DNA of 64,000 nucleotides from contig JBIOIY010000001.1 in assembly GCA_044450345.1 (NCBI GenBank), positions 1 to 64,000 of the forward strand, given 5' to 3'. Numbering within the stretch: position 1 is the stretch's first letter; each line of letters starts with the position of its first letter. This DNA comes from Thermodesulfovibrionales bacterium. Its GTDB lineage: Bacteria > Nitrospirota > Thermodesulfovibrionia > Thermodesulfovibrionales > UBA6898. The notes under the pieces were generated by a model. The model did not search any database. It was not told the origin of the DNA and saw nothing but the letters and a program-made list of their open reading frames with translations. A program made the translations under genes and the position numbers. Shown here piece after piece: positions 1 to 64,000 of the stretch.

Positions 1-282
1 ATGCCTTCTCCTATACCCTTCCCAAACATACTGGGGATGCTCCCCGGGATGACCTCTCTGGCCACGATGATGATGGGCGGGATGATCAAGAAGATCAACT
101 GGCCTTCTATCCCTGAACTCGTCGATGCCTGCAAGGAGATGGACGTGAAGCTTATAGCCTGCACCCCCACCCTTGAAATGACCGGGGTCAAGAAGGAAGA
201 CCTCGTCGAGGGCGTAGTCGTTGCCGGAGCCGCAGAGTTCCTGGACTTTGCTCTCGATGCGAATATAAGTTTGTTCATATAA
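1..282 (+). CDS. DsrE/DsrF/DrsH-like (DsrE2-type) sulfur-relay family protein, 5' truncated by window edge
   Basis: C-terminal signature SIPELV..C...VKLIAC...EMTGVKKEDL..GV..AGAAEFL..A...SLFI typical of DsrE2-like proteins. Confidence 0.8.
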   Translation: MPSPIPFPNILGMLPGMTSLATMMMGGMIKKINWPSIPELVDACKEMDVKLIACTPTLEMTGVKKEDLVEGVVVAGAAEFLDFALDANISLFI

Positions 283-438
283 AGACGTCACTTCATTAAT
301 GCTTGACGTCATGAGGCAGATACTATATCCTTTTTTGAGATACTTTTTTCGTCGCAAGATAAGTGCCACAAGACCGCTAATCCGTAAGGAGGTGAGACAT
401 ACCGGCTTTTCCTAAAAAAATCTAAAGGAGGTTTTTCG

Positions 439-1719
439 ATGAAACGTTTCGTATTTCTGGTATTGGTCGTTTTGTTCGTGCTTTCCCTCAGCAGTCTTTC
501 CTTTGCCACAAACGGCGATAATCTCATGGCTATCGGTCCTATTGCCCGTTCGATGGGCGGTGTGGGAATCGCGGCGCCCCAGGACGCCATCAGCGCGGTC
601 TTCGCAAACCCGGCTGCGATGTGTTTCGGTCCATATTGTCCCGGGACTGAGGTAAACTTCGGCGGCACGCTTTTTATGCCGAAGATAGACGCATCAATAG
701 TCGCCTCCGACGGCAGTGTCATCAGTGCAGGGAGTGACAAGAAGGTATATGCAATACCCGCGATAGGTCTGTCGGTGCCTATCACAAACAATTGGAGGTT
801 CGGTCTTGCTGCCTACGGCGTATCCGGCCTCGGCGTAGACTATAGAGGCAGCGCCATTGATACTTCTCCTTTACCCGGCAGCGGCGGCACATTTCCGCTG
901 GCACAGGGAGCATACACCCAGCTGATGATCATGAAATTTTCCCCCTCGCTCTCCTATCAGGTCAATAACAATCTCTCCCTCGGATTAGGTGTTCATATAG
1001 ACTATGCGAACCTCGATTTAAGAAACGGATCTTCCGCCAATTACGGCATCGGCGCACAGCTCGGTGCGATATTCAAGGCATCAGACCAGATCACATTGGG
1101 CGCTACGTATGTATCCCCTCAGGAGGTCAAGCATAGAGACGTAATAAACTTTCCTCCCCTAGGACAATTCGACCTGAAACTCGAGTCGCCACAGCATGTT
1201 GGTGTTGGTATTGCGGTTGAACCTATAAAAAACACCCTTCTGATCGAGGTCGACGGACAATGGATCAACTGGTCAGGCGCGACAGGATACAAGGATTTTG
1301 ACTGGAAAGACCAGTGGGTACTGGGCCTCGGCGTTCAATTCAAGCCGAGCAAGCAACTTGCCCTTCGCGCCGGTTACAACTGGGCCAATAACCCGGTGAG
1401 AGAACATGACAATTTTGCCGGGTTCAACCCCGCGAACCCCTTTCAGCCGCCCGTCACAAATGTTCAGGGCATACCTTTTCCCACCTACTATTATGAAACG
1501 TTCAGGATCATAGGGTTCCCGGCGGTAGCAAAACAGCATGTTACCTTCGGAATCGGTTATGATATCTCGAGCAAGTTCGCCCTCAACGCGGGCTTCACCC
1601 ATGCCTTCAAAGAGACGATCAGTGAAAGCGGGACGTCGCCCACTTCTCCGGCTTCTACGACCCTTTCCTCGACTCTAAGCGAAGACAGCCTCGAATTCGG
1701 ATTTACCTGGAGGTTCTAA
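439..1719 (+). CDS. FadL/TodX/OmpP1-family outer-membrane transporter
   Basis: Signal peptide, SMGG...NPAAM hatch motif, alternating beta-strand pattern, C-terminal Phe (FTWRF); RBS AAGGAGG. Confidence 0.88.
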   Translation: MKRFVFLVLVVLFVLSLSSLSFATNGDNLMAIGPIARSMGGVGIAAPQDAISAVFANPAAMCFGPYCPGTEVNFGGTLFMPKIDASIVASDGSVISAGSDKKVYAIPAIGLSVPITNNWRFGLAAYGVSGLGVDYRGSAIDTSPLPGSGGTFPLAQGAYTQLMIMKFSPSLSYQVNNNLSLGLGVHIDYANLDLRNGSSANYGIGAQLGAIFKASDQITLGATYVSPQEVKHRDVINFPPLGQFDLKLESPQHVGVGIAVEPIKNTLLIEVDGQWINWSGATGYKDFDWKDQWVLGLGVQFKPSKQLALRAGYNWANNPVREHDNFAGFNPANPFQPPVTNVQGIPFPTYYYETFRIIGFPAVAKQHVTFGIGYDISSKFALNAGFTHAFKETISESGTSPTSPASTTLSSTLSEDSLEFGFTWRF

Positions 1720-1731
1720 CTTAACCCAGAC

Positions 1732-1770
1732 ATGCAAGGGAGTGGAACACACTCCCTTGCATTCCTTTTT
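1732..1770 (+). terminator. Intrinsic terminator hairpin between convergent genes
   Basis: Perfect 13-bp stem ATGCAAGGGAGTG/CACTCCCTTGCAT followed by TCCTTTTT. Confidence 0.8.
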
Positions 1771-1771
1771 A

Positions 1772-2362
1772 TCACATCTTCATGATAGCGATGCTTATGC
1801 CTTCTATGGTTGCAGCAATGAGCAAAAGGGGCAGGATGATGGTAAAGAAGATACTAAAGGCCTTTCCCCTTCTCTCACGGAACGTCTGTTTAGGGCCTCT
1901 TTCGAAATACCATATGCCCTGCCAAATACCGAGACCCCAGGCTGCGGATATCGCCGGCAATTCGAAAATCCCGTGAGGGACCAATAACAACATTGCATTT
2001 ATTCTCTCAGCTGCGGTGAGATGCGAGAAGACGGCCCCGAGTAAGAGACCATTCGTAACAGCTCCAAACACAGGGATGATTCCAAGTAGCGGGCCCGATA
2101 TGACCGAGATCGCGGCGGAGAGGCTGTTTCTCACAAATATCGAAATTATTATGAGCAGTGTTCCCTCACCGGATATCTGCCGGGCTATCCCTTTGATCGC
2201 GGAAATAAGATCATCGCCCCAGGAAGGGTTGTTCAATCCGATCAAAATGCCGGCAAGGAAGATAATCACTGCAACCAACAGGGCATTTCCAGCATTGCGC
2301 AGATCCAGGAATGCCTGAGCGTATTGTTTTTTGATATTATCCCGGGTTATTCTCTGAAACAT
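1772..2362 (-). CDS. SpoIIM-family (DUF95) membrane protein
   Basis: Multi-TM protein with NG...G and PHGIFELPA motifs. Confidence 0.85.
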   Translation of the reverse strand: MFQRITRDNIKKQYAQAFLDLRNAGNALLVAVIIFLAGILIGLNNPSWGDDLISAIKGIARQISGEGTLLIIISIFVRNSLSAAISVISGPLLGIIPVFGAVTNGLLLGAVFSHLTAAERINAMLLLVPHGIFELPAISAAWGLGIWQGIWYFERGPKQTFRERRGKAFSIFFTIILPLLLIAATIEGISIAIMKM

Positions 2363-2435
2363 ATTTCATGACACCTGCGCCCTGTCTCAATAAGATATAA
2401 AGCTCTGCGGGTAGGAAAAGCATTACGCAAACCAT

Positions 2436-3269
2436 TCACGCAATCGTGATCGGCACAGGTATGAAAGTGAGGATAAAAATGAACACCGCAAACCATCCTA
2501 TCCTCTTTCTCGTTTGGTCAAGCGGTTCTTCGGAATAAATAATCGGCGGGTGTTTTGAGCCCAGAATAATCAAGAGGACCGCCCATACCAGCCATCCCTC
2601 CCATAGGAGAAGACCGAGACCGACCATCGCCCCGATCAGCACCTTCGACACCTTGCTGTGTCGCTCCCCGATCAGGGCGTATAAGATATGCCCGCCGTCA
2701 AGCTGGCCGATCGGGATTAGATTCAGCGCCGTAACAAAAAACCCGATCCACCCCGCAAAGGCCACCGGATGGAGAATAACATCATGACCGTCCGGCACGC
2801 TGCCGACAATCAGTCTCGTCAGCCCCTTAAAAAGCAGCGAATCACCGAGTGTAATCATGCCCTCTACCTTATGCACCGGAACGATCTTCGAAAGAAAAAG
2901 GCCGATTATCGTGGCGATGAAAGCGACAATGAAGCCCGCAATAGGGCCAGAGGCCCCTATATCCATGAGTGCATTTTTTGAGTGTATCGGCGACTTCATT
3001 TTTATAAAGGCGCCGAGCGTCCCGAAGAGTGTCGGTGCCGGAATGAAATACGGAAGTGTTGCCTGTACGCCGTGCTTTCTTGACGCAAGATAATGAGAGA
3101 ACTCGTGCGCCAGGAGTATGCAGAGAAGGGTCGCAGAAAAAGGAAGACCAAGATAAATTTTGATTGGTTCCTTAAATATGTCGACCCCTTCGTTTAGGGC
3201 ACCGACCGCAAGTGTCGAAAGAAACGTAAGCAGAAAGAGGAACACGTGGAGATAGGGGAACTTTCTCAT
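2436..3269 (-). CDS. Site-2 protease (peptidase M50) family membrane metalloprotease
   Basis: HEFSH zinc motif, ASGP, NLIPIGQLDGGH. Confidence 0.92.
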   Translation of the reverse strand: MRKFPYLHVFLFLLTFLSTLAVGALNEGVDIFKEPIKIYLGLPFSATLLCILLAHEFSHYLASRKHGVQATLPYFIPAPTLFGTLGAFIKMKSPIHSKNALMDIGASGPIAGFIVAFIATIIGLFLSKIVPVHKVEGMITLGDSLLFKGLTRLIVGSVPDGHDVILHPVAFAGWIGFFVTALNLIPIGQLDGGHILYALIGERHSKVSKVLIGAMVGLGLLLWEGWLVWAVLLIILGSKHPPIIYSEEPLDQTRKRIGWFAVFIFILTFIPVPITIA

Positions 3270-4558
3270 TTCAGGACCTCTCCCTTCAGGTCATAATCGA
3301 ACGCGGTCGTTATCTTCACTTTGACGAAGGTCCCTTTTTCGATCCCCTCTTCCTCGATAAAAACCACGCCGTCGATCTCCGGGGCCTGGGAATAAAGCCT
3401 TGCGATTGCGACACCGTCATCGACTTCATCCACCAGGGCCTTGAAGGTCTTTCCCACGAGACCCTTATTTTTTGACAGAGAGATTGCCGCTTGAGCTTCC
3501 ATAAGCCTCTCATACCTTTCCTGCCTGGTCCGTTCAGGCACCTGCCCTTTCAGACTGAAGGCCCGTGTATCCTCTTCCTTCGAGTAGGTAAAAGCACCGA
3601 GCCTGTCGAATTTCATCTTGCGTACGAATGAGATGAGTTCTTCACTCTCCCCCTCGCTCTCCTGGGGAAAGCCGACGATAAAGGTCGTGCGCAGGCAGAC
3701 TCCCGGAACAACGGCCCTGATCCTCTTGATGAGTTTTTCATAGTAATCTCTGCTCCCTCCCCTGCCCATCAGTTTCAGTATCCTGTCTTCAGAATGCTGG
3801 AGTGGCATATCGATATATTTGCAGACCTTTTTCTCCGAGGCTATCGTCTCAAGGAGATCGTCGTCTATAGATGTGGGATAGAGGTAAAGAAGCCGTATCC
3901 AGAATTCACCCTTCAGGGAAGCTATCTTCCTTATCAGTCTGCTGAGACCCCGTCCCCCTTTTTCTTTCCCGTACGACGTAATGTCCTGGGCGACCAGTAT
4001 CAACTCCTTCACCCCCGAGCGCAAAATGTCTTCCGCCTCGCGCACGATATCTCCTGCATCCCTGCTCTTAAACGCTCCTCTGATCTTCGGAATTACGCAG
4101 TATGAACAACCCCTGTCGCAGCCTTCCGCGATCTTCAGGTATGCGTACGGCTTATCGCTGAACTGTCTCAGCATCGAAGGCCTTTGTTCAGCGTCAGCCC
4201 GCGGCCCCGTAACGGTTTCACAATACCTGACGATCTCGTCGTCCTCTCCTACTCCCCAGAGCGCATCGATCTCGGGAATCTCATCCCTCAGTTCTCCGCC
4301 GAACCTTTTTGCGAGACATCCATAGACAAGGAGTTTTTTCTTCCTCCCGGTATTCTTCACCCCGGCAATCCTCAATATCTCCTCGATCGATTCCCTCTTT
4401 GCCTCTTCGATAAAACCACATGTGTTCACCACGAGAATATCCGAGTCTTCGGGAGTCGTCGAATACGCAATCCCCCTGTCGCCCAGCTTCTTCAAAAGGT
4501 TTTCGGAATCGACAAGGTTCTTGGGACAACCAAGGCTCAGAAGAAATACTTTAGCCAC
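3266..4558 (-). CDS. rimO: Ribosomal protein S12 methylthiotransferase RimO
   Basis: SLGCPKNLVDSE, NTCGFI, radical SAM CDRGCSYC, C-terminal TRAM with APEIDG. Confidence 0.95.
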   Translation of the reverse strand: MAKVFLLSLGCPKNLVDSENLLKKLGDRGIAYSTTPEDSDILVVNTCGFIEEAKRESIEEILRIAGVKNTGRKKKLLVYGCLAKRFGGELRDEIPEIDALWGVGEDDEIVRYCETVTGPRADAEQRPSMLRQFSDKPYAYLKIAEGCDRGCSYCVIPKIRGAFKSRDAGDIVREAEDILRSGVKELILVAQDITSYGKEKGGRGLSRLIRKIASLKGEFWIRLLYLYPTSIDDDLLETIASEKKVCKYIDMPLQHSEDRILKLMGRGGSRDYYEKLIKRIRAVVPGVCLRTTFIVGFPQESEGESEELISFVRKMKFDRLGAFTYSKEEDTRAFSLKGQVPERTRQERYERLMEAQAAISLSKNKGLVGKTFKALVDEVDDGVAIARLYSQAPEIDGVVFIEEEGIEKGTFVKVKITTAFDYDLKGEVLK

Positions 4559-4979
4559 GATTATGCTTAACCGCCCTGTAGATGAGGATATAGCCGAGTA
4601 TTGCCGAGAAGCATCCCATCAATGTGTTGCCCACTATAAACGGCATAAGGAGATGTTTGAATTCATTAAACAAGACCTTACACGTCATATGCGACCAGTC
4701 CATGGGGGGGATAATATTGCCGACACCCAGGATTTTTGCCCCAAGCCAGGTACCGAACGTATAGATCGGCACGATTGTCCATGGGTTCGTAACATACACA
4801 CCTATCAAAGTCACAAGCTTGTTCAGCCTCAACTGCCACGCCAGGACAATCCCCAGTATGGTGTGCAGGCCAAGAAGAGGCGACATGCCTATAAAAATGC
4901 CCAATGCAAAAGCCTCGGCCACCTTCTTCGGGGGCTCATTGACCGACAAGACCTGTCTCATTCTGTCTTTAAAGTGCAA
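4551..4979 (-). CDS. DUF2062-domain membrane protein
   Basis: P...A.AFALGIFIG..P..GLHT and NPWT..PIY pattern; overlaps flanking genes in operon. Confidence 0.85.
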   Translation of the reverse strand: MHFKDRMRQVLSVNEPPKKVAEAFALGIFIGMSPLLGLHTILGIVLAWQLRLNKLVTLIGVYVTNPWTIVPIYTFGTWLGAKILGVGNIIPPMDWSHMTCKVLFNEFKHLLMPFIVGNTLMGCFSAILGYILIYRAVKHNRG

Positions 4980-5952
4980 AGTGCCGATACCCCTTTGTCG
5001 ATACCTTCCGGATATTGCCCTCGCGGTCGACCATCTTCAGTCCCTTTTTAGTGATCTCGCCGACCAAAAAGGCGTCGACCTTTACACGAGGGGGCGCAGT
5101 AAAAAGGAGTTCATAATCCTCCCCGCCGCCTGCAGCAAAGTCAATGGGGTCCGCGCCGAGATATTCTGCTGTCTTCCTTAGTTCCCGGGACATGGGTATC
5201 TTTTCCTCATATATTCTTGCACCCACGCGGCTTTCTTTGCAGAGTCTGGAAAGATCAATAAAAAGCCCGTCGCTGATGTCCATCATCGCCGTGGCCTTGC
5301 CGCAAAACCTATCCGGCTCCGTTGCGAGAGGCATCAGATGCCTTCTGACGAGAGGGCCGACCGTCTTCCATCCCGGCCCGAAATCGACCTTTTCATTTTT
5401 TTCTATCCGGACGGTCCTGCCGATCCTCTTCATCACCTGGAGGCCGCATGCGGAATCCCCCAGGTGCCCCGATACGTAAATGAGATCACCGGCCTTCGCC
5501 CCACCCCGGCCAACAAATTTCGTCGCTGAACCCGAGACGGTCGCCGACAGTACAACCAGGCCCGCGGCCGAGACATCGCCGCCGATAAGAGAAAGTTTAT
5601 AGGTTTTAAGGGCCGCTGCTATACCGTCCAAGAGTGAATCGAATTGCCGCTTTTCGAAATCGCCGGGGGCTGCAAAATCAAGCAACATAAATTCCGGTCT
5701 GCCTCCCATCGCGTAGATATCACTAACGTTGACCGAAACCAGTTTAAAGCCCAGCTGAAAGGGGGTAATCCAACTTAGGTCGAAGTGCACTCCCTCGACC
5801 ATCATATCCGTCGTAAGGAGCATGTTTTTAGACCGGGGCCTTATTACCGCCGAATCATCACCAATGCCGAGTACAAGGCCAGGCGCCCTCTTACCGAACC
5901 TTTTTCTGAGAAGATCCAGAAGGGAGAGTTCACCCTCCTCGCAAAGCCTCAC
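4969..5952 (-). CDS. thiL: Thiamine-monophosphate kinase
   Basis: GIGDDSA, EGVHF, NVSDIYAMGG, DISDGL, GGEDYELLFT. Confidence 0.95.
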   Translation of the reverse strand: MRLCEEGELSLLDLLRKRFGKRAPGLVLGIGDDSAVIRPRSKNMLLTTDMMVEGVHFDLSWITPFQLGFKLVSVNVSDIYAMGGRPEFMLLDFAAPGDFEKRQFDSLLDGIAAALKTYKLSLIGGDVSAAGLVVLSATVSGSATKFVGRGGAKAGDLIYVSGHLGDSACGLQVMKRIGRTVRIEKNEKVDFGPGWKTVGPLVRRHLMPLATEPDRFCGKATAMMDISDGLFIDLSRLCKESRVGARIYEEKIPMSRELRKTAEYLGADPIDFAAGGGEDYELLFTAPPRVKVDAFLVGEITKKGLKMVDREGNIRKVSTKGYRHFAL

Positions 5953-5977
5953 TGACGGCCGCAGTCCGGCCCCGCCA

Positions 5978-8365
5978 CTATTTCTTCTTTTTTGCTGCAG
6001 ATTTTTTCTCGGGCCGAAGCGCGACCTTCAACACCTGGTCCATGGTGTCGGCGAACACAAATTCCATGTCTCTCTTGATATATTTCGGTATCTCCTCGAG
6101 GTCCTTCTTGTTCCTCTTCGGAACGATTACTTTCTTTATTCCCATCCGCTTTGCAGCCAGCGCCTTTTCCTTCAGCCCGCCGATAGGAAGCACCCTGCCC
6201 CTCAATGTCACTTCGCCTGTCATTGCGACATTCTTGTTCACGGGCCTGCCGGTAAGGACCGATGCCAACGCTGTGGCTATTGTGATCCCGGCAGACGGGC
6301 CGTCTTTCGGTATAGCGCCCGCAGGCACATGTATATGGATGTCGACCTTTGAAAAGACGTCCTCCTTGATGCCGAGCGTCTTCGCCCTCGAACGGATATA
6401 GCTCAGCGCAGCCTGTGCCGATTCCTTCATGACATCGCCGAGCTGTCCTGTAAGCGTCAGGTGTCCTTTCCCCATCATCGTCGTGGCCTCGATATAGATG
6501 ATGTCGCCGCCGGCCTCGGTCCAGGCCAGACCGGTAGAGACTCCGACCTCGTCCTCCTCCATCTCTTCCTCGGGCAGGAATTTCGGCACGCCCAGGAAAC
6601 TCTGAAGGTTGCCTGTGACGACATTGAATTTCCTTTGACTGCCCTCCGCGATCTTCTTGGCGACCTTTCTGCAAAGGTTTGCTATCTCCCGTTCGAGGTT
6701 CCTCACGCCGGCCTCTCTCGTATATTGAGATATCAGAAGCATCAGGGCCGAATCCGTAATCGAAAGGACCTTCTTCGTAAGACCGTGCTCGTCAAGCTGT
6801 TTTGGAAGGAGATATTTCTTGGCTATCCCGAGCTTTTCCTCGGAGGTATAGCCCGATAAATAAATTATCTCCATCCTGTCCCGAAGCGGTCCCGGGATGG
6901 TGTCTGCCAGGTTTCCCGTCGTAATGAACATGACGTTGGACAGGTCGAAGGGCACCGACAGGTAGTGGTCTGCGAAGGAAAAATTCTGCTCGGGATCGAG
7001 CACCTCGAGCAAAGCTGAAGAAGGGTCGCCCCTGAAGTCCGTGCCGATCTTGTCTATCTCGTCCAGCATAAAAACAGGGTTGTTCCTCCCGGCCTGCTTG
7101 ATCCCCTGGATGATCCTGCCCGGCAGCGCACCGACATAGGTACGTCTATGGCCCCTTATTTCGGCCTCGTCCCTGACTCCGCCGAGAGACATCCGCACGA
7201 ATTCCCTGCCGAGCGCCCTCGCGATGGACCTGCCGAGTGAGGTCTTTCCCACACCCGGAGGACCTATAAAGCAGATGATCGGGCCCTTCATCTTTTCCTT
7301 CAGTTTCCGGACGCTCAGGTATTCAAGTATCCTTTCCTTCACCTTTTCGAGGTCGTAATGGTCGTCGTTCAGCACCTTCTCGGCTATCTTGATATCGAGA
7401 TTGTCCTTTGTGCTCTTGGCCCACGGGAGTTCCACAAGCCAGTCGAGATACGTCCTTATCGTGGCCGCCTCGGCGCTGTCCGGGTGCATCTTTTCAAGTC
7501 TCTTTAGCTGCTTCTCGGCCTCCTTGAAGACTTTCTCGGGCATCTTCGCATCTTCTATCTTCTTTTTGAACTCCCTTACTTCTTCAGCCCGTTCGTCAAT
7601 GTCCCCGAGCTCCTTCTGTATCGCCTTCAACTGTTCCCTCAGAAAATACTCGCGCTGCGTCTTATCTATCTCTCCTCTGGCTTCGGACTGGATCTTCTGC
7701 TGCACGATGAGAAGCTCTATCTCGCGGCTCAGCATCTCGCTGACGCGCCGCAACCTCTGTATGGGGTCGAATATTTCCATGACCTCTTGGGCCTGCTCCG
7801 CCTTGAGTCCGAGGTTCGATGCCACAAGGTCGGCAAGTCTTCCCGGATCATCGAGGTTTTCGATGACCACCATGATATCGGGCAGGACCGTTTTGCCGTA
7901 TGAAACAGCCTTGTCGAGCTGCTCCTTGACCGACCTAATCTCGGCCTCCTCCTCCACGGAAAGGCTTTCAGGCTTCACCTCTTCGATCTTCTCGATTGCA
8001 GCCGTGAAGAACGCGCCGGACTGCGTAATCTTCTTCACCCTCGCCTTGGAAAGCCCCTGAACAAGGATCTTCACCCGTCCGTCAGGCAGCTTCAGCATCC
8101 TCATGATCATGCCGACGGTGCCGATGGAATACAGATCGGTTGTTGCAGGGTTCTCGATGCTCAGGTCCTTCTGGGTCAAGAGCAGGATCATTCTGTTCGA
8201 GCTCAAGGCCGTGTCGATTGCCTTGATGGATATGTCCCTCCCCACGAAGAGAGGGATAATCATATAGGGGAAGACAACAATATCCCTTACCGGAAGCACC
8301 GGCAGTGTTTCAGGAATCTCTACGTCCTTATCTTTATTTTCGTTGTTCTTGTCAAGCTCAGCCAT
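5978..8365 (-). CDS. lon: ATP-dependent Lon protease
   Basis: LON N-domain, Walker [18 protein letters not shown] catalytic Ser; ATG at 8365 has AAGGAG RBS (ORF extends to GTG 8395). Confidence 0.97.
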
Positions 8366-8465
8366 TCCATCTCCTTGTTCTTCCTGGTGGTCCACCGTCT
8401 TACGGTCTCGTCTTAGTAAGATTTAATCACAAATCCATGAACATAGCAATATGGACCGGGCAGTG

Positions 8466-9344
8466 TCAATGCTTCAGTTTCCTGGCCACTTCGAGTATGT
8501 ACGATTTAAACTGACCCGAAAGCTCGGGGTTCTTGAGGGCAAAATCGACGGTCGCCTTCAGATATCCGAATTTATCTCCTGCGTCGTACCTTTTTCCTTT
8601 AAACAGGTATCCATATACCGGCCTTTTTTTGAGAAGTTTCGCGATCGCATCGGTGAGCTGTATCTCCCCCCCCTTACCCGGCTTTGACTTTTCGAGTATT
8701 CCAAAAATGTCCGGCGTCAGTATATACCTCCCGATGATGGCAAGGTCAGATGGTGCGGATTCGGCCGAAGGCTTTTCAACCAGAGTGTTTAGTCTGTAAA
8801 CGCCGTCCCTTTCCTTCACTCCTCCGATCACCCCGTACCTCTGAATTTCAGAAACAGGCACCTTCTCAAGTGCGAGGATCGGACTTTTCAGTTTCTTATA
8901 GAGCTCCACCATATCTTTTAGCAGCGTATCTTCGGGATCGATGATGTCGTCACTGAGAATGACCGCAAAGGGCTCATCATTGACAAAAGGTCTGGCGCAG
9001 GAGATAGCATGCCCCAGGCCCAGCGCATATCCCTGTCTTATATATCCTATCTTGATCTTACTCAGCCTGTTGAGCTCCGCGATGAGCTTCTTTTTCCCGC
9101 TCTTCCTGAGTTTCTCTTCGAGCTCGAAGGCATAATCGAAGTGGTCTTCAATGCTCCGCTTATGCTTGCCGGTAATGATAACGATCTCCTTGAGCCCGCA
9201 TGAAATCGCCTCCTCAACCCCATACTGTATCATAGGTTTGTCAACGATCGGCATCATCTCCTTCGGAGATGCCTTCGTGGCAGGCAAAAAACGCGTCCCG
9301 AGACCAGCCGCCGGGAATATCGCCTTCTTTATATTATCTGGCAT
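8466..9344 (-). CDS. galU: UTP--glucose-1-phosphate uridylyltransferase
   Basis: PAAGLGTRFLPATKASPKEM, VEKP, GEIQLTDA. Confidence 0.96.
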   Translation of the reverse strand: MPDNIKKAIFPAAGLGTRFLPATKASPKEMMPIVDKPMIQYGVEEAISCGLKEIVIITGKHKRSIEDHFDYAFELEEKLRKSGKKKLIAELNRLSKIKIGYIRQGYALGLGHAISCARPFVNDEPFAVILSDDIIDPEDTLLKDMVELYKKLKSPILALEKVPVSEIQRYGVIGGVKERDGVYRLNTLVEKPSAESAPSDLAIIGRYILTPDIFGILEKSKPGKGGEIQLTDAIAKLLKKRPVYGYLFKGKRYDAGDKFGYLKATVDFALKNPELSGQFKSYILEVARKLKH

Positions 9345-9441
9345 TTTACCCCCTCTAACGCAAATTCCCTTAATTAACCATTAATTATAACACAATCACG
9401 TGCGTTTATCCGAAGCAGACATATTATCCGGCAGGGCCTCT

Positions 9442-9888
9442 TCAGCCTTTCACTGAATCGAGCAATATCGTCACAGGACCGTCGTTTATGAGATGAATTT
9501 TCATATCGGCGCCGAACCTGCCTTCGGAGACACGGATGCCGTCTGTCATCAGTTTTCTTACCATTTCCCGGTACATCTCTTCGGCCTTCACGGGCCCTTC
9601 AGCCTTATCAAAAGAAGGTCTGTTTCCTTTCCTGCAATCTGCGGCGAGGGTAAACTGGGAAACTACAAGTGCCTCTCCGGCAACATCAATTACCGACAGG
9701 TTCATCTTCCCTGCTTCGTCCTCGAAGATCCTCAGGTTGCGGATCTTTCCTGCAAGGTAATCGAGGTCCCCTGAAGCGTCGCCTTTTTCAACGCCCAGAA
9801 AGACGAGCAGTCCCTTTCCTATCTCTGCGATCACCTCCTCGTCCACGACAACAGAAGCTGCAGTGACCCTCTGCAACAGTGCCTTCAT
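9442..9888 (-). CDS. dtd: D-aminoacyl-tRNA deacylase
   Basis: VSQFTL, GNRPSF, NDGPVT motifs. Confidence 0.96.
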
Positions 9889-9922
9889 ATCTTCACCATT
9901 CCATTAACATCTCCACGATCAC

Positions 9923-10048
9923 GAAGGCAGGGGATGATAATCGAGCGGCTTCAATTTCTCGTATTGACCCGTCGCAGGCGGATCGAGAAATTGCCCTCGC
10001 AGGTCGCAACGCGACCGAGAATGAGAGAGATTATTATTCCCTGCCTTC
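9923..10048 (+). repeat. Three-way-junction repeat element, copy 1
   Basis: 20-bp closing stem 9923-9942/10029-10048 around core GAGCGGCTT-CAATTTCTCG..CGAGAAATTG-CC-CTCG..CGAG-AATGAGAGA shared with three other copies. Confidence 0.9.
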
Positions 10049-11080
10049 TTCATTAATCTTTTCAAGTCTCCCCACCCTCACGCCTACAAGCCGCACCCTC
10101 TTCTTGATCTCAATCCTCCCCAGACATTCAAAGGCCGCCCTTCTTATCTCCTCCAGGGAATCAGTTGTCTCCTGAAGCGTCTTCGCCCTGGTAACGGTCT
10201 TAAAATCGCTGAACCTGACCTTTACGGTTACATTCCTTCCCCTGTAGCCGGACCTCTTTAAATCAGCCACAACTGCCTTCGTCAATTCGGCGAGATTCCT
10301 TGCGAGCTCCTGCCAATTGTCAGTGTCCCTCTGAAAGGTGGTCTCCCGGCTGGACGATTTCGGCTCCCAATGGGTTACAAGCGGACTTTCGTCGATGCCC
10401 CGCGAGGATTCATAAAGAAATCTTCCATATGAGTTGCCGAAGGTCTCGACGAGTGTTTCGAGCGGCATACCAGCGATATCGCCGATCGTGTCGATGCCCA
10501 TGTCCCTGAGATGGGCATCGGTCTTCGGACCCACGCCCCAGAGTTTTCTCGCCGACAAAGGCCATATCCGCGCTTCAATATCGTCCCCGGCAATTATCGT
10601 GAGACCGTCGGGCTTCTGCATGTCCGAAGCTATCTTGGCAATCAGTTTATTGGGGCCGATGCCTATTGAACAGGTAAGTCCCGTCTCATTGAATATCCTT
10701 TTTTTTATCTCTCCGGAGATATCCGAAGAAGACCCTTCGACATCGGAAATATCGAGAAATGCCTCATCTATCCCGACATCTTCAACAAGGGGAGTAAATT
10801 GCCTGAGGGCATTTTTTATGATCTCGGATACGCGGGAATATTCCTCATAGTCGACGGACAGGAAGACCGCGTGCGGACAGAGCTTGTAGGCGGTCCTTAA
10901 AGGCATCGCCGAGTGTATCCCGAACTTCCGCGCCTCATAGGAGGCCGTGGAAACCACTCCCCTTTGCGTGGGGTCCCCTTCGCCTCCGATCACGACCGGC
11001 CTCCCCTTTAACTCCGGATGTCTATTCTGCTCGACCGCAGCAAAAAATGCATCCATGTCGATGTGAAGTATCCGCCTCAT
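10034..11080 (-). CDS. dinB: DNA polymerase IV (Y family)
   Basis: HIDMDAFFA, STASYEARKFG, IDEAFLD, SDMQKPDG. Confidence 0.96.
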   Translation of the reverse strand: MRRILHIDMDAFFAAVEQNRHPELKGRPVVIGGEGDPTQRGVVSTASYEARKFGIHSAMPLRTAYKLCPHAVFLSVDYEEYSRVSEIIKNALRQFTPLVEDVGIDEAFLDISDVEGSSSDISGEIKKRIFNETGLTCSIGIGPNKLIAKIASDMQKPDGLTIIAGDDIEARIWPLSARKLWGVGPKTDAHLRDMGIDTIGDIAGMPLETLVETFGNSYGRFLYESSRGIDESPLVTHWEPKSSSRETTFQRDTDNWQELARNLAELTKAVVADLKRSGYRGRNVTVKVRFSDFKTVTRAKTLQETTDSLEEIRRAAFECLGRIEIKKRVRLVGVRVGRLEKINEEGRE

Positions 11081-11086
11081 CTTAAC

Positions 11087-11184
11087 TCAGCGATCCGCTA
11101 TTAGCTGTCAGCCATCCGCAAAAGACAAAAGATAACCCTCATTCTTCAAGCTGAAAGCTGAGCGCCGAATGCTGATTGCTCATA
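11087..11184. repeat. Inverted pair of degenerate 7-bp tandem arrays
   Basis: Five TCAGCnn-like units (11087-11121) and five GCTGAnn-like units (11150-11184). Confidence 0.75.
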
Positions 11185-11946
11185 TTATTTCTTCTTCGCC
11201 TCGTCCCAGAGCGCGTCCATCTCCGCCAGGGTCATATCAGAAAGGGTTTTTCCACGGTCCGCTGCCGCCATCTCGATATATCTGAAGCGTGAGATGAACT
11301 TGCTTATCGTTTTCCTCAGCGCGTCTTCCGGGTTGATGCCTACGAACCTCGCTATGTTGACGAGCACAAAAAATATATCCCCAAGTTCATCCTCTATCTC
11401 CTCTGTTCTTTGTCGTTTCAGCGCCTCCCTGAACTCGGTGAGTTCCTCGTCGAGCTTCGGAAGGACATCATCAACCCTCTCCCAGTCGAATCCGACCCGC
11501 GACGCCCTGTCCTGAAGCCTGTGGGCACGCAGCAGCGAGGGAAGCTCCTTCGGGATTCCGTCGAGGACGGATTCACGTTGTTTACCCTCCCTCTTTTTCT
11601 GTTCCTCCCAATGGACAAGCACCTCCGCAGAGGTCTTGTAATCAGCATCACCGAAGACATGAGGGTGCCGTGCGACCATCTTTTTGCCTATAGTATCGAT
11701 GACGGCAGCCATATCGAACTCTTCCCTTTCCTTGGCGATCTGACACTGAAATACTACCTGGAAAAGGAGGTCGCCAAGCTCTTCCTTGATCGCCTCCGGT
11801 TTTTTTTCATCGATCGCCTCAAGCACTTCATATGCCTCCTCAACAAGAAACGGCTTCAGGGATTCCCTCGTCTGTTCCTTGTCCCAGGGACAGCCATTTT
11901 CTCCGCGGAGTGCGGACATTATCGCTATGAGTTCATTCAGATCCAT
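11185..11946 (-). CDS. mazG: Nucleoside triphosphate pyrophosphohydrolase MazG
   Basis: GCPWDKEQT, EELGDLL, RHPHVFG and a second ELGD domain. Confidence 0.96.
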   Translation of the reverse strand: MDLNELIAIMSALRGENGCPWDKEQTRESLKPFLVEEAYEVLEAIDEKKPEAIKEELGDLLFQVVFQCQIAKEREEFDMAAVIDTIGKKMVARHPHVFGDADYKTSAEVLVHWEEQKKREGKQRESVLDGIPKELPSLLRAHRLQDRASRVGFDWERVDDVLPKLDEELTEFREALKRQRTEEIEDELGDIFFVLVNIARFVGINPEDALRKTISKFISRFRYIEMAAADRGKTLSDMTLAEMDALWDEAKKK

Positions 11947-12020
11947 AGGGATTTATGATAAGTCGGTGGATAACGATTGTCAAACAACAGGATTCTAACC
12001 GGGGTTGTTCAAGTGTGCAA

Positions 12021-12127
12021 TATGAGACTCTATTTTCGCTCATTCTCGCTACGCTCCGAGGCAATTTCTCGACCCACCTGCGGAGGGTCAAGACGAGAAA
12101 TTGAAGCCGCTCAAATACAGTCCCACA
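12021..12127 (-). repeat. Three-way-junction repeat element, copy 2
   Basis: Reverse-complement copy of the core (TCGCTCATTCTCG..CGAGGCAATTTCTCG..CGAGAAATTGAAGCCGCTC on +) with its own 15-bp closing stem. Confidence 0.9.
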
Positions 12128-12359
12128 CCACTGTAAAGGAGATACAGGCAAGGAAGTCAGAGGCGGGGAAAACAGCTCGAAAAGCCTTTGTAGCGATACC
12201 TAGCGGCATCGGAAGCCAGGCAAAAACCACTAAAAATGGATAAAATCACCCGTGAAGGCTTGGATAGACAACAAATAATGCCATGATCAAATCTTATCGC
12301 CTCTAAAGGATTTGAGGGATGCTTTCCCCGCGTTATGGAACAATAGGGTAAAATAAAAT

Positions 12360-13484
12360 ATGGCTGATTTTCTTTATATCCATATCCCCTTCTGTATAAG
12401 GAAGTGCATTTATTGCGATTTCACATCCATCCCCTACGATCCGGCGCTGGTAGAAAGATATGGCGATGCGCTCTGTGCCGAGCTTCGTCTTTATAAAAAT
12501 ATTGCAGGGGAACTTAAGACCGTCTATATCGGCGGCGGGACGCCATCTCTCATGCAGGAAGATTTTTTCGAAAAGCTCTTCTGCCGAATCGGAGATGTCT
12601 TCACTATTTCACCTTCTGCCGAGATCACCATAGAAGCCAATCCGGGTACGATAAGCAGCTCAAAGATCAAGACCCTTCTTTCCCTTGGAGTAAACAGGGT
12701 CAGCATCGGAGTGCAGTCTCTGCATGACGAAGAACTCAGGACGCTGGGGAGGGTCCATACGTCCGCGGAGGCGGAGCGATCGGTCATGACCGTGAAAGAT
12801 CAGGGATTAGACAATATCTCCCTTGATCTTATGTATGGCATCCCGGGTCAGACTCTGGAGAGCTGGGGCGATACCCTTAAGAAGACTGCAGACCTCGCCC
12901 CTTCTCATATCTCTGCTTATGAACTGACGCCTGAGGAAAAAACTCCATTATCCGGTCTATTGAAGACCGGCAAGCTCATACTACCCGACGAAGGACTTGT
13001 TCTCGAAATGTATGACTCTGTGATAGACTTTCTTTCTTTAAACGGCTACGAGCATTACGAGATATCGAATTTCGCCCGGCCCGGCCTCAAATGCCGGCAC
13101 AATATAAATTACTGGGACAGAGGGGAATATATCGCCGTAGGCGCGGGGGCGCATTCCTTTCTGCGGGGTGTTCGGGCGAAAAATACGTCCGATGTCCGGG
13201 CATATATAGAGCGTCTGGAAGGGGGAATGCCGCCGGTTATAGAATCCGGCCGGGTTACACACAAGGAAGGAATGAGAGAGTTCATGTTCCTCGGCCTGAG
13301 GAAAAGAGAAGGGATCAACCTGAAAGAATGTGAGATCGCTGAGACCGACATGGCATCTTCGGCGGGCGACCTCATTGACCGGGGATATCTGGAGATCGTG
13401 AGTGGCCGGTTGAGACTCACAAGAAATGGGATTGTACTGTCGAACTCAGTGCTCGTGAGCCTTTTCGAACAATTACACCTTTAA
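12360..13484 (+). CDS. hemW: Radical SAM heme chaperone HemW (HemN-like)
   Basis: YIHIPFCIRKCIYCDF, GGGTPS, YEISNF, HNINYW. Confidence 0.92.
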   Translation: MADFLYIHIPFCIRKCIYCDFTSIPYDPALVERYGDALCAELRLYKNIAGELKTVYIGGGTPSLMQEDFFEKLFCRIGDVFTISPSAEITIEANPGTISSSKIKTLLSLGVNRVSIGVQSLHDEELRTLGRVHTSAEAERSVMTVKDQGLDNISLDLMYGIPGQTLESWGDTLKKTADLAPSHISAYELTPEEKTPLSGLLKTGKLILPDEGLVLEMYDSVIDFLSLNGYEHYEISNFARPGLKCRHNINYWDRGEYIAVGAGAHSFLRGVRAKNTSDVRAYIERLEGGMPPVIESGRVTHKEGMREFMFLGLRKREGINLKECEIAETDMASSAGDLIDRGYLEIVSGRLRLTRNGIVLSNSVLVSLFEQLHL

Positions 13485-13511
13485 CAGGCCGGGCGGTTAT
13501 CTGAGAAAAAC

Positions 13512-14063
13512 TTACGCGCTGCCGCTCGAACAGAAGAACCTCTCGAAATCCACCCCTATCAGGGCCGCAGCTTCCTTCCACCGGTCTGCAGACGGCATTT
13601 CGAAAACAATGTCAAAATTAAGGGGGGCCACGAGCCAGCCCTCCATCATCAACTCTTCCTCGAGCTGGTTAGGGGCCCAGCCGGAAAAGCCGAGCGCAAG
13701 CATATAGCGTTCAGGACCCCTTCCTTTTGCTATATCATGCAATATATCTTTGGAGGCGGTGACTGCAAGGGACTCCGTGATCTTGATAGCCCCATATTTT
13801 CCGTCAAAGGGGGAATAAATGACATATCCCTGCTCAGGCCTGACTGGGCCGCCATAGTATATGGGAATGTCCACACAAGTCTTTTTGATTTCAAAGGCGG
13901 GAAGGAGCGGCTTAAAGCTGTTCATAAGTATCTTGTTGATAATAAGCCCAAACGCCCCTTCTTTTGTGTGCTCGCACATGAGGACCACCGCCCGTTTGAA
14001 ATTAGGGTCTTCCATCCGGGGGACGGCGATAAGAAAATTTCCTGAGAGGTCCGTTATGTCCAT
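13512..14063 (-). CDS. YqgE/AlgH (DUF179) family protein
   Basis: LIA.P...DPNF.R.VV..CEH...GA.GLIINK, GGPV, G.SGW...QLE.E; ATG at 14063 preferred over TTG 14078. Confidence 0.93.
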   Translation of the reverse strand: MDITDLSGNFLIAVPRMEDPNFKRAVVLMCEHTKEGAFGLIINKILMNSFKPLLPAFEIKKTCVDIPIYYGGPVRPEQGYVIYSPFDGKYGAIKITESLAVTASKDILHDIAKGRGPERYMLALGFSGWAPNQLEEELMMEGWLVAPLNFDIVFEMPSADRWKEAAALIGVDFERFFCSSGSA

Positions 14064-14186
14064 GCCGCATCCGTACAATTACTATACCACAGAATTTTTG
14101 CAAACATATCCTGCCTATGCGCTTCCTGCTGCTTTTCATCTCACGCAACGAGATGTTACAATAACCGAAAAGTTGAGGAGAACGCT

Positions 14187-14900
14187 ATGCTTCCTTTTTT
14201 CCTTCAGGCCAAAACCATATCCGATGCATGGTTTCAACTTATTTACAACATATTCGACAATTCTTACGAACAAAAGATACAAAAAGGCTCCTTCGAAAAG
14301 GAGCAGTACCGCCTCCAGTATCCCGGCATCGCCGTGTTTATCGAACATCCGGACGAAGACATGGTCCCCGTAATGCCTCCCGGCTCGACAATCCCGGCGC
14401 CTACGACAAAAGAGTATATAGAAGATTATTTCGCCAATTATTTGATGGACCCCCAGCTCGCTGAAAACGAGACATACAAATATGCAAGCCGGATACATTA
14501 TCCGATGCCGAAGGGGGGAACGCAGCTGGAACGGGTGATGCAGATGCTCAAGGAGACCCCTCTTACGAACCAGGCGATAGTCGAGATCGGTTCACCGGAA
14601 GACCATGACGTATGCATTGGGAACGACGGCAAACTCGATCCGCCCTGCCTCCGTCTGCTCGATTTCAAGGCTGTCCCTTCCGGCGATTATCTTGCGCTTA
14701 CAGTCACATGCTACTTCCGTTCGTGGGACCTATGGGCGGGCTTTCCGACGAACCTCGGTGGGATCGAATTGCTTAAAGCCTACGTAGCAGGTGAAACGGG
14801 GTTGAAAAACGGCCCGATGTTCGTCTACAGCGCAGGCGCGCATATCTACGGATATCACGAAGAGATCGCAAGATTAAGGACATTAAAGCCAAAAAAGTAG
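14187..14900 (+). CDS. thyA: Short thymidylate synthase (ThyA-fold, archaeal-like subtype)
   Basis: DPPCLR catalytic Cys, YFRSWD, GFPTN, AHIY; RBS GAGGAG. Confidence 0.82.
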   Translation: MLPFFLQAKTISDAWFQLIYNIFDNSYEQKIQKGSFEKEQYRLQYPGIAVFIEHPDEDMVPVMPPGSTIPAPTTKEYIEDYFANYLMDPQLAENETYKYASRIHYPMPKGGTQLERVMQMLKETPLTNQAIVEIGSPEDHDVCIGNDGKLDPPCLRLLDFKAVPSGDYLALTVTCYFRSWDLWAGFPTNLGGIELLKAYVAGETGLKNGPMFVYSAGAHIYGYHEEIARLRTLKPKK

Positions 14901-15000
14901 GGGCGACCCGGTGGGTCGCCCTGTTTTTGAAGAAAGATTCCAGACAAGCCGGAATGACGGGCTACAAATTAAAAGAAGGCACGGCGCGCCGTGCCCCTAC
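14897..15000. repeat. Cluster of REP-like palindromes between convergent thyA and ileS; probable bidirectional terminator
   Basis: GTAG-GGGCGACCC-GGT-GGGTCGCCC (14897-14921, +); CGTCATTCCGG..CTGGAATC type (14936-14959, -); GTAG-G-GGCACGGC-GC-GCCGTGCC (14978-15000, -). Confidence 0.82.
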
Positions 15001-17825
15001 CCTTTCACTACCGGATAGCACCGTTCGCAGAGTTCGGGCTCGTCGGTAAAACTGCCCACCTTTGTGGACCAGTTCCAGCACCTCTGGCATTTTTCTCCCG
15101 GCGCCCTTTCGACTAAAACCTGCATGCCTTCGATATTTGCGCTTTCATAGGCCCCCGGTAATTTCTCTGCGCTGATCTCCGAAGCGGAAACGAGAAGCAA
15201 CGCAGGGAAAAAATCCAGGTAGGAAGAGACCAGGTCCCTGTATTTTTCAGGCAGATATATCTTCACCTTCGCCTCGAGCGGGTTGCCTATGAACTTCTCG
15301 GCCCTCTTGATCTCGAGCGCCTTGTTGATCTCGTTTCGAATATCGAGAAGGTCTTTCCATTTTTCTTCCAGCTCGTTGTCCAGGAATTCCTCTCTTACGA
15401 CCGGGAAATTGGAAAGAAATACCGACTCTCCACCCCGTAGGGGCGGGATCACCCCTTTTTGTACGGGCGGGGTCACCCCGCCCCTACTGATATATCCCCA
15501 GACCTCTTCGGCGGTAAAGGAAAGGACAGGGGCCATGATTCCCGTCAGCGTCGAGAGTATCTCTGACAGGACCCACTGGCTGGCCCTCCTTTCGGTCGAG
15601 TCTGTCTTTGCGGTATAGAGCCGGTCTTTCAGCACATCGAGATAGAAGGAACTCATGTCCACAACGCAGAAATTATGTAGCGAATGGAATACCTCGTGAA
15701 AATCAAAATTCTCATACGCACGGGTCACTCTCCCCACGAGGTTCTGAAGCCTGCTCATCGCCCATCTGTCGATCTCCTGAAGGTTGCCGCTATAATCCTG
15801 ATGATCGAAATCATGGAGGTTCCCGAGAAGGAACCTGCAGGTGTTCCGGATCTTCCTGTACGCCTCTGTCAGTCTGTTCAGTATCTCCTTCGAAATCCTG
15901 ATATCGTCTTTGTAGTCCTCCGCGGACACCCAGATGCGCAGGATCTCGGCGCCGAAGCCCTTGATGATCTCCTGGGGTGCGATGACGTTACCGAGGGACT
16001 TAGACATCTTCTTGCCGGCGCCATCGACGACAAACCCGTGTGTAAGGACGGTACGGTAGGGCGCACTGCCCCGGGCACCGACAGAAGTGAGCAGGGAACT
16101 CTGAAACCATCCCCTGTGCTGGTCGCTCCCTTCAAGGTACATATCGGCAGGCCAGGAGAGCCGTTCGTCCCTCTCAACCACGGCCGCATGGCTCACGCCG
16201 GAGTCGAACCATACGTCGAGGATGTCCATCTCCTTCGTGAAATCTTTCCCGCCGCATTTATTGCACGCATATCCCTTCGGCAGGAATTCCGCCGCATCTT
16301 TTATGAACCACACATCCGAACCGTGTTTTTCGATAAGGGAGGTGATACCGTCGAGGACGTCTTCGTCTTCGACAAAGCCGCCGCAGCCTGCGCAGCGTAT
16401 CATAGTGATCGGCACGCCCCAGCTCCGCTGCCTCGAAATACACCAATCCGGCCTGCTGAGCAACATCCCGTAAATCCTCTCCCTGCCCCACTTGGGAACC
16501 CATGCCACTTTGTCTATTTCATCGAGACATCTCTTACGGAGATCATTAAACTCGACCGAAATGAACCACTGCTCCGTGGCGCGGAATATGACCGCCTTCT
16601 TGCACCTCCAGCAGTGCGGGTATGAATGGGTGATCTTCTCTTCCCCTATGAGTGCGTTCCTGTTCTTCAGAGTATCTATGATCAATGCATTCGCCTTGAA
16701 AACAAACTGCCCTTCGAGGTCCCCTGCCTGCTTCGTAAACTTCCCCCTGTCATCAACAGGCGCATAGATATCGAGGCCGTATTTCAGTCCCACTTTGTAA
16801 TCGTCTTCGCCGTGGCCGGGCGCGATATGGACAACGCCAGTCCCGTCCTCGAGGGAGACAAAATCTGCCAGGACCGCCTTCGATTTTCTTGCGATGAAGG
16901 GATGGTCGGCAAGCATACCTTCGAGGTCTTTCCCGGTCACCTTCGCAAGAACCTTCGCGCCTATGCCTATCTTCTCCCTGAGCGCTTCGATCCTGCCTTC
17001 GGCGACAATGTACACCTCTTCGTCCTGGGCCACGGCAGCATACTCATAATCCGGATGAAAGGCTATCGCCAGGTTAGCCGGAAGCGTCCACGGAGTGGTG
17101 GTCCAGATAATAACAGATACTTTTTTCCCTTTCAGCGATGGAAGGTATTTGGAGAGATTGTCTTCGTCGACCCCGAACTTCACATAGACCGAGGGCGACT
17201 CCTTATCGGCATACTCAACCTCGGCCTCGGCCAGGGCAGTCACACAGGAGGGACACCAATGGACCGGTTTCTTTCCCTTGTATACGGATTTATTCCTTAC
17301 GAACTTAAAAAACTCCCTCACTATAGAGCTTTCGTAATCATACGTCATGGTGAGATAGGGTTTCTCCCAGTCACCGAATACGCCCAACCTCCTGAATTCG
17401 TCCCTCTGTATATCGACGAACTTGGCGGCATACTCCCTGCAAAGCTCTCTCTTTTCGATGATGTCTATCTTGTCCTTTTTATCCCCCAGGTTCTTGTCCA
17501 CCTGCAGTTCGATGGGAAGGCCGTGGCAGTCCCACCCCGGTACATAAGGGGCGTAAAAGCCCTTCATGGAATTGTATTTGACGATGATGTCCTTCAGTAT
17601 CTTGTTCAGGGCATGGCCCATATGGATATGGCCGTTTGCATAAGGAGGCCCGTCGTGGAGGATGTACTTTTTGTCGGATTTTTCTTTGTTGCCCTCCTGC
17701 ATCTTCCCGTATATCTTCACTTCCTCCCAATATTTCAGCATCTCGGGCTCCCTCTGAGCGAGGTTCGCCTTCATCGGAAAATCAGTCTGCGGAAGGTTCA
17801 ACGTGTCTTTATAATCTTTGGCCAT
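14997..17825 (-). CDS. ileS: Isoleucyl-tRNA synthetase (type 1)
   Basis: DGPPYANG, HMGH (HIGH), KMSKS, C-terminal CQRCW..CERC zinc finger; ATG 17825 preferred. Confidence 0.98.
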   Translation of the reverse strand: MAKDYKDTLNLPQTDFPMKANLAQREPEMLKYWEEVKIYGKMQEGNKEKSDKKYILHDGPPYANGHIHMGHALNKILKDIIVKYNSMKGFYAPYVPGWDCHGLPIELQVDKNLGDKKDKIDIIEKRELCREYAAKFVDIQRDEFRRLGVFGDWEKPYLTMTYDYESSIVREFFKFVRNKSVYKGKKPVHWCPSCVTALAEAEVEYADKESPSVYVKFGVDEDNLSKYLPSLKGKKVSVIIWTTTPWTLPANLAIAFHPDYEYAAVAQDEEVYIVAEGRIEALREKIGIGAKVLAKVTGKDLEGMLADHPFIARKSKAVLADFVSLEDGTGVVHIAPGHGEDDYKVGLKYGLDIYAPVDDRGKFTKQAGDLEGQFVFKANALIIDTLKNRNALIGEEKITHSYPHCWRCKKAVIFRATEQWFISVEFNDLRKRCLDEIDKVAWVPKWGRERIYGMLLSRPDWCISRQRSWGVPITMIRCAGCGGFVEDEDVLDGITSLIEKHGSDVWFIKDAAEFLPKGYACNKCGGKDFTKEMDILDVWFDSGVSHAAVVERDERLSWPADMYLEGSDQHRGWFQSSLLTSVGARGSAPYRTVLTHGFVVDGAGKKMSKSLGNVIAPQEIIKGFGAEILRIWVSAEDYKDDIRISKEILNRLTEAYRKIRNTCRFLLGNLHDFDHQDYSGNLQEIDRWAMSRLQNLVGRVTRAYENFDFHEVFHSLHNFCVVDMSSFYLDVLKDRLYTAKTDSTERRASQWVLSEILSTLTGIMAPVLSFTAEEVWGYISRGGVTPPVQKGVIPPLRGGESVFLSNFPVVREEFLDNELEEKWKDLLDIRNEINKALEIKRAEKFIGNPLEAKVKIYLPEKYRDLVSSYLDFFPALLLVSASEISAEKLPGAYESANIEGMQVLVERAPGEKCQRCWNWSTKVGSFTDEPELCERCYPVVKG
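15437..15487. repeat. REP-like palindromic insertion inside ileS coding sequence
   Basis: GTAGGGGCGGGATCACCCC-TTTTT-GTACGGGCGGGGTCACCCCGCCCCTAC, 51 nt, reading frame preserved. Confidence 0.8.
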
Positions 17826-17877
17826 AACGTACAAATTACCACTATGAAAGAATCGATGTCAAGTTAACCAAAAAAAT

Positions 17878-17989
17878 GTGCATATGAAGGAGGGAACCAT
17901 CTTTTCGCTCATTCTCGCTCTGCTCCGAGGCAATTTCTCGAAGATACGAGAAATTGAAGCCGCTCAAAGACGGTCCCCTCCTTATGCAC
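17878..17989 (-). repeat. Three-way-junction repeat element, copy 3
   Basis: Same core with both arms in short form; closing stem GTGCATATGAAGGAGGGAACCATCTTT/AAAGACGGTCCCCTCCTTATGCAC. Confidence 0.9.
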
Positions 17990-18197
17990 GATCCATTGCT
18001 TTTTTTTTGCTCTAAGACAGATGCGAAGATATGCGGAAAAAAACTTTATCTGCGCCACCTTTGTAAGAGCATTGTTACTGATAAAGGCAGATCCTTTAAG
18101 TAAAAGGGCAGATTACCTAAACATGCAAATTGCGACATTATAAAGTTTTTTGGAGCATGTCTTTGCATCAGCCGCATTCTTATTAAGACTTGGACTC

Positions 18198-18878
18198 CTA
18201 TTTCAGCTTCCCGATGAATGCGGCCTGTCTCCCGGTGGAACCCATAGCGTAGCGGTAGGAATAGAATTTATCGGGATTGCAGTAAGTGCATTCATCCGAA
18301 ACCCATATGTTCGGTTCTGGAATTCCGAGAGACAATGCCTGATATTTATTAGCGGAAGAAAGATCGAGAAGATATTTCTCGCCTTTCTTCGAATAATAAT
18401 TGCCCTCACCCGTCGCCCTTTTTACTGCATCGTTGACCTCGTGATCAACAGAGTAGCTGCAGCCCTTTATACTCGGGCCAACGGCAACTTGAAAGCCATC
18501 CGGGCCGCAGACATATCTCTCCATGATCATCAAGAGCACTTTCTTCAGGATGCCGGCTGCGGTCCCCCTCCATCCGGCATGCACCGCACTGATAATCCCC
18601 TTTTCTGCTTGATAAATCAGGACAGGCACACAGTCGGCCACCTGGACCCCGATCAATACGCCGGCTTCTTTTGTAACAACGGCGTCGGCGATCCTCGCCT
18701 CCCGCGAGGACTCGAGAAAGACGATCTTATCGGTATGTTTTTGGACGGGCAGATAGATACTCTCTTTCTTGATCCCGATTATTCCGGCCACCTCACCCAG
18801 GTCAGCCCCCGGGTCTTTGCCCGTAAAAAATGCCGTAACTCCGCCCTTAAATATCCCAGGGAATATAAGTCTGCGCAA
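18198..18878 (-). CDS. pgeF: PgeF/YfiH family purine nucleoside phosphorylase (laccase-domain protein)
   Basis: QKH, ADAVVT, VADCVPV, AVHAGWRG, GPSI, CT..YSYR..TGRQ. Confidence 0.93.
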   Translation of the reverse strand: MRRLIFPGIFKGGVTAFFTGKDPGADLGEVAGIIGIKKESIYLPVQKHTDKIVFLESSREARIADAVVTKEAGVLIGVQVADCVPVLIYQAEKGIISAVHAGWRGTAAGILKKVLLMIMERYVCGPDGFQVAVGPSIKGCSYSVDHEVNDAVKRATGEGNYYSKKGEKYLLDLSSANKYQALSLGIPEPNIWVSDECTYCNPDKFYSYRYAMGSTGRQAAFIGKLK

Positions 18879-18881
18879 AAA

Positions 18882-20432
18882 TTATTCTCTCTTCAGCGCG
18901 GTAAACGCTCCGGGCAGGTGCTCTATGATGTCCGTTGCGATCATCGAATGCATGCCCCTCCCGGAGGCCGCGATGTCGCCGGCGAGACCATGGAGATACG
19001 TGCCCAGGACGCACGCATCGAGGGGATTCGATTGTTGGCCGAGTAATGCGGCGATAATGCCGGTCAGCACGTCGCCCGCGCCAGCCGTCGCCATGCCGGG
19101 ATTTCCGGTGGTATTAATAAAGGCCCTTCCCCCTGGTTCAGCGATGACCGTCGGGGCCCCCTTCAAAACAAGATACACACCGCTTTTTTCAGAAAAAGAC
19201 AGCGAAAGAGAAACCCTCTCCTTTTCTATTGCGGTCCGCTCGGCCGACTCGTCCGCACCATACGCTTTCAACAGCCTTGCCATCTCACCCACATGAGGAG
19301 TGAGAATCACTGGTGACTTTGCCTTTCTCAAAACCCCGGCATCGCCTTTTATCGAGTTTATCCCGTCGGCATCGATCACCATCGGTGCAGCAGAGTTTGT
19401 GATCAGTTCCCGCATGATCCGCCTGGTATCGTCGGAAATACCAATGCCCGGACCTATTGCCAGGACATCCGCCCTCTCGTAAACAAACCTCAGAATCTCT
19501 CCTGCGGCCCCAAACGATAAACTCCCGTCCCCATTATCAGGAAGAGGAAGGACCATCTCTTCAGTGGCCCTCGTCTGAAATACGCCGGCGAGGGTCTCGG
19601 GAACCCCTATCGTAACCAGTCCCGCACCCGACCTCAGACAGGCCTTCGCAGTCATAAGCGCCGCGCCGGTCCTTCCCCTGGATCCTGCGATAATCAGCAC
19701 GTGCCCGTAATCGCCCTTATGCGAATCAGAAGGTCTCGCGGGTACAAGCAATGCCGCGTCATCCTTTTCGACCGTCTGAATATGCAAGGACTCCGAGTTG
19801 AGAAGCACTTTAGGGAACCCGATGTCCTCGATAAATAATCTCCCTGTATATTCAGCCCCGGGATGGAGAAGATGTCCGAGCTTCGGCAGGCCGAATGTCA
19901 CGGTATGGTCGGCCCGCACCGCCTCGCCAATTACCCGGCCATTGTCCGCAGAGATGCCGGAAGGTATGTCTACAGACAGCACCGTAGCTTCGGATCTGTT
20001 GAGAAAAGAGATGATATCAGAAACAGGCGGCTTCACCTCTTTGTTGATGCCTGTGCCGAAGATCGCGTCGACAACCAGGGCACTATGAAGGTCCGCCCCG
20101 CTTATGCCCGTCCTGAATTCCATAGGGACCTTTATTTTTTTTGCCGTCCTGTATTGTACCAGGCAGTCCGGGCTCAGCTTATTCTCACGGGAAAGGAGGA
20201 GGACTTTGACGTTCCAGCCCCAGTTGAAAAGGTTCCTCGCCGCGACGATCCCGTCACCCCCGTTATTGCCGCCTCCGGCGATGACGATCACCTTTCTTTT
20301 TTCGAAAAGCCCCCGTATCCTCTCCGCCACTGCAAGCCCGGCCCTTTCCATCAAGGCGGCGGAAGACACCCCGCATTCATCGATGGTCCTTCTGTCAATA
20401 GAGCGCATCTCGTCGGCAGTTACGACCTTCAT
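18882..20432 (-). CDS. nnr: Bifunctional NAD(P)H-hydrate epimerase/dehydratase
   Basis: LMERAG, GNNGGDG, DAIFGTG, HKGDYG, TPHVGE, MATAGAGDVL; ATG 20432 follows GGGGGG RBS. Confidence 0.95.
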   Translation of the reverse strand: MKVVTADEMRSIDRRTIDECGVSSAALMERAGLAVAERIRGLFEKRKVIVIAGGGNNGGDGIVAARNLFNWGWNVKVLLLSRENKLSPDCLVQYRTAKKIKVPMEFRTGISGADLHSALVVDAIFGTGINKEVKPPVSDIISFLNRSEATVLSVDIPSGISADNGRVIGEAVRADHTVTFGLPKLGHLLHPGAEYTGRLFIEDIGFPKVLLNSESLHIQTVEKDDAALLVPARPSDSHKGDYGHVLIIAGSRGRTGAALMTAKACLRSGAGLVTIGVPETLAGVFQTRATEEMVLPLPDNGDGSLSFGAAGEILRFVYERADVLAIGPGIGISDDTRRIMRELITNSAAPMVIDADGINSIKGDAGVLRKAKSPVILTPHVGEMARLLKAYGADESAERTAIEKERVSLSLSFSEKSGVYLVLKGAPTVIAEPGGRAFINTTGNPGMATAGAGDVLTGIIAALLGQQSNPLDACVLGTYLHGLAGDIAASGRGMHSMIATDIIEHLPGAFTALKRE

Positions 20433-20457
20433 GATTTCCCCCCCCCGAATAAACGGA

Positions 20458-20829
20458 TTATTGTTCAACCACGACGCAGGCGACTCCGTATTCACGTTCA
20501 TGGCTCAGACTCAGATGGACGCATCTAATGGACCTCTCTTCAAAAAAAGTCCCGAGCCCGCCTTTGACCTCGATGAACGGGCGGCCGCTTCCATAATTCA
20601 TCACCTCTATATCGGTCAGCGCCACGGGAATTTCGGAGCCGATCGCCTTAATGAACGCCTCCTTCGCTGCAAACCTTACAGACAGAGAAAGGAAAGGTTC
20701 TTTCTTTTCATAGGAATAGGCGATTTCATTTTCGGTAAAGACCCTGCGGAGAAATCTGTCCCCCCAGCGCTCGACAGCGCCCTTCATCCTGTCGATCTTC
20801 ACCATGTCTATACCTATTCCGTATATCAT
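20458..20829 (-). CDS. acpS: Holo-[acyl-carrier-protein] synthase
   Basis: GIGIDMV, RFAAKEAFIKA, SLSHE. Confidence 0.96.
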   Translation of the reverse strand: MIYGIGIDMVKIDRMKGAVERWGDRFLRRVFTENEIAYSYEKKEPFLSLSVRFAAKEAFIKAIGSEIPVALTDIEVMNYGSGRPFIEVKGGLGTFFEERSIRCVHLSLSHEREYGVACVVVEQ

Positions 20830-20849
20830 AATCTTGCAATTGCAAACAT

Positions 20850-20858
20850 ATTATAACA
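20850..20858 (-). promoter_or_regulatory. Extended -10 promoter element for acpS-nnr-pgeF
   Basis: TGTTATAAT on minus strand 20 nt upstream of acpS ATG. Confidence 0.6.
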
Positions 20859-21050
20859 ATGGAGTGGGGCGTGATGGAAAACAGCCATAGTCGAGGCTCC
20901 GCAGAGTCGCCGAAGACGTGCGACAAACCGTGCCGGATTACACAGAAGGTTATGTATGCGTTTACGTGAATCAGAATAATAATCTGCCGATTCTGTGGCG
21001 TTTTTCAGCATGTCCGACTCCATCTTGTTTGCAGCGTTAGGGATAAGTCC

Positions 21051-21782
21051 TCACTTCTTGCCTTTTGCCTCGGCCCTGTTCATCAATTCCTTCATCTCCC
21101 TCACGGCCCTTTCGAGGCCCACAAGCACGGCCCTCGAAATAATGCTGTGCCCGATATACAGCCCCCTGAGACCTTCCAGCTCCGCAATCCTGGAAACGTT
21201 GTAATAATTAAGGCCGTGGCCCGCGTTCACCTTAAGGCCTATGTCCATCGCCTTCTGCACGGCTCCGATGACCCTTGCGAGTTCTTTTTCCTGCCTTTTA
21301 CCTCTCTCGTCAGAGTAGCCGCCCGTATGTATTTCGACCATGTCGGCCCCGATCTCCTTCGAGGTCCCGACATCTTCGGGATCTGGATTAATAAAGAGGC
21401 TGACGCTGATGCCGTTGTCATGCAGGACCTTTACCGCCTGCCTTATGGCAGACCTGCCTCTCCTGACGTCGAGACCTCCCTCTGTAGTGAGTTCCTGCCT
21501 TTTTTCAGGGACGAGGGTCACAAGATCGGGAACTGTCTTGACCGCTATTTTCAGTATCTCCTTAGTAGCAGCCATCTCGAGATTGAGTTCGACCGGAACG
21601 AATTTCCTCAACAGTTCAAGGTCCCTGTCGCAGATATGTCTTCTGTCCTCACGAAGATGCACGGTAATCCCGTCTGCTCCGCCAAGCACCGCCAGCGTCG
21701 CTGCCATTACCGGATCAGGTTCTTTGCCAAGTCTCGCCTGTCTCAGCGTCGCCACATGATCAACGTTCACCCCTAGAATCAT
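21051..21782 (-). CDS. pdxJ: Pyridoxine 5'-phosphate synthase
   Basis: LGVNVDHVATLRQAR, HLREDRRHI, TTEGG, AGHGL. Confidence 0.97.
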   Translation of the reverse strand: MILGVNVDHVATLRQARLGKEPDPVMAATLAVLGGADGITVHLREDRRHICDRDLELLRKFVPVELNLEMAATKEILKIAVKTVPDLVTLVPEKRQELTTEGGLDVRRGRSAIRQAVKVLHDNGISVSLFINPDPEDVGTSKEIGADMVEIHTGGYSDERGKRQEKELARVIGAVQKAMDIGLKVNAGHGLNYYNVSRIAELEGLRGLYIGHSIISRAVLVGLERAVREMKELMNRAEAKGKK

Positions 21783-21808
21783 CCGGTCTCCATTCAATTT
21801 TTTTTTGT

Positions 21809-22255
21809 CTACGGTACCACGGTAACATCGTCAACCGACGAAGAGATGACGAAGACTTTTATATTATTGGTATCTTCATCCACGGGCAGCAAAAAAAAGC
21901 CCTTCCCGTCATTTTCCTTCCTCGACAGGAAGAAACCTTTCTCCCACGGCACCTTGCCGTCGAGAAACCCCACAAGCCGTTCCCCGTCTTTGAACTTCAC
22001 AAAGACCCTGTTGCCCGTCGGCTTCCTTATGCCATATGACTTTTTCTCCCTGTAGTCAAAGTCACCTTCGAAGGACTTTACAAAAAAAACCGCCTTCATA
22101 TCGTCTACCCTCAGCGTGCGGACCTCGTCCGTCTTCACCTCCCTCAGAACAACCTCATCTATGTCGGGTGAAAAAACTCTCAGATACCCCTTCAGTATGC
22201 TTCCGTCGTTGAATCTTACTACCGACCTTTCCTGAGCGCCTTTTTTTTTCCCCAT
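21809..22255 (-). CDS. Conserved hypothetical protein with internal duplication
   Basis: Intact ORF with RBS between hypE and pdxJ; two similar halves VVRFNDGSILKGY / VFVKFKDGERLVGF. Confidence 0.8.
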   Translation of the reverse strand: MGKKKGAQERSVVRFNDGSILKGYLRVFSPDIDEVVLREVKTDEVRTLRVDDMKAVFFVKSFEGDFDYREKKSYGIRKPTGNRVFVKFKDGERLVGFLDGKVPWEKGFFLSRKENDGKGFFLLPVDEDTNNIKVFVISSSVDDVTVVP

Positions 22256-22297
22256 ACATTACTCCCTTGTTACTCAAATTTCAGTATGACTGTTTCC

Positions 22298-23296
22298 TCA
22301 ACATATCCTGGGTAACTGGTCCCCGGAAAGCATGTCAATTATTCTAATACCACCGGCATTTGTTTTCAACAACACAGCCTCCCTCGGGGCCTCCGCGACT
22401 TCGCCGATAACGACCGTCTCTGCCCCTTCCGTTGTTTGCCTCATTTCTTCTGCCAGCCTGTCTGCAACGCCCGGATCAACGATGGCGATAAGAATACCTT
22501 CGTTCGCAATATAGAGAGGGTCGAGACCCAGGAGTTCGCAAGCGCCCCTGACCCCTGGTCTTACCTTAATCGAAGACTCTTGGACCATAATGCAATGTCC
22601 CGACTGCGACGCTATCTCCTTGAGGGTAGTCGCCACGCCTCCCCGGGTCGGGTCTCTCATCATGTGGATTTCTTTCGTCATGCCCGCCATACGCCTCACA
22701 AGTCGGTTCAGCGGCGCCACATCGCTCAGAAGAGGAGGGTCGAAGGATATACCGTTTCGCTCTGCCATGACCGCGACGCCGTGATTCCCTATGCTTCCGC
22801 TCAGGATCACTCTGTCCCCCGGTCTCACCTTCATCGGAGACAGATCGAGCCCATCTTCAACAACCCCAAATCCGGCTGTATTAATGAAGAGGCCGTCGGC
22901 CTTCCCCCTGTCAACAACCTTAGTATCGCCGGCAACTATCTTTATTCCCGCCTCCTCTGCCGCGGCCTTCATAGAATCCAGGACCCGTCCCAGATCATAG
23001 AACGGAAAGCCTTCCTCAATGATAAAACCCGCAGTCATATACATCGGGATCGCGCCCGAGACAGCGAGGTCGTTTACAGTACCGCAGACGGAAAGTCTGC
23101 CGATGTCGCCGCCGGGAAAGAAAAGAGGCGATACCACATACGAATCGGTCGTGATCGCTATCCTGCCTGATAACGCAGTTTCAATGACCGCCGAATCACT
23201 CAGGTTTTTCAGGTCGAATGCCGGGACGAAATAGTCATTTATCAGCTGATGCATCATTCGGCCGCCGCTTCCGTGCGCCAGTTGTATCAGCTCCAT
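22298..23296 (-). CDS. hypE: Hydrogenase maturation carbamoyl dehydratase HypE
   Basis: AHGSGG, GTVNDLA, MRDPTRGG, C-terminal LPRIC. Confidence 0.97.
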   Translation of the reverse strand: MELIQLAHGSGGRMMHQLINDYFVPAFDLKNLSDSAVIETALSGRIAITTDSYVVSPLFFPGGDIGRLSVCGTVNDLAVSGAIPMYMTAGFIIEEGFPFYDLGRVLDSMKAAAEEAGIKIVAGDTKVVDRGKADGLFINTAGFGVVEDGLDLSPMKVRPGDRVILSGSIGNHGVAVMAERNGISFDPPLLSDVAPLNRLVRRMAGMTKEIHMMRDPTRGGVATTLKEIASQSGHCIMVQESSIKVRPGVRGACELLGLDPLYIANEGILIAIVDPGVADRLAEEMRQTTEGAETVVIGEVAEAPREAVLLKTNAGGIRIIDMLSGDQLPRIC

Positions 23297-23303
23297 GAAT
23301 GTC

Positions 23304-24377
23304 TCATATCTTTATTTTCCCTACTGCTTTGTATTTAAAATAGGCCGCGCAGCTCCCCTCGGAACTCACCATGCACGGCCCCACAGGCCTGTCGGGCGTG
23401 CACGCCTTTCCGAAGAGTTTGCAGTCAGTCGGGACCTTGACCCCCTTGAGGACCTCTCCGCACGAACACGCCGTAGCATGGTCCTCTGCCTCAGGAACGT
23501 CAAGTGAGAAGACAGACCTAATGTCCCTATGCCTGAATTCTTCTCTCAATCTCAGGCCGCTCATCGGGATGGCGCCGATCCCCCTCCAATTCGCATCGTC
23601 AGGTTCAAAACATTTATTCAATACGGCGACCGCTTTTGGGTTCCCCTCCATTCTTACGACTCTTTTGTACTGGATCTCCACTTCGGCCCTTCCCGACGCG
23701 AGCTGCTCAAGGATCATCTGTATTCCGGAAAGGATATCCCCGGCGTCAAAGCCGGTGATGACGGAAGACTTCTTGTAGTCCGACGCCATAAACCCATAAG
23801 GCACGCTCCCGATCACCGTGCTTACATGTCCCGGCAAAATAAAACCGTCCACCCTCACTTCGCCTGAATCGAGGAGTGCCTTCAGGGCAGGGGGAACGGT
23901 CTTATGGACGGAATAGATATAAAAATTGCTCACCCCTCGTCTCTCTGCCTCGAGTATGGTCCCGGCAACGGAAGGAGATGTGGTTTCAAAGCCCGTGGCA
24001 AAGAAAACGACCTTTTTGTCGCTGTTGTCTTCCGCGATCTTAAGCGCATCGAGGGGAGAGTAGACCACCCTGACGTCGCCCCCTTCGGCCTTGGCATTAA
24101 AGAGGGATTTATTACTGCCTGGGACCCTCATCATGTCCCCGAAGGTTGCAAGGGCAACCCCTTTTCTCATCGATATAGCTATAGCCGCATCGACATCTTT
24201 TATCGCCGTAACACAGACCGGACAGCCGGGCCCGCTGAGAAGCGTAATTCCTTCAGGAAGAAGGTCTCTTATGCCCAGTCTAAAGATAGCCACTGTGTGG
24301 GTCCCGCAGACCTCCATCAGCCTCACGGGCCTTCCAATAGAATCCATAAGCCGCTTGAGGGTATCACCCATATTCAT
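23304..24377 (-). CDS. hypD: Hydrogenase maturation protein HypD
   Basis: MEVCGTHT, GPGCPVC, GFETT, PGHVS, GPCMVSSEGSCAA. Confidence 0.97.
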   Translation of the reverse strand: MNMGDTLKRLMDSIGRPVRLMEVCGTHTVAIFRLGIRDLLPEGITLLSGPGCPVCVTAIKDVDAAIAISMRKGVALATFGDMMRVPGSNKSLFNAKAEGGDVRVVYSPLDALKIAEDNSDKKVVFFATGFETTSPSVAGTILEAERRGVSNFYIYSVHKTVPPALKALLDSGEVRVDGFILPGHVSTVIGSVPYGFMASDYKKSSVITGFDAGDILSGIQMILEQLASGRAEVEIQYKRVVRMEGNPKAVAVLNKCFEPDDANWRGIGAIPMSGLRLREEFRHRDIRSVFSLDVPEAEDHATACSCGEVLKGVKVPTDCKLFGKACTPDRPVGPCMVSSEGSCAAYFKYKAVGKIKI

Positions 24378-24380
24378 GTG

Positions 24381-26759
24381 TTATTCTTTCACCCCATCTT
24401 TGAGCCTCTCCCTCAGTATATAAGCCTGCCCGAGAGAGATGCCTGCATCGTTACTGGGAACGAGTTCATTTACGTACACCTCTATTCCCTCGGCCCTCAA
24501 ATAGTATACTATCCTTCTGAGGAGATATGAATTCTGGAACACGCCGCCGCTCAGAACTGCCTTCTTGATGTTGTGCGACGCCGATAGTTTGACTGCAGTC
24601 CTTAAGACCGCCGTCGCGACAGTATTATGGAATTTCGTCGCCGTCACCCTCTTGTCAGCTTGGTTCCCGAGGTCCTTCAGTATACCCAATATCGCAGCAC
24701 TGAAGTCTATCCCAATCACTTCCTTAAATCTTATATCTACGGGATAATCATCGTCCAGCCCGTCCAGCACAAGCGATTCCAGGGCCATGGCCGCCTCGCC
24801 CTCGAAGGTATTTACGTCGCAGACTCCCATCAGCGCAGACACTGCGTCGAAAAGCCTTCCCGCTCCGGAAGAGAGGGGAGAGAAATCCCTCATTCCCGCA
24901 ATCTTTATGATGTTTTCGATCCTTTCCCTGCCGTATTTTTCGACAAAGCCGGTCTGTCCGATATACTCCCAGACCTGTTCCCCGACCGCCTCCAACAGAT
25001 ACGCCAGAGATATCCTCCAGGGCTCCTTCACCGCCATTTCGCCGCCCGGCAGAGGTATGTAGTCAAGGTGTCCCACCCGTTTGAACCCCGTTGTGTCTGC
25101 GATCAGAAACTCTCCCCCCCAGAGCGCTCCGTCATCTCCATAGCCTGTGCCGTCGAATGAAACTCCTATGACCTTCTCCTTTATCCCCCTCTCCGCCATT
25201 ACGGACGCGATATGGGCGTAATGATGCTGGACCGGATATTTCTTGATCCCTTCCTGACTCAATGCCCACCGTGATGAGAGGTACGCCGGATGAGGGTCGT
25301 AGGCGATCGCCTCCGGCGCAGCCCTGTAAACCGCCTTGAGGTTCTTCAGGGTCTCTTGAAAAAAGCGGAGGGTCTCATAATTCTCCATATCACCTATATG
25401 CTGACTCGGTACCGCATACCTGCCCTTCGTGAGGGTGAAGGTGTTCTTCAAATCCGCGCCGCATCCCAGGACCTCCGGCCCCTCCTCATGTAACGGAATG
25501 GGATCGGGAACATACCCGCGCGACCTCCTGATAAAAAAAACCGGCATTTCCCCTTGAGACCACTCCCCCCGGCCCAACCCTGCCTCCGCCCTGTTTTCAC
25601 TGACCTTCACCACGGAGTCGTCGACCCTCATGAATATCCCCCGGTCATGGAGCAGGAAGGCATCGGCGATGCCTGAAAGCTTTGCGACCGCCTCGTCGTT
25701 GTCGATCACAATCGGTTCTTCGGAGATATTTCCGCTGGTCATAACGAGCGCATTGAAGTGGGGACCTCCGCCATCCACTCCCCGGTGAGGAAAGGCGAAA
25801 GGGCGGTAAAAAAGCAGATAGTGAAGCGGTGTATACGGGAGCATAAAACCTGTATATCTGTTGTGTGGAGAGACATCACCTGCAAGACATGCATTATTCT
25901 TTTTAGCGAGAAGCAGGACCGGCCTTTTTTCAGAAACCAGCAGGGATTCTTCTTTATCGGAAACATGACAGAACCCACGCACCGCGCCGATGTCGGGAGC
26001 CATTACGGCAAAGGGTTTATTGTTTTTTCTCTTCCTTTGTCGGAGCGTCGAGACGGCCTCTTCGTTTGAGGCATCGCAGGCGATATGAAAGCCTCCGAGC
26101 CCTTTGATGGCGATGATGTATCCTTCCTTGAGCAGTCTGATCGTCTCTTTGAAGGGGTCTTCTTTCTCATCGACAACTAAGCCCTGCTTAAAGACCTTCA
26201 GTTCGACCCCGGGGCCGCATCTGGGGCACGCATTAGGCTGGGCATGGAAACGCCTGTTCCCGGGATCGCCGTATTCAGCCTCGCACTCAGGACACATCCG
26301 AAAGACATCCATAGTCGTATGTCCGCGGTCGTAAGGCACGGACTTCGTGATCGAATACCTCGGCCCGCAATTCGTGCAATTGATAAAGGGGTAGAGAAAA
26401 CGCCTGTCCCCTGGGTCGAACAGTTCATGAATGCAATCTGCACAGACCGATGCATCCGGCGATACGAGCGTAAAGCTGCCTGTCCCGAGGCTTCCTTTGA
26501 TAGAGAACTCGTTGTAACCGGTGAACTCGCACGGCGCGATATCCACGTTTAGAATCTTCGAAAGCGGCGGACTGTCTTTCCTAAGTCTCTCCAGGAAGGT
26601 ACTGAGGTCCCCGCCCTCGGCAGTAATAAAAACACCTTCAGCGGTGTTCGCGATAAACCCCTTGACCTCAAGTTCCCTTGCAAGATTATAGACAAAGGGC
26701 CTGAAGCCGACCCCCTGGACCTTACCCTTGACTGATATATTCAGACATTCCATGATCAT
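24381..26759 (-). CDS. hypF: Carbamoyltransferase HypF
   Basis: VQGVGFRPFV acylphosphatase domain, two zinc fingers, QHHYAH, DGTGYG, NDAGISLGQ. Confidence 0.97.
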   Translation of the reverse strand: MIMECLNISVKGKVQGVGFRPFVYNLARELEVKGFIANTAEGVFITAEGGDLSTFLERLRKDSPPLSKILNVDIAPCEFTGYNEFSIKGSLGTGSFTLVSPDASVCADCIHELFDPGDRRFLYPFINCTNCGPRYSITKSVPYDRGHTTMDVFRMCPECEAEYGDPGNRRFHAQPNACPRCGPGVELKVFKQGLVVDEKEDPFKETIRLLKEGYIIAIKGLGGFHIACDASNEEAVSTLRQRKRKNNKPFAVMAPDIGAVRGFCHVSDKEESLLVSEKRPVLLLAKKNNACLAGDVSPHNRYTGFMLPYTPLHYLLFYRPFAFPHRGVDGGGPHFNALVMTSGNISEEPIVIDNDEAVAKLSGIADAFLLHDRGIFMRVDDSVVKVSENRAEAGLGRGEWSQGEMPVFFIRRSRGYVPDPIPLHEEGPEVLGCGADLKNTFTLTKGRYAVPSQHIGDMENYETLRFFQETLKNLKAVYRAAPEAIAYDPHPAYLSSRWALSQEGIKKYPVQHHYAHIASVMAERGIKEKVIGVSFDGTGYGDDGALWGGEFLIADTTGFKRVGHLDYIPLPGGEMAVKEPWRISLAYLLEAVGEQVWEYIGQTGFVEKYGRERIENIIKIAGMRDFSPLSSGAGRLFDAVSALMGVCDVNTFEGEAAMALESLVLDGLDDDYPVDIRFKEVIGIDFSAAILGILKDLGNQADKRVTATKFHNTVATAVLRTAVKLSASHNIKKAVLSGGVFQNSYLLRRIVYYLRAEGIEVYVNELVPSNDAGISLGQAYILRERLKDGVKE

Positions 26760-26852
26760 GCACTTTCATCCGCTCGCTCTATTATACCCGAACAGAAACA
26801 CAGGAGGCGGAGGAAACGCATGTGAGTCCGCCTATCTGTTATAATAACGTCC

Positions 26853-27164
26853 ATGAAAACCAAGGACCTGACAGAGAAAGAAAGGTTATGTATTTCCTGC
26901 CAGAAGTGCTGCAAAGAACTGTTCATTTATACCCATCCGGTCCTGTACAGCTGCCCGGCCGGGACAATAGTCGATTTTTACAAGGCCCGGGGGTTCGATG
27001 TGAACAGGCTGGAAGAAGACGCGATAATCCTTTCCTTCAAGCACACCTGTCCCCATCTCACTTCTGGGGGATGCGACATTTACGATAACCGGCCTCAGGC
27101 GTGCGCGGATTACTCAGGGATAGAGGACTTCGGTCAAGACTGCCTCTGGTCGACGCTGAAATAG
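26853..27164 (+). CDS. YkgJ-family (CxxCxxCC) cysteine cluster protein
   Basis: CISCQKCC, CPHL...GCDIYDNRPQAC. Confidence 0.9.
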   Translation: MKTKDLTEKERLCISCQKCCKELFIYTHPVLYSCPAGTIVDFYKARGFDVNRLEEDAIILSFKHTCPHLTSGGCDIYDNRPQACADYSGIEDFGQDCLWSTLK

Positions 27165-27188
27165 GAAAGGCCCTCAAGAAAACACCGC

Positions 27189-28310
27189 ATGCCACCGCCC
27201 GATATTAACCGGAAACGCCTTGTCGACACATTCTTGCAACTCCTGCGAATCAACTCCCCTTCGTTTCAGGAAGGAGAGATGGGTAAAGTACTGGCAAGAA
27301 AGTTAGAGGAGGCGGGATGCGAAGTCGAAATACAGAGATATGACGGCTCTTTCAATATCATAGCGAGAAAAGAGGGTTTCAACAGGGCGCCTGCACTTAT
27401 AGTTAGTGCCCATATGGACACGATAGAACCTACCGAGGGAATTGAATTCAGCGTTGACGACGTCGAGATAAGATCCACGGGCAGGACTGTTTTAGGTGCC
27501 GACGACAAGAGCGCCATAGCCCAGATATTGGAGGCCCTGACTGTTCTCCATGAACAAATGATCCCTCACGGAAGACTCGAAATCGTTTTCACTTCGGCAG
27601 AGGAAAAGGGACTCTGCGGCGCAAAAAACCTCGACTTCTCGCGGCTCAAAAGCAGGCACGCCATAGTGCTCGACGCATCAGGAGACGTGGGGTGTCTTGT
27701 CGTCGCCGCACCCACCCATCTTACATATGAAATGCGCATTATCGGCAAGTCGGCACATGCCGGCATAGAACCGGAAAAAGGCATTAATGCGATAAGGATC
27801 GCATCCATGATCATTGCGTCTGTCCCCGACGGAAGGATAAGCAGAGAAACCACCGCAAACATCGGGATCATCCATGGGGGCACGGCAACTAACGTGGTGC
27901 CCAGGGAAACGGTCATCCATGGTGAGTTGAGGAGCCGTGACGCTACCGAACTTCAAGGCAGTAAGAGGCGTATTTTTGAAACAGCATTGGTCTTAGCGGA
28001 GCAGAACGGGGGGAAGATTATCATCTCTGAAGAAGAGGAATACAGGGCTTTTACTATTGACAAGGGAGATCCGCTCCTCACGTATCTTGCCGGAGTTATC
28101 AGCAAATGCGGCATAGACCCGGTCTTCATCGAAACAGGCGGGGGCTCGGACGCCAACGTATTTAATGCACATGGAATAAAGGCGGTCAATGTCACGAACG
28201 GGATGAGGCAGGTCCATTCAAGCGACGAACATATTTTTCTCCGGGACCTCTATAGCGGCTGCTGGGTCGTGCTGCAGGCGATAACTGACTTCGAGGGGTT
28301 TACTCCGTAG
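27189..28310 (+). CDS. M20 family peptidase (peptidase T-like)
   Basis: AHMDT, LGADDK, EE, AHAG..PEKG, GGGSD, VHS. Confidence 0.92.
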   Translation: MPPPDINRKRLVDTFLQLLRINSPSFQEGEMGKVLARKLEEAGCEVEIQRYDGSFNIIARKEGFNRAPALIVSAHMDTIEPTEGIEFSVDDVEIRSTGRTVLGADDKSAIAQILEALTVLHEQMIPHGRLEIVFTSAEEKGLCGAKNLDFSRLKSRHAIVLDASGDVGCLVVAAPTHLTYEMRIIGKSAHAGIEPEKGINAIRIASMIIASVPDGRISRETTANIGIIHGGTATNVVPRETVIHGELRSRDATELQGSKRRIFETALVLAEQNGGKIIISEEEEYRAFTIDKGDPLLTYLAGVISKCGIDPVFIETGGGSDANVFNAHGIKAVNVTNGMRQVHSSDEHIFLRDLYSGCWVVLQAITDFEGFTP

Positions 28311-28337
28311 GCCGGTACTCACTTGCCCCCACCCTGC

Positions 28338-29144
28338 TTATCCTATTTCTTCTATGAGCTTTCCGGCGCAATCCGGGCATATACCATGGGTAAATTTCGT
28401 ATCGGAATGTTCGCACACGTAAGCCTCGACCTTTTTCCAATACCCCTGGTCGTCGCGGATCTTCTTGCACCATGCGCACATGGGGAGCAGTCCGCTTAAT
28501 TTCTTGACATTCGAAAGGGCTTCCTGAAGCTCCTTTATCAGCCGCTCCTTTTCCGCTCCGGTACGCTTTCTCTCGGCTATCTCCTTTTGAAGCTGTTCAT
28601 TCATCGAGGTAATTTCTGAGGTACGCTCACGGACGAGCCATTCCAGATGGTTCCTGTGTACATTCAGCTCCTCCTCTGCCAGTTTGCGGTTCGTAATGTC
28701 CCTGACTATATGGATCAGACCTATCACCCTTCCGTCATCATCAAGCCTCGGGATCGCCCGTATCTCGATATGCATGTTCAGATGCGGTTCGAACATCTCA
28801 AAGGTCTTGGTCTTCCCGCTACCGAAACACTTGCAGCTCGGACACCCAACGGGCGGACTGTCGCTTCCGTGGTAGTATTCATAACATTTCGCCTTCGAAG
28901 CCAGAACAGGCAGGCCCAGTATCTTTTCAGCGGCCTTATTCGCATGGATAATAGTAAAGTCACTGTCATGAATGGTGACCATGTCCGTTATCGTATCGAA
29001 GATTTCATGCCAGTCCTGTTCGGCCGGGAAACAACGTTCAGCGGTTTTTTGCTTTGTCTCCAGACGGTCGATTTCCATAAAACAATCCCGAATGCTTCCG
29101 ATGCGTTCCGGCGGTCCTTCTATTGTTTTATCTCTGACCTTCAT
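28338..29144 (-). CDS. PAS-domain protein with coiled coil and C-terminal Cys-rich metal-binding tail
   Basis: PAS ending RDIT; coiled coil; LLPMCAWCKKIRDD...THGICPDC. Confidence 0.85.
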   Translation of the reverse strand: MKVRDKTIEGPPERIGSIRDCFMEIDRLETKQKTAERCFPAEQDWHEIFDTITDMVTIHDSDFTIIHANKAAEKILGLPVLASKAKCYEYYHGSDSPPVGCPSCKCFGSGKTKTFEMFEPHLNMHIEIRAIPRLDDDGRVIGLIHIVRDITNRKLAEEELNVHRNHLEWLVRERTSEITSMNEQLQKEIAERKRTGAEKERLIKELQEALSNVKKLSGLLPMCAWCKKIRDDQGYWKKVEAYVCEHSDTKFTHGICPDCAGKLIEEIG

Positions 29145-29309
29145 GGCGGTTCACCTCCCTTATTTATGCGTCCTGTTTGCACCCCGCGTCCAAATCATAT
29201 ACTCCGCAGATTAAAAGCAGATTAAGGGACCATGAAATTTTCTTAACGGGGGAGACGTTATATCCTGTAGATGCAAATGCGGACAGAACATTAGACACAT
29301 TAATCACGA

Positions 29310-29447
29310 ATGCAGCGCGGGGCTGTTTTTGAGCGGATTCAATTACTCGTATTGACCCGTCCTGTATTGCTTGGCGGGTCGAGGAATTGCCCTCGCAGGT
29401 CGCCCTAGCGACCGAGAATGAGCGAAAAGACAAGTCCCACGCTGCAT
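29310..29447 (+). repeat. Three-way-junction repeat element, copy 4
   Basis: Core GAGCGGATT-CAATTACTCG..CGAGGAATTG-CC-CTCG..CGAG-AATGAGCGA closed by ATGCAGCGCGGGGCTGTTTTT/AAAGACAAGTCCCACGCTGCAT. Confidence 0.9.
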
Positions 29448-29479
29448 AGTTTAGAAGCGGCGGACGAGATTTGAAAAGG

Positions 29480-30241
29480 TCAGACGTGAAAGAGACCGGT
29501 AGCGGAATACCGGTCGGCGGTATAAAGCCTCAACCTTCTGCCCAGGATGTCCTGATGGGTCCGCAGCGCAACGCCGGGATCATTATTCTGCTCCGAAAGG
29601 TGTGAAAGACACGCCCATCTCAGCTGTGTGCCGGAACAGAGCAATTCCGCAGACTCTATATTCGAGATATGCCCTCCCGGCCCCTTTATTCTGCGTTTGA
29701 GAGAGACTGGATAAGGGCTGGCGGCGAGCATCGACGGGTCATAATTGCTTTCCATGAATACGGCATCGAGAGAGGCCACTTCCCGGGCCAGACCGTCGAA
29801 AACATGCCCCAGATCGGTCATTATGCCGAGACGTTTTTCTCGTGATTCGACTATAAAGATTACCCCGTCTTCTCCGTCATGGGGGGTCGACATCGTCAAG
29901 ACAGAGACAGGACCGAACGAAACCGTTTTCCCGGCCTGAAAATACTTCACATCGCCGAGACGCCCTAGTCCGCACCTTCTCTCTGCTGCGTAGAGCGTCC
30001 TTTCCGTCACGTAGAGCGGAAGGCCGTACTTGCGTTGGTATACGCCGGCAAACTTTGCGTGGTCTGCGTGGTCATGGGATATGATTACTGCGTCCACGTC
30101 CCTTATCCCGCGGCCATGGGCCGCAAGCCTTCGTTCCGCCGCAACACCGGAGATGCCTGCGTCGAAGAGCAGCCTAACCCCGCATGATTCGACATATATG
30201 CAGTTGCCGTTGCTGCCCGATTGAAGCGAAATCGCGATCAT
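29480..30241 (-). CDS. Metallo-beta-lactamase-fold hydrolase (YycJ/WalJ-like)
   Basis: SGSNGN, SHDHADH, TDLG, ESNYD, GHISN, HLSEQNN. Confidence 0.92.
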   Translation of the reverse strand: MIAISLQSGSNGNCIYVESCGVRLLFDAGISGVAAERRLAAHGRGIRDVDAVIISHDHADHAKFAGVYQRKYGLPLYVTERTLYAAERRCGLGRLGDVKYFQAGKTVSFGPVSVLTMSTPHDGEDGVIFIVESREKRLGIMTDLGHVFDGLAREVASLDAVFMESNYDPSMLAASPYPVSLKRRIKGPGGHISNIESAELLCSGTQLRWACLSHLSEQNNDPGVALRTHQDILGRRLRLYTADRYSATGLFHV

Positions 30242-30405
30242 TAATCCTCACACTCCCTGATATAGGCTATCTTTTCGATCGGCACAACGACCCAGCCGGA
30301 CTCGGCCTCAAGGTATACTTCTTCTTCATTGACCTCAACGAGTGTCCCGATGTATATCGTTTCCCCCGTGCCCACCTCAACAACCTTGCCAATCAGATCC
30401 AACAT
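30241..30405 (-). CDS. Small 54-aa protein absent from ORF track, possible Sm/Hfq-like beta fold
   Basis: MLDLIGKVVEVGTGETIYIGTLVEVNEEEVYLEAESGWVVVPIEKIAYIRECED; G-rich RBS; TAATG stop/start overlap with next gene; fills the operon gap. Confidence 0.82.
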   Translation of the reverse strand: MLDLIGKVVEVGTGETIYIGTLVEVNEEEVYLEAESGWVVVPIEKIAYIRECED

Positions 30406-30412
30406 TTCCCCC

Positions 30413-31228
30413 CTAAGTTTTTCTCGGCCGGCCGAGGTTATGGACCATCTCCGCGCCCATCAGAAAGATGCAGGAAGAATAGAACATCCAGAGCAGAAAA
30501 AAAATAAAGGCCGTCAGAGAGCCGTAAATCTTGCCGAGGTGGGTAACCGACACCACATACCATGTAAAAACGTGTTTTGCGAATTCGAGAAAGAGAGTGG
30601 TAAAGAAGGCCCCTCTCAGAGCGTCCGAAAGCCTCACCTTTGCCTTTGGCAGCAGTTTATACACAAGAGTAACCGTAAAGAGTACAAGAACAAAAGGCAG
30701 CATGAACCGTATAATAAACGCGGTCACCTTCCCCACCTTTATATCAGGCAGATACGGCCTGAGGGCATTAAGCAGAGGGATCACCGATGCAGCGCCGAAG
30801 GAGACAATGAGAAGCAAGATGATGCAGGTGACCACCGTCACTGAGAGAAGCACCGAACATGCGATGCTTCTCTTCTGTTTCGCCTTGAACACCACGTTCA
30901 GGGATTTTTCAAGGGAGGCAAAGACCTGATAGGACATCAAGCCGTAAAGGAGAATGCCTATCTTGCCGAGCCCCTTATAGGAGATGAGTTTGACAATCTC
31001 CTGAGTTATACCGTCCGTAACCGAAGGGAAAAGGTTCGTCAGCTTGCTCAGGACAAATTTGTAGAATTCCGGGTAATGTCCGAGCAGATATCCAAGAAGG
31101 GTCATCAGGAACATGCAGAAAGGGACAATGGCCGTCACGATAAAATAGGATAGAGAGCCGGCGAGCATCAACCCGTCGTCTCTGTAAAAGTCGACCGCAC
31201 TTCTTCCCAGGGTCCGCAGAAACCTCAC
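30413..31228 (-). CDS. YihY/virulence factor BrkB family membrane protein
   Basis: Multi-TM; A.SLSY, Y..LP, IYGSL..F...LLWMFYS..IFL.GAE. Confidence 0.92.
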   Translation of the reverse strand: MRFLRTLGRSAVDFYRDDGLMLAGSLSYFIVTAIVPFCMFLMTLLGYLLGHYPEFYKFVLSKLTNLFPSVTDGITQEIVKLISYKGLGKIGILLYGLMSYQVFASLEKSLNVVFKAKQKRSIACSVLLSVTVVTCIILLLIVSFGAASVIPLLNALRPYLPDIKVGKVTAFIIRFMLPFVLVLFTVTLVYKLLPKAKVRLSDALRGAFFTTLFLEFAKHVFTWYVVSVTHLGKIYGSLTAFIFFLLWMFYSSCIFLMGAEMVHNLGRPRKT

Positions 31229-32547
31229 GACGCTTTATCTTGTTTCCGCGCCCTGACGTAAATCTTCAAAGGCGTCCCCTCAAACGAAAAACTCTCCCTC
31301 AGCCCCTTCTCGATAAAGCGCAGGGACTGCTCCTTGACCGCCTCAGGATAATTGCAGAATATCACGAAGCCCGGCGGTTCTTCCCTTACCTGTGTCATGT
31401 AATAGAGTTTCAGCTCCTTCCCCCGATACATAGGAAGATTCATCTTCCCGACAAAGTCCCTGAAGAACCTGTTGAGTGCGCCGGTAGTTATTCGCTTCTT
31501 CCTCTCGTCTATGATGCGGTCGATGACCGGGAAAACCTTAGTGATCCGCTTCCTGACCAGGCCAGAGATCGTAATGACCGGGGCATAGGGAGAGAACCAC
31601 ATCTTTCTTTCAAGTTCGGGTATGATCTGCTTAAAAACTTCCTCGGCCCCTTCGATAAGGTCCCACTTGTTCAGGAGGAAGATAGCGCCCTTCCCGTACT
31701 CTTTCACAATGCCGGCTATCTTTATGTCCTGTTCCGTGATACCTTCTGAAGAGTCGAGAACGACGAGCGCGACATCGCATCTCTCTATGCTCCTGACAGC
31801 CCTGACCAGCGCAAACCTCTCTATCGAATATCCCACCTTCCCCTTTTTTCGCAACCCCGCAGTGTCGATCACCAGATACTTCTTCGAGTGGTACGTACAG
31901 ATGCTGTCTATGGAGTCCCTCGTAGTTCCCGCCACCGGGCTGACGAGCATTCGTTTCTTGCCCAGAAGCGCGTTCACAAGGGTGGACTTCCCTACGTTCG
32001 GCCTTCCCACAACCGCGATCTTGGTATATTCGACGGCCTCTTCCTGATACTGGGGAAGCAACTGGTCGAGCCTGTCCATGAATTCCTCGTACCCGTGTCC
32101 CGTTGCGGCCGAAACCGGCCAAAGATCTTCCGTCCCCAGCCTGAAAAAATCATAAAGCCTTTCTTCCCTCGTTGGAGCGTCTATCTTATTGGCTGCCCAG
32201 AGTATCTTCTTGCCGGATGCGCGAAGAAGCCGCGCCAGTTCCATGTCCGCGGGCGTCAGACCATCCTTTCCGTCAAGGAGATGGATTATGATATCCCCCT
32301 CCTCTATCGCAAAGATCGCCTGCTCCTTGGCCTGGGCGAAAATGTCTTCAGGGGGGTTGGGATAAAAGCCGCCGGTGTCGACCACCATGAAGACCTTGTC
32401 CTCCCATTTTGCGTCAAGATAGTTCCTGTCCCTCGTGACGCCAGGGATGTCCTCCACTATCGCGGAATGCGTCCCCGTCATTCGGTTAAAAAGGGTCGAC
32501 TTTCCTACATTGGGTCTTCCTACTATTACGACTACCGGTTTTGACAT
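31225..32547 (-). CDS. der: Ribosome biogenesis GTPase Der
   Basis: Two tandem G-domains with GRPNVGKSTL and C-terminal KH-like domain. Confidence 0.97.
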   Translation of the reverse strand: MSKPVVVIVGRPNVGKSTLFNRMTGTHSAIVEDIPGVTRDRNYLDAKWEDKVFMVVDTGGFYPNPPEDIFAQAKEQAIFAIEEGDIIIHLLDGKDGLTPADMELARLLRASGKKILWAANKIDAPTREERLYDFFRLGTEDLWPVSAATGHGYEEFMDRLDQLLPQYQEEAVEYTKIAVVGRPNVGKSTLVNALLGKKRMLVSPVAGTTRDSIDSICTYHSKKYLVIDTAGLRKKGKVGYSIERFALVRAVRSIERCDVALVVLDSSEGITEQDIKIAGIVKEYGKGAIFLLNKWDLIEGAEEVFKQIIPELERKMWFSPYAPVITISGLVRKRITKVFPVIDRIIDERKKRITTGALNRFFRDFVGKMNLPMYRGKELKLYYMTQVREEPPGFVIFCNYPEAVKEQSLRFIEKGLRESFSFEGTPLKIYVRARKQDKAS

Positions 32548-32784
32548 AGGACTATTGTACTATAAAATCACTGCCGATAATCTCTGCGCTGATATGACCG
32601 CTAATAAGTGATTTCAACAGCAGATGCGCGAAATGACCACACTAAAGCCGTGATTATAATGCCATCCCCCTATCACGATTTTATATGAGGTACTATACTC
32701 TCTGCAATAAAAGCGGCAAAATCGTATAATCAATACGTTACAAATAATCGCTCACGGCAAATAAATACCGGGCGTTCCATGTCG

Positions 32785-32801
32785 GGGGCATAAAAATTGC
32801 T
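32785..32801 (+). promoter_or_regulatory. Putative sigma54 (-24/-12) promoter
   Basis: GGGGCATAAAAATTGCT with GG-N10-GC spacing, 27 nt upstream of the HD-GYP ATG. Confidence 0.55.
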
Positions 32802-32827
32802 ATCTCATATATAAGGTTATTTTCAGA

Positions 32828-34831
32828 ATGAGAATTAAGACCAAGATTATAACAATAACAGCCCTCACAGTAATGCTGGCTGTCGGCACGACCACCGCCG
32901 TCTTCATCAGGATGCAAAACAACAAGATGATCAATGCGAAGTTTCAGGAGACGGTATTTCTTTCCGGTATAATCGAAAGGACGATAGAAAGCTCGATGAG
33001 GGAAGGTAATTCTGCCGAGGTCGCGAGAATTATCGAAAACATAGGGAAGAATAGAGAAATAGTCAGTCTCAGGATAGTCTCTCCGGACGGCACTATAGTG
33101 AAATCCACAAACAGCGGAGAAACAGGATCCAGGTCGGCCGAATTCAGTAAAGGTACTATCACTCCGGGACAAAAACCGAAGCTTCTGGACAAAACAACTA
33201 TTAATTACTTCCACGCCATTGAGAACAGGGCTGAATGCCATAGATGTCATGACCGGCGTTATCCGCTTATAGGCCTGATCCAGATCAAGCACGACATATC
33301 GGGAAGCCTTACGACATTTCTTTCACTTAAGAGGCTGTTGATCTTTTCCAATGTCGCTATAGTGGTTCTCGTTTCTGTAATCATCAGCATCCTCTTCACA
33401 AGGCTGGTGATGACTCCGCTCAAGAACCTGCTTTCTACGATCAATAATATCGAGGCCGGCAACTGGTATGCGACCGTTACCATACGCAGCAACGACGAAC
33501 TGGGCGTTATAGGTTCATCATTCAATAAGATGATCCGGGAAATCAGCAGCCTCTACAGCAAGAACATAGCCAAAGAAAGGGAACTCCAGAAGATAAGGGT
33601 CGAACTGGAACACAAGACCAGGGTCGAGGACCTCAATTCCCAGCTCGAGTTCAAGGTCAGGGAGCTCGAAACAGCCAACAAGGCGATCACATCCCTGTCC
33701 AGAGAGGTAAAAAGTAAGAATATCGAACTGGAAAATGCGGTCGAGAAACTCAAGAAGATCAACGAGATCGGCAGGATTCTCTCCTCTATAATCGAGACCC
33801 AGGAACTGATGAAGATAATAATCCAGACGACTGCCGATCTGTTGAACGCCGAAAAAGTGACCCTCCATCTCAGGAGCTATCATAAGCCGGAACTCACCTT
33901 ACAATACCAAAAGGGCGGCGGGCTCGAACATCTCTCCAGTTTCTCCTTCGAGGTAAATTCCGAATTTAAGGAACTTTTTGCGGACGGGCGGCCTGTCATT
34001 ATTTCCGGCCAGGCGGCGACAGACTCCCCGGACCTCCCCGCAAAAGGCCAAAAAATCGGCGTGCCGCTCAAGATGAAGGGCCTAGTAATAGGGGCCATGA
34101 TACTTGAAAACAGCCTGTCCCCGACCGCCTTCACCGAAGAAGAGCTCGAACTTCTCATCACTCTTTCGAACCAGGCGATGGTCGCCATAGAGAACGCCTG
34201 GCTGTATGAGAGCGTCAAAATTAACTACTTCGCTACAATACAGTCCCTCGTTAATGCGCTCGAGGCGAGCGACAGGTTCACGAAGGGTCATTCGGAAAGG
34301 GTAAGACTTCTCTCCGTCGAGCTGGGCAAGTATATCGGCCTCGATTTCAAGGAGATCGAGCTCCTCGAACATGCGGCCATTCTCCATGACATCGGGAAAA
34401 TAGGGATTGACAACTTTATCCTTCAGAAACAGGGCAAGCTCACTGCCAAGGAATACAGTCTGGTTAAGATGCATCCTCTCATCGGCGACGATATCCTGGG
34501 GCCGATCGAGACGCTGGGAGACGTAAGAAAGACAATCATCCAGCACCACGAGAGGTATGACGGAAATGGGTACCCTTACGGCCTCCGGGGAGACGAAATA
34601 TCCCTGAAGTCGAAGATCCTCTCTGTCGTCGACACCTTCGACGCAATGATGACCGACAGACCTTACCGGAAGGCCTTGTCGCTTCAGACGATCAGAGATG
34701 AACTCAAATCGAACGCCGGCACGCAATTCGACCCTTACGTAGTCGAGTCTTTTGTAGAAATGCTCAATCTTAACGGGAACACTCTGCTTGCGCCCTATGC
34801 CGAATACCATGCGGCCTTCTTTGCAGGCTGA
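32828..34831 (+). CDS. Membrane HD-GYP phosphodiesterase with periplasmic heme-c motif, HAMP and GAF-like domains
   Basis: Two TM helices around CHRCH; HAMP (NDELG); LHDIGKIG, HHERYDGNGYP. Confidence 0.92.
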   Translation: MRIKTKIITITALTVMLAVGTTTAVFIRMQNNKMINAKFQETVFLSGIIERTIESSMREGNSAEVARIIENIGKNREIVSLRIVSPDGTIVKSTNSGETGSRSAEFSKGTITPGQKPKLLDKTTINYFHAIENRAECHRCHDRRYPLIGLIQIKHDISGSLTTFLSLKRLLIFSNVAIVVLVSVIISILFTRLVMTPLKNLLSTINNIEAGNWYATVTIRSNDELGVIGSSFNKMIREISSLYSKNIAKERELQKIRVELEHKTRVEDLNSQLEFKVRELETANKAITSLSREVKSKNIELENAVEKLKKINEIGRILSSIIETQELMKIIIQTTADLLNAEKVTLHLRSYHKPELTLQYQKGGGLEHLSSFSFEVNSEFKELFADGRPVIISGQAATDSPDLPAKGQKIGVPLKMKGLVIGAMILENSLSPTAFTEEELELLITLSNQAMVAIENAWLYESVKINYFATIQSLVNALEASDRFTKGHSERVRLLSVELGKYIGLDFKEIELLEHAAILHDIGKIGIDNFILQKQGKLTAKEYSLVKMHPLIGDDILGPIETLGDVRKTIIQHHERYDGNGYPYGLRGDEISLKSKILSVVDTFDAMMTDRPYRKALSLQTIRDELKSNAGTQFDPYVVESFVEMLNLNGNTLLAPYAEYHAAFFAG

Positions 34832-34929
34832 TCCCCCGCTGATCATCTTCTTTTTTTTTCCACTAGCTATTCTCCCATCTGTCTTTCTTGTAGGGAACGG
34901 TTTCAATGTTTTATCATTATTGGCGATCT

Positions 34930-35931
34930 ATGCTGCGTAAGAGACTGATAGGCATATGTGTTGCCCTTGCGATAGTCATCGCGTCGGGTGTCTCAGGGTA
35001 TGTCGTCATTGAAGGATGGAGGCCCTTTGATGCCTTTTACATGACCGTCATAACCATTTCTTCCGTGGGTTTCATGGAAGTCCGTCCGCTTTCTGACGCG
35101 GGAAGGACATTTACCGTATTGCTCATACTCTGCGGCTCGGGAATTTTGATTTACGCGGTCTCCCTTATTACGGCGTTTATTGTGGAGGGGGAACTCACTG
35201 ATGTAATAAGGAGGAGTAAGATGAACAAGAGAATCGATCGTCTTGACGCCCACTTCATAGTCTGCGGCGCAGACCGCACGGGTCAGTACGCCATCGAAGA
35301 ACTGCTCAGGACAAAACGTGATTTTGTCATCATAGAAAAAAAATCAGAAACAATCCTGGACCTCGAAAAACGGGGGATTTTGTGTATAGAAGGCGATGCA
35401 ACTCACGACTCCGTCCTTCTGAAGGCCGGGATACAGAAGGCAAGAGGTTTTATCACCTCCCTCCATTCTGATGCCGAAAACCTCTTTGTGGTGATCACGG
35501 CAAAACGCCTCAACCCCTCGTTGAGGGTAATAGCAAAGGCGGTGGAGGAAGAATCCGAACAAAAAATCAGAATGGTCGGAGCTGACGGAGTAGTAATGCC
35601 TGATTTTATAGGGGGTCTGAGGATGGTGTCCGAGATGGTCCGTCCTTCGGTAGTCAATTTTCTGGACATCATGCTCAGGTCGAAAGACCGCACGATAAGG
35701 GTCGAAGAGATCGTGGTCGGTAAATCGTCGCCATTTGTCGGGAAGGAGCTGTCCGAGACAGGGCTGCCCGACATGGAAGGTATGTCCCTCGTTGCCCTCA
35801 AAGACAAGGCAGCCGACTCCTATACGTTCAACCCCTCCAGAAAAACCTTCTTGACGATCGACCATACTTTGATAGTCATGGGAGACGTAGACCGTATCCA
35901 GAAGGCCGCAGCCATGATGAATCCTGCTTAA
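34930..35931 (+). CDS. Two-TM potassium channel with RCK/TrkA domains
   Basis: DAFYMTVITISSVGF pore helix, TrkA-N (GDAT, DAENL), TrkA-C; ORF extends to ATG 34906. Confidence 0.9.
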   Translation: MLRKRLIGICVALAIVIASGVSGYVVIEGWRPFDAFYMTVITISSVGFMEVRPLSDAGRTFTVLLILCGSGILIYAVSLITAFIVEGELTDVIRRSKMNKRIDRLDAHFIVCGADRTGQYAIEELLRTKRDFVIIEKKSETILDLEKRGILCIEGDATHDSVLLKAGIQKARGFITSLHSDAENLFVVITAKRLNPSLRVIAKAVEEESEQKIRMVGADGVVMPDFIGGLRMVSEMVRPSVVNFLDIMLRSKDRTIRVEEIVVGKSSPFVGKELSETGLPDMEGMSLVALKDKAADSYTFNPSRKTFLTIDHTLIVMGDVDRIQKAAAMMNPA

Positions 35932-36115
35932 TAAGTCTTAAAGTCGGCCTCGATATTTCTAATAAATCGCTCCCGGCGGTATAACTGTATGTCGCGGCCT
36001 GCACTTCCCAGCATACGCACAGCCATCACCAATATTCCGGGCTGCTCATATGTGGTAAAATTAATTAGCCGTATTCCAGAGCTGACATGGAAACAAAAGG
36101 AAGAAAATAATAGAA

Positions 36116-37132
36116 TTGAAAAGCAATTATATCATTAGGGCTGCCCTTCTGGCAGGGTTTGTCCTCTCTCTCGCCTCGCTGCTGGATTTGTGCGGGACCT
36201 CGGCATGCGCTGAAACACATAAGTATGCCCTGTTCGGGCTCCCTTTCACGTTTTTCGGAATTGTTTTTTTCCCGGCAGCGTGGGCCTCGTTCGAACTCGG
36301 ACGCACCCGCGGGGTATTCTCGACTCTTTTTGTTATTATGATCTCAGCAGCAAGCGGCGCAGAGGTTGCGTTCCTCTGGATCCAGAAATATGTTATAAAA
36401 GACTGGTGTCCCTTATGCGTAGGTGTCGCGGCAACGGTATATCTGCTTGCGCTCCTGGCATATTATGCCGAAGCAAAAAAAGTTATTGTAAACACAAAAG
36501 ACAGGAGAGGGATAAATATGATTTTCTTTAAGAAGGTATCGCTTATCACTTTGGTCGTGATCGCAGGTTTTTTGCTCGCATTCAAGGGCGCTCAAAAGAG
36601 CGAAGCCCAGGACAAGGGCATTAACATATTCCTGGGCAAAGAAAACAGCGCTCAGGAGCTTTACATCTTCACCGACTGGTTCTGCCCGGCCTGCCGCAAG
36701 GCAGAGCCGGAGATCGAAAAGGCCGCATCCTCGGCAGGGAAAAGGGCAAAGGTCATCTTTATCGACATGCCTATCCACCCCGAAAGTTTTAACTACATGC
36801 CTTATAACCTTTCCTTTCTCCTGAACGAAAAGGGCAAATACCTGGAGTTGAGGAAGGCGCTCGGTGCGCTCTCGCTCACGTCAAAAGAGCCCGGGCCCGA
36901 GGACGTGCAGAAGGCGATAGCTCCTCTTGGGGTGACCTACAAACCGCTGGCCTTCCTGACCGTAACAAAGGGGTCAAAGTACTTCGATGAGACTGCCAAG
37001 GCGTTCGGGGTCAAGTCCACTCCGACCGTCGTCGTCAACGACGCGAAGACAAAAAAGAGGATCCAGATGGTCGGCTCGAAGGACATCACGGAAGAGAATA
37101 TCCTGAAGGCCCTCGATGAGGTTTCGAAGTAG
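36116..37132 (+). CDS. VKOR-like membrane domain fused to DsbA/thioredoxin-fold domain
   Basis: C....C loop, WCPLC in TM region; FTDWFCPAC and STPT cis-Pro motif. Confidence 0.8.
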   Translation: MKSNYIIRAALLAGFVLSLASLLDLCGTSACAETHKYALFGLPFTFFGIVFFPAAWASFELGRTRGVFSTLFVIMISAASGAEVAFLWIQKYVIKDWCPLCVGVAATVYLLALLAYYAEAKKVIVNTKDRRGINMIFFKKVSLITLVVIAGFLLAFKGAQKSEAQDKGINIFLGKENSAQELYIFTDWFCPACRKAEPEIEKAASSAGKRAKVIFIDMPIHPESFNYMPYNLSFLLNEKGKYLELRKALGALSLTSKEPGPEDVQKAIAPLGVTYKPLAFLTVTKGSKYFDETAKAFGVKSTPTVVVNDAKTKKRIQMVGSKDITEENILKALDEVSK

Positions 37133-37190
37133 GGTCTGTTTATAAAATTACCTTAGAGTTTATCCAGCCGGGGAGAAGCGGGCTGCATAT

Positions 37191-38708
37191 GTGGGAAAGA
37201 GGCAAGCCTGGGTGAGGACATTTAAGCGTACACATTCATATCTGTTTCTTGCCGCAATAGTTATCTGTTCTTTTGCAGTTCACATGACCGGTACTATTTT
37301 GTGGAAAGATTTGAGGCTGATCAGTGAGCCACTACATTCAACTGCTGAGGCCATAGGGGCAGCGATCGCTGTCTTCATGGCTATTGTTCTTTTGTGGGGG
37401 AAGAAGGACGTATATGGAGGAAAGCTCTTTCCGATGGCGATGGGCTTTCTCGGAATGGGTCTCCTTGATGGTTTTCATGCTGCTTCATCGCCCGATAAGG
37501 GATTCGTTTTGCTCCGCAGCGTGGCAGGCCTCGCAGGCGGTTTTTGCTTCTCCCTTGTGTGGCTGCCCGGCCTCGCATCAAAAAAGGATGCGGGCTGGAA
37601 AAGCCTGGCTCCATGGATTGTCGCCGGTGGTTCTGGATTGTTTGGTATATGGACTATATCTGCCAGATGGACATTGCCGGTACTGTTGCAGGGGGGTCAG
37701 TTTACCACTCCCGCTATTTCAATCAATCTCATAGCAGGAGTCTTATTTGCGGTCTCAGCCGTGAGATTTGTCGTTGACTTTCACCGTTCGGAGAGTCCGG
37801 AACTTTTCCTATTTGCTTCTATGACTATTCTGTTTAGCATAGCCCAGTTTAGCTTCCCTTTTTCCGCTCCCTGGGACGTGACCTGGTGGTTGTGGCATGT
37901 GCTTCGTCTCATGGCATTTATCTTGGTGTTGGGATTCGCAGTATTCGAGCGCAAGGAGGCGGAAGACTCCATAAAGAAACTGAATCGGGACCTGCAAACC
38001 CATGCAGCAAAACTTGAGGCTTCCTATAGGGACTTGGAGAGTTTCAGCTATTCGGCGTCTCATGATCTTCGATCACCACTGATTAAAATTCACGCCTTCT
38101 CCCGCATTCTGTTGAAGGATTATGCAGAAAGACTCGATGATGATGGTGGTCGACTGTTGAATAGTATTCAGGAAAATGCTAAGAAAATGGAACAGCTTAT
38201 CAATGATCTACTCGCCTTCTCCCGTGTCAGTACTAAAGAGATTCAAAAGTCTGAAATAAGTATTGCAGCATTAACAAGAGAAGTATGTGCGGAATTTAAA
38301 TCCACTATCGGTAATCGACGTGTACAGCTGGAAATAAAAGAGCTTCCGCCCGCCCATTGCGATGAGTCGATGATGCGTCAGGTTTTTGCTAACCTTTTGT
38401 CGAATGCGATCAAATACACTAAACCTAGAGAGATTGCAATCATTGAGGTGGGCGGAATCAAAGAGGAAAATGAAAATATCTACTATGTAAAGGATAATGG
38501 TGTGGGATTTGATATGGAGAATGCGGATAAACTCTTTACTATTTTCCAGCGCTTACATAGTCAGGAGGAATTCGAGGGAACAGGTATTGGACTTGTAATC
38601 GTTAAGAGGATTGTAGAGAAGCACGGGGGAAGAGTATGGGCGGAGGGAAGGCCGAAAGAAGGTGCCAAGTTTTATTTTGCCCTGCCTGTAGAAGAAAGAC
38701 TTACATAA
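37191..38708 (+). CDS. Membrane sensor histidine kinase
   Basis: About seven TM helices; FSYSASHDLRSP H-box, NLLSNAIKY, DNGVGF, GTGIGL. Confidence 0.93.
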   Translation: MGKRQAWVRTFKRTHSYLFLAAIVICSFAVHMTGTILWKDLRLISEPLHSTAEAIGAAIAVFMAIVLLWGKKDVYGGKLFPMAMGFLGMGLLDGFHAASSPDKGFVLLRSVAGLAGGFCFSLVWLPGLASKKDAGWKSLAPWIVAGGSGLFGIWTISARWTLPVLLQGGQFTTPAISINLIAGVLFAVSAVRFVVDFHRSESPELFLFASMTILFSIAQFSFPFSAPWDVTWWLWHVLRLMAFILVLGFAVFERKEAEDSIKKLNRDLQTHAAKLEASYRDLESFSYSASHDLRSPLIKIHAFSRILLKDYAERLDDDGGRLLNSIQENAKKMEQLINDLLAFSRVSTKEIQKSEISIAALTREVCAEFKSTIGNRRVQLEIKELPPAHCDESMMRQVFANLLSNAIKYTKPREIAIIEVGGIKEENENIYYVKDNGVGFDMENADKLFTIFQRLHSQEEFEGTGIGLVIVKRIVEKHGGRVWAEGRPKEGAKFYFALPVEERLT

Positions 38709-38966
38709 AGTTCATAAGAGGCACAGAGAAAGAGCGGAGATGATTACTGATCTATAGTTCATCCTCCAACCTTTGTTTCGTCATCTGACTTCCCGGTGTC
38801 TCCGTCGCTTAAGGCGCCTACTTCCGGGCCTCTGTGGTTCTGTTTTCGTCTTTTGCGAACCTGCGTAGAAAATATATAGCCAGCTTGCCGTACTTGCTCC
38901 TACCGCCTCCTCCATGGTAGCCGCTACCCAACCGCGTTCAACGCCGCAAGACAGTAGAAATTGCTT

Positions 38967-39335
38967 TTACTTACTCTTTCTTTCCGCCTCAAGCACTTTC
39001 ATCTTACATTTGGGTGACAGATGAGACGTATTTGCGATCAGGCATTCAACGACCCGGCCCTGTCCCGGCTGGACGCCGCCACAGTACTTCGGAATATCGT
39101 CCTTACATGCCTGCTCCGCTTCTTTGAGCGCCTCTTTCACTTCTATGCGGTGGCTCTTGCAAACAGGCGAAAGTTCTGCCTGATGCTCCTCCAAACAGCG
39201 CGCTATCCGTCCCTCACCCGGCTTTATATTGGCACAAAACTTCGCTGCGTCTTTCGCACAGGGTTGTGCAAATGCTCCTAATGCCGTAACAAACATTACA
39301 AAAAATACCAGGAAAACGACTAACGCTATCTTCAT
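38967..39335 (-). CDS. Secreted cysteine-rich repeat protein (Cys-rich GLG1-like repeats)
   Basis: Signal peptide then two C..D...C....PG.GR...CL......LSP.C repeats; ATG 39335 with AAGGAGG RBS. Confidence 0.85.
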   Translation of the reverse strand: MKIALVVFLVFFVMFVTALGAFAQPCAKDAAKFCANIKPGEGRIARCLEEHQAELSPVCKSHRIEVKEALKEAEQACKDDIPKYCGGVQPGQGRVVECLIANTSHLSPKCKMKVLEAERKSK

Positions 39336-39714
39336 GTTCAGCCTCCTTGCTTTCTTGAATTCACGCCCAAAGGGCGTTCTATAACGGAACTCTAAGGCAT
39401 ACGCAGAGTGCAGCAATTACTCCTATCGACGAGCGTTCTTATATATGGTCAGATATAAAATTATTTTACTATGTTCTTGGTACCACTGCAATCTTTTTTG
39501 TGAATTATAATAAAAAAAACGTGGAAAAGACGGATGAGTTCGGTACCTGTTATGAGACGATTTCTCACCTTTGTTCACCTTAGAGAGTGTAATTGCAATA
39601 AAGCAAGGCCTGTCCCTCTGAAAGCCGGCATAGATTTCTGCGCTTTTAAGTCAAGACCCGATAGGGCCGCCCTAAATGCCGTGGAGTAGTTAAAGCTATA
39701 TTGCTATCCTGAGA

Positions 39715-40071
39715 TTATCTGAGACGGAAATGGAAACCGACGACCGCCCGGTAATCTGTGCGGCTGTCTCTTGACGTAAGGACCTGATGAGGCGGCGAGG
39801 TAAAATTAAGAAAGGCATTGAGTCCCTCTTTCAAGGGGACTGATATTGTCCGCTGAGGATTGATATCGCGATCTTTTCTCTCCCCGGAAAAGCCCTTTAG
39901 CCAAAAAAAACCGGCGTCTTCAAAATGGAGTACTGAGACGAGATCTTTTTTAGCTCCGTCCTGCATCTCGGCCTTTGTTCCGGATGGGACAACCAAAAAC
40001 ATCAGAGAAAAAGCAATACTGAGAACCCCTATGCGAATACTACATTTCTTCACGATGTTTAAATCTAACAT
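39715..40071 (-). CDS. Hypothetical exported protein
   Basis: N-terminal hydrophobic signal; C-terminal amphipathic strand YRAVVGFHFRLR; start uncertain. Confidence 0.6.
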   Translation of the reverse strand: MLDLNIVKKCSIRIGVLSIAFSLMFLVVPSGTKAEMQDGAKKDLVSVLHFEDAGFFWLKGFSGERKDRDINPQRTISVPLKEGLNAFLNFTSPPHQVLTSRDSRTDYRAVVGFHFRLR

Positions 40072-40181
40072 ATCAGCAACAAATAAATAAACATAATTCT
40101 TTATTTATTCTTTTTGCAGCACTTTTTTTCCAGAAGAGAACGGCTTTAAACCGTTCATTGAGTCATCACGGTGGCAACCCC

Positions 40182-43100
40182 TTAGGCTACTGCCTCTGCA
40201 CCAATTTTTTCACTAAGCTCTTCCAACGCCCCGTACACGGCCTCATAGATCTTCTCCCATTCCACACCCTTGAGATCGAGTTCAAACCCGTCAGGGAGGA
40301 ATTTGACAGGTCTCTTCTTCTTGTTGTGGAGATCGAAGACATTCGCAAGCTGTACAGGCGTATCAGGGGAAAAGACAACACGCACCCTCCCCCTTGCCTC
40401 CTGGATCTTTGTGATCGAAAGCGCCTTCGCGAGTATTTTTACGCGCATGATCTTGAGTAGGTTTATCACCTCTTCAGGGGGTTTCCCGAACCTGTCTCTG
40501 AGTTCACCCTCGAAATCGAAAACCTCGTTCTCCGACTTTAGAGCAGCTATCCTCCGATAAAAGCTGAGCCTTAACGTCACGTCTTCGATATACTCGTCGG
40601 GAATAAAGGCCGCAGTCTTCAACTCTATCACAGCTTCAGGCTCATCCTTAATCTCCATGCCCTTCAACTCCGCGACGGCCTTTTCGAGCATCTCGATATA
40701 AAGGTCGAAGCCTATCTCATTGATGTGCCCTGACTGTTCCCCCCCGAAGATCTCTCCTGCGCCTCTTATCTCAAGGTCCTTCAGTGCAAGCCTGAACCCT
40801 GCTCCCAGGTAGCTCATCTCCTGCACAGCCTGGAGCCTCTTTCTCGCCTCCTCGGTAAGCACCGGCTCGGGCGGAGCGAGAAAATAGGCGTACCCTTTGA
40901 CACTCGACCTTCCCACCCTTCCCCTCAGCTGATAAAGGTCTGCCAGCCCCATCTTGTCGGCCATGTGTATGATGATCGTATTCGCCCTCGGGATATCGAG
41001 GCCGGAACCGATGATCGCGGTTGAGACGAGGACATTGACGTCTCCCGCAAAGAACCTGTGCATCATCTCCTCCAGTTCCTTCTCAGGCATCTGACCGTGT
41101 GCGACACCGATCACGGCCTGAGGGACAAGTTCCTGAATTCGCCGGGATATCTTGTGGATGTCCCATATCCTGTTATGCACGAAGAAGACCTGCCCGGACC
41201 TCTGCAGCTCGGAGGTTATCACTTCTTTCACGAGCTTGTCATTGAAGACCGTGACGATGCTCTTTACCGAAAGCCTCTCTTCCGGGGGCGTCTCTATGAC
41301 GCTGATGTTCCTGATCCCCGAGAGGGCCATATGCAGCGTCCGCGGGATCGGAGTTGCCGTAAGCGTCATGACGTCGATATTCTTGCTCATCTCTTTTATC
41401 TTTTCCTTCTGGCCGACGCCGAACCTGTGCTCCTCGTCTATTATCAGGAGTCCGAGCCTGCTGAACTCGACCTTCTTCGAAAGGAGGCCATGCGTGCCTA
41501 TCACTATATCTATCTCACCCTTCGCGATGCCCCTCAATGTCAGATCGATCTCCTTCCTCGATTTAAACCTGCTCATGAAATCAATCGTGACCGGAAAGCC
41601 GGAGAACCGTTCCTTGAAGGTCCTGTAGTGCTGCTCTGCAAGGATCGTAGTGGGGACAAGGACGGCCACCTGCCTGTTGTCGTAAACCGCCTTAAATGCC
41701 GCGCGCATCGCAACCTCGGTCTTTCCATAGCCTACGTCGCCGCAGAGGAGCCTGTCCATGGGGAGATCGGATTCCATGTCCTTTTTGAGATCTTCTATCG
41801 CCTTAAGCTGGTCCGGCGTCTCCTCATAGGCGAAGAAACTGTCGAACTCTCTGTGAAGATCAGTGCCGGGACTGAATGTAAAACCCCTCGCCACCCTCCT
41901 GTCTGCATAAAGCGCAAGGAGCTTAGCCGCCATCTCCTGGACTTTCTTCCTGACACGCTCTTTCTTTTTCTGCCAGGTCTTGCCGCCGAGCCTGTCAATT
42001 TTTGGAAGAACTCCCTCTTCAGAGCGGTACTTTGATATTATCTGGATCGACTGGACCGGGATATAGAGGCGGCCGTCTTCGTACTCGATGAGCATGAGTT
42101 CAAGCTCAATGTCCTCCCTCGTCTGCCTGACAACCCCGGAAAACCGCCCGACGCCGTGGTCCCTGTGTACGACAAAATCGCCCGGGGTTATATCGTCGAG
42201 CGAGAGGAGAAGGTTCGCCACCTTCGATTTTCTTATCGATCTGAACGCCGGCCTCTCGCCGAAAATCTCCTTTTCGGTAAGAATAAGCAGCCCTTTCAAG
42301 AATATTCCGGACGACAACCCGCCTACTACTATAGCGATGGTGCCCTTGTAATCCCGGACCTCGCCTATTCCGACTACCGGTACTATCATCTCCTGCTCCC
42401 TGAACAGGTCTCTGATCCGCTCGGACTGTCCTGAAGAGGAAGCCACGATAATAACCTGGTTGCTCCCGGAAAGACCTTTTATAGTCTTTGGCAGATCTTC
42501 CAGACTTTTTCTTTCATCAGGGAGGAAACCGTGCCCCTTTACTGAAAGAACACCCGCATCGATCTGTGGGATAGAAATTGAATCGTCCTCCCCGTCATCA
42601 TCAGAGTAGGGTCCGCCTGCGTTAAAGGAGTACCGGGACAGATAGACCGTGTCATCAGGCAACCCATCTTCCGAAGAGGCGGGATAGAGACAAAAGAACT
42701 TCTTCCCCGCCGCCACGTCGGTCAAATACCTTGCCTCGTCAGGGTCTTTCGCAGGGAATAAGAGGAATGTGTCGATATCCGTCGTCGACCTCTGGGTCTC
42801 TGTATCGAAAAACCTGATCTGCTCTATCTCATCTCCGAAGAACTCGATCCTGATCGGGTCCTCGGTAGTTGAGGGAAAGATATCGAAAATCCACTCCCTC
42901 CTGCTGTACTCGCCCTTGTCAGCCGCCATCGCGGCCCTCACGTAACCCAATCTGACAAGGGCCTCCTCGAAATCCGACCTCTCCCCTATCGCCCCTTTCT
43001 TCAGGTCCAGTATGTTTTCCAAAAGGGAATCGTTGTCATGCAATGTCGAGGTGAGGTTCGCAGAGGACGTCACCAGGGAATCCCGGTCCTCCAATTTATA

Positions 43101-43367
43101 TAACAGCTCGGCCCTGGCCCCTGCCGCCTCCGGCCCCCCCGGATCCGACAGAATGAGTAAAGGCCCACCCGACCCCAGTAGATCCCGGTAAAAATGCATG
43201 TCTTTTTTCAGGATGCGGGCCCCGTCTTCCTCCTTTTCTACGGCGACAAAGGGTTTCTCCTGAAGCGCGAGTAAAAGAGCCGACGACGATCCCGTCAGAT
43301 TATAGATACGGCATGCATCCGGAAAAGATGAAGGGACACCCTTTTTTATGAGGGAAAGAAGTTCCAA
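40182..43367 (-). CDS. mfd: Transcription-repair coupling factor
   Basis: VVHRDHGVG RID, GDVGYGKTEVA, DEEHRFG, TATPIPRTL, QLRGRVGR, TRG motif. Confidence 0.97.
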   Translation of the reverse strand: MELLSLIKKGVPSSFPDACRIYNLTGSSSALLLALQEKPFVAVEKEEDGARILKKDMHFYRDLLGSGGPLLILSDPGGPEAAGARAELLYKLEDRDSLVTSSANLTSTLHDNDSLLENILDLKKGAIGERSDFEEALVRLGYVRAAMAADKGEYSRREWIFDIFPSTTEDPIRIEFFGDEIEQIRFFDTETQRSTTDIDTFLLFPAKDPDEARYLTDVAAGKKFFCLYPASSEDGLPDDTVYLSRYSFNAGGPYSDDDGEDDSISIPQIDAGVLSVKGHGFLPDERKSLEDLPKTIKGLSGSNQVIIVASSSGQSERIRDLFREQEMIVPVVGIGEVRDYKGTIAIVVGGLSSGIFLKGLLILTEKEIFGERPAFRSIRKSKVANLLLSLDDITPGDFVVHRDHGVGRFSGVVRQTREDIELELMLIEYEDGRLYIPVQSIQIISKYRSEEGVLPKIDRLGGKTWQKKKERVRKKVQEMAAKLLALYADRRVARGFTFSPGTDLHREFDSFFAYEETPDQLKAIEDLKKDMESDLPMDRLLCGDVGYGKTEVAMRAAFKAVYDNRQVAVLVPTTILAEQHYRTFKERFSGFPVTIDFMSRFKSRKEIDLTLRGIAKGEIDIVIGTHGLLSKKVEFSRLGLLIIDEEHRFGVGQKEKIKEMSKNIDVMTLTATPIPRTLHMALSGIRNISVIETPPEERLSVKSIVTVFNDKLVKEVITSELQRSGQVFFVHNRIWDIHKISRRIQELVPQAVIGVAHGQMPEKELEEMMHRFFAGDVNVLVSTAIIGSGLDIPRANTIIIHMADKMGLADLYQLRGRVGRSSVKGYAYFLAPPEPVLTEEARKRLQAVQEMSYLGAGFRLALKDLEIRGAGEIFGGEQSGHINEIGFDLYIEMLEKAVAELKGMEIKDEPEAVIELKTAAFIPDEYIEDVTLRLSFYRRIAALKSENEVFDFEGELRDRFGKPPEEVINLLKIMRVKILAKALSITKIQEARGRVRVVFSPDTPVQLANVFDLHNKKKRPVKFLPDGFELDLKGVEWEKIYEAVYGALEELSEKIGAEAVA

Positions 43368-43369
43368 CC

Positions 43370-43831
43370 TTAAAGATTTGCTTTGATAATTTTTTTTATG
43401 ATTCCTGTGGTAGATATGCCCTTTACATAGGGAAGGCTGTATGTTTCCCCGGCGACATCAGACCCTACGATCTCTTCCTTCTTCCAGTCTCCGCCCTTTA
43501 CCAGAACATCGGGTTTCAAAGACTTGATCAGCCCATGGGGGGTCTTCTCATCGAAGATCGTAACATAGTCGACCATGCATAAGGAGGCCAGGACCTCCGC
43601 GCGGTCTTTTTCGGAATTAATCGGTCTTCCCGGCTTTATGAGCGAAACCGACCTGTCGGAATTGAGGCCCACGACGAGCACGTCGCCCAGTTTCCTTGCC
43701 TGCCTCAAATATCTCACATGACCTTTATGTAGTATGTCGAAGCATCCGTTTGTAAAGACTATCTTCCTTCCCTGTCCTGCCAGCCGGCCGCAAATCTTTT
43801 TGAGTTCACTTCTGTCGACAATTTTTTTCAT
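43370..43831 (-). CDS. rfaE2: D-glycero-beta-D-manno-heptose 1-phosphate adenylyltransferase (stand-alone RfaE domain II)
   Basis: [30 protein letters not shown]. Confidence 0.92.
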
Positions 43832-44277
43832 TTACCGGCATCCATCTCCTGCAATCGCGCCCTCGCCTTCTCGAGGATCGTCCTGTCGCCGCTGAAACTG
43901 ATCTTCTGAAAAGCAGTTTCAAAAGAAAACCACTCGGCCTCATCCACCTCGAAATCATGCTGGGAGGTATTGCCGCTTTCGTATTCCATAAGGTAAAAAT
44001 GCACCGTCTTCCTGCACTTCGTGTTTTCTCCGCGTATGTAATACCAGTAAGTGATCTCTCCCAGTTTATCGATGATCCTGCCCCAAAGCCCCGATTCCTC
44101 TCTCACTTCCCGAACGGCCGTGACCTCCGGCGTCTCCCCCTTGTCGATGATCCCCTTAGGGAGGCACCAGTATTTCCCGCCCTTCACCGAGACAAGCACC
44201 ACTTCCAAACCGCCCGGGGCTTTTCTGAATATGACCCCTCCGGAGGAAGTCTGACGTTTCAAAGAAGCGGGCTTCAT
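43828..44277 (-). CDS. NUDIX hydrolase
   Basis: PKG....GE....[11 protein letters not shown]udix box. Confidence 0.93.
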
Positions 44278-44304
44278 TTCCTATCGGTCCATCATATCAG
44301 CGGC

Positions 44305-44706
44305 TTACGCATAATCCTTCAACGACTCAATTATATCACTTCTTATCCTCTTCGGCTTCATGCTCCGGTCCACGCAGGCGATCTTCACGGTCCCCTCTAC
44401 AAGGGGCTCGCCTGTTCCTTCCCTTAAGACTCTATGGCCGAATGATATAGACGCCGCCCCGATCTTGTCCACCGACGTCTCGACAGAGAACGTATCGCCA
44501 TATCTTCCGGGCGACAGATATTTGAGACATGCATCCACGACAACAAAAAAGACGCCGTCGTCCATAAGTTTCTTCAGGTTCATGCCCCGTGATTCAAACA
44601 GCCCGGTCCTCGCCCGCTCGAAATATTTCAGGTAATTCGCATAATAGACGACGCCCCCGCAGTCGGTATCCTCGTAATAGATCTTTACCTCCAGGAGATG
44701 TTTCAT
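44305..44706 (-). CDS. ybgC: YbgC/FadM family acyl-CoA thioesterase
   Basis: YYEDTDCGGVVYYANYLKYFERART. Confidence 0.9.
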   Translation of the reverse strand: MKHLLEVKIYYEDTDCGGVVYYANYLKYFERARTGLFESRGMNLKKLMDDGVFFVVVDACLKYLSPGRYGDTFSVETSVDKIGAASISFGHRVLREGTGEPLVEGTVKIACVDRSMKPKRIRSDIIESLKDYA

Positions 44707-45788
44707 TACGGGAGCATCTTGCCGGTCACCAGCCGCAGGATATCATTGTACAGGGCAAAAACCATGAGGGCGACAAGTAAGGCAAGTCCCACCCGCTGTG
44801 CCATGATAATGGCCTTCTCGCTGAGCGGCTTTCCCCTCACCCACTCTATGCCCATAAACATAAGATGGCCTCCGTCCAGCATAGGTATGGGAAGGATGTT
44901 CATGACCCCGAGATTGATGCTGATCACCGCCATAAAGGTAAAATAGTTCATCGCTCCCTGGGCAGCCTGCTTGCCTGCCATGTCGAATATCATTATCGGT
45001 CCCCCGATCGTATCCGCAGGGATAATGTGCTGCAGCAGCTTAACGATAAATACTATCGTGAGGGCCGAAAGTTCCCATGTCTTCGCCACTGCAAGTTTCA
45101 GGGCGCCGGGAAAAAACTCCTGTTTTACGCCGGTCTTGCCGGAAGGCGTTATGCCTATCAGGCCTACTTCCCGGTTCTGCCCGAATATGTCCTTTATGAC
45201 CTTCTTCTCAGGGGTGATAAGGATATCGAAGGAGGACTGGCCCCTCTTGATCTTCATTCTAAGCCCTTTCCCCGGACTTTCATGGATCATCGATGTCATG
45301 TCTTCCCACCTCTTTAAGGAGACGCCGTTTATCTCCACTATATCGTCCCCCTTTGTCAGCCCGGCCCTGAAAGCCGGGGAGTCGGCGGTCACCTCACCGA
45401 CCTGAGGCAGCAGATAGGGGACCCCGCCCAGAAAGACCAGAAAAAAGACAACGGCGGCGAAGATGAGGTTAAAGATCGGCCCTGCAAGGACGATTATAAA
45501 CCTTTTCCATACAGGCTGGAAATTAAAGGCCCGGTGTTTTTCCGCCTCAGGTATCTCCTCTTCTTCCTTGGGAATATCCTCCTGTCCGAGCATCTTCACA
45601 TAGCCGCCGAGGGGGACTGCGGATATCACATATTCGGTCTCGCCATAGGTCTTTCCCACAACCGTCGGCCCAAAACCCAGCGAGAACTTGAGCACCTTCA
45701 CGCCGAGCATCTTCGCAAAGATGAAGTGCCCGAGCTCGTGCACGAATATGAGGATCCCGAGGAGGACCAGCGCGTAAATCATCGTCAT
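44706..45788 (-). CDS. rseP: RIP metalloprotease RseP
   Basis: HELGH, PLGGYV, PDZ domain, NILPIPMLDGGH; next to dxr. Confidence 0.95.
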   Translation of the reverse strand: MTMIYALVLLGILIFVHELGHFIFAKMLGVKVLKFSLGFGPTVVGKTYGETEYVISAVPLGGYVKMLGQEDIPKEEEEIPEAEKHRAFNFQPVWKRFIIVLAGPIFNLIFAAVVFFLVFLGGVPYLLPQVGEVTADSPAFRAGLTKGDDIVEINGVSLKRWEDMTSMIHESPGKGLRMKIKRGQSSFDILITPEKKVIKDIFGQNREVGLIGITPSGKTGVKQEFFPGALKLAVAKTWELSALTIVFIVKLLQHIIPADTIGGPIMIFDMAGKQAAQGAMNYFTFMAVISINLGVMNILPIPMLDGGHLMFMGIEWVRGKPLSEKAIIMAQRVGLALLVALMVFALYNDILRLVTGKMLP

Positions 45789-46939
45789 CTTCCTGACTCC
45801 TTAATATATATTTCAGCTTTCTCCCGCGACCATCTGTCTGCATCCATAATATCTTCGAGGCTCGAAACAGCTCTCGCCTTATGACTGTCGACGGTCTTCC
45901 TGATCACCGAAGATATCTTGTTGAACCCTATCCTGCCGTCCAAAAATGCGTTGACCGCCTCTTCGTTCGAGGCGTTCAGCACGCAGGGCATTGTCCCGCC
46001 TGCCCTTATCGCGTCATATGCATAGGACAGGCAGGGAAAAGTCTCGCTGTCGGGCATCCTGAACGTCAGGGTCCCGATCATATCGAGTTCGAGCGGGGGA
46101 ATCGGGTCAGCGATCCTGTCCGGATAGGAGAGCGCGTAGGATATCGGCCCTTTCATATCAGGCATCGACATCTGCGCAAGACAGCTCCTGTCTATGAATT
46201 CGACCAGTGAATGCACTATGCTCTGCGGATGTATAAGGACACTCACCTTCTCGGGCGGCATGTCAAAAAGCCAGCAGGCCTCTATCACCTCGAGCCCTTT
46301 ATTCATGAGTGTGGCGGAATCGATCGAAATTTTTTTTCCCATACTCCAGTTGGGGTGTTTGAGCGCGTCTTTCACAGTAATGTCTTCCAGTTCTTTTTTC
46401 TTTCTCCCGACAAAGGGCCCGCCCGAGGCAGTAAGGATTATCCTTCTGATACCCGTCCGCTTATGCCCCTCGATGCACTGAAAAACCGCGCTGTGCTCGC
46501 TATCGACCGGGATGATCCTGACACCCCTCTTTCTCGCCTCGGCCATCACGATCTCCCCCGCCATGACAAGGGCCTCTTTGTTTGCGAGGCCGACCGTCTT
46601 TCCCGCCCTTATAGCAGCCATCGTAGGCATCAGGCCGGCTGAACCGACGATCGACGAGATCACAAAATCGGACTGCTCATAGGAAGCGACACTGTTGACA
46701 CCCTCCGCCCCGGTTAGGACACTCACCCCGTTGACCCTTTTGCTCAAGGCCAGCGCCGTCCCCTCGTCCGCAACAGCCACGACCTCCGGACTAAAGGTCT
46801 TTATCTGGCTCTCGAGAAGGTCTATGTTTCTGCCGGCCGCAAGGGCGACGACCTTCAAACTCTGCCTGTTGTTGGCAACTACCTCGAGCGTGCTCCGTCC
46901 TATAGAGCCGGTCGAACCGAGTATCGTCAATCTTTTCAT
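45785..46939 (-). CDS. dxr: 1-deoxy-D-xylulose-5-phosphate reductoisomerase
   Basis: LGSTGSIG, LANKE, PVDSEH, HPNWSMG, NKGLEVIEA. Confidence 0.97.
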   Translation of the reverse strand: MKRLTILGSTGSIGRSTLEVVANNRQSLKVVALAAGRNIDLLESQIKTFSPEVVAVADEGTALALSKRVNGVSVLTGAEGVNSVASYEQSDFVISSIVGSAGLMPTMAAIRAGKTVGLANKEALVMAGEIVMAEARKRGVRIIPVDSEHSAVFQCIEGHKRTGIRRIILTASGGPFVGRKKKELEDITVKDALKHPNWSMGKKISIDSATLMNKGLEVIEACWLFDMPPEKVSVLIHPQSIVHSLVEFIDRSCLAQMSMPDMKGPISYALSYPDRIADPIPPLELDMIGTLTFRMPDSETFPCLSYAYDAIRAGGTMPCVLNASNEEAVNAFLDGRIGFNKISSVIRKTVDSHKARAVSSLEDIMDADRWSREKAEIYIKESGR

Positions 46940-46987
46940 GTCATTAATTATACTAAAACGTTCCCTTCTGTTTTCTTTTATTCCGGC

Positions 46988-47779
46988 CTAACCGATAAGG
47001 CCGAGGCCGGCACAGAGCCAATAGAAAACCGGTCCTGCGAATGTCACACTGTCGAGTTTGTCGAGGATGCCGCCGTGACCCGGCAGGATATTGCTCGAAT
47101 CCTTCACCCCGGCGTCACGCTTGAACATAGACTCAACGAGGTCCCCTGCGATGCATGCCAGCCCTATGGCTAAACCAAGGAGTACCGCTTGATAAAGCGA
47201 TATCTGACGCATCATGACCGACCTGACAAAAAGGGCACCTGCCGCCCCCCCGACTACCGAGCCCACTGCGCCCGCGACCGTTTTGTTCGGGCTGACCTCC
47301 GGGTAGAGTTTTCTCTTGCCGAGACCTTTTCCGACATAATAGGCCATGCTGTCCGAGACCCAGACAGATATATAGAGCAGGACTATCCAGACAGGTCCTG
47401 CCTTTGCAAGACTGAGCTGGAACGTGAGAAGTCCCGGTATGTATAAAAGACCGAGGATGACCGCAGAAATTTCAGAAAGCGACCGCGCGGGGTCCCGTTT
47501 TAGAAAAAGTCTTATACCCATAACCGCCATCGCACAGAGAAGCAGCACATCGATAAAGAAATGCCGAGCGCCGAAAAAGACCGCAAGCATCGCAGCCCCG
47601 CTGACCACACCCGCATACCTGAGCGCGGGATGGAGACGGAACATGCGGTAAAATTCGATGAGTGCCGCTGAAGAAACAAGCACGAGAAGAAAGAGCAGGT
47701 ACTCGACCGGCAGGTACATGATATAGAGATAAAAAACGGGGACGAGTATACACGCGACGACCAGCCGTTTACGATGCAT
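46988..47779 (-). CDS. cdsA: Phosphatidate cytidylyltransferase
   Basis: SPNKT, GDLVESMFKR..GVKDS...PGHGGILD. Confidence 0.95.
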   Translation of the reverse strand: MHRKRLVVACILVPVFYLYIMYLPVEYLLFLLVLVSSAALIEFYRMFRLHPALRYAGVVSGAAMLAVFFGARHFFIDVLLLCAMAVMGIRLFLKRDPARSLSEISAVILGLLYIPGLLTFQLSLAKAGPVWIVLLYISVWVSDSMAYYVGKGLGKRKLYPEVSPNKTVAGAVGSVVGGAAGALFVRSVMMRQISLYQAVLLGLAIGLACIAGDLVESMFKRDAGVKDSSNILPGHGGILDKLDSVTFAGPVFYWLCAGLGLIG

Positions 47780-48488
47780 TCGACCTCACGGGAATGGCCC
47801 CAAAGCGGCGTTCCCTCCCCTGAAAGTCCTGTATGGCAAGCATCATCTCCGCCCTGTCGAAATCAGGCCAGAGCGTGTCGGTAAAGTAAAGTTCCGCATA
47901 CGCGCTTTGCCAGAGGAGGAAATTGGACAGTCTCCTTTCCCCGCTCGTTCTTATGATAAGGTCAGGAGGAGGCAGACCTTCCGTGTCCAGATACCGTGAA
48001 AATGTATCTTCCGTAAGTTCCCCGACATCGCAGCCCGAGGCAGCGACCCTTTTCATTGCCCTCACGATCTCGTTCCTTCCGCTGTAACTGAGGGCGGTCA
48101 CAAGGGTCATACCTTTGTTCGCAGCCGTCCTCTCTTCAGTCTCCTGAACGAGGGCACGTATGTTTTCCGGAAGTCTCCATATCTCGCCGATCACTTTAAA
48201 CACGATACCACGCTTCATGAGTATTGATAATTCTTTCTTGAGATAGATCTCCAGCAGCCTCATCAGCATCGACACCTCGGACGGCGGACGCTGCCAGTTT
48301 TCGGTCGAAAAGGCATAGAGGGTAAGACATTTGATCCCGATCTCGGCTGAAAGCTCTATGATCTCCTTTGCGCGTTCAGCCCCGACCCTGTGGCCCTCCG
48401 CTCTCGGAAGGCCCCTCAACTGTGCCCACCTCCCGTTTCCGTCCATGATTACTCCGACATGTGACGGTATATTTCCCGACAGACTCAC
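47769..48488 (-). CDS. uppS: Undecaprenyl diphosphate synthase
   Basis: IMDGNGRWA, FSTENW.RP, RTSGE.RLSNFLLWQ. Confidence 0.97.
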   Translation of the reverse strand: MSLSGNIPSHVGVIMDGNGRWAQLRGLPRAEGHRVGAERAKEIIELSAEIGIKCLTLYAFSTENWQRPPSEVSMLMRLLEIYLKKELSILMKRGIVFKVIGEIWRLPENIRALVQETEERTAANKGMTLVTALSYSGRNEIVRAMKRVAASGCDVGELTEDTFSRYLDTEGLPPPDLIIRTSGERRLSNFLLWQSAYAELYFTDTLWPDFDRAEMMLAIQDFQGRERRFGAIPVRSNAS

Positions 48489-48494
48489 TCTCTT

Positions 48495-50147
48495 CTACCT
48501 CCCTTTCACGGAATAGATATATAATACAACTCCGAGCGGGTTTTCGCCCTTTAGAATATTGCCGAACTTAACCCCCATGAAGGGGCTTGCAAGGACCATG
48601 ATCTGATCTCCCGCCAGCGTGTAGTCCTGAATGCTTCCACTCACTCCCTCTATGAGGACCCCCTCTTCCATCGAAAAACCGTTCCACCAGTAGTTCCTTA
48701 TCTCGGACTTCTTATAACCGAAGCCCTTCGCCATCTCAGCCAGCGGCACCCTCTTCACCGCAAGGACCTCCCTGCGCGTCTGCACCAGCCTGTCTTTCAC
48801 CGACCACACCTTTTCGGGGGCATAGGTAGTCGGCGACTGTTTCTTGAACGTAGTTATGAATCCGCCGTTAGGTGAACTGCTCCTCCATAGCTTTGTCCCC
48901 TTGTCATCATACAGGTTCAGGTAGCCGTCGTCGTCATAGGCCAAGAGGACCTTTTCCTTCGACTCGCCTTCGATAGGCACGAAATCGTAGATATTGACCC
49001 CCTTTGGCGTTTTTATCTTGTCTCCCTTGGTAAACGCTCCGTCCCACTTGACATAAAAAATGTCTCCCGAAAAACCGTCCGAATATGCCTGCGCGATAAG
49101 TCCGTCTCCCAACCTGCGGAGGAAATAATTGCCTTCCCATAATTTCTTGAAGACGGAACCTTCCAGCCCATAGACATACGATACGACTGAATCATTCCGC
49201 ATCGAGGTCACGATAATTTCGTCCTTTCCGTCCTTGTTGAGGTCCATCGTGTCGAGATAGAGATGGTCGTCTTTACCGGAGCCCTTTACCTCACCCATGA
49301 CCTTGAGTTCCGCCCCCGGGAGGTATATCCTGATGTCCCTGCCTGTGCTGAGAAGTACCTCTTGTTTCCCGTCCCCGTAAATATCGCCGGCGGCGATGAG
49401 CCTGGCCCCGAAGGGAAGGTCGAACGTCGTCACCGCTGCACCTGCATGCGGGGCAAAGAACTCTTCGCCGAACCTCAGTTCCTTCGCATAACCGGCGTCG
49501 ACAGTCGTACCGTTATCGATGAACTTCACGCCGTCTGCGACCCAGTAAAGTCTTACTCTCATCTGCGTGGTCTTGTCGGTTTCTTTCCCGCTAACCATCA
49601 TCGCCACTTCGGCCCCGGCTTTTTTCGCTTCAGCCAGGACCTTTGTTTCGTCGTCCGTATCGAGCGCCGTATCAACCATCTCCACCCTGCCGGTCGATTT
49701 CAGTTTCCTGTAAAAATCATCCGCGAGGTACCAGTCTATGCTCTTGTCCTGATAGAAAAAGAGCCTCATCTTGGTCTCGGAGAGTCTGACGCTGTCACCC
49801 TCCCTCGCTTCCCCATCTACTATACTTCCTGATGACGACCCGGCCTGCACGTCCTTTATCTCGATCTTGCCGACCGTCGATTCGACATTTCCGAGAAGTT
49901 CTTTTGTCACCGGATGCAGAAACGGGGCACCCTCCCGCAACACCCTCAGCCTCATGCCCGGCTTGAGGCCTTCTTTTTCGCCGATGGAAACAAAGACCTT
50001 GCCGCCCTCCAGACGCACGACCTTCCCCGACTGGGGTTTGAAATAGGCCATCGTATCGTCTTTCAGTTTGGTAATAGGGTCTTGCTCTGTCCCGTACGCC
50101 GTAGCCGCAATAAGAAAAGATATCAGGACGACCAGAATACGCTTCAT
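48495..50147 (-). CDS. Exported FG-GAP/VCBS-repeat protein
   Basis: Signal peptide from ATG 50147 (ATGA overlap with GH57 stop); GDIYGDGKQE and DLNKDGKDE repeats. Confidence 0.82.
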   Translation of the reverse strand: MKRILVVLISFLIAATAYGTEQDPITKLKDDTMAYFKPQSGKVVRLEGGKVFVSIGEKEGLKPGMRLRVLREGAPFLHPVTKELLGNVESTVGKIEIKDVQAGSSSGSIVDGEAREGDSVRLSETKMRLFFYQDKSIDWYLADDFYRKLKSTGRVEMVDTALDTDDETKVLAEAKKAGAEVAMMVSGKETDKTTQMRVRLYWVADGVKFIDNGTTVDAGYAKELRFGEEFFAPHAGAAVTTFDLPFGARLIAAGDIYGDGKQEVLLSTGRDIRIYLPGAELKVMGEVKGSGKDDHLYLDTMDLNKDGKDEIIVTSMRNDSVVSYVYGLEGSVFKKLWEGNYFLRRLGDGLIAQAYSDGFSGDIFYVKWDGAFTKGDKIKTPKGVNIYDFVPIEGESKEKVLLAYDDDGYLNLYDDKGTKLWRSSSPNGGFITTFKKQSPTTYAPEKVWSVKDRLVQTRREVLAVKRVPLAEMAKGFGYKKSEIRNYWWNGFSMEEGVLIEGVSGSIQDYTLAGDQIMVLASPFMGVKFGNILKGENPLGVVLYIYSVKGR

Positions 50148-52219
50148 TTCGTGTCCTCCCCGAAGCTCATCGTAAACCACATTTTTTTCCTCCCCTGCAA
50201 ATCTATATTCCTTATAAAGAGAAAACACGTCCCCTGGTAAAGCCTTTCGACGCCGTCTTCAGAGAGCGAGACTGTCTCGACCGGATAATGCCAGAGGACC
50301 ACGCCTTCGTTGAACGCAAAATCAATGACGAGGTCCAGATATTTGTCTTTTACGCTGAAATCCTTCACGTTCTCGTGCACCGCGGTACTGCGGACAGTCA
50401 ACATCTTTGCGCCCCGCCTGATCAGCGCGTGAGGGGAACCGAGCAGTGATAAATTCATCTCCACCGCAAATAGCCCCGAGTACGCCCCCGTAAGCGTATA
50501 CTCCACTTTGATCTTCTTCGGCCCGGCCGCGGTCAGGGTCTTCTCTATCGCCAGCCTGCGCTGCCCGGCAATACCCTGCCTTGAAAGGGAAAGAGAAAAA
50601 GTCTCCCCCTTCTGCGAGGAGCGCATTGCATATACACCCCCGACAAAATCGCCGAGTTCCTCGTGCGCAGAGCGCGCGATGTCCCCGACAGCCGTCTCCA
50701 CGGAAAAAAAACGGTCTATCAGGGAAGCCCTCCTGTACGAATCATATACAAGATGGTCGGACAGGCCCGCCTCCTTTACCGAGAGCATTTCGTGGATCGT
50801 CCTCGTCTCATCGTGACCGGAATGTGAGGCATCGGAAAGTTTTGCATGATACGCCTCAGGGCGCCGTGAAATAATATCGCAGATATTAACCGCCTGTTTG
50901 TAAAGCGACAGTTCGGAGATGCTACCTCCCTTTTCGGTGACCGCCATTGCGTAGTGTCTGGTATTGACGAGGAGATCGTCGAAACCGTCGCAGTCAAAAT
51001 CGTTCCGTACGACGGTGGTGCGGGCCTTAAGGATGCCCGCCGACGCCGATTCGGCCCTGATGAGGTGACGATAGAGCGCTGACCTGAGGTGCGGCAGATA
51101 CAGGCCCCCGAAGACGCCGTGCCAATACGCGTCGTTGCACTGACCCTTCCAGAGTTCCGTGCGGGCGTCGCGTCGTTTCTTCGAGTCCCCTTTAAAGGCC
51201 GCATGCACCTTCCCGCTGATCATAAACATCCTTTTGTGGATGTGGTTGGCCTCGGGGTATTTCACCATGAAAGACCGCCAAATGCCTCCCCTCAGGAGTT
51301 GCTTTGCCCGGTCCCCTATCGTCCTCTGCAGTTCTTCAAGGACCCGTTCGTATTCAAGGCCTTCTTTCGCGGGCAGTGTCCACTCTCCCATCTCTCTGTA
51401 GGAAGCAGTCGGGAGGTACGTCCTGCCGAGGGGCCTGAATTTCGATCGGTACTCGCCGAAAGTCGTAGTCTCGATCCACTCTGAATTTCTCTCGATCGAG
51501 GAGAGGAACTTATCGAGCCACCGTTCCTCATATACATGTTTATAGGTATTCGGCCAGACGCCGAATTTCTCCCCGTCGTCGGCCATAGTCAAAAGCGGAT
51601 GCCCGCCGCGCATATATATCTCCCTGAAGTAGGAGATGATCTCGTCGACCGTCCTGAACGGTATCATATATCTTAGTTTCTCGCTGCCCGGGAAGACGCA
51701 GAGTTCGCTCCCTTCATCTTCCGTTACATAGTAGCCGAGGAGATCGTCATCTTCGAGCCCGGTCAGCTTGAAGTGGTAGTCGTCGATCGGGACATACTCT
51801 ATTCCCGCCTTCGCAATGGACTTCGGCATCTGTGGCTCCCACACCCTCTCGGCAAGCCACATTCCCCTAGGTGAATACCCGAGGCTCTTCCTGATAAATT
51901 TAGACATTTCAGTCACCTGGAGTATCCTGTCCCTCTCCGGCAACACCGAGAGGATAGGCTCGTAAAGCCCTCCTGAAAGAAGTTCGACCCGACCGCTGTC
52001 TGTAAGCGTCTTTATGATGTCGAATGCCTCAGGATGTTTTTCCTGAATCCATAAGAGCAGGTTGCCTGAGTAATGAAGGACGACCTTTAGCCCCGGGTGG
52101 TCGAGGAGTGTTTCGAGAAAAGGCAGATAGGACTTCCTGTAGCACTCCTCGATGACATGCTCAAAATTGCCCACCGGCTGGTGGTTATGAAATGCGAGGA
52201 CAAGATAAAGCTTCGACAT
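50144..52219 (-). CDS. GH57 alpha-amylase/4-alpha-glucanotransferase
   Basis: HNHQPVGN, WLAERVWEP, DDGEKFGVWP, QCNDAYWHGVFGG. Confidence 0.94.
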   Translation of the reverse strand: MSKLYLVLAFHNHQPVGNFEHVIEECYRKSYLPFLETLLDHPGLKVVLHYSGNLLLWIQEKHPEAFDIIKTLTDSGRVELLSGGLYEPILSVLPERDRILQVTEMSKFIRKSLGYSPRGMWLAERVWEPQMPKSIAKAGIEYVPIDDYHFKLTGLEDDDLLGYYVTEDEGSELCVFPGSEKLRYMIPFRTVDEIISYFREIYMRGGHPLLTMADDGEKFGVWPNTYKHVYEERWLDKFLSSIERNSEWIETTTFGEYRSKFRPLGRTYLPTASYREMGEWTLPAKEGLEYERVLEELQRTIGDRAKQLLRGGIWRSFMVKYPEANHIHKRMFMISGKVHAAFKGDSKKRRDARTELWKGQCNDAYWHGVFGGLYLPHLRSALYRHLIRAESASAGILKARTTVVRNDFDCDGFDDLLVNTRHYAMAVTEKGGSISELSLYKQAVNICDIISRRPEAYHAKLSDASHSGHDETRTIHEMLSVKEAGLSDHLVYDSYRRASLIDRFFSVETAVGDIARSAHEELGDFVGGVYAMRSSQKGETFSLSLSRQGIAGQRRLAIEKTLTAAGPKKIKVEYTLTGAYSGLFAVEMNLSLLGSPHALIRRGAKMLTVRSTAVHENVKDFSVKDKYLDLVIDFAFNEGVVLWHYPVETVSLSEDGVERLYQGTCFLFIRNIDLQGRKKMWFTMSFGEDTK

Positions 52220-52372
52220 TTATTATCCGTTTAAAAGCATGTATAAATAGCCTGCTCCCTCAAAAAAAGTGAATAAAAACAGGAATAAAACTTAGCTATA
52301 CAATATACCACAAACAGGAGACAGGTGGAAAGAAAAGGAAGATATAGGGAGTGTCCGAGGACACTACCAGAT

Positions 52373-53488
52373 TTAGATTATTACGAGGTTGTCCCGGTGG
52401 ATCGCCTCGTCGGAATACTTGTAGCCCAGTATCGTCTCTATCTCGGAAGTTTTCTTACCCATGATTTTCCTGATGTCCGAAGACGAATAATTGACAATAC
52501 CCTTTGCGACGCGCCGGCCTTTGATGTCCGCGCAATTCACCGCATCTCCAAGTTCGAAATCCCCATCGACCGAGATGATGCCGGAAGGCAAAAGACTCCT
52601 GCCCATATCTGTGACCGCCTTCACCGCGCCGTCGTCGAGGACGAGCATGCCCTTCGTCCGGCTGCTGTAGGCTATCCATCCCTTCCTGTGAGAAAGCCTG
52701 CACGGCCCGGGTTTGAAATATGTCCCGTGCTGTTTGCCGTTCAGTACGGCCTTGATCAGGCCCTTTTTCTTTCCGCTTATGATATTCACCGGGATGCAAT
52801 GGGAGACCGCCTTTTTCGCGGCGAGAACCTTTGAATACATGCCGCCGGTCCCGACACCGCTTCCTGCGCCTCCGGAGCGTTTTTCGATCTCCGCGGTTAT
52901 CTCCTCTACGCATGAGACCAGTTCCGCCCCAGGATTGAACCTCGGGTCCGCCGTGTAGAGACCTTCCACATCCGAAAGGATCACGAGCCTGTCAGCCTCG
53001 GTAAGCACCGAAACGAGCGCTGCCAGGTTATCGTTATCGCCGAACTTGATCTCGTCCGTTGCAACGGTATCGTTTTCGTTCACGATCGGCACTACGCCAT
53101 AAGAAAGCAGGGTAAGGAGCGTATTTTTCGAGTTGATATACCGCTTCCTGTCCGAAAAATCCTCCTGCGTAAGGAGCACCTGCGCCACCTTTGTATCAAA
53201 CTCGCTGAAACTCTTTTCGTAGGCCCACATGAGACTGCTCTGTCCGACGGCCGCGGCAGCCTGCTTGAGCTGTATGTCTCTTGGCTTCTGTTTAAGCCCC
53301 AGCTTTTTCATGCCTGCAGCGACCGCGCCTGAAGACACGATCACGACATCGTATCCCTCAGTCTTCAACTCTGCGACGTCCGAGGCGATGGAAGAGATGC
53401 GCTTCGTGTTCAGCCCTTCTTTTTCATCCGCAAGTATGTTGCTCCCGATCTTCACCACAAGCCTTTTCATTTCAGAAAAATTATACAT
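52373..53488 (-). CDS. proB: Glutamate 5-kinase
   Basis: VVKIGS, NENDTV, FGDND, GTGGM..K, C-terminal PUA domain; start may be 53509, 53488 or 53470. Confidence 0.96.
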   Translation of the reverse strand: MYNFSEMKRLVVKIGSNILADEKEGLNTKRISSIASDVAELKTEGYDVVIVSSGAVAAGMKKLGLKQKPRDIQLKQAAAAVGQSSLMWAYEKSFSEFDTKVAQVLLTQEDFSDRKRYINSKNTLLTLLSYGVVPIVNENDTVATDEIKFGDNDNLAALVSVLTEADRLVILSDVEGLYTADPRFNPGAELVSCVEEITAEIEKRSGGAGSGVGTGGMYSKVLAAKKAVSHCIPVNIISGKKKGLIKAVLNGKQHGTYFKPGPCRLSHRKGWIAYSSRTKGMLVLDDGAVKAVTDMGRSLLPSGIISVDGDFELGDAVNCADIKGRRVAKGIVNYSSSDIRKIMGKKTSEIETILGYKYSDEAIHRDNLVII

Positions 53489-53533
53489 CACGGGATTGAC
53501 GGTTGTCATCCGTGATATGGTAGTATTGAATTT

Positions 53534-54196
53534 ATGAAGAAGATTCTCATCTTCGATAACATGAAGGCATCGGCTGAAGCGAAGAAGAACATCTTGTCGG
53601 GATACGACTGTACATTCTTTACTGCCATATCAGGGGAAGAAGCGATGAGAATTCACCGCAAGGAGAAAGTCGACCTCATAATAAGAGACATCGATATGCC
53701 TGGAACGACCGGCGAAGGCTTCTGCTCAACGATAAGAGAAGACTATGGACTAAAAAAAGTCTCAATAATAATGATACGTTCTGACAGGGAATCCGATATC
53801 AGAAGATATAAAGCCTGCGGGGCAAACGCCTATATAAGAAAACCGATAAACCCTCAGGAACTATTTCAAAAAGTGGGCGAGCTGTTGAATATCTCCCCGA
53901 GATTGAACATGCGAGTTCTCATAAGGGTAAAGGTCAAAGGGAAGTTCGCGGGTGAGTTCATCTCCCACTCGAAAAATATAAGCGCATCGGGCATTCTCCT
54001 CGAAACGGACACGGTCCTTGAAAAGGGAGACCTTATACGTTGCGACTTCTTTCTCGGCCCGAATCAGGTAAACTCAGAGGGAGAGATTATGCGGGTGACA
54101 AAAAAGCAGCAAAAACTCTATCAGTACGGGGTAAAGTTCATTGACATCGATTCACTCTCCAAGGCGACGATAGAAAAGTATATACACAGGCTTTAA
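53534..54196 (+). CDS. Response regulator receiver fused to PilZ domain
   Basis: REC (DIDMPG, KP) plus RLNMR (RxxxR) and NISASG motifs. Confidence 0.88.
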   Translation: MKKILIFDNMKASAEAKKNILSGYDCTFFTAISGEEAMRIHRKEKVDLIIRDIDMPGTTGEGFCSTIREDYGLKKVSIIMIRSDRESDIRRYKACGANAYIRKPINPQELFQKVGELLNISPRLNMRVLIRVKVKGKFAGEFISHSKNISASGILLETDTVLEKGDLIRCDFFLGPNQVNSEGEIMRVTKKQQKLYQYGVKFIDIDSLSKATIEKYIHRL

Positions 54197-54338
54197 TCTC
54201 TATACCCGATGCCAATCGCTTGCCCTCATGCACTACCCTGAACCAAATGCCATATAAAAAAAACGAAAATGGGCCTTATATAATAATCCTCACCCTATGC
54301 AACTTTAATCAAACTCTTTCTAGCTGAATTGAGAGAAT

Positions 54339-55907
54339 TTATTCTTCTTCTTTGAGAAGCTTGTAATCGACGCTGTCGACGAGAGCCTGGTATGACGCCT
54401 CGATGATGTTCTCAGAAACTCCGACCGTGCCCCACCGGCTTTCTTTGTCACCCGATTCGATCAGGACCCGTACCTTAGCGCTCGTGCCTTTCCCGGCTGT
54501 AAGGACCCTGACCTTATAGTCATGCAGTTTCACTTCCTTCAGGCCGGGATAGAACTTCTCGAGCGCCTTTCTCAGCGCGTGGTCCAGCGCGTTCACCGGG
54601 CCTTTGCCGGTCGCAGCGGTATGTTCGATATGCCCTCCGACTTTCACCATGATCGTAGCCTCGCTGATCGGGTCTTCTCCCTCTTTCCGCTTCTCGACGA
54701 TAAGTCTGAACCCCATGAGTTCGAAAAACTTCTTGTGCAGACCGAGCGACTTCTTCATAAGCAGTTCGAAGGAAGCCTCGGCGCCCTCGAACTGGAAGCC
54801 CTGGTTTTCGAGCTCCTTCAGTTTCGTAACGATGTCCTGTATCTGCACGGAATCGTTCGCCAGCCTAATGCCGAACTCCTCGGCCTTTCTCAGGATGTTG
54901 CTCCTTCCTGCCAGGTCCGATATCAATACCCTCTGCGAATTCCCGACAAGCTCGGGCCTGATGTGTTCGTACGTTTCGGGCCGCTTCTGAATCGCGCTGA
55001 CATGCATACCGCCCTTATGGGCAAATGCGCTGTCGCCGGTGTAGGGCTGACGTTTGAAATGCCTGAGGTTGGCGATCTCCGTCACGAAACGGGACACATC
55101 CCTCAACTTCTTAATCTGGTCGGGCGTAATGCATTGGATGCCGAGCTTGAGCTGGATGTTCGGTATGATCGAAATGAGGTTTGCGTTGCCGCACCTCTCG
55201 CCGAGGCCGTTTATCGTGCCCTGCACATGGGAGGCGCCGATCTCGACGCTCACCACGGAGTTCGCAACGGCACACTCAGTGTCATTGTGGATATGGACGC
55301 CGATCGGAGCGCTGTATCCCTCTACCGCCTTTTTCACGATGTCCTGAAGCACCGAGGTGATAGTCCCGCCGTTAGTATCGCAAAGGACAAGGCAGTCGGC
55401 CCCCGCATCCTGTGCGGCCTGCAGGCATTTGAGCGCATACTTGGGGTTATGGATATACCCGTCGAAGAAATGCTCCGCGTCAAAAAAGACCTTATCCGCA
55501 TGCTTTTTCAGAAAGGCTACCGAATCGCTGATTATGTCGAGGTTTTCTTCAAGCGGGACACGGAGCGCCTCTTTCACATGGAAGTCCCACGTCTTTCCGA
55601 ATATCGTAATTATCGGGGCGCCGGCCTCGACAAGGGCCTTCATCGTCTCATCGTGCGCCGGTTTTTTCTTCGGCCTGTGCGTACTGCCGAAGGCGACCAC
55701 CTTTGAATTTGCAAGTTTGAGCCTGGAGACCTTCTTGAAATATTCTATGTCCCTGGGGTTGGAGCCCGGATACCCGCCCTCGATATAGTGTATGCCGAGC
55801 TCGTCGAGCTTCTCGGTGATCCTCAATTTGTCTTCGACTGAAAAGGCCACATCCTCGGACTGTGCGCCGTCCCTGAGGGTCGTATCGTATAATTCAATTC
55901 TTCGCAT
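54339..55907 (-). CDS. cimA: Citramalate synthase
   Basis: YDTTLRDGAQ, FFDAEHFFDG, AFAHKGGMH, FEGAEASFELL. Confidence 0.94.
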   Translation of the reverse strand: MRRIELYDTTLRDGAQSEDVAFSVEDKLRITEKLDELGIHYIEGGYPGSNPRDIEYFKKVSRLKLANSKVVAFGSTHRPKKKPAHDETMKALVEAGAPIITIFGKTWDFHVKEALRVPLEENLDIISDSVAFLKKHADKVFFDAEHFFDGYIHNPKYALKCLQAAQDAGADCLVLCDTNGGTITSVLQDIVKKAVEGYSAPIGVHIHNDTECAVANSVVSVEIGASHVQGTINGLGERCGNANLISIIPNIQLKLGIQCITPDQIKKLRDVSRFVTEIANLRHFKRQPYTGDSAFAHKGGMHVSAIQKRPETYEHIRPELVGNSQRVLISDLAGRSNILRKAEEFGIRLANDSVQIQDIVTKLKELENQGFQFEGAEASFELLMKKSLGLHKKFFELMGFRLIVEKRKEGEDPISEATIMVKVGGHIEHTAATGKGPVNALDHALRKALEKFYPGLKEVKLHDYKVRVLTAGKGTSAKVRVLIESGDKESRWGTVGVSENIIEASYQALVDSVDYKLLKEEE

Positions 55908-55915
55908 GAGCGCCA

Positions 55916-57148
55916 CTACACCTTCGCAGCTTCCGCAAGACCGAATGCCTCGTGTAGCACCCTTACGGCGAGCTCCGTAAATTTGAGGTCGATGACGCAG
56001 GAAACTTTTATCTCCGAGGTGCTGATCATCACGATGTTTATACCGTGGCCGGCAAGGGTCTGAAACATCTTCGCGGCAACACCGGAGTGTGTCCTCATGC
56101 CGACGCCCACGATCGAGACCTTGCTTATGTCTTCCCTCAGGTCAACCCTCTTCGCGCCGAGTTCCTTTGCTATCTTCCCTGTAACCTCAACCGCGTGACG
56201 CGATTCTGTCTTGGGTATCGTAAAAGAGATGTCCGCGGATTTGCCGTCGCTGCTGACGTTCTGGACTATCATGTCGACCACTATATTCGAGGAAGCTATG
56301 ACGTCGAAGAGTCTGGCAGCGATACCCGGTTTGTCGGGGACGTCAACGATAGTGATCTTTGCCTGGTTTTTGTCGTAAGCTACTCCTGATACCACTACAT
56401 TCTCCATGTCTTTATCCTCCTGAACAACAAGTGTCCCCGGGTTGTCGTTAAAGCTCGACCTGACGACTACAGGCACATTGTACTTCATTGCAAATTCGAC
56501 AGACCTGGCCTGCAAGACTTTAGCGCCGAGACTCGCCAGTTCAAGCATCTCTTCGTAGGAAATCTTATCGAGTTTCCTGGCCCCGGGCACTATATTCGGG
56601 TCTGTCGTATAGACGCCGTCGACATCCGTGTATATCTCGCAGAGGTCGGCCTTGATCGCAGCGGCAACCGCCACCGCCGAAAGATCGGACCCTCCCCGCC
56701 CTAGTGTCGTCACGTCCGTCTCTCCCTCGGTTGTTCCCTGAAAGCCGGCGATGACCACGATAAAGCCGTCGCCCAGGGCCTTCCTGATCCTCTCGCCCGT
56801 GATCCGCTCTATCCTCGCCTTCATATGCACCGTATCAGTAATAATGCCGGCCTGTCTTCCGGTCATCGACTTCGCCTTATGCCCGAGCGCCTCCACCGCC
56901 ATCGCGGTCAGCGCGGACGTAACACGCTCACCCGAAGAGAGGAGCATGTCCATCTCCCTCTCGCCGGGCGACGAGGATATCTTTTGGGCAAGCCCGATAA
57001 GTTTGTCCGTCTCTCCCGACATGGCAGATACGACCACCACGACCTGGTTGCCCTGTTTCGAGGTCTTAACGACCCGTTCGGCGACCGCCTTTATCCTCTC
57101 TGTTGTGCCTACCGAGGTGCCTCCGTATTTCTGGACTATCAGCGCCAA
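55916..57148 (-). CDS. lysC: Aspartate kinase
   Basis: [17 protein letters not shown], two ACT domains; TTG start with GGAGG RBS. Confidence 0.96.
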
Positions 57149-57193
57149 CTCTCTCCTCCACTCGAATATGACTTTACGGTTGATGCCGCCATA

Positions 57194-58405
57194 TCACCTT
57201 CCCTTGATAAAGAAGTCCATCAGTTTGTGGCCTTCTTCGAAAGACAGCGCATCGGCCCTGTCCGCGATCTTCTCATCGAATTGCATCCCTTTGTTCTTCC
57301 TTATATCACGGCTGTCAAAAAGCACAAAAGGCACAGGGTCGCCGGTATGTGTCCTCAATTCCACAGGTGTCGGATGATCGGGAAGGAGGAGTATCCTGTA
57401 TTCCCCGAGAGCCTTTGCCCCCCTGAGTACGGTCCCGACCACAAGCCTGTCGAAATCCTCGATAGCCTTGATCTTGTCCCTGGTCTTTCCCGAATGCCCC
57501 GCCTCATCAGGGGCCTCGACATGGATATAGACGAAGTCCGTTTCTTTCAGGGCCTTAAGCGCCGCCTCCGCCTTGCCTTTATAATTTGTATCAAGATATC
57601 CTGTGATGCCGGGGACATCGAGTATCCTGAACCCTGCGTATATGCCCAGTCCTTTAGTGAGGTCCACTGCCGAAATGAGGGCGCCTTCCATCGAATATTT
57701 CTTGCGGAATGTCGGCAGGGCCGGTTTTTTCCCCTGTCCCCACAGCCATACGGCGTTGCCTGGGTTCTTGCCGTTCTTGATCCTCTTCCTGTTTATGGGG
57801 TGGTCTATCAAAAGATCCACCGACTCTGCCATTATCTTTCTGATCACTTCATCGCCTTCTCCCACAGGCAGATAATCCAGGATGCTCTTGCCGGTGATGT
57901 CATGGGGAGGTACGCATTCCACATCTGCCGAACCCCCGGACCAGACCATAAGGTGGCGGTAACTCACGCCGGGATAGAACCTGATATGCCTTGTGCCGAG
58001 TTTGGCATCGATCTCCCTGATCAGCTCAGCGGCCTCTTTCGTCGTGATATGCCCGCTGCTGTAATCCTCCATAATGGCCCTGGTCCTGCTCCTGTTGTAC
58101 TTGAGCGTGACGAGGTTGCAGCGGAACGCAACGTCGCTTCTCCCGAGTTTTACGCCGATACTTGCGGCCTCAAGAGGGGCCCTTCCGGAATAATACTTAT
58201 GCGGGTCGTATCCGAGTATGCTCAGATTTGCGACATCCGAACCGGGATGCATGCCCGCGGGCACGGTCCTCACCCTTCCGGGAATGCCTCTTACGGCAAG
58301 CTTGTCCATGTTCGGCGTAGAGGCCTTCTGAAGCGGCGTCCTGCCGCCCAGCTCCTTAAGCGGTCTGTCCGCCATTCCGTCTCCGACTATCACGATATAT
58401 TTCAT
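57194..58405 (-). CDS. apgM: Cofactor-independent phosphoglycerate mutase-like protein (ApgM family)
   Basis: GDGMAD, PGSDVAN, GRAPLEA, HVEAPDEAGH, PDHPTP. Confidence 0.9.
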   Translation of the reverse strand: MKYIVIVGDGMADRPLKELGGRTPLQKASTPNMDKLAVRGIPGRVRTVPAGMHPGSDVANLSILGYDPHKYYSGRAPLEAASIGVKLGRSDVAFRCNLVTLKYNRSRTRAIMEDYSSGHITTKEAAELIREIDAKLGTRHIRFYPGVSYRHLMVWSGGSADVECVPPHDITGKSILDYLPVGEGDEVIRKIMAESVDLLIDHPINRKRIKNGKNPGNAVWLWGQGKKPALPTFRKKYSMEGALISAVDLTKGLGIYAGFRILDVPGITGYLDTNYKGKAEAALKALKETDFVYIHVEAPDEAGHSGKTRDKIKAIEDFDRLVVGTVLRGAKALGEYRILLLPDHPTPVELRTHTGDPVPFVLFDSRDIRKNKGMQFDEKIADRADALSFEEGHKLMDFFIKGR

Positions 58406-58482
58406 AAGATTTCCTTAAAAATCCCTTCAGTTGGCATTATCAGCGGCTTTATCCCGGCTGATGCTGAAAAAAAATCAGGGAG

Positions 58483-58719
58483 CTATTCTACGACATCACC
58501 CTCGACAAGTTCGACCTCTATACTTTTTCCCTTCAGCCAGTGCATCCCTTTTTCAAGGTCTTCTTCCGTCCCCTCTAATTCAAGTATCATCTCGCCGACG
58601 GTCTCTGTGACCCTGGCCCTTCTGATGTTAGGCATTACATTAAACTGCTTCGCCATCGTAAAGATCACGGGTTCCTTGATAAGCTGCTGCGGGAATGTCA
58701 GTTTGACCCTCTTCTTCAT
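58483..58719 (-). CDS. Stand-alone NIL domain protein
   Basis: LTFP...IKEPVI......F.V.PNIRRA.V....GE..LEL.G; ATG overlaps upstream TGA (ATGA). Confidence 0.88.
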   Translation of the reverse strand: MKKRVKLTFPQQLIKEPVIFTMAKQFNVMPNIRRARVTETVGEMILELEGTEEDLEKGMHWLKGKSIEVELVEGDVVE

Positions 58720-59033
58720 CTCACCACCCTGTCCCAGCGGATATTTTCCCGCACACATGACGCGCCGCCGGCGATAGCGGGCACTATCGATACCTCGTCT
58801 CCATCTTTTACGGCTGTCTCCTCGGCCTTGAGGAAGCGAATGTCCTCGTCGTTTACGTAGATGTTCACAAACCTCCGGATCTTGCCGTTTTCGGATATCC
58901 TCTCTCCGATTCCCGGGAACTTCTTCTCAAGATCGTTCACAAGTTCGATAATACTTCCCGCTGCTCCTTCGACCTCTTCCTTTCCCTGGGTCAGCCGCTG
59001 AAGCGGCGTCGGGATCCTAACCTTCACTGCCAT
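58716..59033 (-). CDS. ThiS/MoaD-family ubiquitin-like sulfur carrier with C-terminal extension
   Basis: VRIPTPL, FVNIYVNDEDIR, SIVPAIAGG followed by 15 extra residues. Confidence 0.92.
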   Translation of the reverse strand: MAVKVRIPTPLQRLTQGKEEVEGAAGSIIELVNDLEKKFPGIGERISENGKIRRFVNIYVNDEDIRFLKAEETAVKDGDEVSIVPAIAGGASCVRENIRWDRVVR

Positions 59034-59053
59034 TTATTTTTCCTCCTTATCGG

Positions 59054-60301
59054 TCAGAGACCTTTGTTGATCGTTTCAAGGACTTCTTCAAAAGCTGCGA
59101 GATTCGCCTTAATGTGATGAAGGGCCGTCGTATGCCCGTGCAGCGCCTCCTGTGTCTTAAGGCCGTTACCCGTAATGCATATGACCGTCACTTCGTCCCT
59201 TTTGATCCTGCCCGCCTCGATCAGCTTCCTCGTCGATGCGAGGGTGACGCCCCCTGCTGTCTCGGCAAATATCCCCTCCGTCCTCGCCAGTAGCCTGATC
59301 GCGTCGATGATCTCCTGATCGGAGACGTCCTCGCCGTATCCGCCTGTATCCTTGACCACCTGTGAGGCGTAATAACCGTCGGCAGGGTTGCCGATCGCCA
59401 GGGATTTCGCTATGGTGTCGGGCTTTACGGGCCGTATGACATCGACGCCCTGTTTGATCGCAGTCGTAATCGGGGAACAGCCGGTGGCCTGGGCCGCAAA
59501 GACCTTTGTATTGAGTTCCTTGATGATGCCGACGTCCCTGAACTCCTTGAAGCTCTTCCAGACCTTTGTAAGAAGCGATCCGCTCGCGCAGGGCACAACG
59601 ACATTGTCAGGCGCCTTCCAGCCCAGCTGCTCTATCACCTCGAACCCGAGTGTCTTGGAGCCTTCTGCGTAAAAAGGCCTTATGTTTATATTCACGAAGG
59701 CCCACCGGTATTTATTCGCGATCTCGCTGCAGAGCCTGTTCACATCGTCGTAATTGCCGTCGACAGCGACAAGGTTAGGCTCGTAGACGAGAGAGGCGGT
59801 GATCTTCGATGCCTCGAGAGAAGCAGGGATGAAGATGAACCGCTTGAATCCCGCCCTGGCGCCGTGGGCAGAGACAGAATGGGCGAGGTTCCCGGTCGAA
59901 GCGCACGCCACTGTATCGAACCCGAATTCCTTCGCCTTTGTAAGTGCGATCGCGACAACACGGTCCTTAAAGGAGAGCGTGGGATGCACCACAGTGTCGT
60001 CCTTGATATAGAGATTGTCGACGCCGAGGACCTTAGCCAGGTTGTCGGCCTTCACCAGCGGCGTAAATCCCGAGTCCAGACCGACCTGGGGTTCGCCGTC
60101 TATGGGGAGGAGTTCCCGGTACCTCCAGAGGTTTTTGCCCCTCTTCTCTATCTTTTTCCTGTTTATCTCCCTGGCGATGCTTTTATAATCATAGGCCACT
60201 TCCAGCGGACCGAAACAGAACTCGCAGACGTATATGGGTTCGACGGGATATTCCCTGCCGCATTCTCTGCACTTAAGACCTTTTATATGACCCACGCGCA
60301 T
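59054..60301 (-). CDS. thrC: Threonine synthase family PLP enzyme with N-terminal zinc ribbon
   Basis: CREC..CEFC, PTLSFKDR PLP lysine, ASTGN, TGNGLK. Confidence 0.88.
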   Translation of the reverse strand: MRVGHIKGLKCRECGREYPVEPIYVCEFCFGPLEVAYDYKSIAREINRKKIEKRGKNLWRYRELLPIDGEPQVGLDSGFTPLVKADNLAKVLGVDNLYIKDDTVVHPTLSFKDRVVAIALTKAKEFGFDTVACASTGNLAHSVSAHGARAGFKRFIFIPASLEASKITASLVYEPNLVAVDGNYDDVNRLCSEIANKYRWAFVNINIRPFYAEGSKTLGFEVIEQLGWKAPDNVVVPCASGSLLTKVWKSFKEFRDVGIIKELNTKVFAAQATGCSPITTAIKQGVDVIRPVKPDTIAKSLAIGNPADGYYASQVVKDTGGYGEDVSDQEIIDAIRLLARTEGIFAETAGGVTLASTRKLIEAGRIKRDEVTVICITGNGLKTQEALHGHTTALHHIKANLAAFEEVLETINKGL

Positions 60302-60316
60302 CTACCTCCTGCACCA

Positions 60317-60339
60317 AAAGTAAAAACATATTTTACTTT
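60317..60339. promoter_or_regulatory. Palindromic operator-like site upstream of thrC
   Basis: AAAGTAAAA-ACATA-TTTTACTTT perfect 9-bp inverted repeat. Confidence 0.5.
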
Positions 60340-60449
60340 ATATCGCCCAATAATTCAAAGAGCCTCAAGCCTCACATGGGCACGAAACGTACCGTGGATG
60401 GGACATCCCAAAAAAATCGCCCGCTTAGTGTAAAATATTTATCACCGAT

Positions 60450-61091
60450 ATGGAACTGGTCAAGACATTCTTCGATATCTTTATGCACCTGGACAAACAT
60501 CTCAGCGCCGTCATCCAGAATTACGGCGTCTGGACCTATCTTATCCTCTTCCTTATCATCTTTTGTGAGACCGGGCTGGTAGTAACACCCATACTCCCCG
60601 GAGATTCGCTCCTCTTTGCGGCGGGTGCCTTGGCCTCCACGAGTGCCCTGGACGTCGGCGTCCTATTTGGACTTCTGAGCTTCGCTGCAATCGCCGGCAA
60701 CACCACGAATTACTGGATAGGTCATCTCATCGGTCCAAAGATATTCCATAAACAAAACGTGCGACTTCTCAACAGGGAATATCTGGACCGGACCCACCGT
60801 TTCTACGAAAAGCATGGAGGAAAGACGATCGTCATCGCCCGCTTTATCCCCATCATACGTACATTCGCTCCCTTTGTCGCAGGCATCGGCGCCATGACAC
60901 ACTGGAGGTTCTCCCTTTATAATATTGCGGCCGGCATCGCATGGGTCGGCATATTCGTCTTCGCCGGTTATTACTTCGGCAACATACCCGTAGTCAAACG
61001 CAACTTTACACTGGTAATCTTCGCTATCATATTCATATCGATACTGCCGGGCATAGTCGAATTCCTCAGGCACCGCAGGCGGCCTGCGTAA
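60450..61091 (+). CDS. DedA family membrane protein
   Basis: ETGL...LPGDSLLF.AG, ARFIPIIRTFAPFVAG. Confidence 0.95.
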   Translation: MELVKTFFDIFMHLDKHLSAVIQNYGVWTYLILFLIIFCETGLVVTPILPGDSLLFAAGALASTSALDVGVLFGLLSFAAIAGNTTNYWIGHLIGPKIFHKQNVRLLNREYLDRTHRFYEKHGGKTIVIARFIPIIRTFAPFVAGIGAMTHWRFSLYNIAAGIAWVGIFVFAGYYFGNIPVVKRNFTLVIFAIIFISILPGIVEFLRHRRRPA

Positions 61092-61218
61092 CTGCCAGCC
61101 GAGGACTGATCTTCCCACGCATCTTCCGCCACAACTTTCGTGCCACCAAATAGTAGAAAAGTGGTATCATTTTACTGTCGTACCCCGGAATGATGACTTT
61201 TCGGGGGATACTGAATTC

Positions 61219-62244
61219 ATGCCCGGAGATAAATTATTGACGGACACATTCAAAACAAAGTGCATACTCTCGGCAGTGCTGATAGTCCTGATCATATCAG
61301 GCGGTACCCTTGGGTACGTATTCCTGGAGGGATGGGACTTTTTCGATTCTTTCTATATGACGATCATAACGCTTACGACGGTAGGGTTCGGCGAGGTACA
61401 TCCACTGTCGCGTGTCGGGAAAATGTTTACCATAGCACTGATCGTAGGCGGCGTCGGCACGGTCTTTTACGCGCTGAGCACAGCGGCTAAGTTTATGCTG
61501 GAAGGAGAATTTGAAGAGATATTCGGGAGGAAGAGATTGGAAAAGAAGATCAAGGAACTCAGGGACCACTTTATTGTCTGCGGTTACGGCAGGATGGGCA
61601 GGATCATATGCAGGGAGTTGAGGGAGAAGAAGATCTCCTTTGTCGTCGTCGAAAAGATGCCGGACAAACTCCTCGACGGTCAGGACGTCCTTTTGGTCGA
61701 GGGGGACGCAACCAGGGACGAGATACTGAAGGAGGTGGGCATAGAAAGGGCGAAAGGCCTCATATCAGTCCTTCCCACCGACGCCGAGAACCTTTACGTA
61801 GTCCTTAGCGCAAGGGGACTCAACCCCAGCCTGACGATTGTGGCGCGGGCCGGGGATGAAGGCTCTGAACAGAAGCTTATCAGGGCCGGTGCGGACAGGG
61901 TCGTCTCGCCCTACTATATCGGCGGCCTGCGGATCGCACACACTGTTTTGAAACCCGCGGTGGTGGATTTCATCGAGTTCGCGACGAAGAGCGGAAATAT
62001 CGACCTTCAGATGGAGGAAATAGCCATTCAGGAAAACTCCGGACTTGTCGGTCGCACGCTTGATGATAGCGGAATAGGCAGGGAACTGGGTATCATCGTC
62101 GTTGCGATCAAGGAGGGATCTGGAGAAATGAGGTTCAACCCCACATACAAGACCGCGATAAAGGCCGGTGACACACTTATCGCCTTGGGCGAGATATCCA
62201 AATTAAAGGCGCTGGAAGATATGGCAATGCTGCAGAGGCAATAG
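61219..62244 (+). CDS. Two-TM potassium channel with RCK/TrkA domains
   Basis: TTVGFG filter, GYGRMG Rossmann motif, TrkA-C. Confidence 0.93.
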   Translation: MPGDKLLTDTFKTKCILSAVLIVLIISGGTLGYVFLEGWDFFDSFYMTIITLTTVGFGEVHPLSRVGKMFTIALIVGGVGTVFYALSTAAKFMLEGEFEEIFGRKRLEKKIKELRDHFIVCGYGRMGRIICRELREKKISFVVVEKMPDKLLDGQDVLLVEGDATRDEILKEVGIERAKGLISVLPTDAENLYVVLSARGLNPSLTIVARAGDEGSEQKLIRAGADRVVSPYYIGGLRIAHTVLKPAVVDFIEFATKSGNIDLQMEEIAIQENSGLVGRTLDDSGIGRELGIIVVAIKEGSGEMRFNPTYKTAIKAGDTLIALGEISKLKALEDMAMLQRQ

Positions 62245-62302
62245 GTCTTCATAGTCCTTATGCTTCTTGATATTCTTCCGAGATGAGTCCCCGCAGGGAA
62301 AT

Positions 62303-62671
62303 ATGACCGCATTTATCGTAATTGCAGTGATAGTTCTTCTTGGCGTTGGACTGCTTGTAGTCCTCTCCGGCATCGCCTTATACGCCAGACTTGCGAGACT
62401 AAGGGCCGCGGTGAAATCTTCGTGGTCCGCCGTCGATGTCAAACTCAAAGAACGTCATGATCTTGCGGCCGGCAAAGGGCCCAAGGCGGACGCCGATTTT
62501 CAACAGCGTCAGGCACCGCTCAGGGAACTCCGGGACAATATCCGGCACGCCGTGCGCTCTTATAACGCGCTGGTAATGGATTACAACGGCGAGATCCAAT
62601 CCTTTCCTTCGAATATTATTGCCAGCCTGTTCAAGTTGAAAAAAGCTGAGTCTTTTGATCTTGAGGAATGA
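62303..62671 (+). CDS. Short LemA-like protein
   Basis: N-terminal TM, SWS.VDV.LK.R.DL and YN..V..YN..IQSFPSNIIA; central part appears missing. Confidence 0.72.
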   Translation: MTAFIVIAVIVLLGVGLLVVLSGIALYARLARLRAAVKSSWSAVDVKLKERHDLAAGKGPKADADFQQRQAPLRELRDNIRHAVRSYNALVMDYNGEIQSFPSNIIASLFKLKKAESFDLEE

Positions 62672-62804
62672 ATAGCGGGGCGAATGCGGCGGACGATCGC
62701 TCTTTGAAAACCTCTTGCTCCATGCCTTTGAGACATTGTCAGAACTGCTGATTTTATGTTGTAATTGATATATTCGAGAAAGAGGTTTTTGTTAAACTTA
62801 ATGC

Positions 62805-63206
62805 ATGGAAAAATATGAGCCGCTGAATAAGTTCTTTAAGAATACGAGACGGCACAGAAGATTTGTCGTGGACAGGATGGACATCCGCATAACGGCGATG
62901 ACTGCCTCCGGAAAGTCTGCTGCTGCCGAAGATTACAGGGTAATAATGCTCAGTCTCGCCGGTATGCGAATTGAGAGCGGCCATCACCTTGAGCTGAAGA
63001 GCAAGCTGCAGATGGAGATGACCCTGCCGGAGAATGTCCGCATCTCACTCACCGGACGGGTCACCTGTTGCGTTGCTGAGGAGGACGACAAAGGTTTGCG
63101 TCATAACATCGGGATAGAGTTCATCGAGATGTCAGAGCAGGACAGGACGGAACTCAAAAAGTTCATCCACTGGCTCTACCTGAAAGACGCGGGATTTACA
63201 GAGTAA
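62805..63206 (+). CDS. PilZ domain protein
   Basis: RRHRRF, LSLAGMRI, GIEF. Confidence 0.85.
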   Translation: MEKYEPLNKFFKNTRRHRRFVVDRMDIRITAMTASGKSAAAEDYRVIMLSLAGMRIESGHHLELKSKLQMEMTLPENVRISLTGRVTCCVAEEDDKGLRHNIGIEFIEMSEQDRTELKKFIHWLYLKDAGFTE

Positions 63207-63254
63207 GCTTTCTTCCTGCCCCCCGTTTTGTCCGCAAAGGCCGGTTGACCGCTC

Positions 63255-64000
63255 TCAGCCTTCAGCCTTCAATAGTTCGAGCGTCTTATCCAGACTCTTC
63301 ATGTCCTCGACGTTGAATATTCTCGCCGCGGGTTCTATCCTCTTGATAAGTCCTGAGAGTGCCTTGCCGGGACCCGCTTCGATAAAAGTGCCTATGCCCT
63401 TGTTGACGATATTCCTGATCGAGTCTTCCCACAAAAGCGGGCTGTTCAGCTGCTTGATGAGTGACACCTTAATTTTTTCTGCGTTCATAAGAAACATCGC
63501 ATCGGCGTTGTTTACAACCGGGACAACCGCATCTCTGAGTTCTATCGTATTAAGCAGCTCCCCGAGTCTGTTGGAGGCCTCAAGCATGAGCGTGCAGTGC
63601 GAAGGGGCGGACACCGCAAGCGGCAGCGCACGCTTTGCGCCGGCCTCCTTGGCGAGTTTCATCGCTTCTTCAACAGCCTTCTTCTCACCGGCGATAACGA
63701 TCTGGCCGGGACAATTATAATTGGCCGGTGAAACATAGCCCGATTCGACCGAAAGACAGATCTCGTCCAGCTTGTTTCTGCCGAGCCCTATTATCGCCGC
63801 CATAAGACCCTCGCCTTCCTTCACCGCTTCCTGCATAAACATGCCTCTCTTCTCAGTGAGCCTTACGGCCTCCCTGAAAGTGATGACACCCGCAGCGACC
63901 AGCGCCGAATATTCCCCGAGGCTGTGCCCAGCCACAACCTGAGGGACAACCCCTTTAAGGGTCAAAACCGTATGGACCGCAACACTCGCAGTAAGAAGAC
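63255..64000 (-). CDS. fabD: Malonyl CoA-ACP transacylase, 5' part outside window
   Basis: AGHSLGEY, ANYNCPGQIVIAG, VSAPSH, EAGPGK. Confidence 0.95.
   Translation of the reverse strand, partial: LLTASVAVHTVLTLKGVVPQVVAGHSLGEYSALVAAGVITFREAVRLTEKRGMFMQEAVKEGEGLMAAIIGLGRNKLDEICLSVESGYVSPANYNCPGQIVIAGEKKAVEEAMKLAKEAGAKRALPLAVSAPSHCTLMLEASNRLGELLNTIELRDAVVPVVNNADAMFLMNAEKIKVSLIKQLNSPLLWEDSIRNIVNKGIGTFIEAGPGKALSGLIKRIEPAARIFNVEDMKSLDKTLELLKAEG

Follow-up and report, generated by a model that had tools for sequence, protein, structure and literature searches.

A probable family of structured miniature inverted-repeat elements with a conserved three-way-junction core in Nitrospirota

The window analysed here, 64,000 nucleotides from the genome of a Thermodesulfovibrionales bacterium (G000; the other G numbers are genomes of relatives), carries four intergenic hairpins that end in the same three-way junction, and the question is what such copies are doing there. 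The original prediction, made from these letters alone, proposed either a structure-selected non-autonomous mobile element or a family of non-coding RNAs or ribozymes. All four copies are present where they had been reported, with the P2 and P3 arm variants described for each. A 19-nt pattern from the 5′ side of the junction has four matches in the window against 0.08 expected, a count reached by 0 of 100 shuffles, and the model R1 places the copies at 9919-10052 (+), 12012-12136 (-), 17881-17989 (-) and 29307-29450 (+). Fold z-scores for copies 1 to 4 are -6.0, -3.6, -6.3 and -6.2, each beating all 200 shuffles. The copies stand singly, in both orientations, among housekeeping genes, and 0 of the 12 ORFs scanned beside them is a transposase gene, as had been noticed before.

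A young element of this family consists of short terminal inverted repeats (the shell), a long hairpin stem (P1) and, at its tip, a three-way junction in the order GAGCGGYTT, P2, CC, P3 (CTCGGAG..CGAG) and AATGAGCGA. Copy 1 has its hairpin at 9923-10048 (+) and its core at 9943-10028 (+), the latter formed by GAGCGGCTT, P2, CC, P3 (CTCG-CAG-GTCGC..GCGAC-CGAG) and AATGAGAGA. The ends first assigned to the element were too short here, since copy 1 has about 34 further 5′ bases that are missing from empty sites; this extension (9889-9922, +; ATTCCATTAACATCT) looks like a decayed shell, and the entire insert thus spans 9889-10048 (+; R1 87.1 bits). The absence of a target-site duplication, also claimed earlier, is doubtful for copy 1, where TTCAT at 9884-9888 and again at 10049-10053 forms a candidate 5-bp duplication, the left copy of which shares bases with the start codon of the minus-strand Dtd gene. 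At the empty site there is a single TTCAT in G005 and a TTCA at the alignment break in G006. Copy 2 (12012-12136, core 12036-12112, minus strand; R1 122.4 bits) lies in the divergent spacer between a MazG-like and a HemN-like gene. Copy 3 (17881-17989, core 17905-17965, minus strand; R1 109.6 bits) is the shortest form, in which a 6-nt loop closes P2, and is followed by a T-run and then by the promoter region of ileS, the IleRS gene. Copy 4 (29307-29450, core 29331-29425, plus strand; R1 75.7 bits) has diverged, with GAGCGGATT and one A/G mismatch in P2. Terminal inverted repeats in the four window copies are degenerate at best.

Support for the three-way junction comes from 70 copies in six genomes other than G000, in which every one of the 18 outer P1 pairs and of the 9 P2 pairs shows two-sided changes. 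Pairing holds in 94.5% of cells in these copies, against 70.0% in shuffles and 39-50% in slid controls; 32 of 37 pairs have changed on both sides, and 0 of 500 shuffles reach any of the measures. The junction letters themselves are 0.91-1.0 conserved (56 non-redundant copies). P1 does not vary freely, as had been proposed, but follows a family consensus, approximately gnagggnAtngtnTTt before GAGCGG. P1 is also identical among copies from a recent burst, so the variety seen in the window reflects age and compensatory change. For 17 type-A copies, RNAalifold instead paired TTTCTCG with the CGAGAA that precedes AATGAG, an alternative that we set aside because other subfamilies alter P2 and leave that partner unaltered.

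Folding is strand-specific, with one strand folding better than the other. The predicted excess of G.T pairs on the element strand was recovered (91 against 20 A.C in 50 copies) and repeated in 70 further copies (105 against 18), where it appears in all four gene-orientation classes. Of 135 copies, 125 have the more stable fold on the top strand when RNA parameters are used, and 122 when DNA parameters are used.

R1 has 35 matches of 105-186 bp in G000 and finds the family in 24 of 41 relatives, with 0 to 74 matches per genome inside one genus. Across the class, 52 of 151 genomes have matches, as do 40 of 88 genera; in a sample of the phylum 8 of 151 genomes match, only one of them outside the class. 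As far as searched, the family is confined to the Nitrospirota class that holds G000, which we take to be GTDB Thermodesulfovibrionia. Viral contigs gave 0 matches to the junction pattern.

The behaviour of the copies at orthologous loci shows that they are inserted DNA rather than members of a gene family, sites filled in one genome being empty in a close relative and vice versa. G005 and G006 lack copy 1, of which G004 retains a 3′ remnant; copy 2 is absent in G004, G003 and G005, and in G006 the same spacer contains an element that belongs to a different subfamily and points the other way. The spacer of copy 3 carries elements with a different P1 and P2 in G004 and G006, while copy 4 occurs only in G000 and is missing from the aligned spacers of G004, G003, G002 and G005. 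G000 and G004 also have sites that are reciprocally filled and empty, their flanks being about 90% alike, and two sites filled in G093 are empty in G163 and G116, with flanks 87-95% alike. One of these two G093 sites (site 2) reads cleanly as an insertion plus duplication: checked against two empty sites, it is a shell-less insertion that adds about 14 and about 11 bases outside P1 together with a 5-bp TTCAT repeat. These are the same five letters that flank copy 1 of the window.

Sets of near-identical copies are found in two genomes. G168 has about 55 copies that are near-identical, P1 included, and its terminal repeat TTAGCCCAYWTTATTCA occurs at both ends (57 and 57 matches, against 4 and 5 for a control pattern). 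Most of the 10 aligned G168 copies have TA at both ends, which may belong to the inverted repeat and not to a duplication. G020 has 6 near-identical copies in another shell, CCCAAATCCACCAT / ATGGTGGATTTGGG, and each of the 5 for which both flanks are present is bordered by a direct repeat of 4-5 bp. The same core therefore sits inside two unrelated inverted-repeat shells. In G000 and its named relatives the 5′ shell motif is present in 16 of 65 copies and the 3′ motif in 15 of 65; no near-identical full-length paralogues were found among them, and thus there is no sign of current activity there.

We consider it likely that the four copies are old insertions of a non-coding family of miniature inverted-repeat transposable elements (MITEs) with a conserved three-way-junction core, mobilised in trans. 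The first of the two proposals, a structure-selected non-autonomous mobile element, is borne out by the filled and empty sites, the near-identical sets with terminal inverted repeats, the target duplications, the strong covariation and the strand-specific pairing. The elements are short, non-coding and dispersed, and have the terminal inverted repeats, target-site duplication and filled and empty sites of MITEs. Transposases that make staggered cuts would move them in trans, and at least two such enzymes are implied by two unrelated shells with different flanking repeats around the same core. After insertion the shell would decay, as it appears to have done in most copies, and the hairpin and junction would persist with compensatory changes, which would explain the appearance of the window copies as bare hairpins whose stems all differ. 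In keeping with such persistence, the 24 copies of G129 score 38.6-102 bits although they have no flanks in common, and in 4 to 5 of 6 orthologous pairs the element is preserved better than the non-coding sequence beside it. The junction would be the selected part, and most likely acts as a folded single strand, of RNA or DNA, that is recognised by a conserved factor of the host or element. Against this account, a transposase that cuts double-stranded DNA leaves the better folding of one strand unexplained.

A parent insertion sequence with the same ends was not found at 25 transposase loci, in G168 or among the IS630 copies. The terminal repeats of both shells are absent from the 25 transposase loci, although repeats of this kind may be missing from draft genomes. 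In G168 no two ends stand at a distance that would fit a transposase gene; ends lying 2.6 kb apart there belong to two elements that enclose nucleotidyltransferase, sugar-transferase and VanZ-like genes. The IS630 copies of G000 itself, considered as parents, have different ends. G168, which has the freshest burst, gave no match to Y1_Tnp, DDE_3, DDE_Tnp_1, TnpB or rve in a 96% complete draft of about 150 contigs. Y1/HUH, IS630, IS4/5, TnpB and rve transposases do not track the element.

We take these elements to be a new family of structured MITEs with an unexplained core, bcr1 being the nearest known system. The repeat bcr1 of the Bacillus cereus group is about 155 bp long, dispersed, unevenly distributed among related strains and flanked by 5-bp direct repeats; compensatory changes keep its cruciform-like fold, and its transcription has been reported (Delihas, 2011; PMC3184786). 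The Nitrospirota element resembles it in size class, dispersal, uneven strain distribution, 5-bp repeats and compensated fold. It differs in phylum and sequence, in having a tip that is a three-way junction with near-invariant unpaired letters, and in the occurrence of its core in two unrelated inverted-repeat shells. MITEs such as Correia, ERIC/RU-1 and RUP are shorter than about 400 bp and have no transposase gene (Delihas, 2011; PMC3184786), and they show terminal inverted repeats, target duplications and long stem-loops (Delihas, 2011, PMC3184786; Delihas, 2007, PMC2229807). The Nitrospirota element is alike in being short, in lacking a transposase gene and in its inverted repeats, duplications and long stem-loop; in contrast to them, no parent insertion sequence was found for it, and it is best conserved at its centre and not at its ends, old copies losing the ends and keeping the centre. 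Bacterial MITEs with conserved folds are already known, and the present family reverses their pattern of conservation. It is the ends that decay, and the branched centre keeps near-invariant unpaired letters across the whole class and in two carriers, which points to recognition of a folded single strand by a factor. In practical terms, the family breaks assemblies of soil and sediment bacteria of the class, marks intergenic regions and may mislead searches for regulatory RNAs, and its hundreds of covarying copies are a natural data set on the upkeep of structure in mobile DNA.

It is possible, if somewhat unlikely, that the host keeps the hairpin and junction after insertion, as a host-factor site or as a terminator or insulator, the shells having served as vehicle only. 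This overlaps with our preferred explanation, the difference being who benefits. Old copies without a shell do retain the junction. For the pair C10/L020, whose flanks do not align, one element is still about 93% alike and the other about 97% alike in its core, with six compensated P1 pairs. The position of the copies also fits a host function, since most antisense copies have their 3′ end 0-35 nt from a stop codon, and A-rich tracts precede the hairpin on its 5′ side (3.14 A per 8 bases where the background is 27%; five or more A in 26 of 133 copies). However, some orthologues decay (L014 has 64 bits and its partner 107, and the G004 remnant of copy 1 is a further case), and two complete genomes of the same genus have zero copies. 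An intrinsic terminator should have TTTT after the hairpin, yet among 133 copies only 3 have it in the 8 nt that follow, and 15 have AAAA upstream, the equivalent signal for the other strand. Where the flanking genes are co-directional, 45 copies run against their sense and 19 with it, a bias but not a fixed orientation.

We regard as unlikely the stronger proposal that the junction is a functional structured nucleic acid, either the platform of a class-specific factor or a catalytic RNA or DNA motif, that rides in or hops between unrelated MITE shells and outlives them. If true, the junction would be the selected unit and the transposons merely its carriers.

That the hairpin and junction are themselves mobile, and insert into the centres of palindromes including the two kinds of small inverted-repeat shell, seems improbable to us. 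Such movement would place the same core at the centre of two unrelated shells, as is seen, and would account for hairpin-less 'mini' shells in G168, two of which were read and at least five of which are implied by spacing. It would also fit a core that is flipped relative to the asymmetric shell when G168 copies are compared with those of G000 and its named relatives, and the copies of G129, which have no shell. However, a single T at the junction distinguishes the two minis that were read, a difference just as compatible with independent deletions from a perfect palindrome, and the clean insertion in G093 brought bases from outside P1 and a 5-bp repeat with it. The outer P1 arms are likewise unrelated to their surroundings: the idea that P1 is copied from the target was rejected, as outer arms fit their own flanks no better than those of other copies (means of 6.9-7.3 matches in 12, within 1 sd of shuffled pairings).

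The second original proposal, here read as a set of separate small RNA genes or as a self-cleaving ribozyme, seems very unlikely to us. A structured RNA would show the covariation, the G.U-type wobbles confined to one strand and the invariant letters of the junction, but the copies lie in both orientations relative to genes and behave as insertions with duplications. No conserved promoter signal was found in the 80 bases upstream of 135 copies (at most 0.19 bits per position), and there is no regular terminator. Rfam has 0 matches in the whole window and nothing on the copies at E up to 10, in agreement with the first impression that no known consensus fits; at five further loci its only hit was Parabacteroides-1, partly overlapping a copy at 24.7 bits against a threshold of 93.4. 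Resemblances to the hammerhead, the k-turn and attC were considered and dropped, with Rfam as the formal check. Compared by eye with sigma-70, sigma-54, IHF and DnaA sites, the 5′ motif fits none well.

Integron attC sites are recognised by their structure as folded single strands; their sequence varies, and the tip is sometimes branched. The Nitrospirota element shares the folded strand, variable sequence and branched tip, but its copies are single and in both orientations, with no one-way cassette arrays, and its junction is fixed in sequence and not in shape only. REP and REPIN sequences with their RAYT are dispersed intergenic hairpins that last at orthologous sites, often near gene ends. 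The present element is like them in all these respects; in contrast to them it does not co-occur with Y1_Tnp, is far larger, branches at its tip and comes with inverted-repeat shells and direct repeats. Least probable of all is a single-stranded DNA element moved by a HUH nuclease (Y1, RAYT-like) as a relic of REP/REPIN or IS200/IS605, the partner first suggested: strand-specific pairing, conserved unpaired letters in the hairpin and the orientation bias would suit it, but Y1_Tnp has 0 matches in the copy-rich G001 (74 copies), G004 (36) and G168 and 6 matches each in the copy-free G003 and G005 of the same genus, and inverted-repeat ends, 4-5 bp duplications and TA flanks are unlike IS200/IS605 or REP, terminal inverted repeats and 4-5 bp direct repeats being, to our knowledge, foreign to the HUH mechanism.

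A literature search returned nothing that joins miniature inverted-repeat elements with Thermodesulfovibrio, and the available part of the Sulfobium genome paper does not mention 'repeat'. By GC skew, used as a proxy for replication direction, the top strand is on the C-rich strand in 21 of 32 copies; the skew tracks gene strand in 27 of 32, so that replication direction and gene strand are inseparable in this count. Among contigs from four soil, peat and river DNA runs compared with positions 9600-29599, none has a joint that leaves out an element, the few joints that link copies appear to be repeat-mediated, and copy 1 is spanned intact.

The family to which the four window copies belong is best classed as a structured MITE. 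The description of these four stretches in the original prediction matches the sequence. Four matches to the 5′ junction pattern are present in the window, where 0.08 would be expected. R1, a covariance model with a seed of 17 copies of one length class and a three-way-junction structure set by hand, places copy 1 at 9919-10052 (+), copy 2 at 12012-12136 (-), copy 3 at 17881-17989 (-) and copy 4 at 29307-29450 (+), with 35 matches in the draft source genome, G000 (3.19 Mb). For each window copy, all 200 shuffles fold worse than the native sequence. The element had been said to match no recognized riboswitch, ribozyme, attC or REP consensus, which agrees with the absence of any matching family in an Rfam scan; no published description of the Nitrospirota element was found in the literature.

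Within the seed, 16 of the 20 P1 pairs show changes on both sides, while P2 and P3 are poorly informative because one subfamily dominates. Among weaker matches in G000, P2 differs strongly and its complement is always present (CTTTTGCC, CTTTTATCCCGAT, CAGCGGGCT, TATTTTGTCG). In a second, independent set, made up of 70 copies drawn from six further genomes, covariation was recovered at 18/18 outer P1 pairs and 9/9 P2 pairs. In this set 94.5% of cells are paired, compared to 70.0% when shuffled and 39-50% with a slid partner; fitting the alignment to the model biases the counts towards structure, a concern limited by the results with slid partners and by the lack of gaps in P1. The P3 base, CTCG/CGAG, is almost invariant, with one compensated double change within a recent burst. 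Unpaired letters are conserved at 0.91-1.0 (56 copies, two bursts collapsed) and comprise GA..GG.TT 3′ of P1, a C 5′ of P3, GAG within P3 and AATGA..GA 5′ of P1′. Several elements contain a nested perfect 20-nt palindrome, CCTGCCTGCCGGCAGGCAGG, after P3 or within P2, which converts the three-way junction into a four-way junction; these elements are in G000, at C17:27809-27969 (locus L072), C1:119760-119915, C2:42048-42191, C9:54668-54823 and C17:23894-24046.

The pairing is strand-specific, with 91 G.T to 20 A.C pairs in 50 copies and 105 to 18 in 70 further copies (82 to 18 minus a single G.T-rich column). Of 135 copies, 125 fold more stably on the top strand under RNA parameters, and 122 do so under DNA parameters. 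A mutation bias linked to transcription or replication does not account for the G.T excess, since the excess appears in every orientation class (48:7, 15:2, 19:5 and 19:4 by direction of the flanking genes, with or against the element). Part of it may be inherited from founder copies, and it therefore shows selection over the history of the family, not necessarily at each site.

Comparison of filled and empty sites shows that the elements are inserted DNA. The relatives G005 and G006 have the same gene junction without copy 1 and without ∼34 bases 5′ of it, while only the 3′ part of copy 1 is left at the orthologous junction of G004. No target-site duplication had been noticed, which is doubtful for copy 1, where TTCAT stands on both sides as a candidate duplication. 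Copy 2 is missing from G004, G003 and G005, and its spacer in G006 holds an element of a different subfamily in opposite orientation; of the aligned spacers, G000's alone contains copy 4. The ileS spacer carries an element in each of G000, G004 and G006, with differing P1 and P2. At a further locus, over which G000 and G004 are ∼90% alike, each of the two lacks an element that the other carries. In G093, a genome from a different taxonomic family of the same order, two elements are absent from G163 and G116, whose flanks are 87-95% alike; one is a clean insertion with TTCAT on each side.

In a recent burst in G168, with ∼55 elements, aligned copies are almost identical across ∼205 bp including P1, so P1 was constant during movement. 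The original prediction of a different P1 in each copy stands within the window and fails in this burst; the differing P1 stems of the window copies have diverged with compensatory change. Element boundaries in G168 are TTAGCCCAYWTTATTCA in inverted orientation, with TA ends in most. In G020, at least six near-identical copies have a different shell, CCCAAATCCACCAT / ATGGTGGATTTGGG, with a direct repeat of 4-5 bp in all five copies having both flanks. Among G000 and named relatives the first shell is variably decayed, recognizable on the 5′ side of 16/65 and the 3′ side of 15/65 copies. For all but one of the former 16, the spacing of the 5′ motif is fixed at 12-17 nt. Core orientation relative to the asymmetric shell is flipped between these copies and those of G168, and 24 copies read in G129 have no flanks in common. 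G168 also contains hairpin-less "mini" shells, which have the terminal repeats joined at the palindrome's place; two examples, L208:101-153 and L209:93-146, are distinguished by a single T where the repeats join. A second MITE of ∼235 nt, with ends CTGTCCAAAATA / TATTTTGGACAG and a 9-nt flanking repeat, TTATTCATA, is inserted within the terminal repeat of two elements (L207:∼160-400 on contig C53 of G168, and the 3′ flank of L185).

The original reading as a structure-selected non-autonomous mobile element is upheld; its HUH nuclease partner is not, as Y1_Tnp is missing from G001, G004 and G168 and found in the copy-free G003 and G005. No tested transposase family tracks the element, although the genomes are mostly drafts and absence therefore falls short of proof: DDE_3 was not found in G001, G004, G006, G168, G129, G163, G093 or G162, DDE_Tnp_1 and TnpB in G168 or G129, or rve in G168. 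The ends of either shell occur in 0/25 fetched transposase loci. Since the flanking repeats differ between the two shells, at least two enzymes are implied, which makes recognition of the junction by a single transposase unlikely.

G000 and its named relatives contain no near-identical full-length paralogues, and likeness between paralogues stops within P1. Of 6 orthologous pairs, 4 to 5 preserve the element better than the non-coding sequence around it; one pair combines a core ∼97% alike with six compensated P1 changes, and one orthologue is clearly decayed. As judged from sequence comparison, this pattern is consistent with purifying selection acting on both pairing and junction; later replacement or gene conversion may also have played a part. 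Among described cases the closest is bcr1, from the Bacillus cereus group: ∼155 bp, unevenly distributed, with 5-bp direct repeats and a cruciform-like fold maintained by compensatory changes (Delihas, 2011; PMC3184786). Unlike bcr1 as described there, the Nitrospirota element branches at its tip, where the unpaired letters are fixed, and its core is common to two carriers and outlasts the ends.

Matches were found in 24 of 41 relatives and, across the class, in 52/151 genomes and 40/88 genera. The class is one we take to be Thermodesulfovibrionia. Viral contigs gave no matches, and beyond the class the phylum sample gave one matching genome, whose only match is at the end of a contig (G201:C215:98-239) and could reflect a transfer or a binning artefact. 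Exact matches to the type-A pattern are found at several loci each in Candidatus Sulfobium mesophilum, placed in Nitrospirota by NCBI, Nitrospiraceae bacterium Ngb-4 and an uncultured Nitrospiraceae MAG.

The window copies lie next to housekeeping genes (Dtd, DinB-like polymerase, MazG, HemN-like, IleRS, YfiH-like and an MBL-fold protein). Between co-directional genes from crude ORF calls, antisense copies outnumber sense copies 15 to 6 in G000 and 30 to 13 in six other genomes (45 to 19 in total, not fully independent as some sites are orthologous), and a stop codon usually lies 0-35 nt from the 3′ end of antisense copies. Head-to-head pairs recur; element copies show no conserved promoter or regular U-run. 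Upstream of copy 3, AAAGGTGGCGCAGATAAAGTTTTTTTCCGCA (∼18031-18063, -) is kept in G004 and G006, unlike the rest of the spacer, and two other G000 copies are preceded by similar blocks. The interval from copy 3 to the start of ileS (17830-17880, -) contains TTGACA and a TATAGT-like box; both are also conserved in G004 and G006 and probably form the ileS promoter. Beside copy 2, 12158-12218 and 12287-12349 are part of another dispersed repeat family, with more than 30 matching places in G005 and a few in G002. A GC-rich palindrome of ∼20-22 nt, of GGGGCG(T/C)AT..AT(A/G)CGCCCC type, recurs directly past stop codons in several genomes (L130:∼1146-1166 on contig C22 of G000; the copy-2 spacer of G004 and G003; G004:C9 ∼45603-45630) and seems to be a distinct repeat family, either REP-like or terminator-like.
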